From Spirochaetia bacterium (GTDB lineage: Bacteria > Spirochaetota > Spirochaetia > SZUA-6 > Bin103): a DNA stretch of 64,000 nucleotides. Where the stretch lies: the NCBI GenBank assembly GCA_965203055.1, contig OZ241863.1, positions 2,976,001-3,040,000 on the forward strand. The letters run 5' to 3'. The position numbers and the translations under genes are program-made. How positions within the stretch are numbered: position 1 is the stretch's first letter; each line of letters starts with the position of its first letter. The notes below the pieces were generated by a model. It was not told the DNA's origin. It did not search any database and saw only the letters and a program-made list of their open reading frames with translations. Of this stretch, positions 1 to 64,000 are shown one piece after another.

Positions 1-141
1 GTGCTGATCGGGGTCCTGGGGGAGTACCTGGGACGCGTGTACGGGGAAGTGAAGCGGCGCCCGCTCTATCTGGTCAGGGAACGACTGGGATTTCCGGCTG
101 CCCGCGCCGCGCCGCGCCGCGCGCCGGAGGGCGGCGCGTAG
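1..141 (+). CDS. 3' end of a GT2 polyprenyl-phosphate glycosyltransferase (GtrB/ArnC-like), partial
   Basis: Frame 1 translates as [30 protein letters not shown]...GA with TAG at 139-141. GEY.GR.Y.EVK.RP.Y is the typical GtrB/YfdH C-terminus. Not in the ORF track. Confidence 0.85.
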
Positions 142-190
142 TCTGCAGCTCCACGCCGGGAGGGCCGGCTTGGCATGTGGCCGCGCCGGG

Positions 191-1180
191 TCACGGCCGG
201 CGCGCGGCGTTGCCTGATACCCGGTCGAGGAGCTCGGCTCCGGTCTCGCACTCGATGATCCAGACGCCGGCCTGCGCCAAGCGGTCCGGGTCGGCGGTCC
301 GCTCCAGGAGCACTGCCAGCCGATGCGCGGTGACGTCGTCGAACTTTCGCGCCGCCTGCCGGCACAGCAGCGCGCGTTCCGCGGCCCGGCCTCCGTGCGC
401 CACGCCGCGCTCGAAGACCAGGCGCCGTTGCGACCGCAGCAGCGGATCGTGATCCGGCCCGGTTCCCTCCCGCTCGCCAAGCACCGTTCCCACCCGCTCC
501 AGCACCGCGCTGGTCTGCGCCGACAGCATCGGTTCGTTCAACGCCGCGTGGATCTCCTCCGCCGTCCATCCCGGAAACGCGCGGCTCTCCGGCGCCGTCC
601 GGTACGCGCCGTCTTCCAGCACGTGGATCGTCAGCCCCGGCCGCCGGCTCCGCGGGCGGCTCGGCGCGCTCTCGTCCGGCACCTCCACCCATACCTCCGG
701 GAAGCCCCACGACTCATACAGCGCCAGCTTGCCGCGCCGCACGTCGGTGGTGTGGTCCACTTCCAGCACCACGTCGGGATAGTCATCCACGCCGATCACC
801 ATCGCCGACGGCCCCGGCAGGCGGGCGCTGCCGGGATGCAGGTATACCGACTCGTCGGCCTGCATGATGCTGCGCGGCCCGTCGTGCTGCCGCAGGTCCA
901 TCGAGCCGTAGCTTTCGATGGGCGCGCCGCGCAGCTGCGCGATCCGCTCGGTGAGCCGGGTCAGGCGGCCGGAGGGCCGTTCGTGGTAGGGGCTGGCCGG
1001 TTCGCAGATCCAGGCGGTCTCGGTAGCGCCGTCCCAGTACTCCAACCGCTGGTCGCTGTGTTCGAGCTCGTCTGCCGGCAGGTGGACCGGCGTGCAGCCG
1101 GGGAACTCGGGCGCCGGCGGCGCGGCCTCGGTGTCGGAGCGCGGCCCGACGGCAGTCTTGGAAGTCTTGGTGATTGCCAT
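191..1180 (-). CDS. Uma2-family (restriction endonuclease-like) protein with a C-terminal helical tail resembling Rpn/DUF4351
   Basis: Motifs MQADESVYL and PDVVLEVD...KLALYESWGFPEVW. Start moved to ATG 1180 because a promoter sits just upstream. Confidence 0.8.
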   Translation of the reverse strand: MAITKTSKTAVGPRSDTEAAPPAPEFPGCTPVHLPADELEHSDQRLEYWDGATETAWICEPASPYHERPSGRLTRLTERIAQLRGAPIESYGSMDLRQHDGPRSIMQADESVYLHPGSARLPGPSAMVIGVDDYPDVVLEVDHTTDVRRGKLALYESWGFPEVWVEVPDESAPSRPRSRRPGLTIHVLEDGAYRTAPESRAFPGWTAEEIHAALNEPMLSAQTSAVLERVGTVLGEREGTGPDHDPLLRSQRRLVFERGVAHGGRAAERALLCRQAARKFDDVTAHRLAVLLERTADPDRLAQAGVWIIECETGAELLDRVSGNAARRP

Positions 1181-1186
1181 GGCGCC

Positions 1187-1215
1187 ACCGTACGCGGGCC
1201 GCTCCGGTCGCGCAA
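1187..1215 (-). promoter_or_regulatory. sigma70-type promoter, likely leaderless transcript for the Uma2 gene
   Basis: TTGCGC-17 nt-TACGGT-6 nt-ATG. Confidence 0.5.
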
Positions 1216-1324
1216 CCCGCGCCCCGCAGTCCGTCTCGGCGCCGCCCCGGCAGGAAGTACCACGACTGCCGCGCAGGCGCCGCCGGGCAGCACATCGTAC
1301 TCCGGAGTCGACCACGCCGGTGCT

Positions 1325-1352
1325 GGGGTGGGGCGTCAGGGGTGGGGCGTCA
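1325..1352. repeat. 14-bp direct duplication spanning the AAA gene stop
   Basis: ggggtggggcgtca x2. Confidence 0.85.
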
Positions 1353-2897
1353 GGCGCGGGCCACTTCGAAGGCGGCGATGGTGCGCGTCTCGCGGCTGAA
1401 CTCCACGCCAAGCAGGTGGATCGGTTCGCCCAGGCCGCGGTACTTGTCGGCGTAGCCGCGCGCCTGCAACTGCGCCAGCGCGGCGCCCTCCGGCGCCAGC
1501 TCCACCACCTTGAACTCGAACAGATTGACGTTGCCCCGGTACCGGACCGCCAGATCGACCCGCCCGCGGCTGCTCGAATCCTCCACCGTGACGTCCAGCC
1601 CCACCGCCGCGAACCAGGAGTAGCAGACGCTCGCGTAGTAGCCTTCGTAGCGCGCGATGTCGTTGCGCGTGTGCCACTCGTACGGGATGCCGGCGAAGAA
1701 CGCCCGGAACAGCCGCTCCAACCCGGCGAAGTCGTTCGCCGCCAACAGCCGCTCCAGTGCCGTGTCCTGTGTCAGCCGGCGCGCCGCGGCGGGCGCCAGC
1801 GCCCGCAGCAGGCGTTCGTTCAGAGCGAGCCGCACTTCGCGGTTGGGATAGCCGAGCCGGTAGCGCGGTCCGCGCGCCGAGTGCTCGACGCTGCGGATGG
1901 TGAGGTAGCCGGTCTGGAACAGCAGCGCCTCGGGCTCCATCTCGTCCACGTCGAACGCGGACAGCAGGTCGGCGCCGGCCAGCATCCCGTCCAGCTCCGG
2001 CGAGGTGACGCCGCGCTCGATCAGCGCGTCGATCAGAAACGACGGCGTACCGGTCTCGAACCAGTACGCCGCGAACGTCCGCTCGTCGAACAGCAGCAGG
2101 ATGTCGAACGGGTTGTAGACCCGCTCCTCGCCCAGCCAGTTATAGCCGTTGTACCAGTCGCGGATCTCGTCCCGGTCCAGACCCGGCAACTCCGCCGCGA
2201 ACACCGTGTCGAGGTCGGCCTCGGTATAGCCGCAGATCGCCGAGTAGCGTGGCGACAGCGTGATGTCCTTGAGGTTGTTGAGGCCGGAAAAGACGCTGAC
2301 CTTGGAGAACTTGCTCACGCCGGTCAGCAGCGTGAAGCGGATGTGAGCGTCGGCGAACTTCACGTTCGAGTAGAGGCTGCGCAGCAGGCGGCGGTTGGCG
2401 GCCGCGATCGCCGGCATCCCCAGTGCGTCCAGGATCGGCTTGTCGTACTCGTCGATCAGCACTGCCACCCGCCTGCCGGCGCTCCGGTGCAAGCCCTCGA
2501 GCAGGCGCCGGAAGCGGATCGGCGCGGAAGCGCTGCGCGCGCTCGCGCCGGCGGCCGTTTCGAGCGCCGTCAACTGATCGGCCAAGTCCTCTTGCAGACC
2601 GTCCGGCGCCGCGTAGTCGCCGCCGCCGAAGTCGAGGCGCACCACCGGGCGGCGTTTCGACCACTCCCAGTGGTCGTGCACGTGCAGGCCGCGGAACAGT
2701 TCCTCGCTGCCCTCGAACAGTTCCTTGATGGTGTCCAGCAGCAGGCTCTTGCCGAAGCGGCGCGGGCGCGACAGGAAGTAGTGCTTTCCCTTCCGCGTCA
2801 AGCGGAGGATGAAGGCGGTCTTGTCGACGTAGTAGCAGTCGTCCTCGCGGATCTCGCGGAAGGTCTGGATGCCGATCGGCAGCTTCCGGCGCGTCAT
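1350..2897 (-). CDS. AAA-ATPase-like / PD-(D/E)XK nuclease protein, copy 1
   Basis: KLPIGIQTF..YYVDKT, SRPRRFGKS (P-loop), LIDEYDKP, WYNGY, YNPF, WFETGTP and C-terminal GRVDL...FEFK. Confidence 0.9.
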   Translation of the reverse strand: MTRRKLPIGIQTFREIREDDCYYVDKTAFILRLTRKGKHYFLSRPRRFGKSLLLDTIKELFEGSEELFRGLHVHDHWEWSKRRPVVRLDFGGGDYAAPDGLQEDLADQLTALETAAGASARSASAPIRFRRLLEGLHRSAGRRVAVLIDEYDKPILDALGMPAIAAANRRLLRSLYSNVKFADAHIRFTLLTGVSKFSKVSVFSGLNNLKDITLSPRYSAICGYTEADLDTVFAAELPGLDRDEIRDWYNGYNWLGEERVYNPFDILLLFDERTFAAYWFETGTPSFLIDALIERGVTSPELDGMLAGADLLSAFDVDEMEPEALLFQTGYLTIRSVEHSARGPRYRLGYPNREVRLALNERLLRALAPAAARRLTQDTALERLLAANDFAGLERLFRAFFAGIPYEWHTRNDIARYEGYYASVCYSWFAAVGLDVTVEDSSSRGRVDLAVRYRGNVNLFEFKVVELAPEGAALAQLQARGYADKYRGLGEPIHLLGVEFSRETRTIAAFEVARA

Positions 2898-2979
2898 GGC
2901 GCGTCTCGATGCGGCGCGGTCACGGTCCGGCCATGATAGCCGGAACGGTACGCGGCCATCATCCGCTCATCCGCCGGCC
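2898..2979. repeat. Conserved intergenic linker L, copy 1, with inverted repeat
   Basis: ATGATAGCCG (2933-2942) ... CGGCCATCAT (2953-2962), followed by ccgctcatccgcc. Confidence 0.8.
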
Positions 2980-5115
2980 TTACGGCTCTCCCGCGCTGCG
3001 GCGGGGCGCTGCAATCTCCGCGCTCCAGAGTTGTCCTTCGCCCCTGATGAACTGCCCGGTACGGATGCGCGTGAACTGGTAGTCGGGCAGGACCACGACC
3101 GCCGCGCAGGCGCCGCCGCGGCGCGCGCCGCCCTCCCAGAGATAGAAGTCCAGGTTGTCGAACCCCTGCTCCCGCTGGAAGGCGGGCAGGTCGGCGGCGT
3201 CCGCCGGGAAGAGGTGCAGGAAGAACCGCTCCGCATCCAGGTCGTCCACCGTGCAGGCATCCTTGACGTAGGTCAGGGTGTCGCCGTCGAGATACAGGTC
3301 GAAGTCCGATTCCGCGACCGGTTCCCGCGACCGTGCGGAGCGGTACGCTTCCCGGAAGTCCGCAACGGTCGCGGCGTCGAGCTGCGCCGGGTCGAGGGCC
3401 GCCACCGTGAGGATGGTGTTGTGGTAGATGCGGCGCGCATGGACCACGGACGAGAACGGGAAGCTGCGGCGATGGTTGGCGCGCGCATGATTGGCGATGA
3501 CGTAGTGCCGCTCCGACGCGTCATCCACGCGGTTGGTGAAGACGATTCGGCGCCGCTCGGCCGCGGGAAGCAGCCGCGCGGTGCGGGTGGCCAGGGTCAC
3601 CGGCAGGCGCGCGGCCTGCCGTTCGGCGCCGGCGGGATTGCCGCTCCCGCGGTTTGCCAGGACGACGTGGACGGTGCCCTGCGGATGGCGCCGGAGCAGA
3701 TATTCCAGCCCTTCGCGGTACGCCGGTCCGTAGTAGTCGAGGTCGTACCGGGTGCGCAGGTATTCCGGGGTACGGCGGTCGACCAGGAAGTTGAAGTACC
3801 GCATCTGATACGGGTGGATCAGCGCCATCTCGACCGCCGCCGCGGCCACGCCCGCCGCGGCCAGCGCGTAGATGGCGCGCCGCAGCCACCGCCGCCGGCC
3901 CGCCGCGGCCAGCAGCCGGCGCAGGCCGTAGACCGCCAGCAGGCAGAGCGGCGCGGCCAGGAAGTACATGTGCCGCCAGCCGTGGTTGAGGGTGGAGTTC
4001 ACTACGATGACGGCCGCGATCGACAGCGCCGGACAGGCGACCAGCAGCACCCCGAAGCGCGTGACGGGGGTGTTGCGAAGGACCTCGCGCGGGCGCGTCA
4101 GACCGCGTCCGAGCACGGCGCCGATCCCGGCCAGGCTCAGCAGCAGCGCCGCCGGCGGGGTGGTGATCGCCATCCAGGTCGGCAGGTAGTGCGGCGGAAT
4201 CTCCGGCCAGCGCACCAGCTCGCCCTGAAACAGCGTCGCGCCGCGCACCGGATGTTGCGCCAGCGTGACGACGGCGTCGATCAGCTCCGGCGGGTTGCGC
4301 CAGAGATGGGGCGAGACCGCGTACAGGCTCGCCGCCGCAGCCAGCAGGAACGCCCCGGCGGTCGCCAGCACCCGCCGCCGCTCCGCCGGCCCGCTTGCCT
4401 GGATCAGGTCGAGCGCCCGCAGCGCCGGCACCGCGGCGCACAGCAAGAGGCCCATGACGCGCAGGTTGACCAGCACGCCCACGCCCAGCCCGCAGAGCGC
4501 GAACGCGCCGGCGGTGTCGCGGCGGAAGGCGCGCTGCGTCAGGTAGAGCGCGATCATGAACATCGCCAGGAAGGGGATGTCCTTGGTGTTGAAGAAGGAG
4601 TGGGCGTACAGGCGGGGCTGCAGCAGGAACAGCAGCAGGGCGAACAGCGCCAAGCGGCGGTCGCGGAACAGGCGATAGGTCAGCAGCCAACAGAAGAAGC
4701 CGCCGGTGAGGAAGAACAGGTGGGTCAGCAGGTGGCGGCTGAGGTAGACGGCGCGGCTGTCGGTGAGGCCGAGCAGCCGTTCGACCAGGATCAGCGGCGC
4801 TTCGAACGCGACTCCGTAGTACCGGTTGTGGTCGGCCGGCAGGGCGCCGGCGTCGCCCAGCGCGTAGGCGATCGCCGCCAAGCCGATGTTGCGTTGCCAA
4901 ACCTCGTCCCATCCTAAGCCGTAGTCGTCGAGGACGGCGGCGCCCACTGCCGCGAACGCGATGAGCGCAATGATCGCGTCCCGCCCGGGCAGCCGCCGAG
5001 GCGTATCCTGCGGCGGTTGCGGCGGTCGGCGGTTCAGTGCGATGGCAGGCCCCCTGCTTCGACCACGCCGGCGCTGTGGCGGGGCGTCAGGCGCGGGCCA
5101 CCTCGAAGGTGGCAA
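2980..5115 (-). CDS. GT-C fold (PMT/ArnT-like, GT39/GT83-type) membrane glycosyltransferase GT1 with one C-terminal module; true start uncertain
   Basis: DDYGLGWDE after the first TM helix, many TM helices, HSFFNTKDIPF and GWRHMYF motifs. The TTG at 5115 lies inside an AAA remnant; an in-frame ATC at 5043 follows a GGGGG run. Confidence 0.75.
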   Translation of the reverse strand: MPPSRWPAPDAPPQRRRGRSRGPAIALNRRPPQPPQDTPRRLPGRDAIIALIAFAAVGAAVLDDYGLGWDEVWQRNIGLAAIAYALGDAGALPADHNRYYGVAFEAPLILVERLLGLTDSRAVYLSRHLLTHLFFLTGGFFCWLLTYRLFRDRRLALFALLLFLLQPRLYAHSFFNTKDIPFLAMFMIALYLTQRAFRRDTAGAFALCGLGVGVLVNLRVMGLLLCAAVPALRALDLIQASGPAERRRVLATAGAFLLAAAASLYAVSPHLWRNPPELIDAVVTLAQHPVRGATLFQGELVRWPEIPPHYLPTWMAITTPPAALLLSLAGIGAVLGRGLTRPREVLRNTPVTRFGVLLVACPALSIAAVIVVNSTLNHGWRHMYFLAAPLCLLAVYGLRRLLAAAGRRRWLRRAIYALAAAGVAAAAVEMALIHPYQMRYFNFLVDRRTPEYLRTRYDLDYYGPAYREGLEYLLRRHPQGTVHVVLANRGSGNPAGAERQAARLPVTLATRTARLLPAAERRRIVFTNRVDDASERHYVIANHARANHRRSFPFSSVVHARRIYHNTILTVAALDPAQLDAATVADFREAYRSARSREPVAESDFDLYLDGDTLTYVKDACTVDDLDAERFFLHLFPADAADLPAFQREQGFDNLDFYLWEGGARRGGACAAVVVLPDYQFTRIRTGQFIRGEGQLWSAEIAAPRRSAGEP
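5011..5035. repeat. Degenerate remnant (3 units) of the GGCGGTTC octamer at the GT1 5' end
   Basis: cggcggttg cggcggt cggcggttc. Confidence 0.55.
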
Positions 5116-5258
5116 GGGCGCGTCTCGCGGCTGAGCGCCCGCAGCAGTTCGTTCAGAGCGAGCCGCACCTCGCGGTTGGGATAGCCGAGCCGGTAGAGCG
5201 CCTCGCCGTCGTCATCTTCGACGATGATGCGGTCGTCGCTCGCCACCGCGTGCTTCAT
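5087..5258 (-). pseudogene. Collapsed AAA-nuclease remnant (unrelated N-terminus + internal piece + C-terminal piece)
   Basis: MKHAVASDDRIIV joined to EDDDGEALYRLGYPNREVRLALNE-LLRAL, joined to SRETR...FEVARA-stop DNA. TACACT lies 6 nt upstream of the ATG. Confidence 0.8.
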
Positions 5259-5304
5259 GCCTGCAGTGTATCCTGCCCGATGGCGACAAGGAAGCAGGCT
5301 TCCG

Positions 5305-7677
5305 TCACTCGCTGCCGGCTGACCGCCCGTTCGGCTGCGCCGCGGCCGGCGCCGCAATCTCCGCACTCCAGAGTTCGCCCTCCCCGCTGATGAACTGGCC
5401 GGTGCGGAGGCCGGCGATCGCGTAGTCCGGCAACGGCGCCAGGATCACGCATGCTTCGCCGAGCAGCGCTCCGTATTCCCGGTAGTCGAAGCCGACGTTC
5501 TCGAAGCCGTGCGGCCGGTGTTGCGGGGACAGGTCCCGCGCGTCCGCCGGGATCACGTGCAGGAAGAACCGTTCCCGCACGTCCTCCTCGGTGCACGGCT
5601 CCTTGTGGTACGCCAGCACCCTTCCGGCGTGATAGAGGTCGAAGACCCCGCGGGCCGGTGCTCCCCAGGCGCCGGAGCGGATCGCGGCGCGCGCCTCCCA
5701 ATAGCGCTGCGCGGTCGGTCCGGCCGGGAACTCCACGCTCCAGAGCTGCCGCCCGCCCACCCGAACGAACTGCCCGGTGCGGATGCGCGTGAACTCGTAG
5801 TCGGGCAGTACCACGACCGCCATGCAGGCGCCGTCGAGCCGCGCGCCGCCCTCGTAGAAGTAGAAATCCAGGTTGTCGAACCCCTGCTGAGACGCGGGAA
5901 GGTCGGCGGCGTTCGCCGGGAAGACGTGCAGGAAGAACTTCTCCTGCACGTCTTCCGGCGCGCATCGGTTCTTGACGTAGGTGAGCGTCGCGCCGTCGAG
6001 ATACAGGTCGAAGTGCGAGCTGGCGGTCGGCTCCCGCGACCGTGTGGAGCGGTACGCTGACCGGAATGCGGCTGCGGTATCGTCTCCCGGCGACGGGTCG
6101 AGTCTGGCAACCGTGAGGATGACGTTGTGGTAGATGCGGCGCGCGTATACCACGGACGAAAACGGGAATCTGCGGCGCTGATCGGCGAGCGTAGCGCTGG
6201 TGATGACGTAGTAATGGCTCGCTACGTCGGGCACGCGGTCGGCGATGACGATTCTGCGCCGCTCGGCCGCGGGGAGCAGTCCCAGATTTCTGATCAAGGT
6301 CGGCTGAGGTGGGACGACGTGGACGGTTGCCGTCGGGTGGTGCCGGAGCAGATACTCCAGCCCATCCCGTTGCGCCGTTCCATAGTGGTTCATCTCGTAG
6401 CGGGTGCGCAGGTATTCGGGGGTACGGCGGTCCACCAGGAAGTTGAAGTATACGTGCTGATAGGGATGCAGGCGCGCGAGGTCGACCGCCATGCCGGCCA
6501 GCGCCGCCGCCGCCAGCGCGTAGACGCCGCGCCGCAGCCACGGCCGGCGCGCGGCTGCCAGCAGCCAGCGCATGCCGTAGACCGCCAGCAGGCACAGCGG
6601 CGCGGCCAGGAAGTACATGTGCCGCCAGCCGTGGTAGAGGTTGGAGTTGACCACGATGACGGCCGCGATCGACAGCGCCGGACAGGCAACCAGCAGCACC
6701 CCGAAGCGCGTGACGGGGGTGTTGCGGAGCGCGGAGCGCGGGCGGATCATGCCGCGCCCGAGCACGGCGCCGAACCCGGCCAGGCTCAGCAGCAGCGCCG
6801 CCGGCGGCGTGGTGATCGCCATCCAGGTGGGCAGGTAGTGCGGCGGAATCTCCGGCCAGCGCACCAACTCGCCCTGAAACAACATCCAAGCGCGGATGGG
6901 ATGGTGCGCCAGCGTGACGACGGCGTCGATCAGCTCGAACGGGTTGCGCCAGAGATGGGGCGAGACCGCGTACAGGGCCGCCGCCGCGGCCAGCAGGAAC
7001 GCGCCGGCGGTCGCCAGCGCGCGCCGCCGCTCCGCCGGCCCGCCGGCCCGCAGCAGATCAAGCGCTCGCAGCGCCGGCACCGCCGCGCACAGCAGCAGGC
7101 CCATGACCCGCAGGTTGACCAGCACGCCCACGCTCAGCCCGCAGAGCGCGAACGCGCCGGCGGTGTCGCGGCGGAAGGCGCGCTGCGTCAGGTAGAGCGC
7201 GATCATGAACATCGCCAGGAAGGGGATGTCCTTGGTGTTGAAGAAGGAGTGCGCGTACAGGCGGGGCTGCAGCAGGAACAGCAGCAGGGCGAACAGCGCC
7301 AAGCGGCGGTCGCGGAACAGGCGGAAGGCGAGCAGCCAGCAGAAGAAGCCGCCGGTGAGGAAGAACAGGTGAGTCAGCAGGCGGCGGCTGAGGTAGACGG
7401 CGCGGCTGTCGGTGAGGCCGAGCAGCCGCTCGACCAGGATCAGCGGCGCTTCGAATGCGGCTCCGTAGTACCGGTCATGGCCTGCCGGCAGGGCGCCGGT
7501 TGCGCCCTGCGCGTAGGCGATCGCCGCTTGGCCCAGGCGGCGCTGATAGGGCGTATCCGACGCCACGCCGTAGTCGTCGAGGACGGCGGCGCCCACCGCT
7601 GCGAACGCGATGATCGCGATGAGCGCGTCACGCCACGGCAAGCCGGCGGTTCGGCGGTTCGACAACAGGATTGCCAC
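5305..7677 (-). CDS. GT-C membrane glycosyltransferase GT2 with two C-terminal modules
   Basis: Close paralogue of GT1 with DDYGVASDT. The N-terminus MAILLSNRRTAGLPWRDAL carries 2 in-frame octamer units (7645-7660). Confidence 0.8.
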   Translation of the reverse strand: MAILLSNRRTAGLPWRDALIAIIAFAAVGAAVLDDYGVASDTPYQRRLGQAAIAYAQGATGALPAGHDRYYGAAFEAPLILVERLLGLTDSRAVYLSRRLLTHLFFLTGGFFCWLLAFRLFRDRRLALFALLLFLLQPRLYAHSFFNTKDIPFLAMFMIALYLTQRAFRRDTAGAFALCGLSVGVLVNLRVMGLLLCAAVPALRALDLLRAGGPAERRRALATAGAFLLAAAAALYAVSPHLWRNPFELIDAVVTLAHHPIRAWMLFQGELVRWPEIPPHYLPTWMAITTPPAALLLSLAGFGAVLGRGMIRPRSALRNTPVTRFGVLLVACPALSIAAVIVVNSNLYHGWRHMYFLAAPLCLLAVYGMRWLLAAARRPWLRRGVYALAAAALAGMAVDLARLHPYQHVYFNFLVDRRTPEYLRTRYEMNHYGTAQRDGLEYLLRHHPTATVHVVPPQPTLIRNLGLLPAAERRRIVIADRVPDVASHYYVITSATLADQRRRFPFSSVVYARRIYHNVILTVARLDPSPGDDTAAAFRSAYRSTRSREPTASSHFDLYLDGATLTYVKNRCAPEDVQEKFFLHVFPANAADLPASQQGFDNLDFYFYEGGARLDGACMAVVVLPDYEFTRIRTGQFVRVGGRQLWSVEFPAGPTAQRYWEARAAIRSGAWGAPARGVFDLYHAGRVLAYHKEPCTEEDVRERFFLHVIPADARDLSPQHRPHGFENVGFDYREYGALLGEACVILAPLPDYAIAGLRTGQFISGEGELWSAEIAAPAAAQPNGRSAGSE

Positions 7678-7749
7678 TACCGATTCACCGCCAAGCCGAG
7701 GATCAAGCTCATGCGGAGCGCCGTCGAGAGATGCCGCATTGCCACGCGG

Positions 7750-7794
7750 CCATAGCCTGAACGCCGAGCGGTTATCATCCGCTCATTCGCGGCC
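7750..7794. repeat. Partial linker L
   Basis: catagcctgaacgccgagcggttatcatccgctcattcgc. Confidence 0.7.
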
Positions 7795-9693
7795 TCACGG
7801 TTTCCGCGCCGCGGCCGGCGCCTCGATCTCCGCCGCCCAGAGCTGGCCCTGCCCGCTGATGAACTGGCCGGTGCGGAGGCGGACGATCTCATACTCCGGG
7901 AGTGTCGCGGCTACCAGGCAGGCGCCGTCCCAGAGCACGCCGCGCGTCCAGAAATCGAAGTCGAGGTTGTCGAACCCCTGCTCCCGGCTGTCGGCGGCCA
8001 GATCGTCTTCGCCGGCCGGAAAGACGTGCAGGAAGAAGCGCTCCCGGACATCCGCCCGAACGCAGGGCTCCTTCGCGTACACCAGCCGGTCCCCGGCCAG
8101 ATACAGGTCGAACACCCCGCCGGCGGCGCGCTGCCGGCCGTCCAGGGCCGCCGCCAGCTCCTCGAACCGCGCCCGCTCCTTGGCCAGGTAGTACTCCTTC
8201 TCGAACGTTGCGGCGCGCGCGTATGCGGGCGCCGCCGCCGGCGGCCGCAGCATGGTCTCGCCCATGATCGACTCGATGCCGCCGTAGGCCCGGTACCGCC
8301 GCGAGGAGTGCGGCCGCGGCACGTACCGTTGCCGGGCAACGACCCGGAACACTTCGTTGCCGGCCGCGTCCACCTCGACCACGGTCATCGGCGGGTCGCT
8401 CAATCTCGCGACGAAGTTGATCAGCGTATTGCCGTTGCTCAGCCGGTAGGCGCTGCTCCCGCTCGCCGAGTAGATATCCGGCGTCGGCCGGTACTCCCAC
8501 ACCTTCATCGCGGTGCCGGCCGCCTCGTCCAGCCGCAGCTCCAGCGCGCGCGAGTAGGCGCCGCCCTCGGCGTCGGGACGGCCCCGGCCGTTGTCGAACA
8601 GCAGTACGTTGCCGTCGTCGAGCTGCGCCGCGGTGTGCTGCCCGTAGAACCGGTCGTTCGGGTTCGGGAACTCGTAATCGCTGTCCGGTCCGTTCAGTTG
8701 CCATTCGATAGTCCACGAGTCCACGCTGAGCGAGACCACCTGATTGCGCGCGCGCGATGACAGGACGACGTTGCCGCGCGGGCCGATGCTCACCGAGTTG
8801 AGGTGCGTCCAACTGAAGTTGCTGCCGGTGCGGGTCCTCGCCCCGCGCTGGGCCGGGTCCAGCAGGTCCCAGGCGTCCGTCGAGTCCCAAACCTGCTCGA
8901 AGTGTCCGCTTCCCCGGTCCCAGACGCGCAGCTGGTCGGCGAACCCGGACGCATCCTGCGCCGGCCCGCCGTTCGCCGAGTCGTCGAAGACGAAGCGTGC
9001 CCGGCTCAGGTAGATCACGCGTTCGGCGTCGAGCACGGCGACGTCGTGGTGGGGATTCCCCGCGGCGCCACCCCGCGCGAACCGGTTGACCACTGCTCCC
9101 AGTGGGGTGATCTCGACCAGACTGCCTCCGCGCGCGAAGAGCAAGCTGCCGGCGGGCAACTGCGCGATGGGGCCGACGAGCCCTTCATGGTAATGGTACC
9201 AGACAATTCCGCCCACTTCGTCCTGGAAGACGTAGTACGCGCGCGGTTGATCGGACAGGATGAGCGGCTGCGAGCTCCTGCCGCGCACCTGCATCGGGAT
9301 GGCGGCGAGGGCCAGCGGCAGCGGTCCGGTGGTGAACCGGCCGCGCGGCCCGGCGGTCGCATGCGCGCCGTCGACCGCGGCCTCGTCCGTTACGGAGCCG
9401 TCCACCACGAAGATGGTGTAGTCGTAGGTCGTCTCCGGGCGCAGCCGGACGAGCGGGATGGCGTGCGCCGCGCCCGGCTCGCTCAGCGGCGTGCGGTAGC
9501 GGCCGGCCTGCGGGTTGTCGTACTCGACGAACACCCGCGCCGCGCGCGCCAGCGTCACCCGCACCTCGACGATCAGCGCGTTGCGCTCGCTGACCGACGC
9601 GCCGTGGCGCAGGACGGCGGCCGCGTCCGCGGACGCCAGGGCCGCGCCGACCACGATCAACGCAGCCGCTAGCGGCAGCTTCCTGCGCGTCAT
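7795..9693 (-). CDS. Arylsulfotransferase (ASST)-like secreted protein 1 with C-terminal module; chimeric N-terminus
   Basis: PHHD, WTHLNSV, SSR..NQV, FYGQHTA, LLFDNG and GSSAYRLSNGNTLI motifs. Starts MTRRKLP (the AAA start) then LAAALIVVGAALASA. The ORF-track extension to 10284 overlaps GT3. Confidence 0.8.
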   Translation of the reverse strand: MTRRKLPLAAALIVVGAALASADAAAVLRHGASVSERNALIVEVRVTLARAARVFVEYDNPQAGRYRTPLSEPGAAHAIPLVRLRPETTYDYTIFVVDGSVTDEAAVDGAHATAGPRGRFTTGPLPLALAAIPMQVRGRSSQPLILSDQPRAYYVFQDEVGGIVWYHYHEGLVGPIAQLPAGSLLFARGGSLVEITPLGAVVNRFARGGAAGNPHHDVAVLDAERVIYLSRARFVFDDSANGGPAQDASGFADQLRVWDRGSGHFEQVWDSTDAWDLLDPAQRGARTRTGSNFSWTHLNSVSIGPRGNVVLSSRARNQVVSLSVDSWTIEWQLNGPDSDYEFPNPNDRFYGQHTAAQLDDGNVLLFDNGRGRPDAEGGAYSRALELRLDEAAGTAMKVWEYRPTPDIYSASGSSAYRLSNGNTLINFVARLSDPPMTVVEVDAAGNEVFRVVARQRYVPRPHSSRRYRAYGGIESIMGETMLRPPAAAPAYARAATFEKEYYLAKERARFEELAAALDGRQRAAGGVFDLYLAGDRLVYAKEPCVRADVRERFFLHVFPAGEDDLAADSREQGFDNLDFDFWTRGVLWDGACLVAATLPEYEIVRLRTGQFISGQGQLWAAEIEAPAAARKP

Positions 9694-9773
9694 GGGCGCG
9701 TCTCGGTGCGGCGCGGTCACGGTGCGGCCATGATAGCCGAACGGCGCGGCTATCATCCGCTCATCCGCCGGCT
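9694..9773. repeat. Linker L with perfect 10-bp inverted repeat
   Basis: ATGATAGCCG (9730-9739)-7 nt-CGGCTATCAT (9747-9756). Confidence 0.85.
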
Positions 9774-12104
9774 TCACGGCCCCTGCGCCGCGGCCGGCGC
9801 CTCGATCTCCGCGCTCCAGAGCTGGCCCTGCCCGCTGATGAACTGGCCGGTGCGGAGGCCGGCGATCGCGTATTCCGGCAACGGCGCCAGCGCCACGCAC
9901 GCTTCGCCGAGCCGCACCCCATGTTCCCGGTAGTCGAAGCTCAGGTTCTCGAAGCCGTACGGCCGGTCGTGCGCGGCAAGGTCCTCCGCGTCCGCCGGAA
10001 TCACGTGCAGGAAGAACCGCTCCCGCACGTCCGCCGCGGCGCACGGCTCCTTGTGGAAGGTCAGCACGCCGCCGTCGAGATAGAGGTCGAAGGCGGCGCG
10101 GGCGGCCGGCTCGCCCCGGTCCCCGGCGGAGATCGCCTGATGCGCCTGCCAAAACCGGCTCACGGACGGTTCCGTCGCGGCAAGGTCGATGGTCGCTTCG
10201 ATCAGGGCGCCTGCGCCGGGGACCAGCCGGCCGATTTCGAGCGCCCGGATCGGGTAGTCCGGCAAGATGCGGCGTATCATACACCGCCCGTCGAAGCGCA
10301 CCCCGTAGTGGCCGAACCGGAAGGTGAACGGATACCGGCCGCCGTCGCGGCGGATCAGGGGAAGATCATCGACCTCGACGGGAGCGGCCCGTAGCGTGAA
10401 CGGATGCGCGGTATCCTCCGGGCGGCACGCTTCCTTGACGTAGGTCAGCGTCCGGCCGTCGAGATAGAGGTCGAACTCCGACCGGAATAGCGGCTCCCCG
10501 GCGACCGTCGCGCGGTACGCTTGGCGATAGCGGTCGGCGGTGGCTTGGTCGACCCGGGACAGGTCGACTGCGGTGACCGCGAGCACGGTGTTGTGGTAGA
10601 TGCGGCGCGCGTAGAGGACCGGACCGAACGGCGGTTCCGTGCCAAGATGCCGGTAATCGGTGGCGAAGGAGAAGTCGGCCGCCCTGCCTGCTTCGTCGGC
10701 AATGAATAGCCGGCGCCGTTCCTCCGCCGGCAGGATGGACGCATTGCGCCGCACGTTGTGACTCCAGACGAAGGTCCGGTCCACGTAGCTCGGCGACTCG
10801 GGGTAGCGTTCGAGCAGAAATTCCAGCCCTTCCCGGTACTGGGTGCCCCAATACATCACCTGATAGCGGGTGTTCAGGCGCTCCGGGGTGCGGCGGTCGA
10901 CCAGGAAGTTGAAGTAGGCCTGTTGATGGGGATGGAGGCGCGCGATGTCGACCGCCATGCCGGCCAGCGCCGCCGCGGCCAGAGCGTAGAGTCCGCGCCG
11001 CAGCCACGGTTGGGGAGCGGCGGCGAGCAGCCGGCGCAGGCCGAAGACGGCCAGCAGGCACAGCGGGGCGTACAGGAAGTACATGTGGCGCCAACCGTTG
11101 TAGAGGTTGGAGCGCAGCGCCATGACGGCGGCGATCGGGAGCAGCAGGCAGGCGAGCAGCAGGAACAGGAAGCGCACGCCGGTATTGCGGACCAGTGCAC
11201 CGGGGCGGGCGGCGCCGCGACCGATCACGGCCGCGACGCCGAACAGGCACAGCAGCAGGGTGGCCGGCGGCGTGGTGATCGCCATCCAGGTGGGCAGGTA
11301 GTGCGGCGGAATCTCCGGCCAGCGCACCAGCTCGCCCTGGAACAGCGTCGCACTGCGGGAGGGATGGTGCGTGAACGTGGCGACGGCGTCGATCAGCTCC
11401 AGCGGGTTGCGCCAGAGATTGGGGGAAACCGCGTACAGGGTCGCCGCCGCGGCCAGCAGGAACGCGCCGGCGGTCGCCAGCGCGCGGCGCCGCTCCCCCG
11501 GCCCGTCGGCCCGCAGCAGATCAAGCGCCCGCAGCGCCGGCACCGCCGCGCACAGCAGCAGGCCCATGACGCGCAGGTTGACCAGCACGCCCACGCTCAG
11601 CCCGCAGAGCGCGAACGCGCCGGCGGTGTCGCGGCGGAAGGCGCGCTGCGTCAGGTAGAGCGCGATCATGAACATGACCAGGAAGGGGATGTCCTTGGTG
11701 TTGAAGAAGGAGTGGGCGTACAGGCGAGGCTGCAGCAGGAACAGCAGCAGGGCGAACAGCGCCAGCCGGCGGTCGCGGAACAGGCGGAAGGCGAGCAGCC
11801 AGCAGAAGAAGCCGCCGGTGAGGAAGGACAGGTGGGTCAGCAGGTGGCGGCTGAGGTAGATGGCGCGGCTGTCGGTGAGGCCGAGCAGCCGCTCGACCAG
11901 GATCAGCGGCGCTTCGAACGCGACTCCGTAGTATCGGTCATGGTGGTCCGGCAGAGCGCCGGCGTCGCCCAGCGCGTAGGCGACCGCCATCTGGCCGATG
12001 CGGCGCTGCTTGAGCGTATCGTGCGCCACGCCGTAGTCGTCGAGGACGGCGGCGCCCACCGCCGCGAACGCGATGAGCGCGACGAGCGCGTCACGCCACG
12101 GCAA
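9774..12104 (-). CDS. GT-C membrane glycosyltransferase GT3 with two C-terminal modules; possibly phase-variable from ATG 12309
   Basis: Paralogue of GT1/GT2 with DDYGVAHDT. The reading frame stays open upstream through the repeat tract. Confidence 0.8.
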   Translation of the reverse strand: MPWRDALVALIAFAAVGAAVLDDYGVAHDTLKQRRIGQMAVAYALGDAGALPDHHDRYYGVAFEAPLILVERLLGLTDSRAIYLSRHLLTHLSFLTGGFFCWLLAFRLFRDRRLALFALLLFLLQPRLYAHSFFNTKDIPFLVMFMIALYLTQRAFRRDTAGAFALCGLSVGVLVNLRVMGLLLCAAVPALRALDLLRADGPGERRRALATAGAFLLAAAATLYAVSPNLWRNPLELIDAVATFTHHPSRSATLFQGELVRWPEIPPHYLPTWMAITTPPATLLLCLFGVAAVIGRGAARPGALVRNTGVRFLFLLLACLLLPIAAVMALRSNLYNGWRHMYFLYAPLCLLAVFGLRRLLAAAPQPWLRRGLYALAAAALAGMAVDIARLHPHQQAYFNFLVDRRTPERLNTRYQVMYWGTQYREGLEFLLERYPESPSYVDRTFVWSHNVRRNASILPAEERRRLFIADEAGRAADFSFATDYRHLGTEPPFGPVLYARRIYHNTVLAVTAVDLSRVDQATADRYRQAYRATVAGEPLFRSEFDLYLDGRTLTYVKEACRPEDTAHPFTLRAAPVEVDDLPLIRRDGGRYPFTFRFGHYGVRFDGRCMIRRILPDYPIRALEIGRLVPGAGALIEATIDLAATEPSVSRFWQAHQAISAGDRGEPAARAAFDLYLDGGVLTFHKEPCAAADVRERFFLHVIPADAEDLAAHDRPYGFENLSFDYREHGVRLGEACVALAPLPEYAIAGLRTGQFISGQGQLWSAEIEAPAAAQGP

Positions 12105-12110
12105 GCCGCC

Positions 12111-12286
12111 GGTTCGGCGGTTCGGCGGTTCGGCGGTTCGGCGGTTCGGCGGTTCGGCGGTTCGGCGGTTCGGCGGTTCGGCGGTTCGGCGGTTCGGCGG
12201 TTCGGCGGTTCGGCGGTTCGGCGGTTCGGCGGTTCGGCGGTTCGGCGGTTCGGCGGTTCGGCGGTTCGGCGGTTCGGCGGTTCGGC
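12111..12286. repeat. Simple sequence repeat (GGTTCGGC)22
   Basis: 176 bp of perfect 8-bp tandem units, counted by hand. Confidence 0.95.
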
Positions 12287-12289
12287 GAC

Positions 12290-12395
12290 AGGATGCCTCG
12301 TATTGCCATAAGGTGTCAACCTACTCGGCATTTTCATTTGCTGTTGCTGCTGCATTTTGCTTGCTTTGCCGCACGTAAACCTTCCTCGAACATGG
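12290..12395 (-). promoter_or_regulatory. A-rich upstream element U with TTGACA, upstream of GT3
   Basis: Minus strand gcaaaatgcagcagcaacagcaaatgaaaatgccgagtaggTTGACAccttATGgcaatacgaggCATCCT; nearly identical copy at 17142-17250. Confidence 0.6.
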
Positions 12396-12460
12396 GCACG
12401 TCACTTTGTCACTTTGGTGGGGGCTGACCGCCCGTTCGGCTGCACGCCGGCGGGCGCCAG

Positions 12461-12741
12461 CGCCGAAGTCGAGGCGCACCACCGGGCGGCGCTTGGACCA
12501 CTCCGAGTGATCGTGCACGTGCAGGCCGCGGAACAGCTCCTCGCTGCCCTCGAACAGTTCCTTGATGGTGTCCAGCAGCAGGCTCTTGCCGAACCGCCGC
12601 GGGCGCGACGGAAGTAGTGCGTGCCTCCCCACACCAAGCACAGGATGAAGGCGGTCTTGTCGACGTAGTAGCGTAGTAGCAGTCGTCCTCGCGGAGCTTG
12701 CGGAAGGTCTGAATGCCGGTCGGCAGCTTCCTGCGCGTCAT
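12461..12741 (-). pseudogene. 5' fragment of an AAA-nuclease gene, frameshifted and truncated
   Basis: MTRRKLPTGIQTFRKLREDDCYY, an 8-bp duplication (ctactacg), a further indel, and homology ending at RLDFG. Confidence 0.85.
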
Positions 12742-12823
12742 GGGCGCGTCTCGGTGCGGCGCGGTCACTGTGCGGCCATGATAGCCGAACGGCGCGCGGC
12801 TATCATCCGCTCATCCGCCGGCC
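12742..12823. repeat. Linker L with perfect 10-bp inverted repeat
   Basis: ATGATAGCCG (12778-12787)-9 nt-CGGCTATCAT (12797-12806). Confidence 0.85.
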
Positions 12824-12946
12824 TCACGGCCCCTGCGCCGCGGCCGGCGCCTTGATCTCCGCGCTCCAGAGCTGGCCCTCCCCGCTGATGAACTGGCCGG
12901 TGCGGAGGCCGGCGATCGCGTATTCCGGCAACGGCGCCAGCCTCAT
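12824..12946 (-). pseudogene. 3'-terminal remnant of a GT gene, now a 40-aa mini-ORF
   Basis: MRLAPLPEYAIAGLRTGQFISGEGQLWSAEIKAPAAAQGP-stop, near-identical to the end of GT3. Confidence 0.8.
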
Positions 12947-13003
12947 GGTTTCCTGACCGCCGCGCAGCGCCGTCGAACGGCACGCCGGCGCTGGGGCGGG
13001 GCG

Positions 13004-14545
13004 TCAGGCGCGGGCCACCTCGAAGGCGGCGATGTTGCGTGCCTCGCGGCTGAACTCCACGCCGAGCAGGTGGATCGGTTCGCCCAGGCCGCGGTACTTC
13101 TCCGCGTAGCCGCGCGCCTGCAACTGCGCCAGCGCGGCGCCCTCCGGCTCCAGCTCCACCACCTTGAACTCGAACAGATAGACGTTGCCCCGGTACCGCA
13201 CCGCCAGATCGACCCGCCCGCGGCTGCTCGAATCCTCGACCGTGACGTCCAGCCCCACCGCCGCGAACCAGGAATAGCAGACGCTCGCGTAGTAGCCCTC
13301 GTAGCGCGCGATGTCGTTGCGTGTGTGCCACTCGTAGGGGATGCCGGCGAAGAACGCCCGGAACAGCGCCTCCAACCCGGCGAAGTCGTTCGCCGCCAGC
13401 AGCCGGCGCAAGCGTGGGCGGTCCGCGGCCTGACCGGCGGCGCCGAGCGCGCGAAGCAGGCTGCGGTTGAGGCTCTGGCGCACCTCGCGGTTGGGATAGC
13501 CGAGCCGGTAGAGCGCCTCGCCATCGTCGTCTTCGACGTCCCGAATGGTCAGGTAGCCGGTCTGGAACAGCAGCGCCGCCGGCTCCATCTCCTCCACGTC
13601 GAACGCGGACAGCAGCTCGGCGCCGGCCAGCATCCCGTCCAGCTCCGGCGAGGCGACGCCGCGCTCGATCAGGATGTCGATCAGAAACGACGGCGTGCCG
13701 GTCTCGAACCAATGGGCGGCGAACTCCCGGCGGTCGAACAGCAGCAGGATGTCGAACGGGTTGTAGACCCGATCGTCACCGCGCCAGTTATAGCCGTTGT
13801 ACCAATCGCGGATCCGTTCGCGGTCCAGCCCGGCCAACTCCGGCGCGAACACCATGTCGAGATCCGCTTCGGTGTAGCCGCAGATCGCCGCATAGCGCGG
13901 ATCCAGCGTGATGTCGATCAGATTGTTGAGGCCGGAGAAGACGCTGACCTTGGAGAACTTGCTCACCCCGGTCAGCAGCGTGAAGTGGATGTGCGCGTCG
14001 GCGAACTTCACGTTCGAGTAGAGGCTGCGCAAGAGCCGGCGGTTGGCGGCCGCGATCGCCGGCGTCCCCAGCGCGTCCAGGATCGGCTTGTCGTACTCGT
14101 CGACCAGCACCGCCACCCGCCGGCCGGCGCTCCGGTGCAGCTCCTCCAGCAGGCGCCGGAAGCGGATCGGCGCGGAGGCGCTGCGCGCGCTCGCGCCGGC
14201 GGCCGTCTCGAGCGCCGTCAACTGATCGGCCAGGTCTTCTTGCAGACCGTCCGGCGCCGAGTAGTCGCCGCCGCCGAAGTCGAGGCGCACCACCGGGCGG
14301 CGTTTCGACCACTCCCAGTGGTCGTGCACGTACAGGCCGCGGAACAGCTCCTCGCTGCCCTCGAACAGTTCCTTGATGGTGTCGACCAGCAGGCTCTTGC
14401 CGAAGCGGCGCGGGCGCGACAGGAAGTAATGCGTGCCGGCGCGCGTCAGGCGGAGGATGAAGGCGGTCTTGTCGACGTAGTAGCAGTCGTCCTCGCGGAG
14501 CTTGCGGAAGGTCTGAATGCCGATCGGCAGTTTCCGGCGCGTCAT
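13004..14545 (-). CDS. AAA-ATPase-like / PD-(D/E)XK nuclease protein, copy 2
   Basis: Same motifs as copy 1, 513 aa. Confidence 0.9.
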   Translation of the reverse strand: MTRRKLPIGIQTFRKLREDDCYYVDKTAFILRLTRAGTHYFLSRPRRFGKSLLVDTIKELFEGSEELFRGLYVHDHWEWSKRRPVVRLDFGGGDYSAPDGLQEDLADQLTALETAAGASARSASAPIRFRRLLEELHRSAGRRVAVLVDEYDKPILDALGTPAIAAANRRLLRSLYSNVKFADAHIHFTLLTGVSKFSKVSVFSGLNNLIDITLDPRYAAICGYTEADLDMVFAPELAGLDRERIRDWYNGYNWRGDDRVYNPFDILLLFDRREFAAHWFETGTPSFLIDILIERGVASPELDGMLAGAELLSAFDVEEMEPAALLFQTGYLTIRDVEDDDGEALYRLGYPNREVRQSLNRSLLRALGAAGQAADRPRLRRLLAANDFAGLEALFRAFFAGIPYEWHTRNDIARYEGYYASVCYSWFAAVGLDVTVEDSSSRGRVDLAVRYRGNVYLFEFKVVELEPEGAALAQLQARGYAEKYRGLGEPIHLLGVEFSREARNIAAFEVARA

Positions 14546-14613
14546 GGCGCGTCTCGATGCGGCGCGGTCATGGTCCGGCCATGATAGCCGAACCCCGTGC
14601 GGCTATCATCCGC
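14546..14613. repeat. Linker L with perfect 10-bp inverted repeat
   Basis: ATGATAGCCG (14581-14590)-9 nt-CGGCTATCAT (14600-14609). Confidence 0.85.
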
Positions 14614-16947
14614 TCATTCGCCGGAGTCGGCCTCACGGCCCTGCGCCGCGGCCGGCGCCGCAATCTCCGCGCTCCAGAGCTGGCCTTCGCCGCTGATGAA
14701 CTGGCCGGTGCGGAGGCCGGCGATCTCATACTTCGGCAACGGCGCCAGCGCCACGCACGCCGCGCCGAACAGCGCCCCGTGTTCCCGGTAGTCGAAGTCC
14801 CGGTTCTCGAAGCCGCGCAGCCGGTCTTGCGGGGACAGAGCCCCGGCGTCCGCGGGAATCACGTGCAGGAAGAACCGCGCCCGCAGGTCCTCCGCCGCGC
14901 ACGGCTCCTTGTGATACGCCAGCACCGTTCCGTTCAGATAGAGGTCGAACGCTCCGCGCGCGGCCGGCGCTCCCCAGGCGCCGGAGCGGATCGCGGCGCT
15001 CGCATCCCGATAGCGCTGCGCGGTCGGTCCGGCCGCGAACTCGACGCTCCACAGTTGGGGCCAGCCGCGGGTTTCGAACTGCCCGGTACGGATGCGCGTG
15101 AACTCGTAATCGGGCAGTGCCACGACCGCCACGCAGGCGCCGTCGATCCGCGCGCCGCCCTCCCAGAGATAGAAGTCCCAGTTGTCGAACCCCGACTCCC
15201 GCTGGTGGGCGGGCAGGTCGGCGGCATCCGCGGGGAAGACGTGCAGGGAGAACTTCTTCTCATCCAGGTCCTCCACCGGGCAGCTATCCTTGACATAGGT
15301 CAGCGTGGTGCCGTCGAGATACAGGTCGTAGTCCGAACTGGCGACCGGCTCCCGCGACCGTGCGGAGCGGTACGCTTCCCGGAAGTCGGCCACGGTCGCA
15401 GCGTCGAGCTGCGCCGGGTCGAGGGCGGCCACCGTGAGGATGGTGTTGTGGTAGATGCGGCGCGCATAGACCGCGGGCGAGAACGGGAAGCTGCGGCGGT
15501 GATTGGCACGAGTATGATTGGTGATGGCGTAGTGATGGGTCGCCGCGGCGTCATGCGCGCGGTCGGAGATGACGATTCTGCGGCGCTCGGCCGCCGGGAG
15601 TATGCGCAGATTGGCGCTGACGAGCGCGTATCTCCAGTTCTTCGCCGCAACGACGTGGACCGTTTCCTGCGGGTGGCGGCGGAGCAGATGCTCCAGCCCC
15701 TCGCGGTAGGCCGGCCCCCAGTACTCCATCTCGTAGCGGGTGCGCAGGTATTCGGGGGTGCGGCGGTCGACCAGGAAGTTGAAGTAGACCATCTGATGGG
15801 GATGGATCAGCGCCATCTCGACCGCGGCCGCGGCCAAGCCCGCCGCGGCCAGCGCGTAGATGCCGCGCCGGAGCCACCGCCGCCCGCCCCGCGGCGGCAG
15901 CAGCCGGCGCAGGCCGTAGACCGCCAGCAGGGCCAGCGGCGCGGCCAGGAAGTACATCTGCCGCCAGCCGTTGTAGAGATTGGCGTCGACCGCGATGACG
16001 GCCGCGACCGGCAGCGCCAGGCAGGCGACCAGCAGCGCCCCGAAGCGCGTGACGGGGGTGTTGCGGAGGACCTCGCGCGGGCGCGTCAGGCTGCGCGCGA
16101 ACACGGCGACGATTCCGGCCAGGCTCAGCAGCAGCGCCGCCGGCGGCGTGGTGATCGCCATCCAGGTCGGCAGGTAGTGCGGCGGAACCTCCGGCCAGCG
16201 CACCATTTCGCCTTGAAACAGTGTTGGAATAGGGGAGGGATGGCGCGCGAACGTGACGACGGCGTCGATCAGCTCAAACGGGTCGCGCCAGAGATGGGGC
16301 GAGACCGCGTACAGGGCCGCCGCCGCGGCCAGCAGGAACGCCCCGGCGGTCGCCAGCGCGCGCCTCCGCTCCGCCGGCCCATGCGCCTGCAGCAGGTCGA
16401 GCGCCCGCAGCGCCGGCACCGCGGCGCACAGCAGCAGGCCCATGACGCGCAGGTTGACCAGCACGCCCACGCCCAGCCCGCAGAGCGCGAACGCCCCGGC
16501 GGTGTCGCGGCGGAAGGCGCGCTGCACCAAGTAGAGCGCGATCATGAACATCGCCAGGAAGGGGATGTCCTTGGTGTTGAAGAAGGAGTGGGCGTACAGG
16601 CGGGGCTGCAGCAGGAACAGCAGCAGGGCGAACAGCGCCAGCCGGCGGTCGCGGAACAGGCGGAAGGCGAGCAGCCAGCAGAAGAAGCCGCCGGTGAGGA
16701 AGAACAGGTGGGTCAGCAGGTGGCGGCTGAGGTAGACGGCGCGGCTGTCGGTGAGGCCGAGCAGCCGTTCGACCAGGATCAGCGGCGCCTCGAACGCGAC
16801 TCCGTAGTACCGGTTGTGGTCGGTCGGCAGGGCGCCGGCGTCGCCCAGCGCGTAGGCGATCCGCGTCTGGCCGATGCGGCGCTGGTGGTGCTCATCCCAC
16901 GATATGCCGTAGTCGTCGAGCACGGCGGCGCCCAGCGCCGCGAACAC
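14614..16947 (-). CDS. GT-C membrane glycosyltransferase GT4 with two C-terminal modules; possibly phase-variable from ATG 17161
   Basis: DDYGISWDE. Homology continues in frame upstream of GTG 16947 (PWRDALIALAV) with no in-frame start codon, so the real start lies beyond the repeat. Confidence 0.8.
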   Translation of the reverse strand: MFAALGAAVLDDYGISWDEHHQRRIGQTRIAYALGDAGALPTDHNRYYGVAFEAPLILVERLLGLTDSRAVYLSRHLLTHLFFLTGGFFCWLLAFRLFRDRRLALFALLLFLLQPRLYAHSFFNTKDIPFLAMFMIALYLVQRAFRRDTAGAFALCGLGVGVLVNLRVMGLLLCAAVPALRALDLLQAHGPAERRRALATAGAFLLAAAAALYAVSPHLWRDPFELIDAVVTFARHPSPIPTLFQGEMVRWPEVPPHYLPTWMAITTPPAALLLSLAGIVAVFARSLTRPREVLRNTPVTRFGALLVACLALPVAAVIAVDANLYNGWRQMYFLAAPLALLAVYGLRRLLPPRGGRRWLRRGIYALAAAGLAAAAVEMALIHPHQMVYFNFLVDRRTPEYLRTRYEMEYWGPAYREGLEHLLRRHPQETVHVVAAKNWRYALVSANLRILPAAERRRIVISDRAHDAAATHHYAITNHTRANHRRSFPFSPAVYARRIYHNTILTVAALDPAQLDAATVADFREAYRSARSREPVASSDYDLYLDGTTLTYVKDSCPVEDLDEKKFSLHVFPADAADLPAHQRESGFDNWDFYLWEGGARIDGACVAVVALPDYEFTRIRTGQFETRGWPQLWSVEFAAGPTAQRYRDASAAIRSGAWGAPAARGAFDLYLNGTVLAYHKEPCAAEDLRARFFLHVIPADAGALSPQDRLRGFENRDFDYREHGALFGAACVALAPLPKYEIAGLRTGQFISGEGQLWSAEIAAPAAAQGREADSGE

Positions 16948-16980
16948 CGCCAGCGCGATGAGCGCGTCACGCCACGGCGT

Positions 16981-17139
16981 GTTCGGCGGTTCGGCGGTTC
17001 GGCGGTTCGGCGGTTCGGCGGTTCGGCGGTTCGGCGGTTCGGCGGTTCGGCGGTTCGGCGGTTCGGCGGTTCGGCGGTTCGGCGGTTCGGCGGTTCGGCG
17101 GTTCGGCGGTTCGGCGGTTCGGCGGTTCGGCGGTTCGGC
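16981..17139. repeat. Simple sequence repeat (GTTCGGCG)~20
   Basis: 159 bp of the same octamer. Confidence 0.95.
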
Positions 17140-17141
17140 AC

Positions 17142-17250
17142 AGGATGCCTCGTATTGCCATAAGGTGTCAACCTACTCGGCATTTTCATTTGCTTTTGCT
17201 GCTGCATTTTGCTGCTTGCCTTGCCGCACGTAACCTCTTCCTCGAACACC
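17142..17250 (-). promoter_or_regulatory. A-rich upstream element U with TTGACA, upstream of GT4
   Basis: Second copy of 12290-12395. Confidence 0.6.
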
Positions 17251-17311
17251 GGCGGTTGCCTTGAACTGCTCTACTTTGCCGTCACCCGGTGGGGACTGGC
17301 CGCTCGTTCGG

Positions 17312-19246
17312 CTACTCGCCGGCCGGCACCGCAATCTCCGCGCTCCAGAGCCGCCCTCCGCCGGCGCTGAACTGGCCGGTCCGGACGTGGGAGATCTCAT
17401 ACTCCGGGAGGGTCGCGGCCACCAGGCAGGCGCCGTCCCAGAACACGCCGCGCGGCCGTTCATCGAAATGAAAGTCGAGATTGTCGAATCCCTGCTCGCG
17501 GCTGCCGGAGGGCAGATCGTCTACGGCGATCGGAACGACGTGCAGAAAGAAGCGCGCCCGGACATCCCGCGGCGCGCAGGGTTCCTTCACGTATACCAGC
17601 CGGTCCCCTGCCCGATACACGTCGAACGCCCCGCCGGCGGCGAGCTGCCGGCCGTCCAGGGCCGCCGCCAGCTCTTCGAACCGCGCCCGTTCCTTGGCCA
17701 GGTAGTAGTCCTTCTCGAACGTCGCGGCGCGCGCGTGCGCGGGCGCCGCCGCCGGCGGCCGCAGCATGGTTTCGCCCATGATCGCCCCGATGCCGCCGTA
17801 GGCTCGATAGCGCGTCGGCAAGGGCCGATCCGCATGCAATGGCAGGTTATCGCCTCGGAACACTTCGTTGCCGGCGGCGTCCACCTCCACGATCGTGTCA
17901 TGGAAGCTGATCAGGGTATTGCCGCTGCGCAGCCGGTACGCGCTGCCCTTGCCCCTCGTGTAGATGTCCGGCGTCGGCCGGTATTCCCACACTTTCACCG
18001 CAGTGCCGGCCGCCTCGTCCAGCCGCAGCTCCAGCGCGCGCGAGTAGGCGCCGCCCTCCGAATCGGGCCGCCCCCAGCCGTTGTCGAACAGCAGAACGTT
18101 GCCGTTGCCGAGCTGCGCCGCCGTGTGCTGCCCGTAGAACCGGTCGTTCGGGTCCGGGAACCGGTAATCGCTGTCCGGCCCGTGCAGTTGCCACTCGATC
18201 GCCCGCAAGTCGGCGCTGAGCGAGACCACCTGATTGCGCACGCGGGACGACAGGATGACGTTGCCGCGCGGACCGACGCTCACCGAGTTGAGGCCCGTCC
18301 ACTGGAAGACGGCGTTGTTTGATCTCGTTCTCGTATCGCGCAGTGCCGGGTCCAGCAGGTCCCAGGCGTCCTTCGAGTCCCAGACCTGCTCGAAGTGTCC
18401 GCTTTCCCGGTCATAGACGCGCAGATTGTCGACCCCGAACGCAGCTTCCGCCGGCCCGCCGTTCGCCGAGTCGTCGAAGACGACGGACTTCCGGGTCAGG
18501 TAGATCACCCGGCCATCGGCGAGCACGGTGAGCTCATGGTGGGGATGCCCCGCGGGGCCGTCCCGCTCGAACCGGTTGACCATTGCTCCCAATGGGGTGA
18601 TCTCGACCATGCTGTGATATACGAAGAGCAAGTTGCCGTCGGAAAGCTGCGCGATGGGGCCGCCGAACCCCCCTTCATGTTCATGGTACCAGACTATTCC
18701 ACCCACCTCGTCCCAGAAGACGTAGTACCCGCGCGGGTAGTCGGACAGGATGAGCGGCTGCGAGCTCCTGCCGCGCACCTGCAACGGAATGGCGGCGAGG
18801 GGCAGCGGCAGCGGTCCGGTGGTGAACCGGCCGTCCGGCCCGGCGGCCGCATCCGCATCCGCGCCGTCCAGCGCGGCCTCGTCCGTCACGGAGCCGTTCA
18901 CCACGAAGATGGTGTAGTCGTAGGTCGTCTCCGGGCGCAGCCTGACGACCGGGATGGCGTGCGCCGCGCCGGGTTCGCTCAGCGGCGTGCGGTAGCGGCC
19001 GGCCTGCGGGTTGTCGTACTCGACGAACACCCGCGCGGCGCGGGCCAGCGCCACCCGCACCTCGACGATCAGCGCGTTGCGCTCGCTGAACGAGGCGTCG
19101 TGCCGCAGGACGGCGGGCGCGTCCGCGGACGCCGGCGCCGCGCCGAACACGATAAACGCAGCCGCCAGCGCCGGCACCAGGCTAGACCGACCATACGGCG
19201 GTCGACGATCTAGCGTCACGCCGGGCGCCGTCAAGATCGATTTCAT
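17312..19246 (-). CDS. Arylsulfotransferase (ASST)-like secreted protein 2 with C-terminal module
   Basis: Paralogue of 7795-9693: PHHE, WTGLNSV, SSRVRNQV, FYGQHTA, LLFDNG, plus a signal-like hydrophobic segment. Confidence 0.8.
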   Translation of the reverse strand: MKSILTAPGVTLDRRPPYGRSSLVPALAAAFIVFGAAPASADAPAVLRHDASFSERNALIVEVRVALARAARVFVEYDNPQAGRYRTPLSEPGAAHAIPVVRLRPETTYDYTIFVVNGSVTDEAALDGADADAAAGPDGRFTTGPLPLPLAAIPLQVRGRSSQPLILSDYPRGYYVFWDEVGGIVWYHEHEGGFGGPIAQLSDGNLLFVYHSMVEITPLGAMVNRFERDGPAGHPHHELTVLADGRVIYLTRKSVVFDDSANGGPAEAAFGVDNLRVYDRESGHFEQVWDSKDAWDLLDPALRDTRTRSNNAVFQWTGLNSVSVGPRGNVILSSRVRNQVVSLSADLRAIEWQLHGPDSDYRFPDPNDRFYGQHTAAQLGNGNVLLFDNGWGRPDSEGGAYSRALELRLDEAAGTAVKVWEYRPTPDIYTRGKGSAYRLRSGNTLISFHDTIVEVDAAGNEVFRGDNLPLHADRPLPTRYRAYGGIGAIMGETMLRPPAAAPAHARAATFEKDYYLAKERARFEELAAALDGRQLAAGGAFDVYRAGDRLVYVKEPCAPRDVRARFFLHVVPIAVDDLPSGSREQGFDNLDFHFDERPRGVFWDGACLVAATLPEYEISHVRTGQFSAGGGRLWSAEIAVPAGE

Positions 19247-19255
19247 CGTTGCGGG

Positions 19256-19285
19256 ATTCTACGCGCGCGGTTGCGCGCCGGACAA
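19256..19285 (-). promoter_or_regulatory. sigma70-type promoter for ASST2
   Basis: TTGTCC-18 nt-TAGAAT-9 nt-ATG. Confidence 0.5.
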
Positions 19286-19362
19286 CCGCCACGCCAGCCC
19301 TCATGGTTTCCTGACCGCCGCGCAGGCGCCGTCGAACGGCACGCCGGCGCTGGGGCGGGGCG

Positions 19363-20910
19363 TCAGGCGCGGGCCACCTCGAAGGCGGCGATGGTGCGCG
19401 TCGCGCGGCTGAACTCCACGCCGAGCAGGTGGATCGGTTCGCCCAGGCCGCGGTACTTCTCCGCGTAGCCGCGCGCCCGCAACTGCGCCAGCGCCGCCCC
19501 GTCGGGCTCCAGCTCCACCACCTTGAACTCGAACAGATAGACGTTGCCCCGGTACCGCACCGCCAGATCGACCCGCCCGCGGCTGCTCGAATCCTCCACC
19601 GTGACGTCCAGCCCCACCGCCGCGAACCAGGAGTAGCAGACGCTCGCGTAGTAGCCCTCGTAGCGCGCGATGTCGTTGCGCGTGTGCCACTCATACGGGA
19701 TGCCGGCGAAGAACGCCCGGAACAGCCGCTCCAGTCCGGCGAAGTCGTTCGCCGCCAGCAGCCGCTCCAACGCCGTGTCCTGCGCCAGCCGGCGCGCTGC
19801 TGCGGGCGCCAGCGCCCGCAGCAGGCGTTCGTTCAGAGCGAGCCGCACTTCGCGGTTGGGGTAGCCGAGCCGGTAGCGCGGTCCGCGCGCCGAGTGCTCG
19901 ACGCTGCGGATGGTCAGATAGCCGGTCTGGAACAGCAGCGCCTCGGGCTCCATCTCGTCCACGTCGAACGCGGACAGCAGCTCGCCGCCGGCCAACATGC
20001 CGTCCAGCTCGGGCGATGCGACGCCGCGCTTGATCAGGATGTCGATCAGAAACGACGGCGTACCGGTCTCGAACCAATGGGCGGCGAATTCCCGGCGGTC
20101 GAACAGCAGCAGGATGTCGAACGGGTTGTAGACCCGATCGTCACCGCGCCAGTTGTAGCCGTTGTACCAATCGCGGATCTCCTCCCGGTCCAGCCCCGGC
20201 AACTCCGCCGCGAACACCGTGTCGAGGTCGGCCTCGGTGTAGCCGCAGATCGCCGCATAGCGCGGATCCAGCGTGATGTCGATCAGATTGTTGAGGCCGG
20301 AGAAGACGCTGACCTTGGAGAACTTGCTCACCCCGGTCAGCAGCGTGAAGTGGATGTGGGCGTCGGCGAACTTCACGTTCGAGTACAGGCTGCGCAGCAG
20401 GCGGCGGTTGGCGGCCGCGATCGCCGGCGTCCCCAGCGCGTCCAGGATCGGCTTGTCGTACTCGTCGATCAGCACCGCTACCCGCCGGCCGGCGCTCCGG
20501 TGCAACTCCTCCAGCAGGCGCCGGAAGCGGATCGGCGCGGAGGCGCTGCGCGCGCTCGCGCCGGCGGCCGTCTCGAGCGCCGTCAACTGGTCGGCCAAGT
20601 CTTCTTGCAGGCCGTCCGGCGCCGCGTAGTCGCCGCCGCCGAAGTCGAGGCGAACCACCGGGCGGCGTTTCGACCACTCCCAGTGGTCGTGCACGTGCAG
20701 GCCGCGGAACAGATCCTCGCTGCCCTCGAACAGTTCCTTGATGGTGTCGACCAGCAGGCTCTTGCCGAAGCGGCGCGGGCGCGACAGGAAGTAGTGCGTG
20801 CCTCCCCGTACCAGGCTGAGGATGAAGGCGGTCTTGTCGACGTAGTAGCAGTCATCCTTGCGGAGCTTGCGGAAGGTCTGGATGCCGGTCGGCAGCTTCC
20901 TCCTCATCAT
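19363..20910 (-). CDS. AAA-ATPase-like / PD-(D/E)XK nuclease protein, copy 3
   Basis: MMRRKLPTGIQTF... 515 aa; start set by alignment with copies 1 and 2. Confidence 0.9.
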   Translation of the reverse strand: MMRRKLPTGIQTFRKLRKDDCYYVDKTAFILSLVRGGTHYFLSRPRRFGKSLLVDTIKELFEGSEDLFRGLHVHDHWEWSKRRPVVRLDFGGGDYAAPDGLQEDLADQLTALETAAGASARSASAPIRFRRLLEELHRSAGRRVAVLIDEYDKPILDALGTPAIAAANRRLLRSLYSNVKFADAHIHFTLLTGVSKFSKVSVFSGLNNLIDITLDPRYAAICGYTEADLDTVFAAELPGLDREEIRDWYNGYNWRGDDRVYNPFDILLLFDRREFAAHWFETGTPSFLIDILIKRGVASPELDGMLAGGELLSAFDVDEMEPEALLFQTGYLTIRSVEHSARGPRYRLGYPNREVRLALNERLLRALAPAAARRLAQDTALERLLAANDFAGLERLFRAFFAGIPYEWHTRNDIARYEGYYASVCYSWFAAVGLDVTVEDSSSRGRVDLAVRYRGNVYLFEFKVVELEPDGAALAQLRARGYAEKYRGLGEPIHLLGVEFSRATRTIAAFEVARA

Positions 20911-20995
20911 GGGCGCGTCTTGGTGCGGCGCGGTCACGGCCCGGCCATGATAGACTGAACGCCGCGCGGCTATCATCCGCTCATCCGCCCGGCTT
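20911..20995. repeat. Linker L (imperfect inverted repeat)
   Basis: ATGATAGACT (20947-20956)...CGGCTATCAT (20967-20976). Confidence 0.8.
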
Positions 20996-21544
20996 TCATG
21001 GCCCCTGCGCCGCGGCCGGCGCCGCAAGCTCCGCGCTCCAGAGCTGGCCTTGGCCGCTGATGAACTGGCCGGTGCGGAGGCGGGCGATCCCATACTCCGG
21101 CAACGGCGCCAGCGCCACGCACGCCGCGCCGAGCCGCGCCCCGTGTTCCCGGTAGTCGAAGTCCCGGTTCTCGAAGCCGTGCGGCCGGTCTTGCGGGGAG
21201 AGGTCGCCGGCGTCCGCCGGAATCACGTGCAGGAAGAACCGCGCCCGCAGGTCCTCCGCCGCGCACGGCTCCTTGTGATATGCCAGCGCCGTTCCGTTCA
21301 GATAGAGGTCGAACGCTCCGCGCGCGGCCGGCGCTCCCCAGGTACCGGAGCGGATAGCGGCGCGCGCCTCCCGATAGCGCTGCGCGGTCGGTCCGGCCGC
21401 GAACTCCATGCTCCACAGTTGGGACCGGCCCCGCGCAGCGAGTTGCCCGGTACGGATGCGCGTGAATTCGTAGTCGGGCAGTGCCACGACCGCCACGCAG
21501 GCGCCGTCGAGCCGCATGCCGCCCTCCCAGAGGTAGAAGTCCAA
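20996..21544 (-). pseudogene. 3' fragment of a GT4-like gene (about 1.5 C-terminal modules), 5' part missing
   Basis: DFYLWEGG...LWSAELAAPAAAQGP is nearly identical to the GT4 C-terminus. Homology stops abruptly at ~21543, where GC drops. Confidence 0.85.
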
Positions 21545-21629
21545 AGTATGAGGGAACAGAAAGCCTGCGTGAACGTATTCGTCATCTTCTTCCGGACGAT
21601 TCGGTATACGGTCGGCGTCTTAGGAGACC

Positions 21630-21985
21630 ATGGTAACCAGAAGTACATGGGAGGCGGCGCTTGAGGACGCCGAAAAGAAGCTAGAGGACGGGAATGTTAT
21701 TTCGGCACTCAACCCCCTCCAGGAAGCAGCCCGGCAACTATCCGCCGAACTCGAAGCTAAACATCGGCTCGAAGGTGATAATGAGGATGTCAAGGTAGTC
21801 CACTACACGTCAATCGAGACCATCCACGCGTTGCTTACAGAGCCCTCGAAGCAGTATCTGCGGCTTATACGACTCGGTGCATCTCACCGATCCACAAGAG
21901 GGAAGGTATGTCTTCAAAGAAATTGAATTGGGAAAGAATCAAAGTGGCTTGAATCTTCCGTCAGCCACGCCTATATCATCTCAAC
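21630..21985 (+). pseudogene. Frameshifted DUF2971-like remnant in a lower-GC patch
   Basis: VVHYTSIETIHALL...LRL, then after a frameshift YDSVHLTDPQEGRY, then after another KWLESSVSHAYIIS. Resembles the HYT..LRL..NDP.EG..YI.S pattern of DUF2971. Confidence 0.55.
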
Positions 21986-22208
21986 TCGAAATGGGAAGAC
22001 TGGACCGAAGGTCTATGTCTCGGAGATTCCCTACCGAACAATCTGATACTTGATTATCTCGAAGGGCTGACACGATGGCCAAGGTGGTGTAGCAACCAAG
22101 GGCGCGACGCCTTCCCTCCGCAACGGTGAGCGCTTCCAGTGCCGCGTGGGCGCCGGTCTCGGTGACGGCGGGTCTAGCAGACAGATTTGTTGCAGTCAGG
22201 CGGTTATG

Positions 22209-24806
<2,598 letters not shown>

Positions 24807-24886
24807 CGCTCGCTCCCGCCGGTGCGAAGATACTTACCGCCAACCGCCCCGGCAAAGCGCCCGGCAGGCCGGCAGCGCGCGGCGGC

Positions 24887-24915
24887 TTGACCCCCGGCCG
24901 GCGCTGGTCTACAAC
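24887..24915 (+). promoter_or_regulatory. sigma70-type promoter, likely leaderless cysE
   Basis: TTGACC-17 nt-TACAAC-7 nt-GTG. Confidence 0.55.
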
Positions 24916-24922
24916 GGCCGCC

Positions 24923-25867
24923 GTGGCAGCCGCGGGTCAGGTCAGGTCAGCGCGCGTCTCCATCGGCGAGGTGGTGGACCGGCTCTGCGCCAGTCCCCCG
25001 GTAAGCGCGCGCCGCGCCGCCGGGGTGGGCTTCGAGCCGCCCTCGCGTCCGGTGCTGATCGACGTGTTGGAGGGGCTGCGCTCCGCGCTGTTCCCGGGCT
25101 ACTTCGGCCTGGTACAGATGACCGAGGGGCTGAACTTTCACCTCGGCTCGCTCCTGGAGGAGAAGCTGCGCCGCCTGCAGGAACAGATCCTGCGCGGCCT
25201 GGTGTTCACCCACTGGCAGGACGGCGCCGACCCGCCGGATCGACTCCGCCGCCTGAACGAAGCGCGCGCCGCGGCCGCCGCCGGCCACCTGCTGGCGCGG
25301 CTGCCGGAGTTGCAGCGGCTGGCGCTGCTGGACGTCGAAGCGGCCTATGCCGGCGACCCGGCGGCGCTCAGCCGGGACGAGGTGGTGTTCAGCTACCCCG
25401 GGGTGCAGGCCGTCATCCAGCACCGCATCGCCCACGAGCTGTATCTGCTCGCCATCCCGCTGATTCCCCGCATCATGTCGGAACACGCCCACAGCGCCAC
25501 CGGCATCGACATCCACCCCGGGGCCGCCATCGGCGAGAGCTTCTTCATCGACCATGGCACCGGCGTGGTGATCGGCGAGACCTGCGAGATCGGGCGCAAC
25601 GTGCGCATCTACCAGGGCGCCACCCTCGGCGCCAAGAGCTTTCCCCTGGACGCTCACGGCCAGCCGATCAAGGGAGTGCCGCGCCATCCCATCGTGGAGG
25701 ATGACGTGATCATCTACTCCGGCGCCACCGTGCTCGGCCGCACGCGCCTCGGGCGCGGCGCGATCATCGGCGCCAACGCCTGGGTGACCCGCGACGTGGA
25801 GCCGGGGGCGATCGTGACCCGCTATCACGGCGAGCAGGAAGACCTGCGCGTGGAGCCGCCGGCGTGA
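24923..25867 (+). CDS. cysE: Serine O-acetyltransferase
   Basis: GDPAA, YPG, TGIDIHPGAAIG..FFIDHGTGVVIGET and RHP hexapeptide-repeat motifs. Confidence 0.9.
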   Translation: MAAAGQVRSARVSIGEVVDRLCASPPVSARRAAGVGFEPPSRPVLIDVLEGLRSALFPGYFGLVQMTEGLNFHLGSLLEEKLRRLQEQILRGLVFTHWQDGADPPDRLRRLNEARAAAAAGHLLARLPELQRLALLDVEAAYAGDPAALSRDEVVFSYPGVQAVIQHRIAHELYLLAIPLIPRIMSEHAHSATGIDIHPGAAIGESFFIDHGTGVVIGETCEIGRNVRIYQGATLGAKSFPLDAHGQPIKGVPRHPIVEDDVIIYSGATVLGRTRLGRGAIIGANAWVTRDVEPGAIVTRYHGEQEDLRVEPPA

Positions 25868-26841
25868 GGGACTCCGGCGCCCCGGCCGGCGTCTACGTGG
25901 TGGGCTCGATCAATACCGATCTGGTGGTCTACGTGGAGCGGCTGCCGGAGCCTGGCGAGACCCTGCTGGGGGAACGTTTCGCCCAGTTCGCCGGCGGCAA
26001 GGGCGCCAATCAGGCGGTGGCCGCGGCCCGCGCCGGCGCCCGTACGGCCTTCTACGGCGCCGTCGGGGACGACGCCTACGGGCGCGCCGGACGCGCCAGC
26101 CTGGAACAGGCGGGAGTGGCCGCCGGCGGCCTCCTGACGCTGCCGGAGCATCCTTCGGGCGTCGCCCTGATCGTGGTCGACGGCCACGGCGAGAACCAGA
26201 TCGTGGTGGCGTCCGGCGCCAACCTGCAGTTCGGCGCCGAGCGGGTTGCGCCGCCCCCGGCCGCCTCGGCGGTGCTGCTGCTGCAAAACGAGATTGCCCC
26301 GGCTACCACCTACGACTGCGCCCGCCGCTGGCATGCGGCCGGCGCCCGCGTGGTGTGGAACCCGTCGCCGGTTCCGGCCGAGGCGCCGCCGGCCGAGGTG
26401 CTGGCGGCGGCGGAATTCGTGCTGGTCAACGAGGTGGAACTGGCGGCGTTGCGCGCCGATCTCGGCGCGGTCGGCGGCGCCCGCGAGATCGCCGCCGCGG
26501 CGCGCGCGCTGGTGGGCGGCGGCGGGCCGCTGCGCAACCTGATCGTTACCCTGGGGGCGGACGGCTGCCTGTGGGCGCGGCGCGGCATCACCGGCAGCGC
26601 GGAGCTGCGCCGCCAGCCGGCGCTGCCGGTCACCCCGCTGGACACCGTTGGCGCCGGCGACTGCTTCTGCGGCGTCTTCGCCGCGGCGCTGGCCGCCGGA
26701 GCCCCTACCGCGGCGGCGCTGCAGCGCGCCGCGGCCGCGGCCGCGCTGTCGGTGCAGCGCGCCGGCGCCCAGCCCTCGATGCCGGGGCGGGCGGCGATCG
26801 ACGGCGCCGTCGAGCGGCTTGCCGGCCGCGGCCGGGAGTGA
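25864..26841 (+). CDS. rbsK: Ribokinase (PfkB family)
   Basis: GSINTD, GGKGANQA, NEVE, DTVGAGDCF. Confidence 0.85.
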   Translation: MRDSGAPAGVYVVGSINTDLVVYVERLPEPGETLLGERFAQFAGGKGANQAVAAARAGARTAFYGAVGDDAYGRAGRASLEQAGVAAGGLLTLPEHPSGVALIVVDGHGENQIVVASGANLQFGAERVAPPPAASAVLLLQNEIAPATTYDCARRWHAAGARVVWNPSPVPAEAPPAEVLAAAEFVLVNEVELAALRADLGAVGGAREIAAAARALVGGGGPLRNLIVTLGADGCLWARRGITGSAELRRQPALPVTPLDTVGAGDCFCGVFAAALAAGAPTAAALQRAAAAAALSVQRAGAQPSMPGRAAIDGAVERLAGRGRE

Positions 26842-26886
26842 TTCCTGCGCTTGGCAAGGAGCGCCCCGAGAGCGCCCGGCGGGCGG

Positions 26887-26915
26887 TTGCACACTCCGGC
26901 GTTATTCCCTATGTT
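26887..26915 (+). promoter_or_regulatory. sigma70-type promoter of the nqr operon
   Basis: TTGCAC-17 nt-TATGTT in an AT-richer intergenic region. Confidence 0.5.
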
Positions 26916-27138
26916 ATTGACCGGTAACAGGAGGCAGCGCGCCGCAGCCGCTGGTACGCTCCGCCGCCAACCCCGTCGAACGTCGACCACCCGCGTGAAT
27001 TTGATCAACGTGCGCCGACAAGCAGAGTTCTTCAGCACGCACTCCCCGGGGCCGAATTGCGCCTTGGGGCGCGCGTCGGCAGCGGTGCGGCGTGGCCACG
27101 GCGAAATCAGCCCCGGCTGAGCCGGAGTGAGAGAACGA

Positions 27139-28485
27139 ATGGCAACGATAAAGCTCAAGCGCGGCTACGACATCCCTTTGGAGGGGGAGGCCGAACCGGC
27201 GCTGGAGGATGCCCCGGCGCCGGCTACGGTGGCCGTCAAGCCGCGCGACTTCCACGGCCTCATCGCCCGCATGGACGTGGAGGAGGGGGCCGGCGTAAAG
27301 CTCGGCACCCCCATCTTTCACGACAAGACCTTTCCCGCGGTGCAGTTCACCGCCCCGGCCAGCGGCATGGTGGTAAACGTGAACCGCGGCGCCCGGCGCG
27401 CCATCCAGGAGGTGGTGATCCGCGTCGACGGCGCCGCCGCGGCGGAGTCGTTCGCGGTTCCCAGCCCCGCCGCCGGGCGCGAGGAGGTGCTTGCCGCGCT
27501 GCTGCGTTCCGGGTTGTTTCCGTTCCTGGTGCAGCGCCCGCTGGCGCGCCTGGCGAGCCCGGAGGACGTGCCGCGCGACATCTTCGTGGCGGCCATGGAC
27601 ACCGCGCCGCTGGCGGCCCGGCCGGAACCGCTGCTGGCCGGGCGCGAGGATCACTTCGCCGCCGGCATCGCCGCCCTGGCGGCCCTTACCCCCGGCGCCG
27701 TGCACGTGGCGGTCGCGCCGGACGGCCCGCCGCTGCCCGACCTGGCGCCGGCCAACGTCCGGGTGCACACCTTCGCCGGCCCGCACCCCGCCGGCAACGT
27801 GGGGGTCCACATCCATCACCTCGCGCCCATCGCCGGGCGCCGCGACGTGGTGTGGACCTGCTCCCTCAAAGGCGTGCTGATGATCGGCGCGCTGTTCGCC
27901 ACCGGCGCGCTCGACCCGCAGGTGACGGTGGCGGTGACCGGCTCCGGCGCGCCCCGGCCGCGCTACCTGCGGACCGTGCACGGCGCCCAGGTCGGGGTCC
28001 TGACCGGCGACCTGCCGGACGCCGCCGCCACCCGCTTCATCTCCGGCAATCCGCTCACCGGCAGCCGGATCACGCCGGCCGGCTTCCTGGGCTTCTTCGA
28101 CAGCTCGCTCACCCTGCTGCCGGAGGTGGTGGAGCCGGAGCTGATCGGCTGGGTGCTCCCCGGATTCAAGGCCGGCAGCCGCTCGCGCACCTTCCTCTCG
28201 TCATGGCTGGCGCGCTCCCGGCCGGTGCGCAAGCACACCGGTCTGCACGGCGGCGAGCGCGCCTTCATCGCCACCGGCATCTACCGCGAAGTATTGCCGA
28301 TGGACCTGTACCCGGAATTTCTGATGAAGAGCATCCTCGCCGAGGACATCCCCGAGATGGAGGGATTGGGCATTCACGAGATCGCGGAGGAAGACGTTGC
28401 CCTCTGCGAGTACATCTGCCCCTCGAAGATCGAGTGGCAGGAGATCACCCGCCGCGGCCTCGATTTCATCGAGCGCGAAACGTAG
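27139..28485 (+). CDS. nqrA: Na+-translocating NADH:quinone reductase subunit A
   Basis: IKLKRGYDIPLEG, GPHPAGNVGVHIHH, EEDVALCEYICPSK; first gene of a six-gene operon. Confidence 0.93.
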   Translation: MATIKLKRGYDIPLEGEAEPALEDAPAPATVAVKPRDFHGLIARMDVEEGAGVKLGTPIFHDKTFPAVQFTAPASGMVVNVNRGARRAIQEVVIRVDGAAAAESFAVPSPAAGREEVLAALLRSGLFPFLVQRPLARLASPEDVPRDIFVAAMDTAPLAARPEPLLAGREDHFAAGIAALAALTPGAVHVAVAPDGPPLPDLAPANVRVHTFAGPHPAGNVGVHIHHLAPIAGRRDVVWTCSLKGVLMIGALFATGALDPQVTVAVTGSGAPRPRYLRTVHGAQVGVLTGDLPDAAATRFISGNPLTGSRITPAGFLGFFDSSLTLLPEVVEPELIGWVLPGFKAGSRSRTFLSSWLARSRPVRKHTGLHGGERAFIATGIYREVLPMDLYPEFLMKSILAEDIPEMEGLGIHEIAEEDVALCEYICPSKIEWQEITRRGLDFIERET

Positions 28486-28521
28486 CCGGCGAGCTGGCCG
28501 CGGCCACAGGAGCTAGATGAC

Positions 28522-29715
28522 GTGCAGCAGTTGCTGAAGGGGCTGTTGGAGCGGGTCGAACCGCTGTTCGAGAAGGGAGGCAAGCTGGAGCGCCTGTACC
28601 CGGCGTACGACGCGTTCGCGACGCTGGCGTTCGTGCTGCCCAACCGCACCAGGTCGGGCGCCCACATCCGCGACGACTTCGATTCCAAGCGGATGATGGT
28701 AACCGTGATCTTCGCCCTCATTCCGCCCACCCTGGTGGGGATCTTCAACGTCGGCTACCAGCGGCTGCTGGCGGCCGGAGTGGAGATCACCTTCCTGACC
28801 GCGGTGGCGCAGGGGCTGATCCGCTTCCTGCCGATCCTGATCGTCACCTACGCCGTCGGGTTGGGCTGGGAGTTCCTGTTCGCGGTAATCCGCCGCCATG
28901 AGGTGAGCGAAGGCTTCCTGGTGTCGGGATTCCTGATCGCGTTGATCGTGCCGCCCACCATCCCCTGGTGGCAGCTCGCCATCGCCACCTCCTTCGGCGT
29001 GGTGATCGGCAAGGAGATCTTCGGCGGCACCGGGATGAACATCTTCAACCCGGCGCTGGTGGTGCGCGCCTTCCTGTTCTTCGCCTATCCGGCGCAGATC
29101 TCCGGCGACCGGGTGTGGATCGCCCTCGACGGCCACTCGGCGGCCACGCCCCTGGCGCTGGTCGCGGAGGGCGCCGAGACGCCGATCGTCGATCTCCTGG
29201 CGGCGCAGGGGGTGACGTGGTGGAACTCCTTCATCGGGCTGATTCCCGGCAGCATCGGCGAAACTTCGACGCTGGCGATTCTGTTGGGCATCGGCCTGCT
29301 GCTGGTCACCGGCGTCGGCAGTTGGCGCATCATGCTGTCGATGCTGATCGGCGGCGTGGTGATGGGCGCCGTGCTGCAGCTCGCCGCCCCCCATCCCGGG
29401 CACTTCATGGCGTTGCCGGTCCACTACCACCTGACCCTGGGCGGCTTCGCCTTCGGCCTCGCCTACATGGCCACCGACCCGGTGTCGGCCGCCGCCACCG
29501 ACACCGGCAAGTGGATCTACGGCTTCCTGGTGGGGGTGCTGTCGATCCTGGTGCGGATCCTCAATCCGGCGTTCCCCGAAGGGGTAATGCTGGCGATATT
29601 GTTCATGAACATGTTCGCGCCGCTGATCGACCACTTCGTGGTGCGCGGCAACATCAAGCAACGACGGGCGCGGGCGGCGGTGGCGGCACCGGCCGCCGCG
29701 CGCGCGTCGGAGTGA
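28522..29715 (+). CDS. nqrB: Na+-NQR subunit B
   Basis: HIRD..D.KRMM, KEIFGGTGMNIFNPAL, MATDPVS. Confidence 0.95.
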   Translation: MQQLLKGLLERVEPLFEKGGKLERLYPAYDAFATLAFVLPNRTRSGAHIRDDFDSKRMMVTVIFALIPPTLVGIFNVGYQRLLAAGVEITFLTAVAQGLIRFLPILIVTYAVGLGWEFLFAVIRRHEVSEGFLVSGFLIALIVPPTIPWWQLAIATSFGVVIGKEIFGGTGMNIFNPALVVRAFLFFAYPAQISGDRVWIALDGHSAATPLALVAEGAETPIVDLLAAQGVTWWNSFIGLIPGSIGETSTLAILLGIGLLLVTGVGSWRIMLSMLIGGVVMGAVLQLAAPHPGHFMALPVHYHLTLGGFAFGLAYMATDPVSAAATDTGKWIYGFLVGVLSILVRILNPAFPEGVMLAILFMNMFAPLIDHFVVRGNIKQRRARAAVAAPAAARASE

Positions 29716-29726
29716 GCGCAGGATCA

Positions 29727-30479
29727 ATGAATCGCAGCAAACTCTATTCGGTGGTGTTCGTGCTGAGCATCACGGTATTCTGGGGGTTCGTGCTCTCCTT
29801 CGTCGCCACCTCGTTGCGCGCGCCGCAGCAGGCCAACGAGAAGCGCAACATGCGCACCAACATCCTGTTGGCGGTGGGGCTCATGGAGCGCGGCGAAGAT
29901 CTGGAGCCGGACGCGCTCGACCAGCGCTACGACGACTCGGTGGAGAGCTTTCTGGTGGACCATGAGGGCAAGGTGATTCCCGGCTCCAGCGCCGAAGGGG
30001 TGGACCTGGAGGAGGAGCTGGAGAACCCGGACGCGGCCGCCTGGCGGCTGCCGGTGTTCGTGGTCACCGAAGGCGGCAAGGCGAGCGTGTATGCCGTCCC
30101 GGTGTTCGGCAAGGGGCTGTGGTCCACCCTCTACGGCTATCTGGCGCTGGAGGACGATCTGGATACCGTGCGCGGCATGACGTTCTACAAGCACGGCGAG
30201 ACCGCCGGCCTCGGCGCCGAGATCGAGCAGGCCTGGTTCCAGAGCAACTTCGTCGGCAAGCGCATCTTCGAGGGCGGCGAACTGCGTTCGATTCAGGTGG
30301 TCAAGGGCAAGGTGGAGGACGTGTTCTCCAATGCCGCCGACCACACCTACGCGGTGGACGGCATCAGCGGCGCCAGCATGACCGGGCGCGGGGTGACCGA
30401 TCTGCTGCTGGACAAACTGGCAATCTACGAGCCCTATATCAGACGGGTACGAGCCGAGACTCAGGCGGAGGTAAGGTAA
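29727..30479 (+). CDS. nqrC: Na+-NQR subunit C
   Basis: N-terminal TM, GKGLWSTLYG, HGETAGLGAEI, VDGISGAS. Confidence 0.93.
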   Translation: MNRSKLYSVVFVLSITVFWGFVLSFVATSLRAPQQANEKRNMRTNILLAVGLMERGEDLEPDALDQRYDDSVESFLVDHEGKVIPGSSAEGVDLEEELENPDAAAWRLPVFVVTEGGKASVYAVPVFGKGLWSTLYGYLALEDDLDTVRGMTFYKHGETAGLGAEIEQAWFQSNFVGKRIFEGGELRSIQVVKGKVEDVFSNAADHTYAVDGISGASMTGRGVTDLLLDKLAIYEPYIRRVRAETQAEVR

Positions 30480-31154
30480 ATGGCAGATCCCAAGGTACTC
30501 CCACAGGCGCCGGCCAGGGAGCGCGAGCCGCTGTTCTCGCCGCAGAACCGGGAGGTGCTCAAGGACCCGCTGTCGGAGAACAACCCGATCACCATCCAGG
30601 TGCTCGGCATCTGCTCCGCGCTGGCGGTGACCACGCAGATCAGGCCGTCGCTGGTCATGGGGCTGGCGGTGATCTTCGTGCTGGTGTCCTCCAACGTGAT
30701 CATCTCCCTGATCCGCAACCTGATCCCCAACAACGTGCGCATCATCGTGCAGATGACGGTCGCCGCGTCGCTGGTGGTGCTGGTGGATCAGGTGCTCAAG
30801 GCGTACGCGTTCGAGGTTTCGCGGCAACTCTCGGTGTTCGTGGCGCTGATCATCACCAACTGCATCATCATGGGCCGGCTGGAGGCGTTCGCGATGAACA
30901 ACAAGCCGTGGCCGAGCGCGTTGGACGCCCTGGGCAACGGCCTGGGCTACGCCCTGGTGATCGTCGCCATCGGGTTCTTCAGAGAGCTGCTGGGCAGCGG
31001 CAAGCTGCTGGGCGCGCAGGTGATCCCGCAGGGTCTGTACGACGCCGGCTACGTGGACAACGGCCTGATGGTGCTCGCGCCGGGGGCGTTCATCCTGATG
31101 GGCCTGCTGATCTGGGCCCAGCGCCGCATGAGCGGCTACACCGAGGAGGCCTAG
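30480..31154 (+). CDS. nqrD: Na+-NQR subunit D
   Basis: [29 protein letters not shown]. Confidence 0.95.
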
Positions 31155-31157
31155 AGC

Positions 31158-31769
31158 ATGGCACTGATCAACCTGGCGCTGAAGTCGATCTTCGTCGAGA
31201 ACATCCTGCTGGCCTTCTTCCTGGGAATGTGCTCCTTCCTGGCCGTCTCCAAGCAGGTCAAGACCGCCATCGGCCTCGGCTTCGCCGTCATCTTCGTGCT
31301 CGGCATCACCGTGCCGATCAACTGGGCGGTGCACGAGTACCTGCTCAAGGCGGGCAGCCTGGCCTGGGTCAGTCCGGCGATGCGGGAGGTGGACCTGAGC
31401 TTCCTCAACTTCATCGCCTTCATCGCGGTGATCGCCGCCATGGTGCAGTTGGTGGAGATGGTGATCGAGAAGACCTCCACCAATCTGTATCACGCGTTGG
31501 GCATCTACCTGCCGCTGATCACGGTGAACTGCTCCATTCTGGGCGGCTCGCTGTTCATGGTGGAGCGCAGCTACAACTTCAGCGAGTCGGTGGTGTTCGG
31601 GCTGTCGTCCGGCGTGGGCTGGGCGCTGGCGATCATCGCCCTGGCGTCGATTCGCGAGAAGATCCGCTACTCCAACGTGCCGCCCGCGTTGCGCGGCCTG
31701 GGGATGACGATGCTGCTCACCGGCCTCATGTCGGTCGGCTTCATGGCGTTTTCCGGCATTCAACTATAG
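31158..31769 (+). CDS. nqrE: Na+-NQR subunit E
   Basis: [20 protein letters not shown]. Confidence 0.95.
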
Positions 31770-31784
31770 GCGGGAGCCGAAGAG

Positions 31785-33005
31785 ATGTTGCACGTATTGG
31801 GAAGCATTATCGTATTTCCGGTGGTCATCGGCGTTCTCACGATCGCCCTGCTGGCCGCCGAGGCGCGGCTGCGCCCGCAGCGCAAGATCAAGATCACGAT
31901 CAACGGCGACGCCGAGGGCGCCATCGAGACCGATGCCGGCGGCACGCTGTTGAATACCCTGTCGAGCAACGGGGTCATGCTCCCGTCGGCCTGCGGCGGC
32001 GGCGGGACCTGCGGCGTCTGCCGCTGCCAGGTGCTGTCCGGCGGCGGCGACATCCTGCCGACCGAGCAGCAGCACATCAACTTCCGCGACGCCAAGGAGA
32101 ACTGGCGGCTGTCGTGCCAGGTGAAGGTGCGCGACGACCTGCAGGTGCAGGTGCCGGACGAGGTGTTCTCCATCAACAAGTGGCAGTGCGAGGTGATCTC
32201 CAACGACAGCGTGGCCACGTTCATCCGCGAGTTCGTGCTGCGCATGCCGGAGGGCGAGGAGCTCAACCACAAGTCGGGCGGCTACATTCAGATCGAGGTG
32301 CCGCCCTACGAGATCGACTTCGCCAAGGATATCGAGGTCGAGCAGGAGTACCGCGAGGACTGGGAGAAGATGAACCTGTTCGCCCTGGGCGCCAAGAACA
32401 CGCTGCCGATTCAGCGCGCCTACTCGATGGCCAACCACCCGGCCGAGGGCAACATCGTGATGCTCAACGTGCGCATCGCCACCCCGCCGCGCGGCATGCA
32501 GGTGCAGCCGGGGCTGGCCTCCTCCTACGTGTACGCCCGCAAGCCGGGCGACGTGGTGACCATTTCCGGCCCCTACGGCGAGTTCTTCATCCAGGACACC
32601 GAGCGTGAGATGTGCTACATCGGCGGCGGCGCCGGCATGGCCCCGTTGCGCGCCCACATCTTCCACCTGTTCCATACCTTGCAGACCGGGCGCAAGGTCT
32701 CCTACTGGTACGGCGCGCGCTCCAAGCGGGAGATCTTCTACGAAGACCACTTCCGCGCCATCGAGGAGAAGTTTCCCAACTTCAGCTTTCACATCGCGCT
32801 GTCCGAACCGCTGCCGGAGGACAACTGGGACGGTCCGGTGGGCTTCATCCATCAGGTGGTGCTGAACGAGTACCTGGGCAAGCACGAGGCGCCGGAGGAC
32901 GTCGAGTACTACCTGTGCGGTCCGCCGCTCATGCTCTCCGCGGTGCAGAAGATGCTCTACGATCTCGGCGTCGAACCCGAGATGATCCGTTACGACGAGT
33001 TCTGA
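31785..33005 (+). CDS. nqrF: Na+-NQR subunit F
   Basis: 2Fe-2S motif [33 protein letters not shown]. Confidence 0.96.
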
Positions 33006-33108
33006 TCTGGCTGCTACCCGGCGCAGCGGTGAGAACGGCGCGGCGGCCGGCTGCAGCTCCCCGCCGCTGGAGCAGATCTACGGGCCGATTGCGGCCGACC
33101 TGGAGCTG

Positions 33109-33978
33109 GTGGAGGCCGGCCTGGAGCGCCAGATTCGGTCGCTCGCCGAGCAGCACGAGAAGTTGATCGAGCGGCACGCCTACCTCAATCAGGTGGTCGC
33201 TGCGCTCAGCGCGATGCGCGGCAAGCTGCTGCGCCCGGCGCTGGTGCTGTTCAGCGGCCGCGCCGTTACGGGAGCGAGCGGGCCGCGGGGCGCGGATGGC
33301 GCGCGCAGCGCCGCCGGCCCCCCGCTCATCGCCCTCGCGGTGGCCGCCGAACTGGTGCACGCCGCCTCGTTGATTCACGACGACATCATCGATCGCGCCT
33401 TCGTCCGGCGCCACCACACCGCGCTCTACCGCGAATTCGGAACCGCCATCGCCGTCCTGGTGGGGGACGTGCTGTACGCGCAGTTCTTTACGTTGATTTC
33501 GGAGCTGCCGCTGCCTGCCGCGCAGCGCCTGCGGCTGGTGCGGTTGTTCTGCGCGGTCACCAAGACCATGAGCCAGGGCGAGATCTTCCAGCACGGCGCC
33601 AGGCGCTACGAGCTGGACCTTACCGTCGACGACTACCTGGCGATCATTCGCAGCAAGACCGCGGCGTTGATGTCCGCCTGTTGCGCGGCCGGCGCGCTGG
33701 TAGGCGGCGGCCGCGAGGCGCAGATCACCTCCGCCGGCGAGTTCGGTCTCCAGTTCGGACTCGTGTTCCAGTTGATCGACGACCAGATGGACCAGGACAC
33801 CCCGGCCGCCGGCAGTCTGGCCCCGGCGGCCCGCGCGCACGCCGCCCGCGCCCGCGCCGCCCTTGCCGCGCTGCCGCCGGGCGAGTCGCGCGCCGCCCTG
33901 GATGCCCTCACCGGCTTCGTGCTCGGCCAACGCGCCGCCGCCGAGGTTGAAGAGGTCGGTAAACTGGTGGCCCGGTAG
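33109..33978 (+). CDS. Polyprenyl diphosphate synthase family protein (start uncertain)
   Basis: GKLLRP, ELVHAASLIHDDIID, RR, AVLVGD, KTA, FQLIDDQMD. Confidence 0.85.
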   Translation: MEAGLERQIRSLAEQHEKLIERHAYLNQVVAALSAMRGKLLRPALVLFSGRAVTGASGPRGADGARSAAGPPLIALAVAAELVHAASLIHDDIIDRAFVRRHHTALYREFGTAIAVLVGDVLYAQFFTLISELPLPAAQRLRLVRLFCAVTKTMSQGEIFQHGARRYELDLTVDDYLAIIRSKTAALMSACCAAGALVGGGREAQITSAGEFGLQFGLVFQLIDDQMDQDTPAAGSLAPAARAHAARARAALAALPPGESRAALDALTGFVLGQRAAAEVEEVGKLVAR

Positions 33979-34074
33979 CCGCCCCGAAATCGGTCGAGAG
34001 CAGCCGGCGGCCGTCCGGACGAAGCCGTGCGGCCTCCCGGCCCCGTCCTTGCGGCGCCCTGCGTCGGCGCTTCA

Positions 34075-34103
34075 TTGATAGAATTCGGGTTACCGCCTAT
34101 ACT
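34075..34103 (+). promoter_or_regulatory. sigma70-type promoter of the ABC cassette
   Basis: TTGATA-17 nt-TATACT. Confidence 0.65.
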
Positions 34104-34158
34104 GCCGTGCTGCCGGCCTGTGACCGGTCCGGTAAGGACATTCCAAAGGAGCGTCTCA

Positions 34159-35424
34159 ATGAAGAAGCTGTTGCTCACACTCGTCGTGATGGTTGCCGCG
34201 GCAGGGTTCGCCGCCGCCGGCGCCGAGGGCGAAGGTTCCCAGGCGGAGGACGTGACCGTGACCATGTACAAGTGGGGTCTTCCGGCGGGCCAGGAAAACT
34301 GGAGCGAGTTGGAGGGGCTCATTACCGCGGCCACCGGGGTCGACGTAGAGCTGATTCAGGCGCCGACTTCGTTCACCGACTATCAGACCAAGGTCGCCAC
34401 CTTGTTGGCCTCCGGCGACACCAGCATCGATCTGTTCGATGTTGATGAGTACATCACCTACGGCAATATCCTGGGAGGGTTCTTCGAGCCGCTCAACGAC
34501 ATCTTCTCGCCGGAAGATCTCGCCGCCTATCCCAAGAACTACATGGACCAGATGGCGACCTACGAAGGCGACATCATCGGCGTGCCCCATTCCTTCAGTT
34601 GGTTCCCGATGTATCTGAACAAGAGGTTGCTCGATGAAGCCGGTCTGGCCATTCCCACAACCGGTGAGGACTACCTGGAGATGACCAAGGTTCTCACCAA
34701 GGATGACGTGTTCGGATTTGGCGACGGTTGGGCCAAGGGCTTCATCACCAACTTCCTCCAGTACATCATCTACGTGCACGGCGGTGACTACTTCGACTGG
34801 GACGATCAGGGCACCCGGGATGCGATCAAGCTGATGTACGACCTGATCAATACCTACGAAGTCGCGCCTCGGGCGATTCTCGCGGATGACTATGGCGCGC
34901 TGGGGCAAAAGCTGCTCGACGGCAAGTTCGCCTCCTCGATTACCTGGGACTGGATCGTCTCCGTAGCGGTAAGCCAGGGCAAGTACGGCTCCGAGCTCAT
35001 CGTCGCGCCGACCCCGAAATGGTCAGACGATCCGGACAGCGACATCACTCTCATGGGCGCTTGGCTCTACGTCCTGACCGCCGCTTCGGAGCGCACGGAC
35101 GCGGCCAAGAAGGTCCTCGGATACATGCTTTCGGAGGAAGCTGCCACCGCTCACTCGAGGATGACCGGCAACGCCGTGCCGCTCAGAAGCGATTCGCTGG
35201 AGGAGCCGATCTTCAACGATCCGGCCGTATGGCCCGCTTCTTCGATCCTCAAGGACATGAACGCCCGCGACAAGCTGTGGGCGCGGCCGATGGCCGGCCG
35301 AATGAGCGACATAATGGACAGCGTCGAGAATCCCCTCAACGAGTACTTCAACAACAACATCGACCTGGAGGAGGCGGTCAAGAGGGCCAACAGAGAGCTC
35401 GACAGACTGTTGGGCAGCCGCTAG
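34159..35424 (+). CDS. Carbohydrate ABC transporter substrate-binding protein
   Basis: AAGGAG RBS, signal peptide MKKLLLTLVVMVAAAGFAAAG, family-1 SBP features, followed by two permeases. Confidence 0.85.
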   Translation: MKKLLLTLVVMVAAAGFAAAGAEGEGSQAEDVTVTMYKWGLPAGQENWSELEGLITAATGVDVELIQAPTSFTDYQTKVATLLASGDTSIDLFDVDEYITYGNILGGFFEPLNDIFSPEDLAAYPKNYMDQMATYEGDIIGVPHSFSWFPMYLNKRLLDEAGLAIPTTGEDYLEMTKVLTKDDVFGFGDGWAKGFITNFLQYIIYVHGGDYFDWDDQGTRDAIKLMYDLINTYEVAPRAILADDYGALGQKLLDGKFASSITWDWIVSVAVSQGKYGSELIVAPTPKWSDDPDSDITLMGAWLYVLTAASERTDAAKKVLGYMLSEEAATAHSRMTGNAVPLRSDSLEEPIFNDPAVWPASSILKDMNARDKLWARPMAGRMSDIMDSVENPLNEYFNNNIDLEEAVKRANRELDRLLGSR

Positions 35425-35507
35425 GTCAAGGCCCAACCCGTCCCAAGCGTCACTGGCGCGCCCTTCCGCTTCGCGCGGGGGGCGCGCCTGCGTACAAGAG
35501 GCCCAAA

Positions 35508-36386
35508 GTGCATAATCTCCGGGCGAAGAAGTTGCTCATCGCCTGGCTGCTGGTACTGCCGGTGCTCGTGATCCGGCTGGCCACGACCGCGTATCCGACG
35601 TTCTCGGTCTTCTGGTACAGTCTGAGAGATTACAGCTTTCTGCTGCGGATCAACGAGTTCTCCGGCTTCGAGAACGCTTTCTACCTTCTTACCGATCCCA
35701 AGATCGGAAGCGCGTTTTCCTTTACCTTCACGTTTACCGTCGTCTCCATCACTCTGATGCTGTTTGGAGGCATCGCGCTGGCCCATCTGCTCAACGTCCA
35801 ATTCGGAGGCCGCAGGTTTCTGCGCACCACGGCTCTCATACCATGGGCGCTGCCGATGATCGTGGCCGGCATCGCGGCTCGCTGGGCGTTCAACGACGTC
35901 TATGGGATCGTGAACGACCTCGTCCGCCGTTTCGCCGCCGATTTTCACTACGACTGGCTCGTTTCTCCGGTCGGCGCGCAGACCGCGATAATCGCGGTAG
36001 ACTTCTGGAAGAACGTCTCCTTCTTCGCCATTCTTACCCTGGCCGGCTTGCAGAACGTTCCATCCGAGCTGTATGAATCGGCCAAGATAGACGGCGCGGG
36101 CCCCGTCACTCTGCTCGTCCGCATTACCCTCCCGCACATCCGGCGAACCCTGATAATCGTCACCCTCTTCTTCATCATGTGGAGGCTGTCGAGCTTCGAT
36201 ATTGTGTACGCGATGACACAGGGAGGGCCGGGTTCGTCCACCTCGCTGTTGGCGTATCGCATGTATGAGGAGGCGTTCAAGAACTTGAACATCGGCTACG
36301 CCTCTTCGATTGCGGTCGCGCTCTTCGTCATCATGGCGGTTGCCGGCGGCGCCGGCATCCTGCTCTACCGGCGGGTGGACTATTGA
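35508..36386 (+). CDS. Sugar ABC transporter permease (MalF-like)
   Basis: LAGLQNVPSELYESAKIDGA (EAA motif), TQGGPG. Confidence 0.9.
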   Translation: MHNLRAKKLLIAWLLVLPVLVIRLATTAYPTFSVFWYSLRDYSFLLRINEFSGFENAFYLLTDPKIGSAFSFTFTFTVVSITLMLFGGIALAHLLNVQFGGRRFLRTTALIPWALPMIVAGIAARWAFNDVYGIVNDLVRRFAADFHYDWLVSPVGAQTAIIAVDFWKNVSFFAILTLAGLQNVPSELYESAKIDGAGPVTLLVRITLPHIRRTLIIVTLFFIMWRLSSFDIVYAMTQGGPGSSTSLLAYRMYEEAFKNLNIGYASSIAVALFVIMAVAGGAGILLYRRVDY

Positions 36387-37228
36387 TGACCGGCAGGAGG
36401 ACGCTGCGGCGGGCGCTCCTGATCGCCGTCACGATGGCGGTCGCGTTCATCGTGCTGTGGCCGATGTATTGGATTCTGATCTCCTCCCTCAAGCCTCCGG
36501 CCAGGCTGTTTTCTTCGCCGATCGAGTATTTTCCGTTGGCGTTGACCCTGGACAACTACCGCACGTTGTTCAGTGGAATGGATATCGCGTCGATGGCCGC
36601 GGCGACCGGTGTGATCACCGCATTCTCGCTCGTCGTGACGATGGCCATCTGCACCGCCGCGGGGTACGCGTTCGCACGCTTCGACAACAAGCTGGTACTG
36701 CTGGCGTTCGGGTTCGTCATCTTCTCGGCGATGGTGCCTTTCGTCATTTCCATCGTACCGATGTACGTCTTCATCAGGGCTCTCGGCCTGGTGGACACCT
36801 ACGCCGGTCTGGTGCTCCTGTATACCAGCAATCTGATACCGTTCACCGTCGCCGTCATGACCGGTTTCATCAAGCAGATTCCGGTGACCATAGAGGAGGC
36901 CGCGGAAGTCGACGGCGCCGGTATGATGACCATCATCGTCCGCGTCGTGGGACCGTTGCTGAAACCCGCAATCGCGACGGTGGCGATAATCAACTTCATC
37001 ATCAACATGAACGAGTTCTTCATTCCGCTGATATTCACGATCCGGAAGATCGTCCCGCTGGCGGTCGGGATCACCAAGGTACCCCGGAACGTGGCCAGTC
37101 ACCACGTGGAGCCGTGGGACATGATCAGCGCGATGGGCATTCTGATCATGGCGCCGATCGTGATATTCGTGGTCATCTTCGAGAAGAGAATCTTGAGCGG
37201 CTTGATGGCGGGCAGCATAAAGGAGTAG
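36386..37228 (+). CDS. Sugar ABC transporter permease (MalG-like)
   Basis: IPVTIEEAAEVDGA, ends GLMAGSIKE. Confidence 0.9.
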   Translation: MTGRRTLRRALLIAVTMAVAFIVLWPMYWILISSLKPPARLFSSPIEYFPLALTLDNYRTLFSGMDIASMAAATGVITAFSLVVTMAICTAAGYAFARFDNKLVLLAFGFVIFSAMVPFVISIVPMYVFIRALGLVDTYAGLVLLYTSNLIPFTVAVMTGFIKQIPVTIEEAAEVDGAGMMTIIVRVVGPLLKPAIATVAIINFIINMNEFFIPLIFTIRKIVPLAVGITKVPRNVASHHVEPWDMISAMGILIMAPIVIFVVIFEKRILSGLMAGSIKE

Positions 37229-37229
37229 C

Positions 37230-38045
37230 GTGCCCCGCCGGCGTCGAATCTCGTCTGCCATCGTCATTTCGGCCGTAGGCGCAGTCGCCGCGCCGGTCGC
37301 CCTGCTCTTCGCCGTGCCGTTCGAAACGACTCTCGAGTTTCGCATCAGAGATCGCGTAAGCGGAGGGGCGGTCTGGAACGCTACCGTGACGCTCCAGGAC
37401 CGCTTCCTGCGCACGTACTACGCGGGAGGCGGAGAGTCTCTGGTGTTTACGCGACTCGACCCGGGGCAGGCGACGCTGGAGGTCTCGGCGCCCGACTATC
37501 AGTCCATGAGCGTGCCGGTCACACTCAGGCGCGGAAGGAACCGGATCGACGAACCAATCGACATGATCGGATTGAGGATACCCGATCTGTCACACTTCAT
37601 CTTGTCAGAAGACTTCTCAGGATCGAATCGGTACGCCGCCATCTGGCCGATCAGCAACCGGGGACCGGCGGTTGTCAACCACCCGGCGCTCGACCTGTGG
37701 ATCGGCGCGCGTATTTCGTCGCAGCTATCCGGCGCGATCCGCGGCGAAACTCTCTTTGCCGGGGAGATCGAATGGAGTTGGGACCATTCCCCGGACGCAT
37801 TGTCGCGGTATCGAGCGCGGATTCCACTCGAAGAGATCGAGGAACGTGGAGCCGTCACGTTCGTAATCGACTATCTCCTGATAGTACCCGACCCGCTTGC
37901 AATCGAGCGCGATGAGGTGGCCGCAATCGTGACTGCCGCGTGGACGGAGCTCGACGCGCCGGCCGCCCTGGCGCCATACTTGGCGCAATACGTCGATCGG
38001 TTCGACGTCTACGTTCATACTTCGTGGAATCTGAGTAGACCGTGA
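37230..38045 (+). CDS. Hypothetical membrane-anchored protein with an N-terminal beta-sandwich (carboxypeptidase-regulatory-like) segment
   Basis: N-terminal TM then IRDRVSGGAVWNATVTL...LDPGQATLEVSAPDY; coupled to the permease. Confidence 0.6.
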   Translation: MPRRRRISSAIVISAVGAVAAPVALLFAVPFETTLEFRIRDRVSGGAVWNATVTLQDRFLRTYYAGGGESLVFTRLDPGQATLEVSAPDYQSMSVPVTLRRGRNRIDEPIDMIGLRIPDLSHFILSEDFSGSNRYAAIWPISNRGPAVVNHPALDLWIGARISSQLSGAIRGETLFAGEIEWSWDHSPDALSRYRARIPLEEIEERGAVTFVIDYLLIVPDPLAIERDEVAAIVTAAWTELDAPAALAPYLAQYVDRFDVYVHTSWNLSRP

Positions 38046-39376
38046 GACCTGTCGCGTGCGCGGCGCTGATCGCCGCGGTCGCAATCGCCGCTCAGGGGGA
38101 CACCCACGACCGTGATGAGCAGCTCGTCCACTCCCTCACGGTATTCAACGGAAGCGGCTATTCCTCGACCTTCAGCCCCGAGTCCTCCGACACCATCTAT
38201 CTGCTCGCGGACATCGACAACTTCCTTGCGCTCCGAAAGACGTTCGTGCACTACCGTCCGGCGGACGACGCGCTGAAGATCGACACCGCGCTCCTCGACG
38301 CGACCGTGGAAGGCGTTCTCGAGATCTCGAGAGACGCCGGCGATTCGGAATATCTCCTGATGGAGGATTACACCTACTACAAGCTGCGGAGTAACGGCGC
38401 AGCCGACTGGCGCGCCGCTACCGGGCCTGAGGCTCACCTCGTCTACCTCGACTATACGGAACAGCTCCGCAGGTATCGGGAAGGAATAGATGACTACCGG
38501 CTCGATCGCGCCACCTACGACTACATGGTCAACGAGCTGGAAAGACGAATCGGGGAACAACGACAGACCGGCGGCGACATCGCCAGGCTGGAAGAAGTTC
38601 TACGGGGTCTTGCCGCTCCGGCCAGGCCCCGGTTTCCCGATGAGTACGCGGCCCCTCCTGTTCGCGTCGACCGCGCATTCGTAGTGAATCTCCCGGCCGG
38701 CAGCTACCGGACGCGACTCGTCAGCCGCGACGGGAGAATACTGGAAGGATCGGAAAAGACGGTCGTGGCGTTTGGCCGGCTTGGGGAGCCGACAGTCGGC
38801 TACGAGGTAATCCCGGGGGATAAGTGGAACCGTCCCGTTGAGTCGAGATCAAGCGATTCGGTCATCTATATCGATGGATCGAGCGATCTCTTTCTGATAG
38901 CGTACCACCAGCACGAGTACACCGATCTCTTCTATGAGAAGCTGGTCAGGAACGACGCCAGGGGGAGTCCCGGATTGAGACGGCATGTTTCTTTTCAAGT
39001 CGTCCGCGACGTCCGACTGGCGGTTCTGGATCGAGGCGGACCCGTCACCACGATCGAGGCGCTTCCCTACTTCGTGGATCAGGAGCGGACCGGCTCCTAC
39101 GGATACCGGATCGTCCCGTTCGATGCCGGCGGCGCGCATCTCAATCGCAAACCAGGTTTCGAAGCGTTTCACGTCGAGCAGGATCGTTACGGCACGCGCA
39201 TTCGGGTCGCCCTTGTCGATAGCCGGGGAGGCATCATCGATACCTCGATGCGGCGTATTCGACTGCTGGACGGGTCCCCATCGGCCGGCGCCCTGGTCCC
39301 TCTTGCCTTCCTGCCGTTGGCCGTCGGCGTCGGGGTGGGGATCGTTCGACTGAAGATCACCTCGCGCAAACCTTAG
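38042..39376 (+). CDS. Hypothetical exported protein with C-terminal membrane anchor
   Basis: Signal-like N-terminus, coiled-coil middle, C-terminal LVPLAFLPLAVGVGVGIVRLK; overlaps the upstream gene. Confidence 0.6.
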   Translation: MRPVACAALIAAVAIAAQGDTHDRDEQLVHSLTVFNGSGYSSTFSPESSDTIYLLADIDNFLALRKTFVHYRPADDALKIDTALLDATVEGVLEISRDAGDSEYLLMEDYTYYKLRSNGAADWRAATGPEAHLVYLDYTEQLRRYREGIDDYRLDRATYDYMVNELERRIGEQRQTGGDIARLEEVLRGLAAPARPRFPDEYAAPPVRVDRAFVVNLPAGSYRTRLVSRDGRILEGSEKTVVAFGRLGEPTVGYEVIPGDKWNRPVESRSSDSVIYIDGSSDLFLIAYHQHEYTDLFYEKLVRNDARGSPGLRRHVSFQVVRDVRLAVLDRGGPVTTIEALPYFVDQERTGSYGYRIVPFDAGGAHLNRKPGFEAFHVEQDRYGTRIRVALVDSRGGIIDTSMRRIRLLDGSPSAGALVPLAFLPLAVGVGVGIVRLKITSRKP

Positions 39377-39798
39377 CGGAGCAGTTCTTCGCCGCTGAAG
39401 AAGCAGCCGATCTCGGCGGCGGCGTTCCGGTCCGAGTCGGAACCGTGACAGCAGTTGCGCTCGATCGATTCGCCGAACCGGCGCCGGATCGTGCCCGCGG
39501 CCGCCTCGGCGGGGTTGGTGGCGCCCATGGCGCCCCGCCAGGCGGCGACCGCGTCCGGCCCCTCCAGGACCAGGGCGACGGTGGTGCCGGAGGTCATGAA
39601 CGCCACCAGGGACGCGAAGAAGGGGCGCTCGCGGTGCACGGCGTAGAACGCCTCGGCCTGCGCGCGGTTGAGATTGACGCTCTTGACCGCGGCGATCGAC
39701 AGCCCGGCGTCCAGCGCCGCGTCGATGATCTTGCCGGTCAGGCGGCGCGCGAAGGCGTCGGGTTTGATCAGCGCCAGGGTTCTTGATACATTTGCCAC
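39373..39798 (-). CDS. ndk: Nucleoside diphosphate kinase
   Basis: RTLALIKPDA, GATNP, GTIR, NCCHGSDS. Confidence 0.95.
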   Translation of the reverse strand: MANVSRTLALIKPDAFARRLTGKIIDAALDAGLSIAAVKSVNLNRAQAEAFYAVHRERPFFASLVAFMTSGTTVALVLEGPDAVAAWRGAMGATNPAEAAAGTIRRRFGESIERNCCHGSDSDRNAAAEIGCFFSGEELLR

Positions 39799-39856
39799 GC
39801 CGGTGGTATAGCACGGCCTTCACCCGTCGATCAACGAACGCCGCAGTCAACCATTT

Positions 39857-39904
39857 CAGACCATTTGGTAGGAGTGCGCGAGCGGAGTCCTACATCCTTG
39901 TAGC
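39857..39904 (+). promoter_or_regulatory. Tandem enhancer-like palindromes upstream of glnA
   Basis: CAGAC-N6-GTAGG (39857-39872) and CCTAC-N6-GTAGC (39889-39904). Confidence 0.7.
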
Positions 39905-39945
39905 TCTCGCGGCGGAACCGCCGGGCAGAAGGCGCGCTTTCGGCA

Positions 39946-39960
39946 TGGCATGGATCTTGC
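39946..39960 (+). promoter_or_regulatory. sigma54 (-24/-12) promoter of glnA
   Basis: TGGCATGGATCTTGC fits TGGCAC-N5-TTGC. Confidence 0.85.
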
Positions 39961-40010
39961 CTGCATTGTTCGACGCGGTACCCGCGTAAGCGATTCATGA
40001 GGAGGTAACA

Positions 40011-41432
40011 GTGAATCTCAAGACACCTGGCGACGTGATGAAGCTGATCGCCGAGGAAGCGGTCGAGGTGATCGACCTGCGCTTCATGGACTTTCCCGGT
40101 CTGTGGCAGCACTTCTCGATTCCGGCGCGCGAGCTCTCGGAGGACGACTTCGAGGCTGGTCTCGGCTTCGATGGTTCGAGCATCCGCGGCTGGCAGTCGA
40201 TCAACGAGTCCGACATGCTGGTCAAGCCGATCCCCGAGACCGGCTTCATCGACCCGTTCCTGGCCCGCAAGACGCTGGTCCTGATCTGCAACATTTCCGA
40301 TCCGATCACCGGCGAGGACTACACCCGCGACCCGCGCAACATCGCCCGCAAGGCGGAGGCCTACCTGCGCTCCTCGGGCGTGGCGGACATCGCCTACTTC
40401 GGCCCGGAGGCCGAGTTCTTCATCTTCGACGACGTGCGCTTCGACCAGAACGAGCACGAGGGGTACTACCACATCGACTCCGAAGAGGGGCGCTGGAACT
40501 CGGGCCGCGTGGAAAACCCCAACCTCGGCTACAAGCCGCGCTACAAGGAGGGCTACTTCCCGGTACCGCCCACCGACAGCCTGCAGGATCTGCGCAGCGA
40601 GATGATGATGACCCTGGAGAGCATCGGGGTCCTCATCGAGGCGCAGCATCACGAGGTGGCCACCGCCGGTCAGGGCGAGATCGACATGCGCTTCGCGCCA
40701 CTCGTGACCATGGCCGACAACATGCTCAAGTACAAGTACGTGGTCAAGAACACCGCCCGCCGCTACAACAAGACCGCTACCTTCATGCCCAAGCCGCTGC
40801 TCGACGACAACGGCAGCGGGATGCACACCCACATGTCGTTCTGGAAGGGCGGCAGCAACCTGTTCGCCGGCGACGGCTACGCCGGGATGTCGGAGATGGC
40901 GCTGCATGCCATCGGCGGCCTGCTGGCGCACGCGCCGGCGATCATCGCCTTCACCAATCCGACCACCAACAGCTTCAAGCGGCTGGTGCCCGGCTTCGAG
41001 GCGCCGGTGAATCTGGCCTACTCGCGCCGCAACCGCAGCGCCGCGGTGCGGCTGCCGATGTACTCCACCTCGCCCAAGGCCAAGCGCATCGAGTTCCGCT
41101 GTCCGGACGCCTCCTCCAATCCCTATCTGGGGTTCGCGGCCATGCTGATGGCGGCGGTGGACGGCATCGCCAACAAGACCCATCCCGGCGAGCCGCTGGA
41201 TCGCGATCTCTACGACCTGCCGCCGGAGGAGTTGGCCCGGGTGCCGACTACGCCGGGGTCGTTGCGCGACGCGCTGGACGCCCTCAGCAAGGACCACGAT
41301 TTTCTCCTCAAGGGCGACGTGTTCACCGAAGACGTGCTGGAGACCTGGATCGAGTACAAGATGGAGAACGAAGTGACCGCGCTCGACCTGCGGCCGCATC
41401 CGTGGGAGTTCGCCCTCTACTACGACATCTGA
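40011..41432 (+). CDS. glnA: Glutamine synthetase type I
   Basis: FDGSSI, HHEVA, TFMPKP, NGSGMH, RIEFR and the adenylylation loop DLYDLPPEE. Confidence 0.97.
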
Positions 41433-41548
41433 GGCAGCATCTGAGACAGCGCAGCGCCGCCGCCGGGTGAGGCCGCGCGGCGCGTTGCGCGTGGCGCGCG
41501 GCGCGCAGGTGACGCAGCCGGGCAGTACCGGTAGCCTGTGGCGTACCG

Positions 41549-44500
41549 ATGAAGCCGCCGCGCGACCTGCTCGTCAGCCAGTTGGAGGGAGTCGACGCTG
41601 CCTTCATCGACGCCCACCTGGCGCGGCTGGGAGACGACTACTACGCGGAGTTCTCGCTGCCGGAGGTGGTGGTCCAGCTCCGCGAGCTCAGCCGGCTCGA
41701 CGCCGCGCGCCCGCTGGCGGTGATGGCCGTCGCCGCGCCCCCGGACGCGCTGCATTGCACCATCCTTGCCGCCGACCACCCGGGGTTGTTTTCGCTGATC
41801 ACCGGGGTGCTCGGCGCCAGCGGATTCGCCATCGAGAGCGGGGCGGCGTATACCTATGGCGCTGCCCCGCCGGCGCCCGCGGAAGCGTCCCGGGCGGGTC
41901 TCCGCCAACTCTCCCGGCGGTCCGCCGCCGGGCATGGCGCGGCGGTCCGCCGCCGGCGGGCGCGCGCCGGACCGCCGCAACCGCGCGTGCGCCGGCTCAT
42001 CGTCGACCGCTTCCGCGGCCGCCGCGTCTCCGCGGAGGCGCGCGCCTTGAGCCTGGAAGCGTGGCGCCAGCAGCTTGAACGGCGCCTGCTGGAAGGGGTC
42101 CGCGACCTGGAGCGCGGCGCGCCGGAGGCGGCGCGGCGGCGCGTGAGCGAGCTGGTGGCGGAGACCATCCGGCGCCACTGGCCGACGCCGCCCACCCTCT
42201 ATCCGGTACAGATCGACATCGGCAATCTCGCGCCCGCGGCCGGCGGCGCGGTTACCCGCATGCGCATCGTCTCGCAGGACACGCCGCTGTTTCTGTACAG
42301 CCTCGGCGCCGCGCTGGCGCTGCGCGAGGTGTCGATCCAGCGCGTGCGGATCGCCACCAGCGGCGGGCGGGTGGAGGACCTCGTAGACGTAGTGGACCGC
42401 GCCGGCGCGCCGATCGCCGACCCCACGCTGCTCGATCAGATCAAGCTGTCGGTGCTGCTCACCAAGCAGTTCGCCTACTTCGTGGGCATGGCGCCCGACC
42501 CCTATGCCGCGCTGCTGCGCTTCGAGCAGCTCACCGAGCAGATCCTCGGGCTGCCGGAAGAGGGGCGCCTGCTCGACCTGCTGGCCGACCCCCGCATCAT
42601 GCAGGAGCTGGCGCTGCTGCTCGGCACCAGCGACTACCTGTGGGAGGATTTCATCCGCCAGCAGTTCGAGACGCTGCTGCCGATGTTGGAACAGGAGCAG
42701 GAGCACAGCTTCAGCGACGCCGCCACCGTGGCGCGACGGCTGCGCCGGACGCTGGCGGCGGCGCCGGACGCCGCCGCCAAGGTGACGGCGCTCAACGCGT
42801 TCAAGGACCGCGAGGCGTTCCTCATCGACCTGGAGCACGTCCTCAACCGCCACTCTAGCGTGCCGCAGCTCGCCGCGCGTCTGACGCGGCTGGCCGAGTG
42901 CGTGGTCAGCGCCGCGCTGGAGCTGGCCGCGGCGGCGCTGCGCCCGCAGTTCGGCATCCCGCGTACTCTGGGCGGCATCGATGCCCGCCTGGCGGTGGTG
43001 GGGCTCGGCAAGTTCGGCGGCGGCGCCCTGGGGTACGCCTCCGACATCGAGCTGATGTTCGTGTACGGCGACCAGGGTACCACCACCGGCCCGCAGCGGG
43101 TCGAAAACGGAGAATACTTCGAGCGGCTGGCGCAGGAGACCGTCAGCCGCATCAGCGCCAAGCGTGCCGGCATCTTCGAGGTCGATCTGCGCCTGCGGCC
43201 CTACGGCGCCGCGGGGCCGCGCGCGGTGAGCCTGGAGAGCTTCGCCCGCTACTACGGCCCCGGAGGCGAAGCGCTGGCCTACGAGCGGTTGGCGCTCATC
43301 CGGCTGCGCGCCGTGGCGGGCGACCGTGAGCTGGGCGCGCGCCTGGAGCGCCTGCGCGACGAACTGGTCTACCAGACCGGCGCCATACCGCTGGAGGAGG
43401 TGCACCGGATGCGCCGGCGTCAGGTAGCCGAATACGATGCCGACAGCCGGCTGAATGCCAAGTTCAGCCCCGGCACCCTGGTGGACGTGGAGTACGCGGT
43501 GCAGATGCTGCAAGTCCGCTACGGCGCGGCCCGGCCCGCGCTGCGCACCTCCGGCGTGCACCAGGCCCTCGACGAACTGGCGCGCGCCGGCATCCTGGCG
43601 CAGCTCGAAGCGGAGCAGGTGGGGGAATCCTACGACTTCTACCGCCGCCTGATAAACGCGCTGCGCATCCTGCGCGGCTCGGCGCGCGACCTCTACCTGC
43701 CGGCCGCGGGGGCGGTGGAGTACGGGCACCTGGCGCGGCGCATGGGCTATCGGGGGGATTCGGCGCTGAGCCCGGCGCAGCGGCTGCACCTGGAGCTGGA
43801 AACCCGCCGCGCCGGGGTGCGGCGCTTCATAGACTCCCATCTCGGCCACGGTTCCCTGGGTTCGGGCAGCATTACCGGCATCGCCGACCTGGTGTTGAGC
43901 CCGGCCGCGGCCGGCGCAGAGCCCGGCGCCGCGCCCGGCGCCGCGCCCGGCGCGGAGGCCGGCGCAGAGCCCGGCGCGGACCGCGGCGCCGAGCGGGTGT
44001 TGCGCCGCTTGGGATTCGCCCAACCGGAACCGGCGGCGCGCAACCTCGCGCGCCTCGCCCGGCGCGCGCCGGACCGCATGGAGTTCGCCCGCCTGGCGGT
44101 ACTGGCCGGCGACGAGCTGGCGCGGCAGTCGGACCCGGATCGGGCGCTCAACAACTGGGAACGCTACGTCGCCGCGCTCGGCGCGCCGGGACACCACTTT
44201 CGCACCTTGCTGCGCCAGCCGACGCGGCTCGAGTTGTTGATCCGCATCTTCGCCACCAGTCAGTTTCTGGCCGACGCCCTGGTGCGCAACCCGGAGCTGT
44301 TCGACTGGGTGACCGAGCCGGAGCGGCTGCGCCGCCGGCGGCGGCTGCGGGAGGTGGTGCGGGAGTTGGATGAGCGCCCTGCCTGGCCGCCTCGACTGCG
44401 CACGTTGCGGCGCCGCGAACTGCTGCGCATCGCCATCCGGGACTACTGCCTGCAGGCCCCGGTCACCGACGTGATGGGCGAGCTGTCGGTGGTCGCCGAG

Positions 44501-45442
44501 GCGTTCATCGACGCCGCGGTGCGCAAGCTGGCGGCGCGGCATGCGGAGCTGCCGCCGCGGGTGTGCATCCTGGCGTTCGGCAAGCTGGGGGCGGAGGAGC
44601 TCAACTACAGCTCGGACCTCGACCTGCTGGCGCTGTACGACGACCGCGGCCTGCCCGCCGAGCGGAGCGCGGCGCTGGCGCAGCAGGTCACCGCGCTGGC
44701 CCGCTCCCTGGGCCGGACGCTGGCGGCTCACAGCGGCGAGATGGCCAGCTACCGGGTAGACTGGCGCCTGCGCCCCTACGGCAGTTCCGGGGAACTGGCG
44801 CACTCGTTCCGGTCGCTGGCCGCCTACTACGCCGGGCCGGCCAACGACTGGGAGGTGCAGGCCCTGCTGCGCCTGCGGCCGGTCGGGGGGAACCGCGCGC
44901 TCGGCGACGCCCTGCTGCGGCAGGCGCGCGCCGCGTTCGCCCGCCTGGGGGACGATCCGGCGCAACGCGGCGCGCGCGCCTTCGCCACCATCGAGCGCCT
45001 GCGCAATCTGGCGCTGGCCGGGCAGGTCAAGCGCCGGCTCAATCAGGGCCGCGACATCAAGTCGGGAGCCGGCGGCATCCGCGACCTCGAGTTCCTGGTC
45101 CAGGGGCTGCAGCTCCAGCACCTGCTGCAGCATCCGCAGCTTGCGTGCGGCAACACCGTGCTGGCGCTCGAACGGCTGCAGCAGGCCGGGGTGCTCAGTG
45201 CGGGCAGCGCGGCCCAACTCCGGGAAGACTACCTGTTTCTGCGCCGTCTGGAGCACTTCCTGCAGGTGTTCGAGGACCGTCAGGTACACGCCCTGCCCGG
45301 CTCCGACGCCGCCCTGCGGGCGTTGGCGCGGCGCATGCTGGGGGCCGGCGCCACGGTAGCGGCGTTCAACGAACTGGTGGCGGCCGTCACCACGCGGGTC
45401 CGCGCCACCTATCTCCGGTTCGTGACCCTCTCCGGTTCGTGA
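41549..45442 (+). CDS. glnE: Glutamine synthetase adenylyltransferase with N-terminal GlnD-like ACT domains
   Basis: Two nucleotidyltransferase motifs (GKFGGGALGYASDIE, GKLGAEELNYSSDLD), two VD.RLRPYG motifs, DIKSGAGGIRDLEF; directly downstream of glnA. Confidence 0.85.
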   Translation: MKPPRDLLVSQLEGVDAAFIDAHLARLGDDYYAEFSLPEVVVQLRELSRLDAARPLAVMAVAAPPDALHCTILAADHPGLFSLITGVLGASGFAIESGAAYTYGAAPPAPAEASRAGLRQLSRRSAAGHGAAVRRRRARAGPPQPRVRRLIVDRFRGRRVSAEARALSLEAWRQQLERRLLEGVRDLERGAPEAARRRVSELVAETIRRHWPTPPTLYPVQIDIGNLAPAAGGAVTRMRIVSQDTPLFLYSLGAALALREVSIQRVRIATSGGRVEDLVDVVDRAGAPIADPTLLDQIKLSVLLTKQFAYFVGMAPDPYAALLRFEQLTEQILGLPEEGRLLDLLADPRIMQELALLLGTSDYLWEDFIRQQFETLLPMLEQEQEHSFSDAATVARRLRRTLAAAPDAAAKVTALNAFKDREAFLIDLEHVLNRHSSVPQLAARLTRLAECVVSAALELAAAALRPQFGIPRTLGGIDARLAVVGLGKFGGGALGYASDIELMFVYGDQGTTTGPQRVENGEYFERLAQETVSRISAKRAGIFEVDLRLRPYGAAGPRAVSLESFARYYGPGGEALAYERLALIRLRAVAGDRELGARLERLRDELVYQTGAIPLEEVHRMRRRQVAEYDADSRLNAKFSPGTLVDVEYAVQMLQVRYGAARPALRTSGVHQALDELARAGILAQLEAEQVGESYDFYRRLINALRILRGSARDLYLPAAGAVEYGHLARRMGYRGDSALSPAQRLHLELETRRAGVRRFIDSHLGHGSLGSGSITGIADLVLSPAAAGAEPGAAPGAAPGAEAGAEPGADRGAERVLRRLGFAQPEPAARNLARLARRAPDRMEFARLAVLAGDELARQSDPDRALNNWERYVAALGAPGHHFRTLLRQPTRLELLIRIFATSQFLADALVRNPELFDWVTEPERLRRRRRLREVVRELDERPAWPPRLRTLRRRELLRIAIRDYCLQAPVTDVMGELSVVAEAFIDAAVRKLAARHAELPPRVCILAFGKLGAEELNYSSDLDLLALYDDRGLPAERSAALAQQVTALARSLGRTLAAHSGEMASYRVDWRLRPYGSSGELAHSFRSLAAYYAGPANDWEVQALLRLRPVGGNRALGDALLRQARAAFARLGDDPAQRGARAFATIERLRNLALAGQVKRRLNQGRDIKSGAGGIRDLEFLVQGLQLQHLLQHPQLACGNTVLALERLQQAGVLSAGSAAQLREDYLFLRRLEHFLQVFEDRQVHALPGSDAALRALARRMLGAGATVAAFNELVAAVTTRVRATYLRFVTLSGS
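43911..43982 (+). repeat. Six imperfect in-frame 12-bp repeats in the GlnE interdomain linker
   Basis: ccggcgcagagc-type units encoding GAEP/GAAP/GAEA. Confidence 0.8.
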
Positions 45443-45507
45443 CCGCGCCGGTCGGACCGGCCGTTCGCGCGTCCCGATCCGACCGGCTCCCTCGTGCCGC
45501 GCCCGGG

Positions 45508-45849
45508 TCAGCCGATGGCGACCATACCCACTTCGCCGGAGCGGATGCGGATGCACTGATTGAGTTCGACCACGAAGATCTTGCCGTCGCCGATCTCGCC
45601 GGTGCGCGCCCCGCGCACGATGGCATCGATGGTGCGCTCCAGGAACTCGTCGTTCACCGCGATTTCGATACGCACCTTCTTGAGCAGGTTTACCTCGATC
45701 TGGACCCCGCGGTAGGTCTCGGTGTAGCCCATCTGTTGGCCGCAGCCCAAGGCGTTGGTAACCGACATCTTGCCAACCTCCTCCTTGAACAGCTCCTGCT
45801 TGACGTCGTTCAACTTGTGCGGCTGAACGTAGGCGATGATAAGTTTCAT
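45508..45849 (-). CDS. glnK: P-II nitrogen regulatory protein (amtB-linked, GlnK-type)
   Basis: [39 protein letters not shown]. Confidence 0.9.
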
Positions 45850-45863
45850 GTTGCTTCCTCCAG

Positions 45864-47210
45864 CTAACGCGAGGTGTACACCTCGAAGTCGGTGTACGCC
45901 TCGGTGCCGTGCTCTTCGATGTCCAGGCCGCGCAGCTCCTCGTCCCGGCTGACCCGCAGACCGATGAAGGCCTTGATCGCCGCAAACAATAGCAGAGAAG
46001 CAACGAAGGTCCAGACGAACACTGCCGCCACGCCGACGATCTGCACGCCCAACTGGCCGAAACCGCCGCCGAAGAACAGGCCGTTGACTCCGCCGAACTG
46101 TTCGTGCGCGAACAGGCCGACCGCAATGGTCCCCCAGGCGCCGACCACGCCGTGCGCGGAGACCGCGCCCACCGGATCGTCCACCTTCAGCACCCGGTCG
46201 ATGAACTGCGCCGACAGCACCACCAGCACGCCGCCCAGGAAGCCGACGATCACCGCGCTGCCCGGCGCCAGATTGGCGCAGCCGGCGGTAATCGCGACCA
46301 GCCCGGCGATGGCGCCGTTCAGGGCGAAGGTGGGGTCGGGCTTGCCGGAGATGATCCAGGCCACGATCAGCGCGCCGACCACGCCCGCGGCCGCAGCCAG
46401 GTTGGTGGTGACCGCGATGGCGGCGATGGAGAGGTCGGTGCCGGCCACCGTGCTGCCGGCGTTGAAGCCGAACCAGCCGAACCACAACAGGAATACGCCG
46501 AGCGCCGCCAGCGGCACGTTGTGCCCCTGGATCGCGTTCACCAGCACCGTGCCGCGCGCGCCGTTGGCGCCGTTCCTGATGTACTTGCCTTCGCGCGCTC
46601 CCAGGACGATGGCGCCGGCCAGTCCGGCCCAGCCGCCGACGGAATGCACCACGGTGGAGCCGGCGAAGTCCATCACCCCGTTCGCGCCCAGGTTGCTGAG
46701 CCAGCCCCCGCCCCAGATCCAGTGGCCCACCACCGGATAGATCAGCGCGCTGATGAACACCGAGTAGACCAGATAGGCTTTGAACTGGGTGCGTTCGGCT
46801 ACCGCGCCGGACACGATGGTGGCGGCCGTGGCGGCAAACATCACCTGGAACACCCAGAACGTGAAGTCGGAAAATGCTTCGTCCACCACCGCGCCGGCCA
46901 GGAAGAACTTGCTGGTGCCGAACAGGCCCGCGGCGTCGGCGCCAAACATGATGCCGAAGCCGATCGCCCAGAACGCCAGCGTACCGATGGAGAAGTCCAT
47001 CAGATTCTTCATCATGATGTTGGCGGCGTTCTTGGCGCGGGTGAATCCGGTTTCGAGCATCGCGAAGCCGGCCTGCATCAGGAACACGAGCACCGCGGCC
47101 ATCAGGGTCCACACGGTGTCGATTGCCACCGCATTCGAGTTCGAGTCGGCGAAGCCGTAGACGGCGCCGAACACCAGCAGCGCTCCCGCTGCGATCAGGA
47201 AACGTCGCAT
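45864..47210 (-). CDS. amtB: Ammonium transporter
   Basis: [52 protein letters not shown] before ATG 47210. Confidence 0.95.
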
Positions 47211-47255
47211 TATCCAGGTCCTCCTTGACTGGGAATTGCGTTCTTTCCACCGCAA

Positions 47256-47270
47256 GCAAGGACCATGCCA
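47256..47270 (-). promoter_or_regulatory. sigma54 promoter of amtB-glnK
   Basis: Minus strand TGGCATGGTCCTTGC. Confidence 0.85.
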
Positions 47271-47323
47271 GGGAAGTGAGAAGGGGCTGACGGAGGCGGC
47301 CCGGCGGAATCGGCGCGGAGAAT

Positions 47324-47370
47324 CCTACCTGAACGTAGGGCGCCAGGCCGGATACCTACGTTGACGTCAG
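47324..47370 (-). promoter_or_regulatory. Tandem enhancer-like palindromes upstream of amtB
   Basis: CCTAC-N6-GTAGG (47324-47339) and, on the minus strand, CTGAC-N6-GTAGG (47355-47370). Confidence 0.7.
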
Positions 47371-47382
47371 TTTTTGGGCGCG

Positions 47383-48939
<1,557 letters not shown>

Positions 48940-49010
48940 ATGCTACCGGAAGGTAGTCTGATTCAACCGCATTGACAAACCGCCCGCCGATCGGCCAACA
49001 ACTCACGGTA

Positions 49011-50312
49011 ATGAATCCCATTGCCGCGGACCTCAACCATACTCTCGCCGACACCGTGCTCCCGCGCCTGCTGTCCGACTTCGGACGGCGCCTCTACTTT
49101 CCGCGCGGCGTCGTTGCCCAGACCGCCGAGGCGGCGCAGCACGCCCATCGCTTCAACGCCACGGTGGGCATCGCCACGGACGGCGTCGAACCGCTGTTCC
49201 TCGACGGAATCCGGGCCCTGGTGCCGGAACTGGCGCCCGAGGAAATCTTCGCCTACGCCCCGACCGCCGGGCTGCCGGCGCTGCGCGACGCCTGGCTGCA
49301 GGAGATGAAGCGGAAGAACCCGACCTTGCAGGAGCCGGTGTCGCGCCCGCTGGTGACCAGCGGCCTGACCCACGGCATCACCATCGCCGCCGATCTGCTG
49401 GTGGAGCGCGGCGACCGCGTCGTGGTCCCCGATCTGTTCTGGGGCAACTACCGCCTGGTATTCGAGGAGCGCCGCCAGGCGCGGCTGGAGACGGTGCCCT
49501 TCTTCGACGCCGCCGGCGGCCTGAACGTGGCGGCGCTGGCCGCGGCGCTGGCGCGCGCGCCCGCCGGCGGCAAGGTGGTGCTGCTCCTCAACTTCCCCAA
49601 CAACCCCACCGGCTACACCCCGACCGAAGCCGAGATGGAGGCGCTCGCCGCCGCCTTGCGGGCCACCGCCGAGCGCGGGGTGGCGCTGGCCGTGATCTGC
49701 GACGACGCCTACTTCGGCCTGTTCTACGAAGCCGCGAGCTGCCACGAGTCGCTGTTCGCGCGCCTCGCCGGGGCGCACGAGCGGCTGCTGGCGGTAAAGG
49801 TGGATGGCGCCACCAAGGAGAACTACGTGTGGGGCTTCCGGCTCGGGTTTCTCACGCTCGCCGCGCGCGGTTTGACCGCCGCCCACTTTACCGCCCTGGA
49901 GCAGAAGCTGATGGGCGCGGTGCGCTCGTCGGTGTCCAGTTCCGGCATGTTGACCCAGAGCCTGCTGCTGCGCGGCATGCGGTCGGGCAGCTATCAGGCG
50001 CAGCGCGAGGCCAACCTGGCGGCAATCGCCGCGCGCTACCGCCGGGTGCGGGAGCTCCTCGCCGCGCGCGCCGGCGCCGCCGAGCCGCTGCAGCCGCTGC
50101 CGTTCAACTCCGGGTACTTCCTCACCCTGCGCGTGGCGCACGGCGCGGCCGAGACGCTGCGCCGGGAGCTGCTGCGGCGCCGCGGCGTGGGCACCATTTC
50201 GGTGGGCGACGACTACCTGCGGGTGGCGTTCTCCACCGTGGCGTACGACGACCTGGAGGCGCTGTTCGCGGAGCTCTACGCCGCCGCGCGCGAGCTCGCG
50301 GCGAGCCGCTGA
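49011..50312 (+). CDS. PLP-dependent aminotransferase class I/II
   Basis: NATVGIA, NFPNNPTGY, DDAYFG, GATK...GFRLG, FNSGYF. Confidence 0.88.
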   Translation: MNPIAADLNHTLADTVLPRLLSDFGRRLYFPRGVVAQTAEAAQHAHRFNATVGIATDGVEPLFLDGIRALVPELAPEEIFAYAPTAGLPALRDAWLQEMKRKNPTLQEPVSRPLVTSGLTHGITIAADLLVERGDRVVVPDLFWGNYRLVFEERRQARLETVPFFDAAGGLNVAALAAALARAPAGGKVVLLLNFPNNPTGYTPTEAEMEALAAALRATAERGVALAVICDDAYFGLFYEAASCHESLFARLAGAHERLLAVKVDGATKENYVWGFRLGFLTLAARGLTAAHFTALEQKLMGAVRSSVSSSGMLTQSLLLRGMRSGSYQAQREANLAAIAARYRRVRELLAARAGAAEPLQPLPFNSGYFLTLRVAHGAAETLRRELLRRRGVGTISVGDDYLRVAFSTVAYDDLEALFAELYAAARELAASR

Positions 50313-50373
50313 CGCCGCCGCCGCCGGCGGGCGCCGCCGGGACCGGGCCGCCGGCCGTGAACGCGCCGGTGGT

Positions 50374-50402
50374 TTGACACGCCGCCGCCGCTTCGGTACT
50401 GT
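50374..50402 (+). promoter_or_regulatory. sigma70-type promoter
   Basis: TTGACA-17 nt-TACTGT. Confidence 0.55.
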
Positions 50403-50469
50403 GACCATACACTAATGGGATAACCCCGCGCCGGCCGCCCGCGGCCCGCCGGGAACGAGAGGCAACGAT

Positions 50470-51585
<1,116 letters not shown>

Positions 51586-51630
51586 CGCGGCCGGGAGGGC
51601 AGCAAGCGCAGCGGACTTTGAGGGATTGCT

Positions 51631-52965
51631 TTGAAGCTCGGTAGATTCGCCGGCTTGGTACTGGGTTCGTTGGCGCTCGTCTATTGCGCGACCACGCCCG
51701 AGCCTGGCGCCGAGCCGCCGGAACTGGACGTTACGGCCGCCGCCGAGCACGCGGCAGCTTTCGCCGAAGCCCGGCGGCAGGCGGCGGTGGCGATCGCCCG
51801 CGCCGAGGACGCGGGCGCCGAAACCCACGATCCGGTTGTGCTGCGGGAGGCGCGCGCCGCACGTCAGGACGGGGAACAGCTGCGTGCGAGCGATCCGGAG
51901 GCAGCCGTCGCGGCGATGGAACGCGCCCGGGACAGGGCCGATACGGCTTGGCGGAACTCCCAGGGAGCGGCGCGGCAACAGCTCGAGTTGGAGATGTCGG
52001 ACCGGCTGCAGGAGCTTAGAGACCTGCAGGCCGACCAAAACAGGCCGGACGAGTATTCCGCCTCCGCAGAGCGGGTGGACCGCGCCATTGATCTGTTCGC
52101 CGCGGGCAGGATTGCCGAAGGTACCGATGAGGCCCAGGCGGTGATTCGGCAAATGGACATGCTTCGCGATTCCATCGAAGCGCAGGTCGCGCGCGTGCTG
52201 AGGTTGAAAGCCGACACCGAGGAGCTGAAAGATCAGCTTGACGCCGCGGCTCAGGCCGATGCCGCCAAGGTGGCCGAAATGAACGAGCGGTATGCTCAGG
52301 GCCAGATGGCGTTGGAGGAACGCGCGCTGGGCGACGCCGAGCTTCATTTCGGAGCGGCCCGGGAGGCCGGCCGGGCGGCGCTGGCGGGGGTCGCCGCCGG
52401 CACCGGCGCCGAGGGGGTCCGCGCGCAGGTCGAGACGCTGCTGCGCGCCGTCATGAACGATCTCGAGAGCGCTTCCGGGCTGATGGTCGTCACCGACGAC
52501 GAGAGGATAGTCAATCCGGCGCCGTGGCAGGGCGCCCGGTTCCTGAGCGGAGAGGGAGCGGCCGCCGCGGCGCTGCCGGCGCGGGGGGAGACCACGGTCG
52601 AACAGGTGCCGCAGCACGAGCTGCTGCAACGCGCCAAGGAGTTGTGGCTGCAGGCCGCGGCGCGGCGCAACGCCGGCGACTATCGCCAGGCCGCCGCCCA
52701 CCTCGAGCTGGCGCAGCGCCACCACGACGAGTACGTGGCGCTGGCGGTAATGACTACCTACACCGTGCGGCTGATTCCCGAGCGCCGTGAGTCGCTGTGG
52801 CGCATCGCGGAATATGACCACATCTATGGCAACCCCCGGCTGTGGCCCAGGATCTGGCACCGGAATCGCAAGCTGATTCAGGACCCGGATCTGATCTTCC
52901 CGGGCTGGCAACTCTACATCCCTCCGGCGCAAGTGTCCGGCGAGGCGCCGCCCGCCGCGCAATAG
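51631..52965 (+). CDS. LysM-domain lipoprotein
   Basis: Lipobox-like LVYC, helical body, C-terminal YTV..ESLWRIA..IYGNP.LWP.IW..N...I.DPDLIFPG. Confidence 0.8.
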   Translation: MKLGRFAGLVLGSLALVYCATTPEPGAEPPELDVTAAAEHAAAFAEARRQAAVAIARAEDAGAETHDPVVLREARAARQDGEQLRASDPEAAVAAMERARDRADTAWRNSQGAARQQLELEMSDRLQELRDLQADQNRPDEYSASAERVDRAIDLFAAGRIAEGTDEAQAVIRQMDMLRDSIEAQVARVLRLKADTEELKDQLDAAAQADAAKVAEMNERYAQGQMALEERALGDAELHFGAAREAGRAALAGVAAGTGAEGVRAQVETLLRAVMNDLESASGLMVVTDDERIVNPAPWQGARFLSGEGAAAAALPARGETTVEQVPQHELLQRAKELWLQAAARRNAGDYRQAAAHLELAQRHHDEYVALAVMTTYTVRLIPERRESLWRIAEYDHIYGNPRLWPRIWHRNRKLIQDPDLIFPGWQLYIPPAQVSGEAPPAAQ

Positions 52966-53017
52966 CCGGCGCGGTCGGCCGCGGTCCTTAAAGCGCCGCC
53001 GGCGCCGGTTGGCACCC

Positions 53018-54562
53018 GTGAATCCCCCGCTCCTGTGTCTGTGCCTCACGGCTCCCACGCTGGCCGAGAACCTGGCGCAGGCGCGGCGCTTTCAGGCGCT
53101 GGTGGACCTGGTCGAGTTGCGCGTGGATCTGCTGCGCCCGTCCCAGTGGTCGGGTATCGCGCGCTTTCCGTTGGAGTGCCCGCTGCCGGCCCTGTGCACC
53201 ATCCGGCGGGTCCGCGACGGCGGAAGCTGGCCGGCCCCGGAACACACCCGCCGGCGCCTGCTGCGGGCCGCGGCCGCCGCCCGCTACCGCTACCTCGACC
53301 TGGAAGCGGACCTGCCCGCCGCCGCGGTGGCGGTGCCGCCGCGCGGCCCGCGCATAATCCGCTCGCTGCACGACCTGCGGGGCACTCCCGACAACCTGGA
53401 CTCGCTGCTGCGCGGGCTGGCGCGCGGCGCGCGGGAAATCCCGAAGCTGGCGGTGACGCCGCACGGGGTGGGCGACTTGGCGCGCATCGTGACCGCCGCG
53501 CGCGCGGCCGCGGGGCCGCGCATCGTGCTTGGCATGGGAGATTACGGCGTGCCAAGCCGGCTGTTGGCGGCGCGCCTGGGATCGTGGCTGACCTTTACCT
53601 CCGCCGGGCCGCGGCGCGCGGCCCCGGGACAGCTCGACCCGGTGACGCTGCAGCGCCGCTACCGGTTTCACTCGCTGCGCGCCGACACCCCGGTGTACGG
53701 CGTGATCGGCAATCCGGTAGCCCATTCGCGTTCGCCCGAGGTGCACAACCGCGGTCTGGCCGCGGCCGGGGCGGAGGGCGTGTACGTGCCGTTTCGGGTG
53801 GACTCGGCGGCGCAGTTCCTGGCGTTGGCGCCGGCGCTGGGAGTACGCGGGCTGTCGGTGACCATCCCGCACAAGGAGGCGGTAATCCCGCTGCTGGCGC
53901 GGTGCGACGCGTCGGTACGCGGCTGCGGCGCCTGCAACACGTTGGTGTGGGAACGGGGCGGCTGGACCGGTTACAACACCGACGCCGCCGGCTTCCTGGC
54001 GCCCCTGCGGCCGGAGCTTGCTGCCGGCCGCATCCGCCGGGCCACGGTCGTCGGCGCCGGGGGCGCCGCGCGGGCGATCGTCTGGGCGCTGCGCGGCGCC
54101 GGCGTGGAGGTGCTCATCGCCAACCGCCATCTGCCGCGGGCGCAACGGCTCGCGGCCGAGATGGGGGCCGCGGCCGCGGCGCTGTCGGCCGCCGACCTGG
54201 CGCAGCGCAGCGCCGGCTACCGCGATCTGATCGTGCAGGCTACCAGCGTGGGGATGCACGCCGGCGGCGAACCGGAGCCCGCGGCCGCCGGTGACCCGCT
54301 CGCCGCGCTGCCGCTCGCCGGCCGCGAGATCGTGTACGACATCGTCTATACGCCCCCCGAAACGCCGCTGCTGCGGCGGGCGCGGGCCGCCGGGTGTCAG
54401 GTGATCGCCGGCGGGGAGATGCTGCTCGGTCAGGCCGGCGAGCAGTTTTGCCTGTTTACCGGGAAGAAATACCCCGCCGGCGAACGGGCGCGCATGAGCG
54501 CCGCGTTGAGCGGCGCGGCGGGCGCCGGCCGTCAAGTGCCGGCGCCCGCGCGTCGATATTGA
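53018..54562 (+). CDS. aroDE: Bifunctional type I 3-dehydroquinate dehydratase / shikimate dehydrogenase
   Basis: ELRVD, SLHD, PKLA, APGQ, then HSRSP..HN, SVTIPHK, NTD, GAGGAARA. Confidence 0.88.
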   Translation: MNPPLLCLCLTAPTLAENLAQARRFQALVDLVELRVDLLRPSQWSGIARFPLECPLPALCTIRRVRDGGSWPAPEHTRRRLLRAAAAARYRYLDLEADLPAAAVAVPPRGPRIIRSLHDLRGTPDNLDSLLRGLARGAREIPKLAVTPHGVGDLARIVTAARAAAGPRIVLGMGDYGVPSRLLAARLGSWLTFTSAGPRRAAPGQLDPVTLQRRYRFHSLRADTPVYGVIGNPVAHSRSPEVHNRGLAAAGAEGVYVPFRVDSAAQFLALAPALGVRGLSVTIPHKEAVIPLLARCDASVRGCGACNTLVWERGGWTGYNTDAAGFLAPLRPELAAGRIRRATVVGAGGAARAIVWALRGAGVEVLIANRHLPRAQRLAAEMGAAAAALSAADLAQRSAGYRDLIVQATSVGMHAGGEPEPAAAGDPLAALPLAGREIVYDIVYTPPETPLLRRARAAGCQVIAGGEMLLGQAGEQFCLFTGKKYPAGERARMSAALSGAAGAGRQVPAPARRY

Positions 54563-54602
54563 AGCGTACGGACAGCCATGCTGCGCGCAGGGGGTATGCC
54601 AC

Positions 54603-55361
54603 GTGGATTCGCGAAATCGGCTCTGGTGGGTAATAGGAGGAGTCGGCCTCCTGCTGGTCGTGGTGCTGACCGGAGGACTCTTCTGGTTGAGTCCGGTGGA
54701 CTCGTCGGCGCCTGCCGACGACCTTGCGCTGCCGCCTCGGCAGCAGGGCACGGCGGCGTTCGAGTACGTGGCCGGACAAGCTGCCTCCGGCTCGGAAGGG
54801 CAGGCCGCCACTGCCGCGGGCGCCGGCGCGCGCGATACCCAGGCCGCGTTCACCGGCGGCGCGGTTGCGGCCGCGAATGGCGCTGAACCGACCGCCCCGG
54901 CAGCGCGCGCGGTGCCGCGGATAACGGTGGACCAGCCGGCGCCGGCCACGCCGGCGGCGGCCCCGGCCGTGCGCGCCATTCCCACCACCAGCGCCCGGAC
55001 GACCGCCGCGCCGGCCGCCGCCCGTACCCCGGCCGCCGCCAGCCCGCGCCCCGAGCCGGTCTCGGTGCGCGCCGTTCCGGCGCCGCCGGCGCTTGCCCCG
55101 GCCACGCCGTTGCATGAGTTCTGGGTACAGGTGGGGAGCTTTGCCAGCCGCAAGCGGGCGGACGACCTCGGCCAGCGGCTGAGCGACCAGGGCATCGTCA
55201 GCCGCGTTACCACCCGCAATTCGGGCGCCGAGGTGTTCTTTCGCGTCCGCGTCGGCCCCTATGCCAGCCGCGCGGAAGCGGAGAAGTTCCTCGCCTGGGT
55301 GAAGCGGGTCGACGGCCTGGACGGGAGTTACATCGCCTCGGTGCGCAACGCCGGCGGCTAG
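54603..55361 (+). CDS. SPOR-domain cell envelope/division protein
   Basis: N-terminal TM, Pro/Ala-rich linker, WVQVGSF...FRVRVGPY. Confidence 0.85.
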   Translation: MDSRNRLWWVIGGVGLLLVVVLTGGLFWLSPVDSSAPADDLALPPRQQGTAAFEYVAGQAASGSEGQAATAAGAGARDTQAAFTGGAVAAANGAEPTAPAARAVPRITVDQPAPATPAAAPAVRAIPTTSARTTAAPAAARTPAAASPRPEPVSVRAVPAPPALAPATPLHEFWVQVGSFASRKRADDLGQRLSDQGIVSRVTTRNSGAEVFFRVRVGPYASRAEAEKFLAWVKRVDGLDGSYIASVRNAGG

Positions 55362-55434
55362 CGACTCCGGTTCCCGGGCTTCGCCGGGCGGGGCGGCGTT
55401 GGCCGGGCGCCGCCAGGCATGCTAACGTGCGCCG

Positions 55435-56613
55435 ATGGCAGCCACCGATCTCGGGGTGTCGCGGGACGCGCCGAACAGCAACGCCGCGCCCGGCATCATG
55501 CAGATCGCCCCGTACGTGCCGGGACGCACCATCGAGGAGGTGGCGCGGGAACTGGGGCTGACCGACGTCATCAAGCTCGCGTCCAACGAAAACCCGCTCG
55601 GCGTCAGCCCCAAGGCGGCCGCCGCCATGAGCGCGGCGCTGCAGCGTTCCCACCGCTATCCCGAGATTACCAACCCGTTGCTGCAAGATGCCCTGGGGCG
55701 CGCCAACGCGGTCCCGCCGGAGTGCGTGCTCACCGGCAACGGGGCCGACTCCGTGCTCTACGCCGCGGCGCTGGCGTTCCTGCGTCCCGGGGACGAAGTG
55801 CTGGTGCCGCAGATTACCTTCGACGTGTACCGTACGGTGGCGCTGACCAAGGGAGCGGCGGTGACCGAGGTGCCGATGCCGAACCTGCGCCTCACCGCGG
55901 CCGGCGTGTTGGAGCGGATCACCGGGCGCACCCGGATGGTGTTCATCTGCAACCCGAACAATCCGACCGGCGCGCTGTTTTCGCGTCCGGCCATGGCGCG
56001 GCTGCTGGCGGAGCTGCCGGAGCGCGTGGTGCTGGTGCATGACGAAGTGTACCGGGAGTTCGCCGAGCCGGCCGCGTTCCCCGACCTGGCGCCGCGGGTC
56101 GCCGCCGGTCAGGGCAACCTGATTCTGGTGCGCAGCATGGCCAAGGCATACGGGCTGGCCGGGGTGCGGTTCGGCTACGGCATCATGGCGCCGGCCACCG
56201 CGGCCCTGCTGCAGCGCGTGCGGCCGCCGTTCGATACGTCGGTCCTGGCGCAGGCGGCGGCGCTGGCGGCCATCGACGATGACGAGTTTCTCGAACGCAC
56301 GCTGGAGCTCAATCGCCGCGGCAAGCGTCAACTGTACGCGGCCTGCGCTCGTCTCGGCCTGACGGTGGTACCCTCGCATGCCAACTTCGTTCTGGTGGAC
56401 GTGGGGCGCGGCGCGCGCGCCGTGGCGCAGCGGTTGTTGGAGCAGGGAATCATCGTGCGCACCCCGCGCCATCCCGCCCTGGCCCGCTACCTGCGGGTGA
56501 GCATCGGAACCGCGGCGCAGATGCAGCGCTTCACCGCCGCACTGGAGGAGACGCTGGCCGCGCCCGGCAGCCGCGGCGGCGGCGACCGCGGCGGCGCGTC
56601 ACCGAGCCGGTAG
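55435..56613 (+). CDS. hisC: Histidinol-phosphate aminotransferase
   Basis: IKLASNENP, GNGAD, CNPNNPTG, DEVY, RSMAKAYGLAGVR. Confidence 0.9.
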   Translation: MAATDLGVSRDAPNSNAAPGIMQIAPYVPGRTIEEVARELGLTDVIKLASNENPLGVSPKAAAAMSAALQRSHRYPEITNPLLQDALGRANAVPPECVLTGNGADSVLYAAALAFLRPGDEVLVPQITFDVYRTVALTKGAAVTEVPMPNLRLTAAGVLERITGRTRMVFICNPNNPTGALFSRPAMARLLAELPERVVLVHDEVYREFAEPAAFPDLAPRVAAGQGNLILVRSMAKAYGLAGVRFGYGIMAPATAALLQRVRPPFDTSVLAQAAALAAIDDDEFLERTLELNRRGKRQLYAACARLGLTVVPSHANFVLVDVGRGARAVAQRLLEQGIIVRTPRHPALARYLRVSIGTAAQMQRFTAALEETLAAPGSRGGGDRGGASPSR

Positions 56614-56619
56614 CCGGTC

Positions 56620-57309
56620 ATGCTTCGCCGGGCCCGGCCCGCGCGGGGTTGGGCCCCGGCCTGCGGCGCGCTGGCCGCCGCCGCCACCCTGCTGGCAGTG
56701 CTGGCCGCCTGCGAGACCAGCCCTCCCGAACTATACGAGTTGCAGTGGCAGTTGCTCGACTTCGACGACCGCGAGCTTGGCCGCCGCTACGAGAGCCTGA
56801 GCCTGTTCGTCCGCGCCGGCGACGAGGACGGCGCGGACGATCTGGATGAACTCTACGTAATCCTGGACAGCGCCGAGCTGTTCTGGCGCCTCACCGCGGC
56901 CACCTGGACCCGGCGCGAGCAGGGCGGCTCGGCCTGGGTCGGCTCCGCCGCGCTCAGCATGCCGGGCCGGGAGCCGTTTCCGGCGGGGGAATATCGCCTG
57001 CTGCTGCTGGATCTCGGCGGCCAGCGGGACAGCGCCCGGTTCGTGCTGCCGGCGCAACGGCGCCCGACGCCGGCGCCGGAGGTGCGCGCCAGCGGCTCCC
57101 GGTTCGAAGTGCGCGGGGCGGCCGGGTACGAGTTGTGGGTAATGACCGGGAACGAACCGGTCATCACGCTGCCGGCCGCGGGGGAGGTCGATCTGGAACA
57201 GGAAGTCGATTTCCGCGCCGGAGCGCGGTACCAGGTATACGTGTTCGGGCAGGACGAAGGGGCCGACAAGGGATTCCTGAGCGGGCCCTACCCCTGGCAG
57301 GCGCCGTGA
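56620..57309 (+). CDS. Hypothetical lipoprotein
   Basis: Signal peptide with LAAC lipobox. Confidence 0.6.
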   Translation: MLRRARPARGWAPACGALAAAATLLAVLAACETSPPELYELQWQLLDFDDRELGRRYESLSLFVRAGDEDGADDLDELYVILDSAELFWRLTAATWTRREQGGSAWVGSAALSMPGREPFPAGEYRLLLLDLGGQRDSARFVLPAQRRPTPAPEVRASGSRFEVRGAAGYELWVMTGNEPVITLPAAGEVDLEQEVDFRAGARYQVYVFGQDEGADKGFLSGPYPWQAP

Positions 57310-57318
57310 TCCGAACCA

Positions 57319-57391
57319 TGCCGCCGAGCAGAATCGAACTGCTGACACGAGGATTTTCAGTCCTCTGCTCTACCATCTGAGCTACAGCGGC
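57319..57391 (-). tRNA. tRNA-Phe(GAA), CCA not encoded
   Basis: GCCGCTGTAGCTCAGATGGTAGAGCAGAGGACTGAAAATCCTCGTGTCAGCAGTTCGATTCTGCTCGGCGGCA folds as a cloverleaf with anticodon GAA. Confidence 0.96.
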
Positions 57392-57416
57392 TTCGCTAAA
57401 CCTTCAGGGCCCGCAT

Positions 57417-57445
57417 AGTCTACGCTTTGGCGGCCCCAGGGTCAA
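57417..57445 (-). promoter_or_regulatory. sigma70 promoter of tRNA-Phe
   Basis: TTGACC-17 nt-TAGACT. Confidence 0.65.
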
Positions 57446-57461
57446 TATCGAGGCCGGCGGA

Positions 57462-58463
57462 TCAGGCGTGCTCGCCGAGGTAGCGTTCCGCTTCCATGGC
57501 GGCCATGCAACCGCTGCCGGCAGCGGTCACCGCCTGCCGGTACACCTTGTCCTGCACGTCGCCGCAGGCGAACACCCCCGGTTTGCTGGTGACCGTCGAG
57601 TCACCCGGGGTGACCAGGTAACCGGTGGCGTCGGTCTCCAGTTGGCCTGCCAGGAAGGCGGTGTTGGGCTCGTGGCCGATGGCGAAGAACAGCCCGCCGG
57701 CCGGCATCTCGCCGGCGGCGCCGCTCTTGACGTTGCGCGTGCCTACCCCGGCGACCAGCTCGTCACCGAGCACCTCGGTCAGGACCGTGTCCCACGACAC
57801 CTCGATCTTGTCGTTGGCGAACACCCGTTGCTGCATCGCCTTCGACGCGCGCATCCGGTCGCGGCGGACCAGCATGGTCACGCTGCTGGCGTACCGGGTC
57901 AGGAAGGTCGCTTCCTCGGCCGCGGTGTCGCCGCCGCCCACCACCACCAGCCGCTTGCCGCGGAACACCGGCAGCGCGCCGTCGCACACCGCGCAGGCCG
58001 AAATCCCGCGCTGCCACAGGCGCTCGGCGCCGGGAACCTCCAGGCGCTTGGCGGTGGCGCCGGTGGCGATGATCAGGGTGCGGGTACGCACCGTGCCGCC
58101 GCTTTCGGTGGTCACCGCGTAGGGCGGCTCAGCCAAGTCCACCCGGCTGACGGTCTCGGTCACGATGCGCGCGCCGCTGCGTTCCGACTGCCGGCGCATC
58201 AGGTACATCAACTCGGGGCCGCCGATGCCGTCGGGGAAGCCGGGGTAGTTCTCGACCTCGGTAGTGGTGGTGAGCTGGCCGCCGGCGGCCACCCCGCCGG
58301 CCATGAACCCCTCGTACATCAGCGGCTCCAGCATGGCGCGGCCGGCGTACACCGCGGCGGTGTGTCCCGCCGGCCCGGAGCCGATGATGACGCAGTTCTC
58401 GACTTTTTCAGGACCGCCGCCGCTGCCGTTCGCCGCGGCGGCGTAGCGGCGCGCTCCGCGCAT
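57462..58463 (-). CDS. trxB: Thioredoxin reductase
   Basis: [28 protein letters not shown]. Confidence 0.95.
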
Positions 58464-58470
58464 GGGCGCC

Positions 58471-59073
58471 CTAGGCCGCGAAGCGCTCGGCTACGGCGTC
58501 CCAGTTGATGACGTTGAAGAAGGCGGCGATGTAGTCGGGCCGCCGGTTCTGATACTTCAGGTAGTAGGCGTGCTCCCACACGTCCATGCCCAGCAGCGGG
58601 GTGTCGCCCTGCATCAGCGGGCTGTCCTGATTGGCGGTGCTGTATACGGCCACGCCGCCGCCGCTGCTCTTGACCAGCCAGGCCCAGCCGCTGCCGAAGC
58701 GCTTGGTGCCGGCGTCGGCGAACTTCTCCTTGAAGCCCGCGAAGCTGCCGCAGGCCTGGTTGATGGCGTTGGCCAGGGCGCCGCTCGGCTCCCCGCCGCC
58801 GTCCGGTCCCATCACCGACCAGAACAGGCTATGGTTGGCGTGACCGCCGCCGTTGTTCTGCACCGCGGTGCGGATGTCGGCCGGCACCTGCGAAATGTCG
58901 CGCAGCAGCTTCTCGATGCTCCAACTCTCGAACTCGGTGCCGCCCACCGCGGCGTTGAGGTTGGTCACGTAGGTGGCGTGATGCTTGTCGTGGTGGATGG
59001 TCATGGTCTGCGCATCGATGTGCGGTTCCAGGGCGTCGTAGGCGTAGGGCAGGGGCGGCGTCTCAAAGGCCAT
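58471..59073 (-). CDS. sodA: Superoxide dismutase, Mn-type signature
   Basis: [26 protein letters not shown]. Confidence 0.92.
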
Positions 59074-59173
59074 CTGCAACTCCTCGTAACGGGTATTTTC
59101 GAAAGAGGCGTGGATTTCCGGGCCAAGCCGGCGCGCCTCAACGCGGCAAAAGTATCAGCCCGCCCGTAACCGG

Positions 59174-60331
59174 TCAAGGTTGCTGCGGCGCCGCGGCGCC
59201 CTCGGCGGCGGCGGCGGCGAGCGCCAGTTCTTCGTCGATGACCTCCGCCAAGCGCTCGAACCGCACCGCTCCTCCGCCCAGCGAGCGGCCGTTCACGAAC
59301 AGCGCGGGGGTGCCCGTGACCCCGGCCGCGGTGCCGGCGCGCAGGTCGGCGCGCACCGCCGCGTAGTACCGGTCCGAATCGAGGCAGCGGTCGAAGGCCG
59401 CGCCGTCCAGCCCCAGCCGGCGCGCCATCTCCTTGAGGGAGGAAACTTCGAGCGAGTCCTGCTCGGCGAACATCAGGTCGTGCAGCTCCCAGAACTTGCC
59501 CTGCTCCCGGGCGCACGACGCTGCTTCCGCCGCCTTTTGGGCATGGGGATGGATCGCGTCGAGCGGAAAGTGGCGGTAGACGATGCGCAGCTTGCCGGCA
59601 TAGTCCCGCTTGGCGCGCTCCAGAGTCGGCAGCAGGCGGGCGCAGAACGGACACTGGAAGTCGGAGAACTCGACGACGGTCACCGGCGCGTCCGGCGGCC
59701 CGAACGCGGCGAAGCCGTCGGCGGCCACCTCGAAGCGCAGCGGACCGAGCCGGTACTGCGCGCCGAAGCGCTGCTCCAGGCCGGCGTAGAACCGCTCCTC
59801 GGCCCGGCTCAGCGCCTGCTCCTCCAGGTAGGAGCGGATCTGGCCGGCGACCTGCGCCAGCGGGTAGGGGATGCGCTCCTGGTTCTGCAGGTAGAACGCT
59901 TCGATCGCCTCCTGCTCCACCGGCTGCGCCTCCCGGCGGAGGCCCGCTTCCAGCGCCGCGCGCGTCTCGCCGGTGCGGGCGCTTTCGAGCGCGAGCAGGC
60001 GGTCGCGCACGATCCCGCGCAACACCGACTGCAGCGCCTCGTGGCGGCCGCGCCAGGCGTCGCTCTCGCAGCGCAGGCGCGTCAGCTCGTTCTGTTCCAA
60101 CGCCGGCGCAGCCGCGGCCAGCAGCTCGGCCCGGTCGATGCTCTCGGCCCCGATGCTCGCTACGACCGCTGCGGCCTCATCCTCGGCGGCCAGCGGGAGC
60201 GCGGCGGCCAGCAGCAGGCCGACGGCCAGCAGGAAACCGCCGCCGCAACGCCGCGGCCGCGCCGCCAGCCACGCTGCCGGCACGTCAGCGGTCCATCTTG
60301 GGAAAGTTATTTCCACGGTCATGCGGCTCAT
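59174..60331 (-). CDS. Exported DsbA-family thioredoxin-fold protein
   Basis: EFSDFQCPFC, RHFPL, GVTGTP, preceded by a helical region. Confidence 0.85.
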   Translation of the reverse strand: MSRMTVEITFPRWTADVPAAWLAARPRRCGGGFLLAVGLLLAAALPLAAEDEAAAVVASIGAESIDRAELLAAAAPALEQNELTRLRCESDAWRGRHEALQSVLRGIVRDRLLALESARTGETRAALEAGLRREAQPVEQEAIEAFYLQNQERIPYPLAQVAGQIRSYLEEQALSRAEERFYAGLEQRFGAQYRLGPLRFEVAADGFAAFGPPDAPVTVVEFSDFQCPFCARLLPTLERAKRDYAGKLRIVYRHFPLDAIHPHAQKAAEAASCAREQGKFWELHDLMFAEQDSLEVSSLKEMARRLGLDGAAFDRCLDSDRYYAAVRADLRAGTAAGVTGTPALFVNGRSLGGGAVRFERLAEVIDEELALAAAAAEGAAAPQQP

Positions 60332-60359
60332 GGCGATATTACTCTACTTCTTGCCGGGA

Positions 60360-60998
60360 TCAGGCGCCGGCGCTCTGTTCCGGGACGGCGTCCGCGTCCA
60401 GTTCGATGTCGAAGACCGTGCCGATCTGGTCGTCGGCCAGGGTGTCGGCGGCGGCGCCGGCGGGCAGCTCCAACTGCGCGGAGATCAACTCGGCGGGATC
60501 GACCCCGCGCAGGCGAAACAGCAGTTCCGGGCTGGCGTCCAGTCGATTGCCGATGCCGTAGAGCGCCGCGGCGACGTGCTTGCACATGCTCGCCCAGTCG
60601 GGGCAACTGCACTGCAGCGTAATCTCGCGCGGCTTGGGGAACAAGCCGCGGGCGGGATCGGTCACCACCGCCATCACTTCGTCGGACAATGAGCCGCGCA
60701 ACAGCTCCAGGAGCGAGCCGATCTGGCCGGCGCAACGGGTCTTGATCGCCTGCCAAGCGGCATCCGGCAGCGGCTTGACCCGGACCGTGACGGCGTAGGG
60801 GCGCGGCCGCGAGCCGCTGACCTTGGCCTTCACCCGGCCCGGCTCGATCTCCAGATTCAGGATCGAACCGCGGCGCGCGTAGGTGCGGCCGCGCGGCAGC
60901 CGGTTGGCGAAGTCGGAGAACGACTCCAGATGCGCGCACCAGCGCCGCCCCCAGAAGCTGCGCGCAATGAGATTGCCTTTGATCGTGATCGGCTCCAT
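60360..60998 (-). CDS. SWIM zinc-finger protein
   Basis: NRLPRGRTYAR, CSCPDWASMCKHVAA. Confidence 0.85.
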   Translation of the reverse strand: MEPITIKGNLIARSFWGRRWCAHLESFSDFANRLPRGRTYARRGSILNLEIEPGRVKAKVSGSRPRPYAVTVRVKPLPDAAWQAIKTRCAGQIGSLLELLRGSLSDEVMAVVTDPARGLFPKPREITLQCSCPDWASMCKHVAAALYGIGNRLDASPELLFRLRGVDPAELISAQLELPAGAAADTLADDQIGTVFDIELDADAVPEQSAGA

Positions 60999-61015
60999 CG
61001 TTTTCCCGCTCCTTC

Positions 61016-63733
61016 CTACTCCGCGGCGCGGGATACGTCCAGCCGCACCAGTTCCAGCAGCTCGTCGTCGGGCAGTTCGGTCAGGTTGATCTCCCCGCCG
61101 CCGGCCCCGGCGCCGGGCAGCAGGTCGGCCGCCAACTGCCGCTTGTCGCGGATCAGGCTATCGATCCGCTCCTCCACCGTGCCGCGGGTAATGAACTTGT
61201 GCACCAGGACGTTGCGCCGCTGGCCGATGCGGAAGGCGCGGTCGGTGGCCTGGTCTTCCACCGCCGGATTCCACCAGCGGTCGAAGTGGATCACGTGCGA
61301 CGCCGCGGTCAGGTTCAGACCGGTGCCGCCGGCCTTCAGCGACAGCACCAGAAACGGCGGGCCGTCGTCGCGCTGGAACCGCTCCACCACGGCGCGGCGC
61401 TGCTTGACGCTCGTGCCGCCGTGCAGCGCCAGCCCGGCGGCGCGGAACAGAGTCGCCAGATAGTCGGCGAGCGGATCGATGATCTCCCGATATTGGGTGA
61501 AGATCAGCGCCTTCTCCTGGCGGTCCGCGAGTTCCTCGCAGATTTCCGCCAGGCGCTGGAACTTGCCGCTTGCCGCCGGGGCGTACTCGCCGTCGCCGGA
61601 GAGTTGGCTGGGGTGATTGCACACCTGCTTCAGGCGCAGCAGCGACGCCAGCACCAGACCGCGCCGCGCCATGCGGTCGCCCGACTCGGCGGATTCCAGG
61701 GCGCGCTGCAGGGCCTGCACCACCTGCTGGTAGAGTCGGACCTGCGCCGGCGAGAGCTGGCAGTAGCGGGCGGTTTCGGTCTTCTCCGGCAGGTCGGCGA
61801 TGATGCTGCGGTCGGTCTTGAGCCGGCGCAGGAGGTAGGGGCTCACCAGCCGGCGCAACGGCGCGAACGGTTGCTGCGCCCGCGCCTGCAGGGTCTTGAC
61901 GAAGGCGCGGAACACGCTTTGCGAGCCGAGCAGTCCGGGATTGAGGAAGTCGAACAGCGCCCACAGGTCGCCGAGCCGGTTTTCGACCGGCGTACCGGTC
62001 AGGGCCACGCGGGCGTCCGCGGGCAGCGCTCGGGCGGCGCGGCTCTGCCGGGTGGCCGGGTTTCTGATCGCCTGCGCCTCGTCCAGGATCACCAGCCGCC
62101 AGCGGATCTCCGCCAGCCAACTCTGGCGTACCAACATGGCGTAGGTGGTAACGACCAGGTCGGCGGCGGCCAGATGCTTCCGCGGCGCCGCGGCGATCTC
62201 CGCCAGGATCTGGCGGTCGTTCTCGGCCGGATGGAGGAAGCAGAGCCGCAGGGAGGGCGCGAACCGCTCCGCTTCGGCGCGCCAGTTGCCCAGCAGCGAC
62301 GCCGGCACGACCAGCAGGGCGGGAGCGCGCCGCCGGGCTCCGTTCGCGGGCCGGTCGCACAGCAGCAGGGCCAGCACCTGGATCGTCTTGCCGAGCCCCA
62401 TGTCGTCGGCCAGACAGGCGCCGAACCCCAGCCGGGTCAAAAAGTGCAACCAGGCCAGCCCGGCGCGTTGATAGGGCCGCAGCGTTCCCTGCAGGGCGGC
62501 GCCCAGTTCCGCTTCGCGCCGCTCCGAGCCGCCCGGCTGGCGCAGCCCGGCCAGCAGCTCGCGCATTGCGGCGCCGGCTTCGATCCGCACCCACGGCCGG
62601 TCGGCTTCGGTCTGTTCCTCCTGCTGCAGGTCGGCGGAGGCGCCGGCCAGCAGTCGCATCCCTTCGATGAAGGAGAGGCCGTCGCCGCCCGCCTGCTCCT
62701 GCAATGCTTCCCAGTGGGAGATCGCCTGTTGCAACCGTTCGCGGTCCACCTCCACCCACTGGTTGCGCAGCTGAACCAGGTTGCCCGCGCCGTCCCGCAA
62801 CTCCTGCAGTTCAGCCGCCGACAGCGCGCGGTCGCCCAGGGCTACCTCGACCTTGAAGTCTAGCATCGCCGCGGCGTCCACCCGCGCCGGGGTCTCCGTG
62901 CCGATCGTCACCGCCACCCGCGGCCGGGGCCGTTTGCGCCACCAGTTCGGCACCCGTACCGACAAGCCGCACCGCTCCAGATCGGGCACGCTCTGCAGGA
63001 AGCGGTAGGCCTGCTCGGGCGGCCACGTCAGCGCGCCATAGAGGTTGCCCGAGCCCGCCAGTTCCCGCACCCAGGAGCATGCCTTGGCAGCTTCCTCCAC
63101 CGGCGACAGCAGCTTGAGCAGCGCGGCCCGGTCGTCCGCTCCGGCGTACTGTTGCAGGGCGTTGCGCAGCGGCGCGTGCTTCAACCGGCCGCCGGCGCCG
63201 AAGCCGGTGGAGTAGGTGGCCAGAAACGCGAACGGGCGCTCCTCATCGGCGCGGTTCTCGGCCAGGTGAAAGCAGACCCGGCCCACCTGATGCCAGCGCG
63301 GCGCCCGCCGGCTCAGCAGCTCCTCCAGGCCGCCGGCCTCCGCCGCGGCGGCGCGGACCCACTGGCCGAGTTGCTCCCACAGCCGCTGCAGGAGCTCCGG
63401 CGACAGGTACTCTCCGCCCTCCATCGGCGGGGCGGTGAGCATCCAGGCCGCGCACTGGGCGGCGGTCGGCGGCGCCGCCAGGGGACATGCGGAATCCGGC
63501 CCCGCGGCCGCCGGCAGGTGGCACAAGGCGGTGAGATACTGCTCGGCGAATTGCTGCCAGTAGCGCAGCGCCGGGAACTCCTGCGCCGGCAGCCGTTCGG
63601 CCGCCAGGGTGAACAGCGCGCTGCGCCAGTCGCTCCGCATCGCCTCCGGGACGCCGCCCAGTTCGGCCGGCGCCGGCGCGTCCGCGGCCGGCTCCCAGCG
63701 CAACTGGCCGGCCGGCGTCAGCCGCACGCTCAT
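61016..63733 (-). CDS. SNF2-family helicase/ATPase
   Basis: LRPYQ, LADDMGLGKT, DEAQ, TGTPVENR, GGTGLNL, WWNPAVEDQATDRAFRIGQ. Confidence 0.93.
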   Translation of the reverse strand: MSVRLTPAGQLRWEPAADAPAPAELGGVPEAMRSDWRSALFTLAAERLPAQEFPALRYWQQFAEQYLTALCHLPAAAGPDSACPLAAPPTAAQCAAWMLTAPPMEGGEYLSPELLQRLWEQLGQWVRAAAAEAGGLEELLSRRAPRWHQVGRVCFHLAENRADEERPFAFLATYSTGFGAGGRLKHAPLRNALQQYAGADDRAALLKLLSPVEEAAKACSWVRELAGSGNLYGALTWPPEQAYRFLQSVPDLERCGLSVRVPNWWRKRPRPRVAVTIGTETPARVDAAAMLDFKVEVALGDRALSAAELQELRDGAGNLVQLRNQWVEVDRERLQQAISHWEALQEQAGGDGLSFIEGMRLLAGASADLQQEEQTEADRPWVRIEAGAAMRELLAGLRQPGGSERREAELGAALQGTLRPYQRAGLAWLHFLTRLGFGACLADDMGLGKTIQVLALLLCDRPANGARRRAPALLVVPASLLGNWRAEAERFAPSLRLCFLHPAENDRQILAEIAAAPRKHLAAADLVVTTYAMLVRQSWLAEIRWRLVILDEAQAIRNPATRQSRAARALPADARVALTGTPVENRLGDLWALFDFLNPGLLGSQSVFRAFVKTLQARAQQPFAPLRRLVSPYLLRRLKTDRSIIADLPEKTETARYCQLSPAQVRLYQQVVQALQRALESAESGDRMARRGLVLASLLRLKQVCNHPSQLSGDGEYAPAASGKFQRLAEICEELADRQEKALIFTQYREIIDPLADYLATLFRAAGLALHGGTSVKQRRAVVERFQRDDGPPFLVLSLKAGGTGLNLTAASHVIHFDRWWNPAVEDQATDRAFRIGQRRNVLVHKFITRGTVEERIDSLIRDKRQLAADLLPGAGAGGGEINLTELPDDELLELVRLDVSRAAE

Positions 63734-63793
63734 CGCGCGCTCGCCGGCTGCGTTGGGCCGCCCCTCACCGCCCCGGCGGCAGGCAACGGAAGA

Positions 63794-64000
63794 TCACTGG
63801 CTGGCGACCAGGGTACCGTCGCGCCCGACGGCGAGGAGCCGGGAACCGTTCCAGGCAACGCTCAGGAGCGGAGTCGGGATCACGGGACCGGCCGCCTGCG
63901 CCCAGGAGATGCCGTCGCTGCTGTGCAGCACCACCGCGCCGGTGTATGCGCCGTCCCGGTCTTCGGTCTCGCCGACGGCGACGAAGCGCGTCCCGTTCCA
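63794..64000 (-). CDS. C-terminus of a BNR/beta-propeller-like repeat protein, partial
   Basis: WNGTRFVAVG...LHSSDGISW...SVAWNGSRLLAVG...ASQ-stop; not in the ORF track. Confidence 0.7.
   Translation of the reverse strand, partial: WNGTRFVAVGETEDRDGAYTGAVVLHSSDGISWAQAAGPVIPTPLLSVAWNGSRLLAVGRDGTLVASQ

Follow-up and report, generated by a model that had tools for sequence, protein, structure and literature searches.

Positions 1-21544 of the window, by which we mean the whole stretch of 64,000 nt analysed (positions 2,976,001-3,040,000 of contig OZ241863.1, assembly GCA_965203055.1, Spirochaetia bacterium, SZUA-6; Bin103), probably represent one end of a multigene contingency locus that would serve glycosylation and sulfation in the periplasm and that sits on a horizontally exchanged island, ~94 kb long or longer, with genes for envelope-glycan functions. 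This interpretation builds on gene families, repeat positions and frames, repeat-number differences between genomes, mosaicism, one conversion tract and transfer between genera, all of them read from sequence. The organism is an uncultured, sponge-associated spirochete with ~70% GC. Positions 1-21544 hold, on the minus strand, four GT-C (PMT_2) glycosyltransferase (GT) genes, two arylsulfotransferase (ASST) genes and three AAA/PD-(D/E)XK (DUF1703) genes, together with fragments of GT and AAA genes and two perfect 8-nt tracts. Genes were called with Pfam, fragments with tblastn and tandem repeats with TRF; the order read from the minus strand in the original prediction was borne out, and each fragment named there was recovered. 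The features are:

1-141, plus: 3' end of the full-length gene of a GtrB/PgfS/ArnC-type polyprenyl-phosphate GT2 (338 aa), starting 900 nt before the window
191-1411, minus: gene of a Uma2-like putative endonuclease (406 aa; Pfam Uma2, E 5e-10), overlapping the end of AAA1
1350-2897, minus: AAA1, intact DUF1703 gene (AAA-ATPase_like and PDDEXK_9, Pfam E 2e-59 and 1e-16; GKS motif)
2932-2963, no strand: L of AAA1 (pattern search; outside the promoter-scan range)
2980-5115, minus: GT1, PMT_2-type GT-C (Pfam), single C-terminal beta-sandwich domain
5133-5222, minus: AAA remnant, 3' part, between GT2 and GT1 (tblastn: AAA2 residues 337-367, 87% identity)
5305-7677, minus: GT2, GT-C (Pfam), two beta-sandwich domains
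7798-9693 (7795-10284 in the Pfam scan), minus: ASST1, arylsulfotransferase, one beta-sandwich domain
9673-9768, minus: AAA start fragment at ASST1 (tblastn)
9729-9757: L palindrome predicted to drive ASST1 (pattern search)
9777-12101 (9774-12104 in the Pfam scan), minus: GT3 body, PWRD to stop codon (Pfam)
12110-12287, minus: (CCGAACCG)22 repeat inside GT3 (TRF: 22.2 copies, 100% matches), which would encode (PNRRTAEP)n
12288-12420, minus: U region of GT3, a conserved, AT-rich stretch on the 5' side that includes the start codon (MAIRGILS) of repeat-bearing GTs
12465-12741, minus: AAA pseudogene, frameshifted and truncated (residues 1-90; tblastn)
12777-12807: L of the AAA pseudogene (pattern search and promoter scan)
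12827-12979, minus: orphan GT tail, last ~50 codons of a beta-sandwich domain (tblastn: GT3 residues 726-776, 76% identity)
13004-14545, minus: AAA2, intact DUF1703 gene (Pfam)
14580-14610: L/promoter of AAA2 (pattern search and promoter scan)
14617-16977 (14614-16947 in the Pfam scan), minus: GT4 body, with TM helices to residue ~391, then the periplasmic region and two beta-sandwich domains
16975-17139, minus: (CCGAACCG)20.5 repeat inside GT4 (TRF: 20.5 copies, 99% matches)
17140-17290, minus: U region of GT4
17315-19246 (17312-19246 in the Pfam scan), minus: ASST2, arylsulfotransferase, signal peptide and one beta-sandwich domain
19353-19421, minus: remnant from the start of a Uma2-like gene, on the downstream side of AAA3 (tblastn: 96% identity, 23 residues)
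19366-20910 (19363-21093 in the Pfam scan), minus: AAA3, intact DUF1703 gene (Pfam, tblastn)
20946-20977: L of AAA3 (pattern search and promoter scan)
20996-21547, minus: GT 3' fragment, about two beta-sandwich domains (tblastn)
22209-24806: clpB (Pfam)

Positions 1-21544 are only one end of a 50-kb array (genome positions 2947791-2997619) that extends 28 kb beyond the window start, and a second array of 33 kb (2782393-2815200) lies 170 kb away on the opposite strand; the two make up ~1.8% of the genome. This refutes the earlier view that the array ends at the window start, and the picture of five to six iterations bounded by GtrB and clpB proved too small for a locus that sits in a ~94-kb exchanged island. 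About twenty paralogous glycosyl- and sulfotransferase genes are found on this island of ~94-100 kb, by sequence 9 full-length PMT_2-type GT-C and 7 ASST-family genes in G000, as we call the genome of the window; 2 further ASST paralogues lie elsewhere in G000, outside the arrays. Their island neighbours are a GtrB/PgfS-type synthase, a UbiA-type prenyl-phosphate enzyme, a Wzy_C protein, an ABC transporter, an epimerase, additional GT2 genes and PAPS-type sulfotransferase genes, and transposase genes, pseudogenes and fragments are scattered through the array. The gene at the window edge, predicted as GtrB-like, is indeed a full-length PgfS/ArnC/GtrB-type GT2 adjoining the GT-C enzymes; it matches Pfam Glycos_transf_2 (E 6e-32) and, over its full length, NCBIfam PgfS (E 2.7e-81) and ArnC (E 5.4e-46), both under the equivalog cut-offs. 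A GtrA-type flippase (PF04138) was not found in the genome (95.9% complete; control positive in 8 of 14 genomes). The Uma2-like gene has 3-4 paralogues elsewhere in the genome (tblastn).

The GTs are assigned to GT-C by Pfam matches of E about 1e-9, and a sequence search of solved structures with the GT profile gave no match. All GT paralogues are 93-99% identical over codons ~50-200, third positions (92-98%) included, and identity drops to 45-66% over codons 400-675, with third positions at 38-60%. The periplasmic part of GT3 is the most divergent (45-66% nucleotide identity to other GTs). As the TM helices end at residue ~391, the variable part is periplasmic. The GT paralogues are mosaics of a homogenised core and a diverged part, and the codon windows bear out the predicted divergence of paralogues around such a core. 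Every array GT and ASST ends in one or two copies of an unannotated 108-aa beta-sandwich domain with two cysteines (AlphaFold2 model, pLDDT 94), of which C25 and C73 are invariant among 123 copies in the loci sampled. GT1 lacks the second copy; its orthologue in G011, the relative compared locus by locus, has two.

The octamer tracts are intragenic and follow a conserved ATG (MAIRGILS or MATQGILS); the two U regions align, their last ~110 nt being nearly identical. In GT3 the ATG (12307-12309) is separated from PWRD by 208 nt and in GT4 (17159-17161) by 184 nt. Both are +1 out of frame with the body, which we score as OFF, and reading from them stops at TGA. Upstream of mid-TM1, GT4 has no other in-frame start; a TTG directly before PWRD in GT3 could allow expression independent of the repeat. 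In the paralogue GT_A2 the distance is 297 nt and the ATG is in frame with a full GT of 887 aa (ON). The (ACCGCCG)12 ASST uses the same ATG as the unexpanded ASST2 and runs into a stop (OFF). Start codon and frame are fixed by the unexpanded paralogues GT2 (N-terminus VAILLSNRRTAGLPWRD, only 2 octamer units) and ASST2 (N-terminus MKSILTAPGVTLDRRPPYGRS, one heptamer unit). At orthologous loci G011 and G000 carry 11 vs 22, 20 vs 20.5 and 15 vs 12 units. Tract lengths are taken from metagenome assemblies assumed to be long-read and may be affected by consensus errors, those of homopolymers above all. Contigs of public runs are short in this region (longest among the matches listed, 484 nt) and cannot cross the tracts. 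All three orthologous repeat loci of G011 are OFF, GT3 and the heptamer ASST share an identical OFF frame in both genomes, and 1 of the 7 repeat-bearing genes (octamer and heptamer, G000 and G011) is in frame. Genome-wide there are 10 perfect repeats of at least 36 nt, 4 of them inside the two arrays; elsewhere, one Shine-Dalgarno site with its ATG is immediately followed by another octamer repeat, and poly-G/C tracts of at least 9 nt number 41. The proposed switching by simple repeats is supported, as a prediction, by their intragenic position, by the presence of both frame states and by repeat numbers that differ between genomes.

A second, related type of array occurs in the genomes G010 and G012 and is 99.1-99.9% identical between them over 47 kb. 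Its poly-G tracts measure 20/18, 17/15, 9/9 and 41/21 nt (G010/G012), so that three of four differ in length and predicted ON/OFF state, while an aligned block of 23.6 kb has 2 gap openings only. The G012 array comprises at least 15 GT and 4 ASST genes, and that of a further genome, G015, has 6 GT genes; AAA genes are interleaved in none of these arrays (G010, G012, G015).

The two ASSTs of the window score 99 and 86 bits with PF05935 (cut-off 24) and resemble solved sulfotransferases in sequence over the region with the QH motif. The start of ASST1 is chimeric, an AAA start codon plus MTRRKLP being in frame with the core of the ASST signal peptide. A promoter-like TTGTCC-18-TAGAAT ends 10 nt upstream of the ASST2 ATG. 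Seven array paralogues, each with an added beta-sandwich domain, at least one copy with predicted repeat switching and the interleaving with GT-C genes distinguish this set from E. coli AssT (PDB 3ELQ; 9KF4), with which it shares a PF05935 match well above cut-off, similarity around the QH motif and an N-terminal signal peptide. A literature search found no link between ASSTs and sponge symbionts.

The element L is a palindrome, GATGATAGCCG-N7-10-CGGCTATCATG, located 35-70 nt upstream of every AAA start or remnant; true L sites are confined to AAA genes and their remnants. Those at 12777, 14580 and 20946 match ATGATA-17/18-TATCAT (promoter scan of 12000-21700), and the palindrome reads as an ordinary, putative sigma-70-type promoter. 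The AAA genes are intact and under purifying selection (dN/dS of AAA1 vs its paralogues 0.2-0.5). Of 23 genomes from the same family, 20 carry 2-33 copies each, including genomes that lack any GT array, and one close copy sits with its L region outside both arrays; the AAA genes are an independent multicopy family and not an obligatory partner of the transferases. Their membership in one "system", as originally proposed, is not supported, given arrays without AAA genes (G012, G015) and AAA genes in genomes without a GT array. A comparable expansion of DUF1703 is described in the symbiont Cardinium cCpun (PMC6387759), a host-associated bacterium with many paralogues and evidence of recombination. 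Architecture, paralogue number per genome, host association and recombination among paralogues are the same, whereas here one subclade (77-98% identical) lies within a transferase array, each copy has a palindromic promoter and the AAA proteins lack an evident signal peptide.

The order ASST2-GT4-AAA2-AAA pseudogene-GT3-ASST1-GT2 is shared by G000 and G011, whose gene order agrees over ~45 kb, pseudogene and both repeat tracts included; content differs in part, by one additional ASST and by the junctions at which AAA genes sit. Positions 19328-21543 of the window are an inverted, gap-free copy (97.2% identical) of genome positions 2804705-2806920 in the other array, and high identity to the G011 island stops near 20996-21547. 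Rearrangement breakpoints fall at AAA genes. In G011, GT4 and B1 show no difference (100% identity) along a tract of at least 1.4 kb, where the matching G000 pair is 89-100% identical, and the flanks of GT4 match its positional orthologue; the comparison shows one gene-conversion tract of at least 1.4 kb between GT4 and B1 in G011. The expected recombination, gain and loss through AAA and GT cores finds support in the G000/G011 order, the inverted copy, the breakpoints and the conversion tract. About 94 kb of G011, including the array, are 90-99.6% identical to G000, whereas the sequences flanking this block align with other parts of the G000 backbone at 65-76% identity; identity in clpB is 77%. 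This comparison shows the horizontal exchange of an island of about 94 kb between genera.

A metagenome assembly that collapsed or chimerically joined scattered paralogues could produce such an array, with its repeats 88-97% identical over 2-4 kb and its shattered short-read contigs. This is hardly credible, because the independently assembled G011 has the same order, pseudogene and both tracts included, and G010 and G012 likewise agree at 99% over 47 kb. It is also improbable that the AAA/PD-(D/E)XK genes are functional partners, either in programmed recombination at the L palindromes or as a defence module tied to surface variation. Their position at GT/ASST junctions in G000 and G011, the same palindrome before each, the purifying selection on intact genes and the breakpoints would fit such a role. 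Arrays free of interleaved AAA genes, the abundance of the family in genomes without a GT match, the copy outside the arrays, the ordinary look of the promoter and the lack of any PADLOC match for the AAA genes argue against it.

We consider it rather unlikely that the array is a decaying set of duplicates on a mobile island, in which neutral microsatellites in a tolerant N-terminal segment merely inactivated genes and no adaptive switching takes place. Of the seven genes with an octamer or heptamer tract, six are read out of frame, which, with the shared OFF frames, is also compatible with decay, and the array is full of fragments, pseudogenes and transposase genes. However, dead microsatellites gain interruptions, and these tracts are perfect (99-100% matches), retained, though with differing copy numbers, at orthologous positions of two genomes and followed by intact ORFs of 770-790 codons when OFF; one copy is ON, and in the second array type these families acquired an unrelated poly-G tract, with predicted ON/OFF states differing between 99% identical copies. 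A further possibility, unlikely yet compatible with repeat switching since it concerns the target, is that the enzymes act on host or environmental substrates instead of the cell's own surface, the domain binding sponge-matrix or dissolved glycan. The ASSTs, in an equally tentative extension, would shuttle sulfate among sponge phenolics and sugars for nutrition or detoxification, and the paralogues would widen the substrate range. At least 10 other lineages, represented by MAGs, have proteins that end in the beta-sandwich domain, its partners being GSDH sugar dehydrogenase plus cytochrome c (7/68), PMT_2 (5/68) and sulfatase (1/68); fusion to sugar dehydrogenases and a sulfatase in other phyla suggests that it may bind host or environmental glycan rather than the own envelope. 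Characterised ASSTs act on small phenolics. Against this, GT-Cs with polyprenyl-phosphate donors are known to modify envelope glycoconjugates of the producing cell (PMC11127046). Wzy_C, ABC transporter, GT2, epimerase and UbiA genes in the island point to a glycan assembly locus. Random ON/OFF switching characterises surface antigens more than catabolic functions.

The lic/lgt/lex genes of Haemophilus and Neisseria and the capsule/LOS transferases of Campylobacter are simple-sequence-repeat contingency loci for surface glycans. Here too a glycosyltransferase gene carries, just within its 5' end, a perfect tandem repeat whose unit length is not a multiple of 3, changes in unit number would alter the reading frame, and several genes per genome would give combinatorial surface variation. 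In contrast to those loci, the enzymes are membrane GT-Cs acting in the periplasm, accompanied by ASST-family genes, the units have 8 and 7 nt (rare in the phase-variation literature), the repeat encodes a peptide tail that reaches 97 aa, and the paralogues stand in tandem arrays of 33-50 kb in a spirochete of ~70% GC. Broadbent and colleagues are said to have described in 2010 phase variation of Salmonella gtr, in which expression of the modification is phase-variable; intragenic repeats would do the switching here, not Dam/OxyR. Kelly et al. 2024 (PMC11127046) describe three-component periplasmic glycosylation (GtrA, GtrB and a Gtr-type GT-C) and pentofuranose systems with a UbiA-type synthase. 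A GtrB-type synthase likewise adjoins the GT-Cs here and a UbiA-family gene lies in the island; compared with those systems, the genome has 9 GT-C paralogues as alternatives in place of a single enzyme, and the other differences are extra C-terminal beta-sandwich domains on each GT-C and the missing GtrA homologue.

In the contingency-locus interpretation, alternative GT-C enzymes would draw, in the periplasm, on lipid-linked sugars made in the cytoplasm. They share a near-identical membrane and catalytic core, differ in the periplasmic region, and on that account would decorate an envelope glycan or glycoprotein at different positions; ASST paralogues would add sulfate. The choice of paralogue would be stochastic: some of the genes have an expanded repeat of 8-nt or 7-nt units (poly-G in the sister array) just behind the start codon or within the coding sequence, and slipped-strand changes in unit number would toggle them between ON and OFF. 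Among the GT cores, which are 88-99% identical, and among the AAA genes, inversion, gene conversion and unequal recombination would reshuffle the repertoire, and whole islands would move between co-resident genera. The DUF1703 genes may have colonised this array type and provided homology for rearrangement as well as the promoter and start codon of ASST1. We infer the acceptor, switching in real time and the selective agent, which may be phages or host cells. The array of this sponge-associated spirochete resembles the surface-variation loci of pathogens, and some of its transferase genes look as if they were randomly switched by short repeats.

By third-position GC, the array part of the window (G+C content of the DNA about 70%) reads as a single long series of genes on the minus strand, extending from 21.5 kb to 0.2 kb, in which Pfam profiles, tblastn with the window proteins and TRF place the following features.

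Features of the array and its borders in the window (coordinates, strand where assigned, description, source)
ends at 141, plus: full-length GT2 gene of the PgfS/ArnC/GtrB type
191-1411, minus: Uma2-like gene (Pfam)
1350-2897, 13004-14545 and 19363-21093, minus: three AAA-ATPase_like plus PDDEXK_9 (DUF1703) genes, AAA1 to AAA3 (Pfam)
2980-5115, 5305-7677, 9774-12104 and 14614-16947, minus: four PMT_2-type GT-C genes, GT1 to GT4 (Pfam)
5133-5222: AAA remnant (tblastn)
7795-10284 and 17312-19246, minus: two arylsulfotransferase (ASST) genes, ASST1 and ASST2 (Pfam)
9673-9768: AAA start (tblastn)
12110-12287: perfect octanucleotide array, 22.2 copies (TRF)
12465-12741: frameshifted AAA pseudogene (tblastn)
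12827-12979 and 20996-21547: GT tails (tblastn)
16975-17139: octanucleotide array, 20.5 copies (TRF)
22209-24806: clpB (Pfam)

The gene order of the original prediction proved correct, and tblastn recovered all the fragments it had listed. The limits it gave to the array were too small: the array extends past the window start to genome position 2947791 and spans 50 kb in all. The source genome (G000), a single contig of 4.56 Mb, carries a second array of 33 kb on the other strand (2782393-2815200). Together, both arrays hold nine full-length GT genes plus fragments, seven ASST genes (two more lie elsewhere in the genome) and seven intact AAA genes with two frameshifted copies and fragments. 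Interspersed are a Wzy_C protein, two Calx-beta proteins, additional GT2 and Sulfotransfer_2 genes, a UbiA-family gene, an HNH gene, three transposase types and a pyrF-like ORF. The latter (OMPdecase, E 1e-33; locus L003:11851-12591, G000 2952851-2953591, minus) lies between two array GTs and adjoins an AAA fragment; in G011, a relative with the same array type, nothing stands between the orthologous GTs. A scan of window 1-22000 against Rfam returned no family, and the FlaA profile PF04620, tried as a spirochete marker, gave no match, the controls being equally blank.

All four window GT genes match PMT_2, with scores of 36-39 bits (cut-off 26), and the GT-C assignment of the array GTs, which rests on these modest Pfam scores, is a putative one. 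The 12 PMT_2 matches above cut-off in G000 are all located within or beside the two arrays. Hydropathy peaks of the GTs are consistent with about nine transmembrane helices, and a DD motif follows the first of them. A search of the GT profile against PDB sequences gave no matches, and the ESM Atlas generic PMT_2 clusters only. Where the GTs otherwise invariably have DD behind the first membrane helix, two paralogues of G012, one of two relatives with a second array type, have GD (L011:14418-16820 and L011:16900-19305) and may be catalytically altered.

The GtrB-type synthase of the locus is similar over its full length both to PgfS (E 2.7e-81) and to ArnC (E 5.4e-46), in each case below the equivalog cut-off. 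Inside the 3' end of this gene lies a pentanucleotide repeat, (CCGCG)4.2, at window 102-122. The GtrA flippase (PF04138) has no match in G000, a genome 95.9% complete, the control being positive in 8 of 14 genomes; a flippase of another type possibly takes its place. The window ASSTs score 99.1 and 85.9 bits with PF05935 (curated cut-off 24.2), and the ASST alignment to residues 430-491 of 3ELQ and to 9KF4 retains a QH...FDN motif, the strict pattern of which is present in six of the nine G000 copies. This motif may include the catalytic histidine of E. coli AssT.

Switching of the transferases is suggested by repeats inside their genes. The octamer tracts of GT3 and GT4 (99-100% matches; unit length not a multiple of three) are intragenic and follow the start codon, and each is preceded by a conserved AT-rich region ending in ATG (MAIRGILS). 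In both genes this ATG is +1 out of frame with the gene body, and translation ends at a TGA within the PWRD codons. In GT_A2, a paralogue in the second array of G000 with 4+28 units, the ATG (MATQGILS) opens a reading frame that covers the entire enzyme of 887 aa (ON), and the tract encodes (PNRRTAEP)n ahead of the first membrane helix. Paralogues with unexpanded repeats begin at the same codon, GT2 with VAILLSNRRTAGLPWRD and two units, and ASST2 with MKSILTAPGVTLDRRPPYGRS, a signal peptide following, and one heptamer unit; we therefore regard the ATG before the tracts as the real start. The (ACCGCCG)12 ASST of the second G000 array has the same ATG start and reaches a stop codon. We rejected the idea that TTGACA-18-CATCCT in the conserved 5' region U of the repeat-bearing GTs is a promoter, which would place the repeat in a 5' UTR, since the ATG frame is kept across an upstream indel, the GT_A2 repeat is in frame and the unexpanded paralogues share the start codon. 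GT3 has a possible alternative TTG start. Altogether, one of the seven octamer or heptamer loci of G000 and G011 is ON (GT_A2) and six are OFF (start ATG out of frame).

Only 10 perfect repeats of at least 36 nt occur in G000, four of which are array tracts. A fifth of them, the perfect octamer (GCTCAACC)15 at G000:C1:1804096-1804215, outside the window, directly follows a Shine-Dalgarno sequence and ATG (AAGGAG-N-ATG) in a gene for a secreted protein unrelated to the arrays; this ATG does not share the frame of the signal peptide, and the gene looks like a further octamer-switched one. The 41 poly-G/C tracts of 9-26 nt in G000 all lie outside the two arrays. The N-terminus of GT1 contains an in-frame 9-nt repeat encoding PPQ, with two units in G000 (window ~4990-5010) and four in G011 (L007:10930-10965, 4052930-4052965), a length difference without frameshift.

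Of 40 relatives searched with GT4, six gave matches: G010, G011, G012 and G015 possess full-length GT arrays, and the remaining two have a domain-only or weak match. In G011 the gene order is the same over about 45 kb, which argues against an assembly artefact. Logan contigs of four runs, in short pieces, cover all 30 bins of window 1-12100, a stretch without repeat tracts; the runs are labelled sponge metagenome, and contigs at least 99% identical occur there. Orthologous tracts of G011 and G000 measure 11 versus 22, 20 versus 20.5 and 15 versus 12 units, lengths that stem from metagenome assemblies taken to be long-read and may contain consensus errors; the comparison is one between genomes. 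All three G011 tracts are out of frame. The second array type (G010, G012) comprises 15 or more GT and four ASST genes without long 7- or 8-nt repeats and has poly-G tracts inside one ASST and three GT genes. Both arrays are 99.1-99.9% identical over 47 kb, with only two gap openings in a 23.6-kb alignment block, and their tracts measure 20/18, 17/15, 9/9 and 41/21 nt, homopolymer lengths that especially may carry consensus errors; the predicted ON/OFF state differs in three of the four.

The GT paralogues are mosaics. Codons ~50-200 of the GTs, the membrane and catalytic core, are 93-99% identical among paralogues, third positions included (codon alignment), while over codons 400-675 GT3 shares 45-66% identity with the other GTs (third positions 38-60%). 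By hydropathy the membrane helices end at residue ~391, so that the variable part would be periplasmic. Concerted evolution fast enough to erase orthology is ruled out, since G000 and G011 orthologues pair in the core tree as well as in that of the variable region. The one exception is GT4 of G011, which is 100% identical to another GT paralogue, B1, over at least 1.4 kb; its 5' region and the downstream AAA gene match the positional orthologue, and we interpret this as a gene-conversion tract. Further changes are an extra ASST between GT2 and GT1 in G011, AAA genes at differing junctions in the two genomes, with an orphan copy of the palindrome that precedes AAA genes standing in G000 at the site of a G011 AAA gene, and the lack of the second C-terminal domain in G000 GT1. 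In ASST1 an AAA start codon plus MTRRKLP is joined in frame to the signal-peptide core of the ASST, and window 19328-21543 is a gap-free inverted copy, 97.2% identical, of the GT_A2 tail and AAA gene of the other array.

About 94 kb of G011 (4014001-4108400) are 90-99.6% identical to G000, and clpB of the two genomes shares only 77% of nucleotides and 73% of amino acids. One flank of the G011 segment carries FlhA, a sigma factor, PBP2 and M23 peptidases, the other SurE and SecA, and these flanks correspond to the G000 backbone at 2.37-2.41 Mb with only 65-76% identity. High identity of the island, together with divergent flanks and clpB and another backbone location, indicates different chromosomal sites and a recent exchange between genera. 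Both conclusions extend to the second array type (clpB of G010 and G012: 76% nucleotide identity). At the island ends, no tRNA was found in the two end loci, and of 18 ORFs at the ends in G011 none codes for an integrase; transposase genes are present inside the G000 arrays. A segment of about 10 kb in L091 (G011 4116001-4126000) is 89-98% identical to G000 3042108-3059696, just past the window end, between backbones of ~70-77%, and may be another exchanged island. A repeat of about 410 nt at L009:18281-18690 (G011 4094281-4094690) recurs at more than 40 places in G000 with 82-94% identity and looks like a MITE or IS end.

The original prediction counted the AAA-nuclease genes as part of the transferase system, a view against which the wider distribution of the family speaks. 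All three window genes have PF09820 followed by PF08011 (E 1e-58 to 1e-59 and 1e-16 to 1e-19) and are intact, with the GKS motif kept and dN/dS of 0.2-0.5. A palindrome, GATGATAGCCG-N7-10-CGGCTATCATG, precedes each AAA gene; within the scanned stretch, window 12000-21700, it can be read as a sigma-70-like promoter, ATGATA-17/18-TATCAT, and the ~11 true sites in G000 are all at AAA genes or their remnants. Of 23 genomes from the same bacterial family, 20 carry between 2 and 33 copies of these genes, with or without GT arrays, and the second array type has no interleaved AAA genes. The protein had no match in PADLOC or PDB. A comparable expansion with recombination of the same gene family is described for Cardinium (PMC6387759). 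Copy numbers irrespective of GT arrays, the lack of interleaved copies in the second array type and the Cardinium expansion lead us to read the AAA genes as probably a multicopy family in its own right, which moved into this array type, and not as a component of the transferase machinery. Uma2-like genes or remnants (window 191-1411 and 19353-19421; G000 2960979-2962100) repeatedly lie downstream of AAA genes, overlapping the AAA stop, and both may form a two-gene module.

The transferases share a C-terminal domain of 108 aa, two copies of which end every full-length GT except window GT1 (one) and one copy each array ASST except the heptamer-repeat ASST of the second G000 array (two). No Pfam or NCBIfam model covers it, apart from a chance Subtilosin_A match below its cut-off. 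Invariant in the alignment of 45 sequences are D10, C25, D29, F34, P40, F60, G66, C73 and P80. The AlphaFold2 model is an all-beta sandwich (pLDDT 94), for which Foldseek found nothing in PDB at E <= 1e-3; the VIA-align scores peaked at Z 7.5, with generic FN3/Ig/CBM-like folds and no specific relative. In a set of 1.84 billion proteins the profile detects 2294 cluster representatives (E <= 1e-3), with up to 10 copies per protein. Among species-representative genomes, the domain occurs at 38-54% identity in MAGs of Binatia, Entotheonella, Gammaproteobacteria, Pseudomonadales, Azotimanducaceae, Dehalococcoidia, Caldilineaceae, Tepidiformaceae, Aldehydirespiratoraceae, Gemmatimonadota, Latescibacterota and Nitrospirales, often in genes arranged in tandem arrays, a list that we take to resemble a typical sponge consortium.

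Of 68 such proteins, five have PMT_2 as a partner domain, seven GSDH (cytochrome c being present or absent) and one sulfatase; 55 had no Pfam match at 1e-5. The domain ends PQQ-type glucose/sorbosone dehydrogenases, mostly with cytochrome c, in Dehalococcoidia and Caldilineaceae MAGs (loci L034, L035, L036, L052 and L058), and the genes concerned are frequently arrayed in tandem. Six ORFs in four of the lineages are close homologues of the GT core (E 1e-109 to 1e-153), and 51 domain loci of other lineages contain no ASST or AAA homologues. The other fusion partners allow a host glycan as target.

Taken on its sequence features, the locus looks like a contingency locus whose products would glycosylate, and probably sulfate, a putative envelope glycoconjugate in the periplasm. 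GT-C and ASST paralogues would be switched by hypermutable tracts and reshuffled through recombination and island transfer. Weighing on this interpretation are the OFF state of six of the seven repeat-bearing genes, the possible TTG start of GT3, the negative search for GtrA, the modest Pfam scores of the GTs and the other fusion partners of the shared domain. Phase variation of surface glycosylation is textbook knowledge for a few cultured pathogens. The same strategy seems to be at work here in a symbiont of a marine invertebrate that has not been cultured. Compared with those systems, the array is much larger (9 GT-C and 7 ASST paralogues) and employs GT-C enzymes of the membrane together with sulfotransferases independent of PAPS; moreover, the hypermutable tracts appear independent in origin in the two array types, and islands of ~94 kb are common to different genera. 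Three-component GT-C systems (PMC11127046) follow the same logic, which here would be multiplied into alternative paralogues. In the literature we found no report of repeat-switched membrane GT-C enzymes or PAPS-independent sulfotransferases, and publications (supplements apart) on sponge-symbiont ASSTs, sponge-spirochete phase variation and octanucleotide-repeat phase variation contained nothing describing this locus. The analysis also defines an unannotated extracytoplasmic domain, which connects enzymes from many of the lineages that are typical of sponge consortia. Should the target be the cell's own envelope, the locus would offer a testable handle on how sponge symbionts escape from phages or host phagocytosis.

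A bolder proposal, which we consider rather improbable, is that the island is a horizontally traded "coat randomiser", in which ~20 periplasmic GT-C and sulfotransferase paralogues would be docked by the shared module on a single envelope glycan. Independent repeat switching would then produce combinatorial sugar and sulfate patterns, possibly resembling sulfated glycans of the host, that evade phages or sponge phagocytes, with the cassette in at least 10 unrelated symbiont lineages. If the proposal is true, the GT-plus-module cassette would be a general, previously unrecognised symbiosis factor.

Follow-up and report, generated by a model that had tools for sequence, protein, structure and literature searches.

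An octanucleotide repeat as a probable ON/OFF switch of a GT-C glycosyltransferase gene in an uncultured spirochete-like bacterium

The glycosyltransferase gene GT3 is preceded by a perfect array of 22 octanucleotide units which, as judged from sequence, is probably a slipped-strand contingency switch placed within the 5' coding region of the gene, and with the present number of units GT3 is most likely OFF. Slipped-strand translational ON/OFF switching had been put forward in an earlier note on this DNA, and the present analysis supports it: the array comprises 22 units here against 11 in a sister genome, both in-frame and out-of-frame alleles are found, and the genes concerned are intact and under purifying selection. 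Indeed, every sequence-level expectation of a translational switch that was tested was borne out, and the switch reading is thus supported. Throughout the text, the window designates the whole 64-kb stretch of DNA that was analysed, G000 the present genome and G011 the sister genome.

Results and Discussion

Organization of the array and of its flanking reading frames

The array was located by Tandem Repeats Finder on the minus strand at 12110..12287 (period 8, 22.2 copies, 100% matches) and consists of 22 perfect units of CCGAACCG (12110-12285) plus 2 bases; the corresponding two-unit 16-mer has 39 matches in the 64-kb window, against 0.00 expected from 100 shuffles. It lies between the candidate start codons (ATG 12309 and a cluster at 12355-12329) and the first transmembrane segment (TM1) of GT3. 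As the earlier note had it, the repeat is free of stop codons and translates as (PNRRTAEP)n, and ATG 12309 is followed by the 22 perfect units and then by a stop. The analysis finds this reading of the repeat in all three sense frames, and on the minus strand the 72-residue product MAIRGILS(PNRRTAEP)n is closed by a TGA at 12091..12093. An Rfam search of positions 11800-12900 found nothing.

Two sets of start codons precede the array. Start codon A (ATG, 12307..12309, minus strand, MAIRGILS...) is the homologue of the GTG at which the paralogue GT2 starts and of the ATG that is in frame in GT5, while start cluster B (12329..12355, minus strand, with ATG 12355, 12337 and 12331, MQQQQQMKMPSRLTPYGNTRHPV...) belongs to the third frame. 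The previously noted distance between start A and the GT3 frame is correct (12309 - 12104 = 205 nt, or 1 mod 3); with 22 units start A thus misses the frame by +1, and one additional unit (213 nt) or two fewer (189 nt) would bring it into frame. Cluster B is in frame at -1 or +2 units (21 or 24) and, since its frame differs from that of start A, two of the three length classes could be ON. Further upstream, a purine-rich, Shine-Dalgarno-like GAGGAAGG (12387-12380) is followed after 5 nt by GTG 12374, which opens a 17-codon frame ending at TAG 12323-12321 (12321..12387 as a whole, minus strand); the box and the GTG are kept in 5/5 array loci and this short frame is presumably translated. At 22 units the GT3 frame is in phase with this upstream frame and, as the latter ends at the TAG, the frame now shared by GT3 is closed. 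A conserved leader peptide upstream of the arrays was also considered and was rejected, because indels shift the upstream frame between loci.

The mechanism that we propose assumes that translation begins upstream of the array, either at ATG 12309 (frame A) or within the cluster at 12355-12329 (frame B), starts which are possibly fed by ribosomes finishing the short upstream frame with its strong Shine-Dalgarno-like box. The ribosome would then cross the stop-free, unstructured repeat, yielding a cytoplasmic (PNRRTAEP)n tail, and would reach the first GT-C membrane helix only if the number of units sets a start frame in phase. At GT3, unit numbers with n mod 3 = 2 (20, 23) would join the enzyme to frame A and those with n mod 3 = 0 (21, 24) to frame B, while n mod 3 = 1 (22, as at present) would leave it in the closed third frame, that is, OFF. 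Replication slippage, by adding or removing units, would flip the gene in a heritable and reversible manner, and the separate arrays on GT3, GT4, GT5 and an arylsulfotransferase gene could result in combinatorial variation of the surface glycans. Slippage as the mutational process, the start codons used, an effect on the cell surface and adaptive value are what we infer from this arrangement.

The GT3 product and its downstream neighbour

Sequence comparisons identify GT3 as a glycosyltransferase of the GT-C type (PMT_2). The intact frame encodes 776 residues when read from TTG 12104 (9774..12104, minus strand), and its TM1 starts directly after the residues PWRD (12101-12090). It matches the Pfam domain PMT_2 (PF13231) over residues 87-231 with 37.0 bits (cut-off 26.1, E = 5.1e-9), a domain of ArnT and PMT relatives, glycosyltransferases of the GT-C fold, and precomputed domain assignments give PF13231 and/or PF02366 for most of the 120 homologues listed. 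The first loop that follows TM1, in which an acidic motif presumably has a catalytic role in GT-C enzymes, shows almost no variation at D22 and D23 and none at G25 and D29 among 35 homologues. Solved structures searched with GT3 by sequence and by profile returned 0 matches, NCBIfam and PADLOC searches and a protein atlas search with the C-terminal half gave no result, and Pfam produced no match for the C-terminal 256 residues at E values up to 10. An arylsulfotransferase-family gene with a probable start at ATG 9693, followed by a signal peptide, lies 81 nt downstream of GT3 (7795..9693, minus strand); it is possibly co-transcribed with GT3 and, if so, could suffer polarity.

Other repeat loci of the same genome

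GT3 belongs to a family with nine full-length paralogues and one fragment in G000. A second CCGAACCG array of 19 perfect units (16975..17139, minus strand, Tandem Repeats Finder) precedes GT4 (14614..16977, minus strand), with a leader of the same type as that of GT3 (ATG 17161 and ATGs 17207, 17189 and 17183) and with both start frames out of frame. GT5 has this leader as well, with 4+28 units, and here a single open frame of 878-885 residues begins at the homologous ATG (MATQGILS...) and runs through to the stop codon. As to GT2 (5305..7677, minus strand), the earlier description holds in that the gene reads (M)AILLSNRRTAGLPWRD with two in-frame units (7644-7661), but its start codon is GTG 7677 and not ATG; this two-unit form is the unexpanded state of the same array position.

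Two further loci have the same layout as the GT arrays. One contains (GCTCAACC)15 directly after AAAGGAG-N5-ATG and before an outer-membrane beta-barrel gene whose signal peptide is devoid of its own start codon. The other contains (ACCGCCG)12, or 15 units in G011, between an ATG (MKSIL...) and the signal peptide of an arylsulfotransferase gene, an array-less paralogue of which reads MKSILTAPGVTLDRRPPYGRSS...signal peptide in a single frame. A poly-G lipoprotein family and many lipoprotein-type genes also appear to be repeat-switched in this genome.

Does the array act as a variable 5' leader?

The earlier note had also drawn attention to a sigma-70-like pair upstream of GT3 (12290..12319, minus strand), and this is indeed present: TTGACA (12319-12314) is separated by an 18-nt spacer from CATCCT (12295-12290), which ends 2 nt before the array. 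If this pair were the promoter, the transcript would begin at the first units, and the array would be a variable 5' leader whose unit number tunes expression in a graded manner, as in hmwA or uspA2, by leader length, Rho loading or promoter escape. Comparable elements are found at three independent array types, where TTGACA lies 17-18 nt from a -10-like hexamer ending 0-4 nt before the array (CATCCT at the GT loci, TACAAA at the arylsulfotransferase locus and TAAGAT at the outer-membrane protein locus); as TTGACA is rare in the genome, with only 458 occurrences on both strands of 4.56 Mb, a transcript could start at the array, without the start codons. Start codon A lies inside the spacer of the pair, and its Shine-Dalgarno-like match is only weak. 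In the centroid structure the C-rich array RNA is left unpaired, leader and array folding more weakly than 100/100 shuffles (z = +4.1), and an in-frame TTG occurs directly after the array in GT3 and GT5, though in these only, the source annotation (P0161) starting GT3 at this codon. There is also a published precedent: Haemophilus influenzae carries 7-bp units upstream of hmwA, and biogroup aegyptius the octanucleotide GCATCATC in 12-15 copies (PMC3309571), which resembles the present array in unit length, in copy number and in its position beside a promoter-like element.

However, in three of the five array loci that were read as DNA (GT4, G011 GT4 and G011 GT3) no ATG, GTG or TTG occurs from the array to the middle of TM1, the first one being a GTG inside TM1 (GTG 16947 in GT4), and the outer-membrane protein and arylsulfotransferase loci likewise have no start codon of their own after the array. 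A leader cannot account for such loci, which in this respect are unlike the promoter or 5'-UTR rheostats of the hmwA and uspA2 type, where the start codon is downstream of the repeat. The TTG that follows the GT3 array lacks a spaced Shine-Dalgarno box and is not conserved, its equivalents being CTG in three paralogues, CCG in one and ACG in GT4, and missing in G011; because of this variation among paralogues and orthologues, TTG 12104 was rejected as a general start. Moreover, CATCCT agrees with TATAAT at only 3/6 positions (manual count) and the consensus promoter scan missed the pair, reporting only a palindromic ATGATA-N17-TATCAT at 12806-12778, whereas at the outer-membrane protein locus it is a canonical AAAGGAG-N5-ATG that lies inside the supposed promoter. 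Finally, in array-less paralogues a single frame leads from the homologous start into the hydrophobic segment. We consider it quite unlikely that the array acts only as a leader; the TTGACA boxes abutting the arrays might instead add a second, transcriptional layer to the translational switch.

Variation in array length and frame

The GT3 array differs between G000 (22 units) and G011 (11 units) although the downstream flank is 99.0% identical over 1991 nt. The four arrays of the two genomes have 0 substitutions against 16.8 expected at the synonymous rate (P = 5e-8), as array turnover would produce. Among other assemblies the number of units ranges from about 4 to 54 when proteins at least 90% identical are clustered, with about 34, 18, 54, 19, 10 and 4 units in GT5-like proteins (86.6-99.3% identity) and about 20, 26 and 17 in GT4-like proteins. 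When 17 alleles are sorted by frame, three fall in frame A (GT5, which is P0157, P0149 and P0151), six in frame B (G011 GT4, which is P0177, P0153, P0016, P0158, P0181 and P0188) and eight in neither (GT3, GT4, G011 GT3, P0001, P0154, P0156, P0175 and P0180). Some orthologues are annotated from a start inside the first membrane helix. Among public sequencing runs, 19/20 contain part of the stretch as short assembled contigs, none of them with half of the sampled words. When short contigs of four runs were compared with the 11-unit version (L146) none crossed the array, and two joints from one run skip 71 nt inside the array, which corresponds equally to assembly collapse or to the two-unit paralogue.

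The out-of-frame state of GT3 was read from one assembly, and the number of units counted in a long perfect repeat is sensitive to the type of reads, so that a gene really in frame could be hidden by a miscount of the 176-nt repeat; the related allele P0151 in fact has irregular repeats, like those of a noisier assembly. We regard a miscount as highly improbable. The G000 and G011 arrays are perfect and devoid of indels and their flanks align cleanly. Furthermore, the three arrays of a single genome differ in state and all three frames turn up among independent assemblies, which makes the polymorphism independent of any single count.

Selection on the genes, and the unit in other genomes

Distinct from an error of assembly is the possibility of a neutral microsatellite: hypermutable, with no function of its own and located in redundant paralogues, the array would arise from a GC-rich mutational bias and change the frame by accident. 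The unit is certainly widespread: in genome contigs CCGAACCG forms at least 119 stretches at 3 units and 46 loci with at least 6 copies, the latter in unrelated genomes (Burkholderia, Streptomyces, Gemmatimonadota and others), and arrays elsewhere reach 113 units, while metagenome contigs have 36 loci with at least 5 copies. A GT3 homologue adjoins the array in only 2/82 of these loci (tblastn), both of the sister genome, and a search with the 72-residue off-peptide retrieved 26 matches, all of them unrelated hypothetical ORFs built of the same repeat, mostly from Burkholderia, others including Pandoraea and Carnimonas. In a ten-member family single copies may be dispensable, and the eight alleles in neither start frame, together with a dN/dS of 0.5-0.6 between paralogues, also fit relaxed, redundant genes; GT1 and one other paralogue likewise appear shifted relative to the homologous start. 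A further point against a switch is the GT4 array, which numbers 19 units in G000 and likewise in G011 although the flanks diverge by 2.6%.

The comparison of orthologues evidences a different picture. Between G000 and G011, dN/dS amounts to 0.31 for GT4 (52 synonymous and 47 non-synonymous changes; Fisher p = 2e-8) and to 0.37 for GT3 (p = 0.008), values which indicate purifying selection on both genes and which, at about 0.3, lie significantly under 1, copies in the off state in one of the genomes included. Also against neutrality, the downstream frames of the array-bearing genes, 775-790 residues long, are all intact, arrays are placed alike in three unrelated surface-related gene families, each time between the start codon and a hydrophobic segment, and the combination of two start frames with one closed frame is the arrangement of lic1. 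A neutral microsatellite is thus an unlikely explanation.

Comparison with known switches

The Haemophilus influenzae genes lic1A, lic2A and lgtC are tetranucleotide contingency loci in lipooligosaccharide glycosyltransferase genes, and in lic1 start codons in two frames result in strong, weak and off states. The present array resembles these loci in that it closely follows the start codon of a surface-glycan gene, has a unit length not divisible by 3 and sets the frame by its number of units, and it resembles lic1 in having frames A and B together with a closed frame at GT3. It differs in the unit, of 8 rather than 4 nt, in the greater length of the arrays (19 to about 54 units), in the enzyme, here a membrane GT-C (PMT_2) protein in which the repeat would be translated as a cytoplasmic tail before TM1, and in the host, an uncultured high-GC spirochete-like bacterium instead of a human pathogen. 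In Neisseria opa, CTCTT pentamers are found in the signal-peptide coding region of about 11 paralogues. The GT arrays share with opa the multi-paralogue family, and the single array per copy between the ATG and a hydrophobic N-terminal segment, by which copies would switch independently, and the (GCTCAACC)15 outer-membrane beta-barrel gene has the very design of opa; however, the genes here encode glycosyltransferases and arylsulfotransferase-family proteins, not adhesins, and their repeats have another unit length. As in the long simple sequence repeats (6-9 nt) of Burkholderia mallei and B. pseudomallei, where the identical unit forms arrays at unrelated genes, the units are long, and reports on repeats of 6-9 nt are stated to be rare (PMC4692102). 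Among the best literature matches on sponge symbionts, phase variation and simple sequence repeats, we found no repeat switches in sponge symbionts.

Conclusions

The proposed switch is of a known kind; its host and the length of its unit are unusual. Repeat-driven switching is textbook knowledge for a few host-adapted pathogens but, to our knowledge, has scarcely been described in environmental or symbiotic bacteria or with 8-nt units, and here a single genome apparently has in switched form three GT-C paralogues, an arylsulfotransferase-family gene, an outer-membrane protein gene and many lipoprotein-type genes. More tentatively, the three-state arrays (two N-termini plus off) on the GT-C paralogues, together with the heptamer arylsulfotransferase, the Opa-like octamer outer-membrane protein and the poly-G lipoproteins, may constitute a combinatorial surface contingency system in a probably sponge-associated high-GC spirochete. 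Such a system would be like those of mucosal pathogens, though found in a symbiont of an early-branching animal. If the switch reading is true, annotation needs correction, as GT3 is presently started at a non-conserved TTG and some orthologues inside TM1, and the surface-glycan heterogeneity of this uncultured lineage would be directly testable from the repeat units in long reads.

Reading frames across the GT3 array

GT3, one of a set of paralogous PMT_2 glycosyltransferase genes, is preceded on the minus strand by 22.2 copies of the unit CCGAACCG at 100% identity (12110-12287), and two-unit words of this unit give 39 matches in the window against 0.00 expected. Upstream of the array, the ATG at 12309 (MAIRGILS...; frame A, minus) opens a frame that runs through it as (PNRRTAEP)n and ends at the TGA 12093-12091, the long frame of GT3 itself (776 aa, 9774-12104, minus) being listed from TTG 12104. 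The offset between this ATG and the GT3 frame is 205 nt, or 1 mod 3, and the arithmetic of the earlier note, by which +1 or −2 units would bring the two into phase, is correct. Absent from that account is a cluster of ATG codons at 12355, 12337 and 12331 (MQQQQQMKMPSRLTPYGNTRHPV...; frame B, minus), which uses the third frame, meets no stop in crossing the array and would join the GT3 frame at −1 or +2 units. The array is probably a three-state translational switch that works by strand slippage. A short upstream frame (GAGGAAGG-N5-GTG 12374 to TAG 12323-12321, minus) is at present in phase with GT3; the Shine-Dalgarno-like box and GTG are kept in all five aligned array loci, and in the same alignment the frame downstream of the GTG differs between loci owing to indels.

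GT3 scores 37.0 bits against Pfam PMT_2 (cut-off 26.1) and carries, directly after its first helix, a DD..G...D motif whose positions vary little or not at all among 35 homologues, and is therefore filed as a putative GT-C type membrane glycosyltransferase. Its residues from about 520 to 776 (window 9777-10544) form a duplicated module of ~110 aa with conserved Cys (FDLYLDG..LTY.K..C...FFLH..P.....GF.N.DF...C.A...LP.Y...IRTGQ), which is without a Pfam match. This module is the C-terminus of the glycosyltransferases and is also found at the ends of arylsulfotransferase-family genes and of a frame behind a C14 run at 4311938 in the source genome.

Arrays at paralogous and other genes

The source genome (G000), in which the window sits within a single contig of 4.56 Mb and 68.75% G+C, has nine full-length PMT_2 paralogues and one fragment, in two clusters. 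A second CCGAACCG array of 19 perfect units (16975-17139, minus), with a leader as in GT3, precedes GT4 (14614-16977). Frames A and B are here both out of phase with the enzyme, frame B owing to a 1-nt deletion at the 5' array junction relative to the sister genome G011, and the first start codon 3' of the array is a GTG inside the first membrane helix (TM1). A third array (4 units, a 3-nt insertion and 28 units) precedes GT5 elsewhere in the genome, the homologous ATG (MATQGILS...) sharing one frame with the enzyme to the stop codon. Start positions vary in the array-less paralogues, all being upstream of the PWRD motif just before TM1; the codon equivalent to the GT3 TTG is CTG (three times), CCG or ACG in the paralogues, and GT2 starts with GTG, where the earlier note had given an ATG. 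An apparent one-base shift at a run of five G is seen in the GT1 leader (window about 5150-5200) and in one more paralogue (G000:C1 about 2951800), as judged against another paralogue, in which an ATG (MVEARGPAI...) begins the homologous N-terminal tail.

The PMT_2 genes alternate with arylsulfotransferase-family genes and AAA-ATPase_like + PDDEXK_9 genes (1350-2897, 13004-14545 and 19363-21093, minus) in a modular cluster (1350-21300, minus) whose units have 150-300 nt blocks in common at 60-98% identity. A truncated AAA-ATPase remnant (12321-12641, minus) runs into the GT3 leader.

Arrays of like layout occur at other genes. Directly after AAAGGAG-N5-ATG, (GCTCAACC)15 (G000:C1:1804096-1804215) precedes an outer-membrane beta-barrel gene (OMP_b-brl, Surface_Ag_2) in another frame, and this gene lacks a separate start codon for its signal peptide, a design resembling Neisseria opa; this array was not found in G011. 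Likewise, (ACCGCCG)12 (G000:C1:2793543-2793626) separates an ATG (MKSIL...) from the signal peptide in an arylsulfotransferase-family gene, out of frame both in G000 and, at 15 units, in G011; an array-less paralogue (window 17312-19246) runs in a single frame from MKSILTAPGVTLDRRPPYGRSS... into its signal peptide. The genome also holds 41 G/C runs of 9-26 nt, with 19 of at least 14 nt against 1.9 expected from composition and five of at least 20 nt against 0.00, and many runs are situated 5'-terminally in 650-850-aa frames that match no Pfam family. A run of 21, flanked upstream by TTGACA and downstream by a Shine-Dalgarno box and ATG, resembles a promoter-spacer switch in its arrangement.

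The main rival explanation is that the array is the start of the transcript. Indeed, TTGACA stands 17-18 nt from a -10-like hexamer next to all three array types, the pair ending 0-4 nt before the array (window 12290-12319; G000:C1 about 2793510-2793545 and about 1804065-1804096), the whole genome contains just 458 TTGACA, and the start codons at the three array types are placed within these boxes or 5' of them. The array RNA is moreover unusually unstructured (z = +4.1) and GT3 retains a TTG 3' of the array; this explanation fails, however, at loci without a start codon 3' of the array. Translational switching, in turn, leaves the abutting TTGACA boxes unexplained.

Allelic variation and constraint

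G011 is the one relative with both leader and arrays in a search of 61 related genomes that counted G000 itself. Its GT3 orthologue has 11 units against 22 in G000 and is without the TTG; flank identity is 99.0% on the downstream side, with 19 mismatches over 1991 nt, and 96% on the upstream side. In the GT4 orthologue, where the flanks are 97.4% identical, the unit number is 19 as in G000 and the frame-B start is in frame. GT2 is 99.4% identical between the two genomes. Their labels place them in separate genera of a single family, yet DNA identity across the 20-kb cluster is 92-99%, a discrepancy that reflects either coarse genus labels or transfer of the cluster between lineages.

Further alleles came from independent assemblies via protein clusters at ≥90% identity (15 of 23 members covered in one cluster), their unit numbers being estimates (repeat residues × 3 / 8). 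Among GT5-like proteins, those that open with MATQGILS have about 34, 18 or 54 units and those in frame B (MKSDAEMVDTHGNTRHPV... and MRCDAEVV...) about 19, 10 or 4, and three are called from behind the array; GT4-like proteins are in frame B at about 20, 26 or 17 units, and two are called from within TM1. Among all 17 readable alleles, frame A leads into the enzyme in 3 and frame B in 6, and 8 have neither frame in phase.

So many off alleles would fit a neutral microsatellite, as would the spread of 5- to 113-copy arrays of the unit, in unrelated contexts, across unrelated bacteria of high G+C (Burkholderia, Streptomyces, Gemmatimonadota, Sphingomonas and others). Neutrality is nevertheless at odds with the recurrent placement between a start codon and a hydrophobic segment, and with purifying selection: between G000 and G011, dN/dS is 0.31 for GT4 (52 synonymous, 47 non-synonymous; Fisher p = 2e-8) and 0.37 for GT3 (16 and 16; p = 0.008). 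Among paralogues, dN/dS is 0.5-0.6. The synonymous rate predicts 16.8 substitutions in the four arrays of G000 and G011, and there are none (P = 5e-8), which points to continual turnover of the arrays through gain and loss of units.

Relation to known switches

The source bacterium is likely sponge-associated, and only likely because runs labelled as sponge metagenome contain 35-36% of the words sampled from the stretch, unlabelled public runs contain up to 40%, and the matching pieces are short. No paper among those listed by our literature search deals with repeat switching in symbionts of sponges. Tetranucleotide switches are known in Haemophilus lipooligosaccharide genes; the CCGAACCG switch, as proposed, would work like these and like Neisseria opa. 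As to longer units, an octanucleotide repeat is on record upstream of hmwA (PMC3309571), a survey of Type I restriction genes counts octanucleotide tracts (PMC7383803), and reports of SSRs of 6-9 nt have been described as rare (PMC4692102). That the GT3 array is an additional example of an already known type of switch is well supported.
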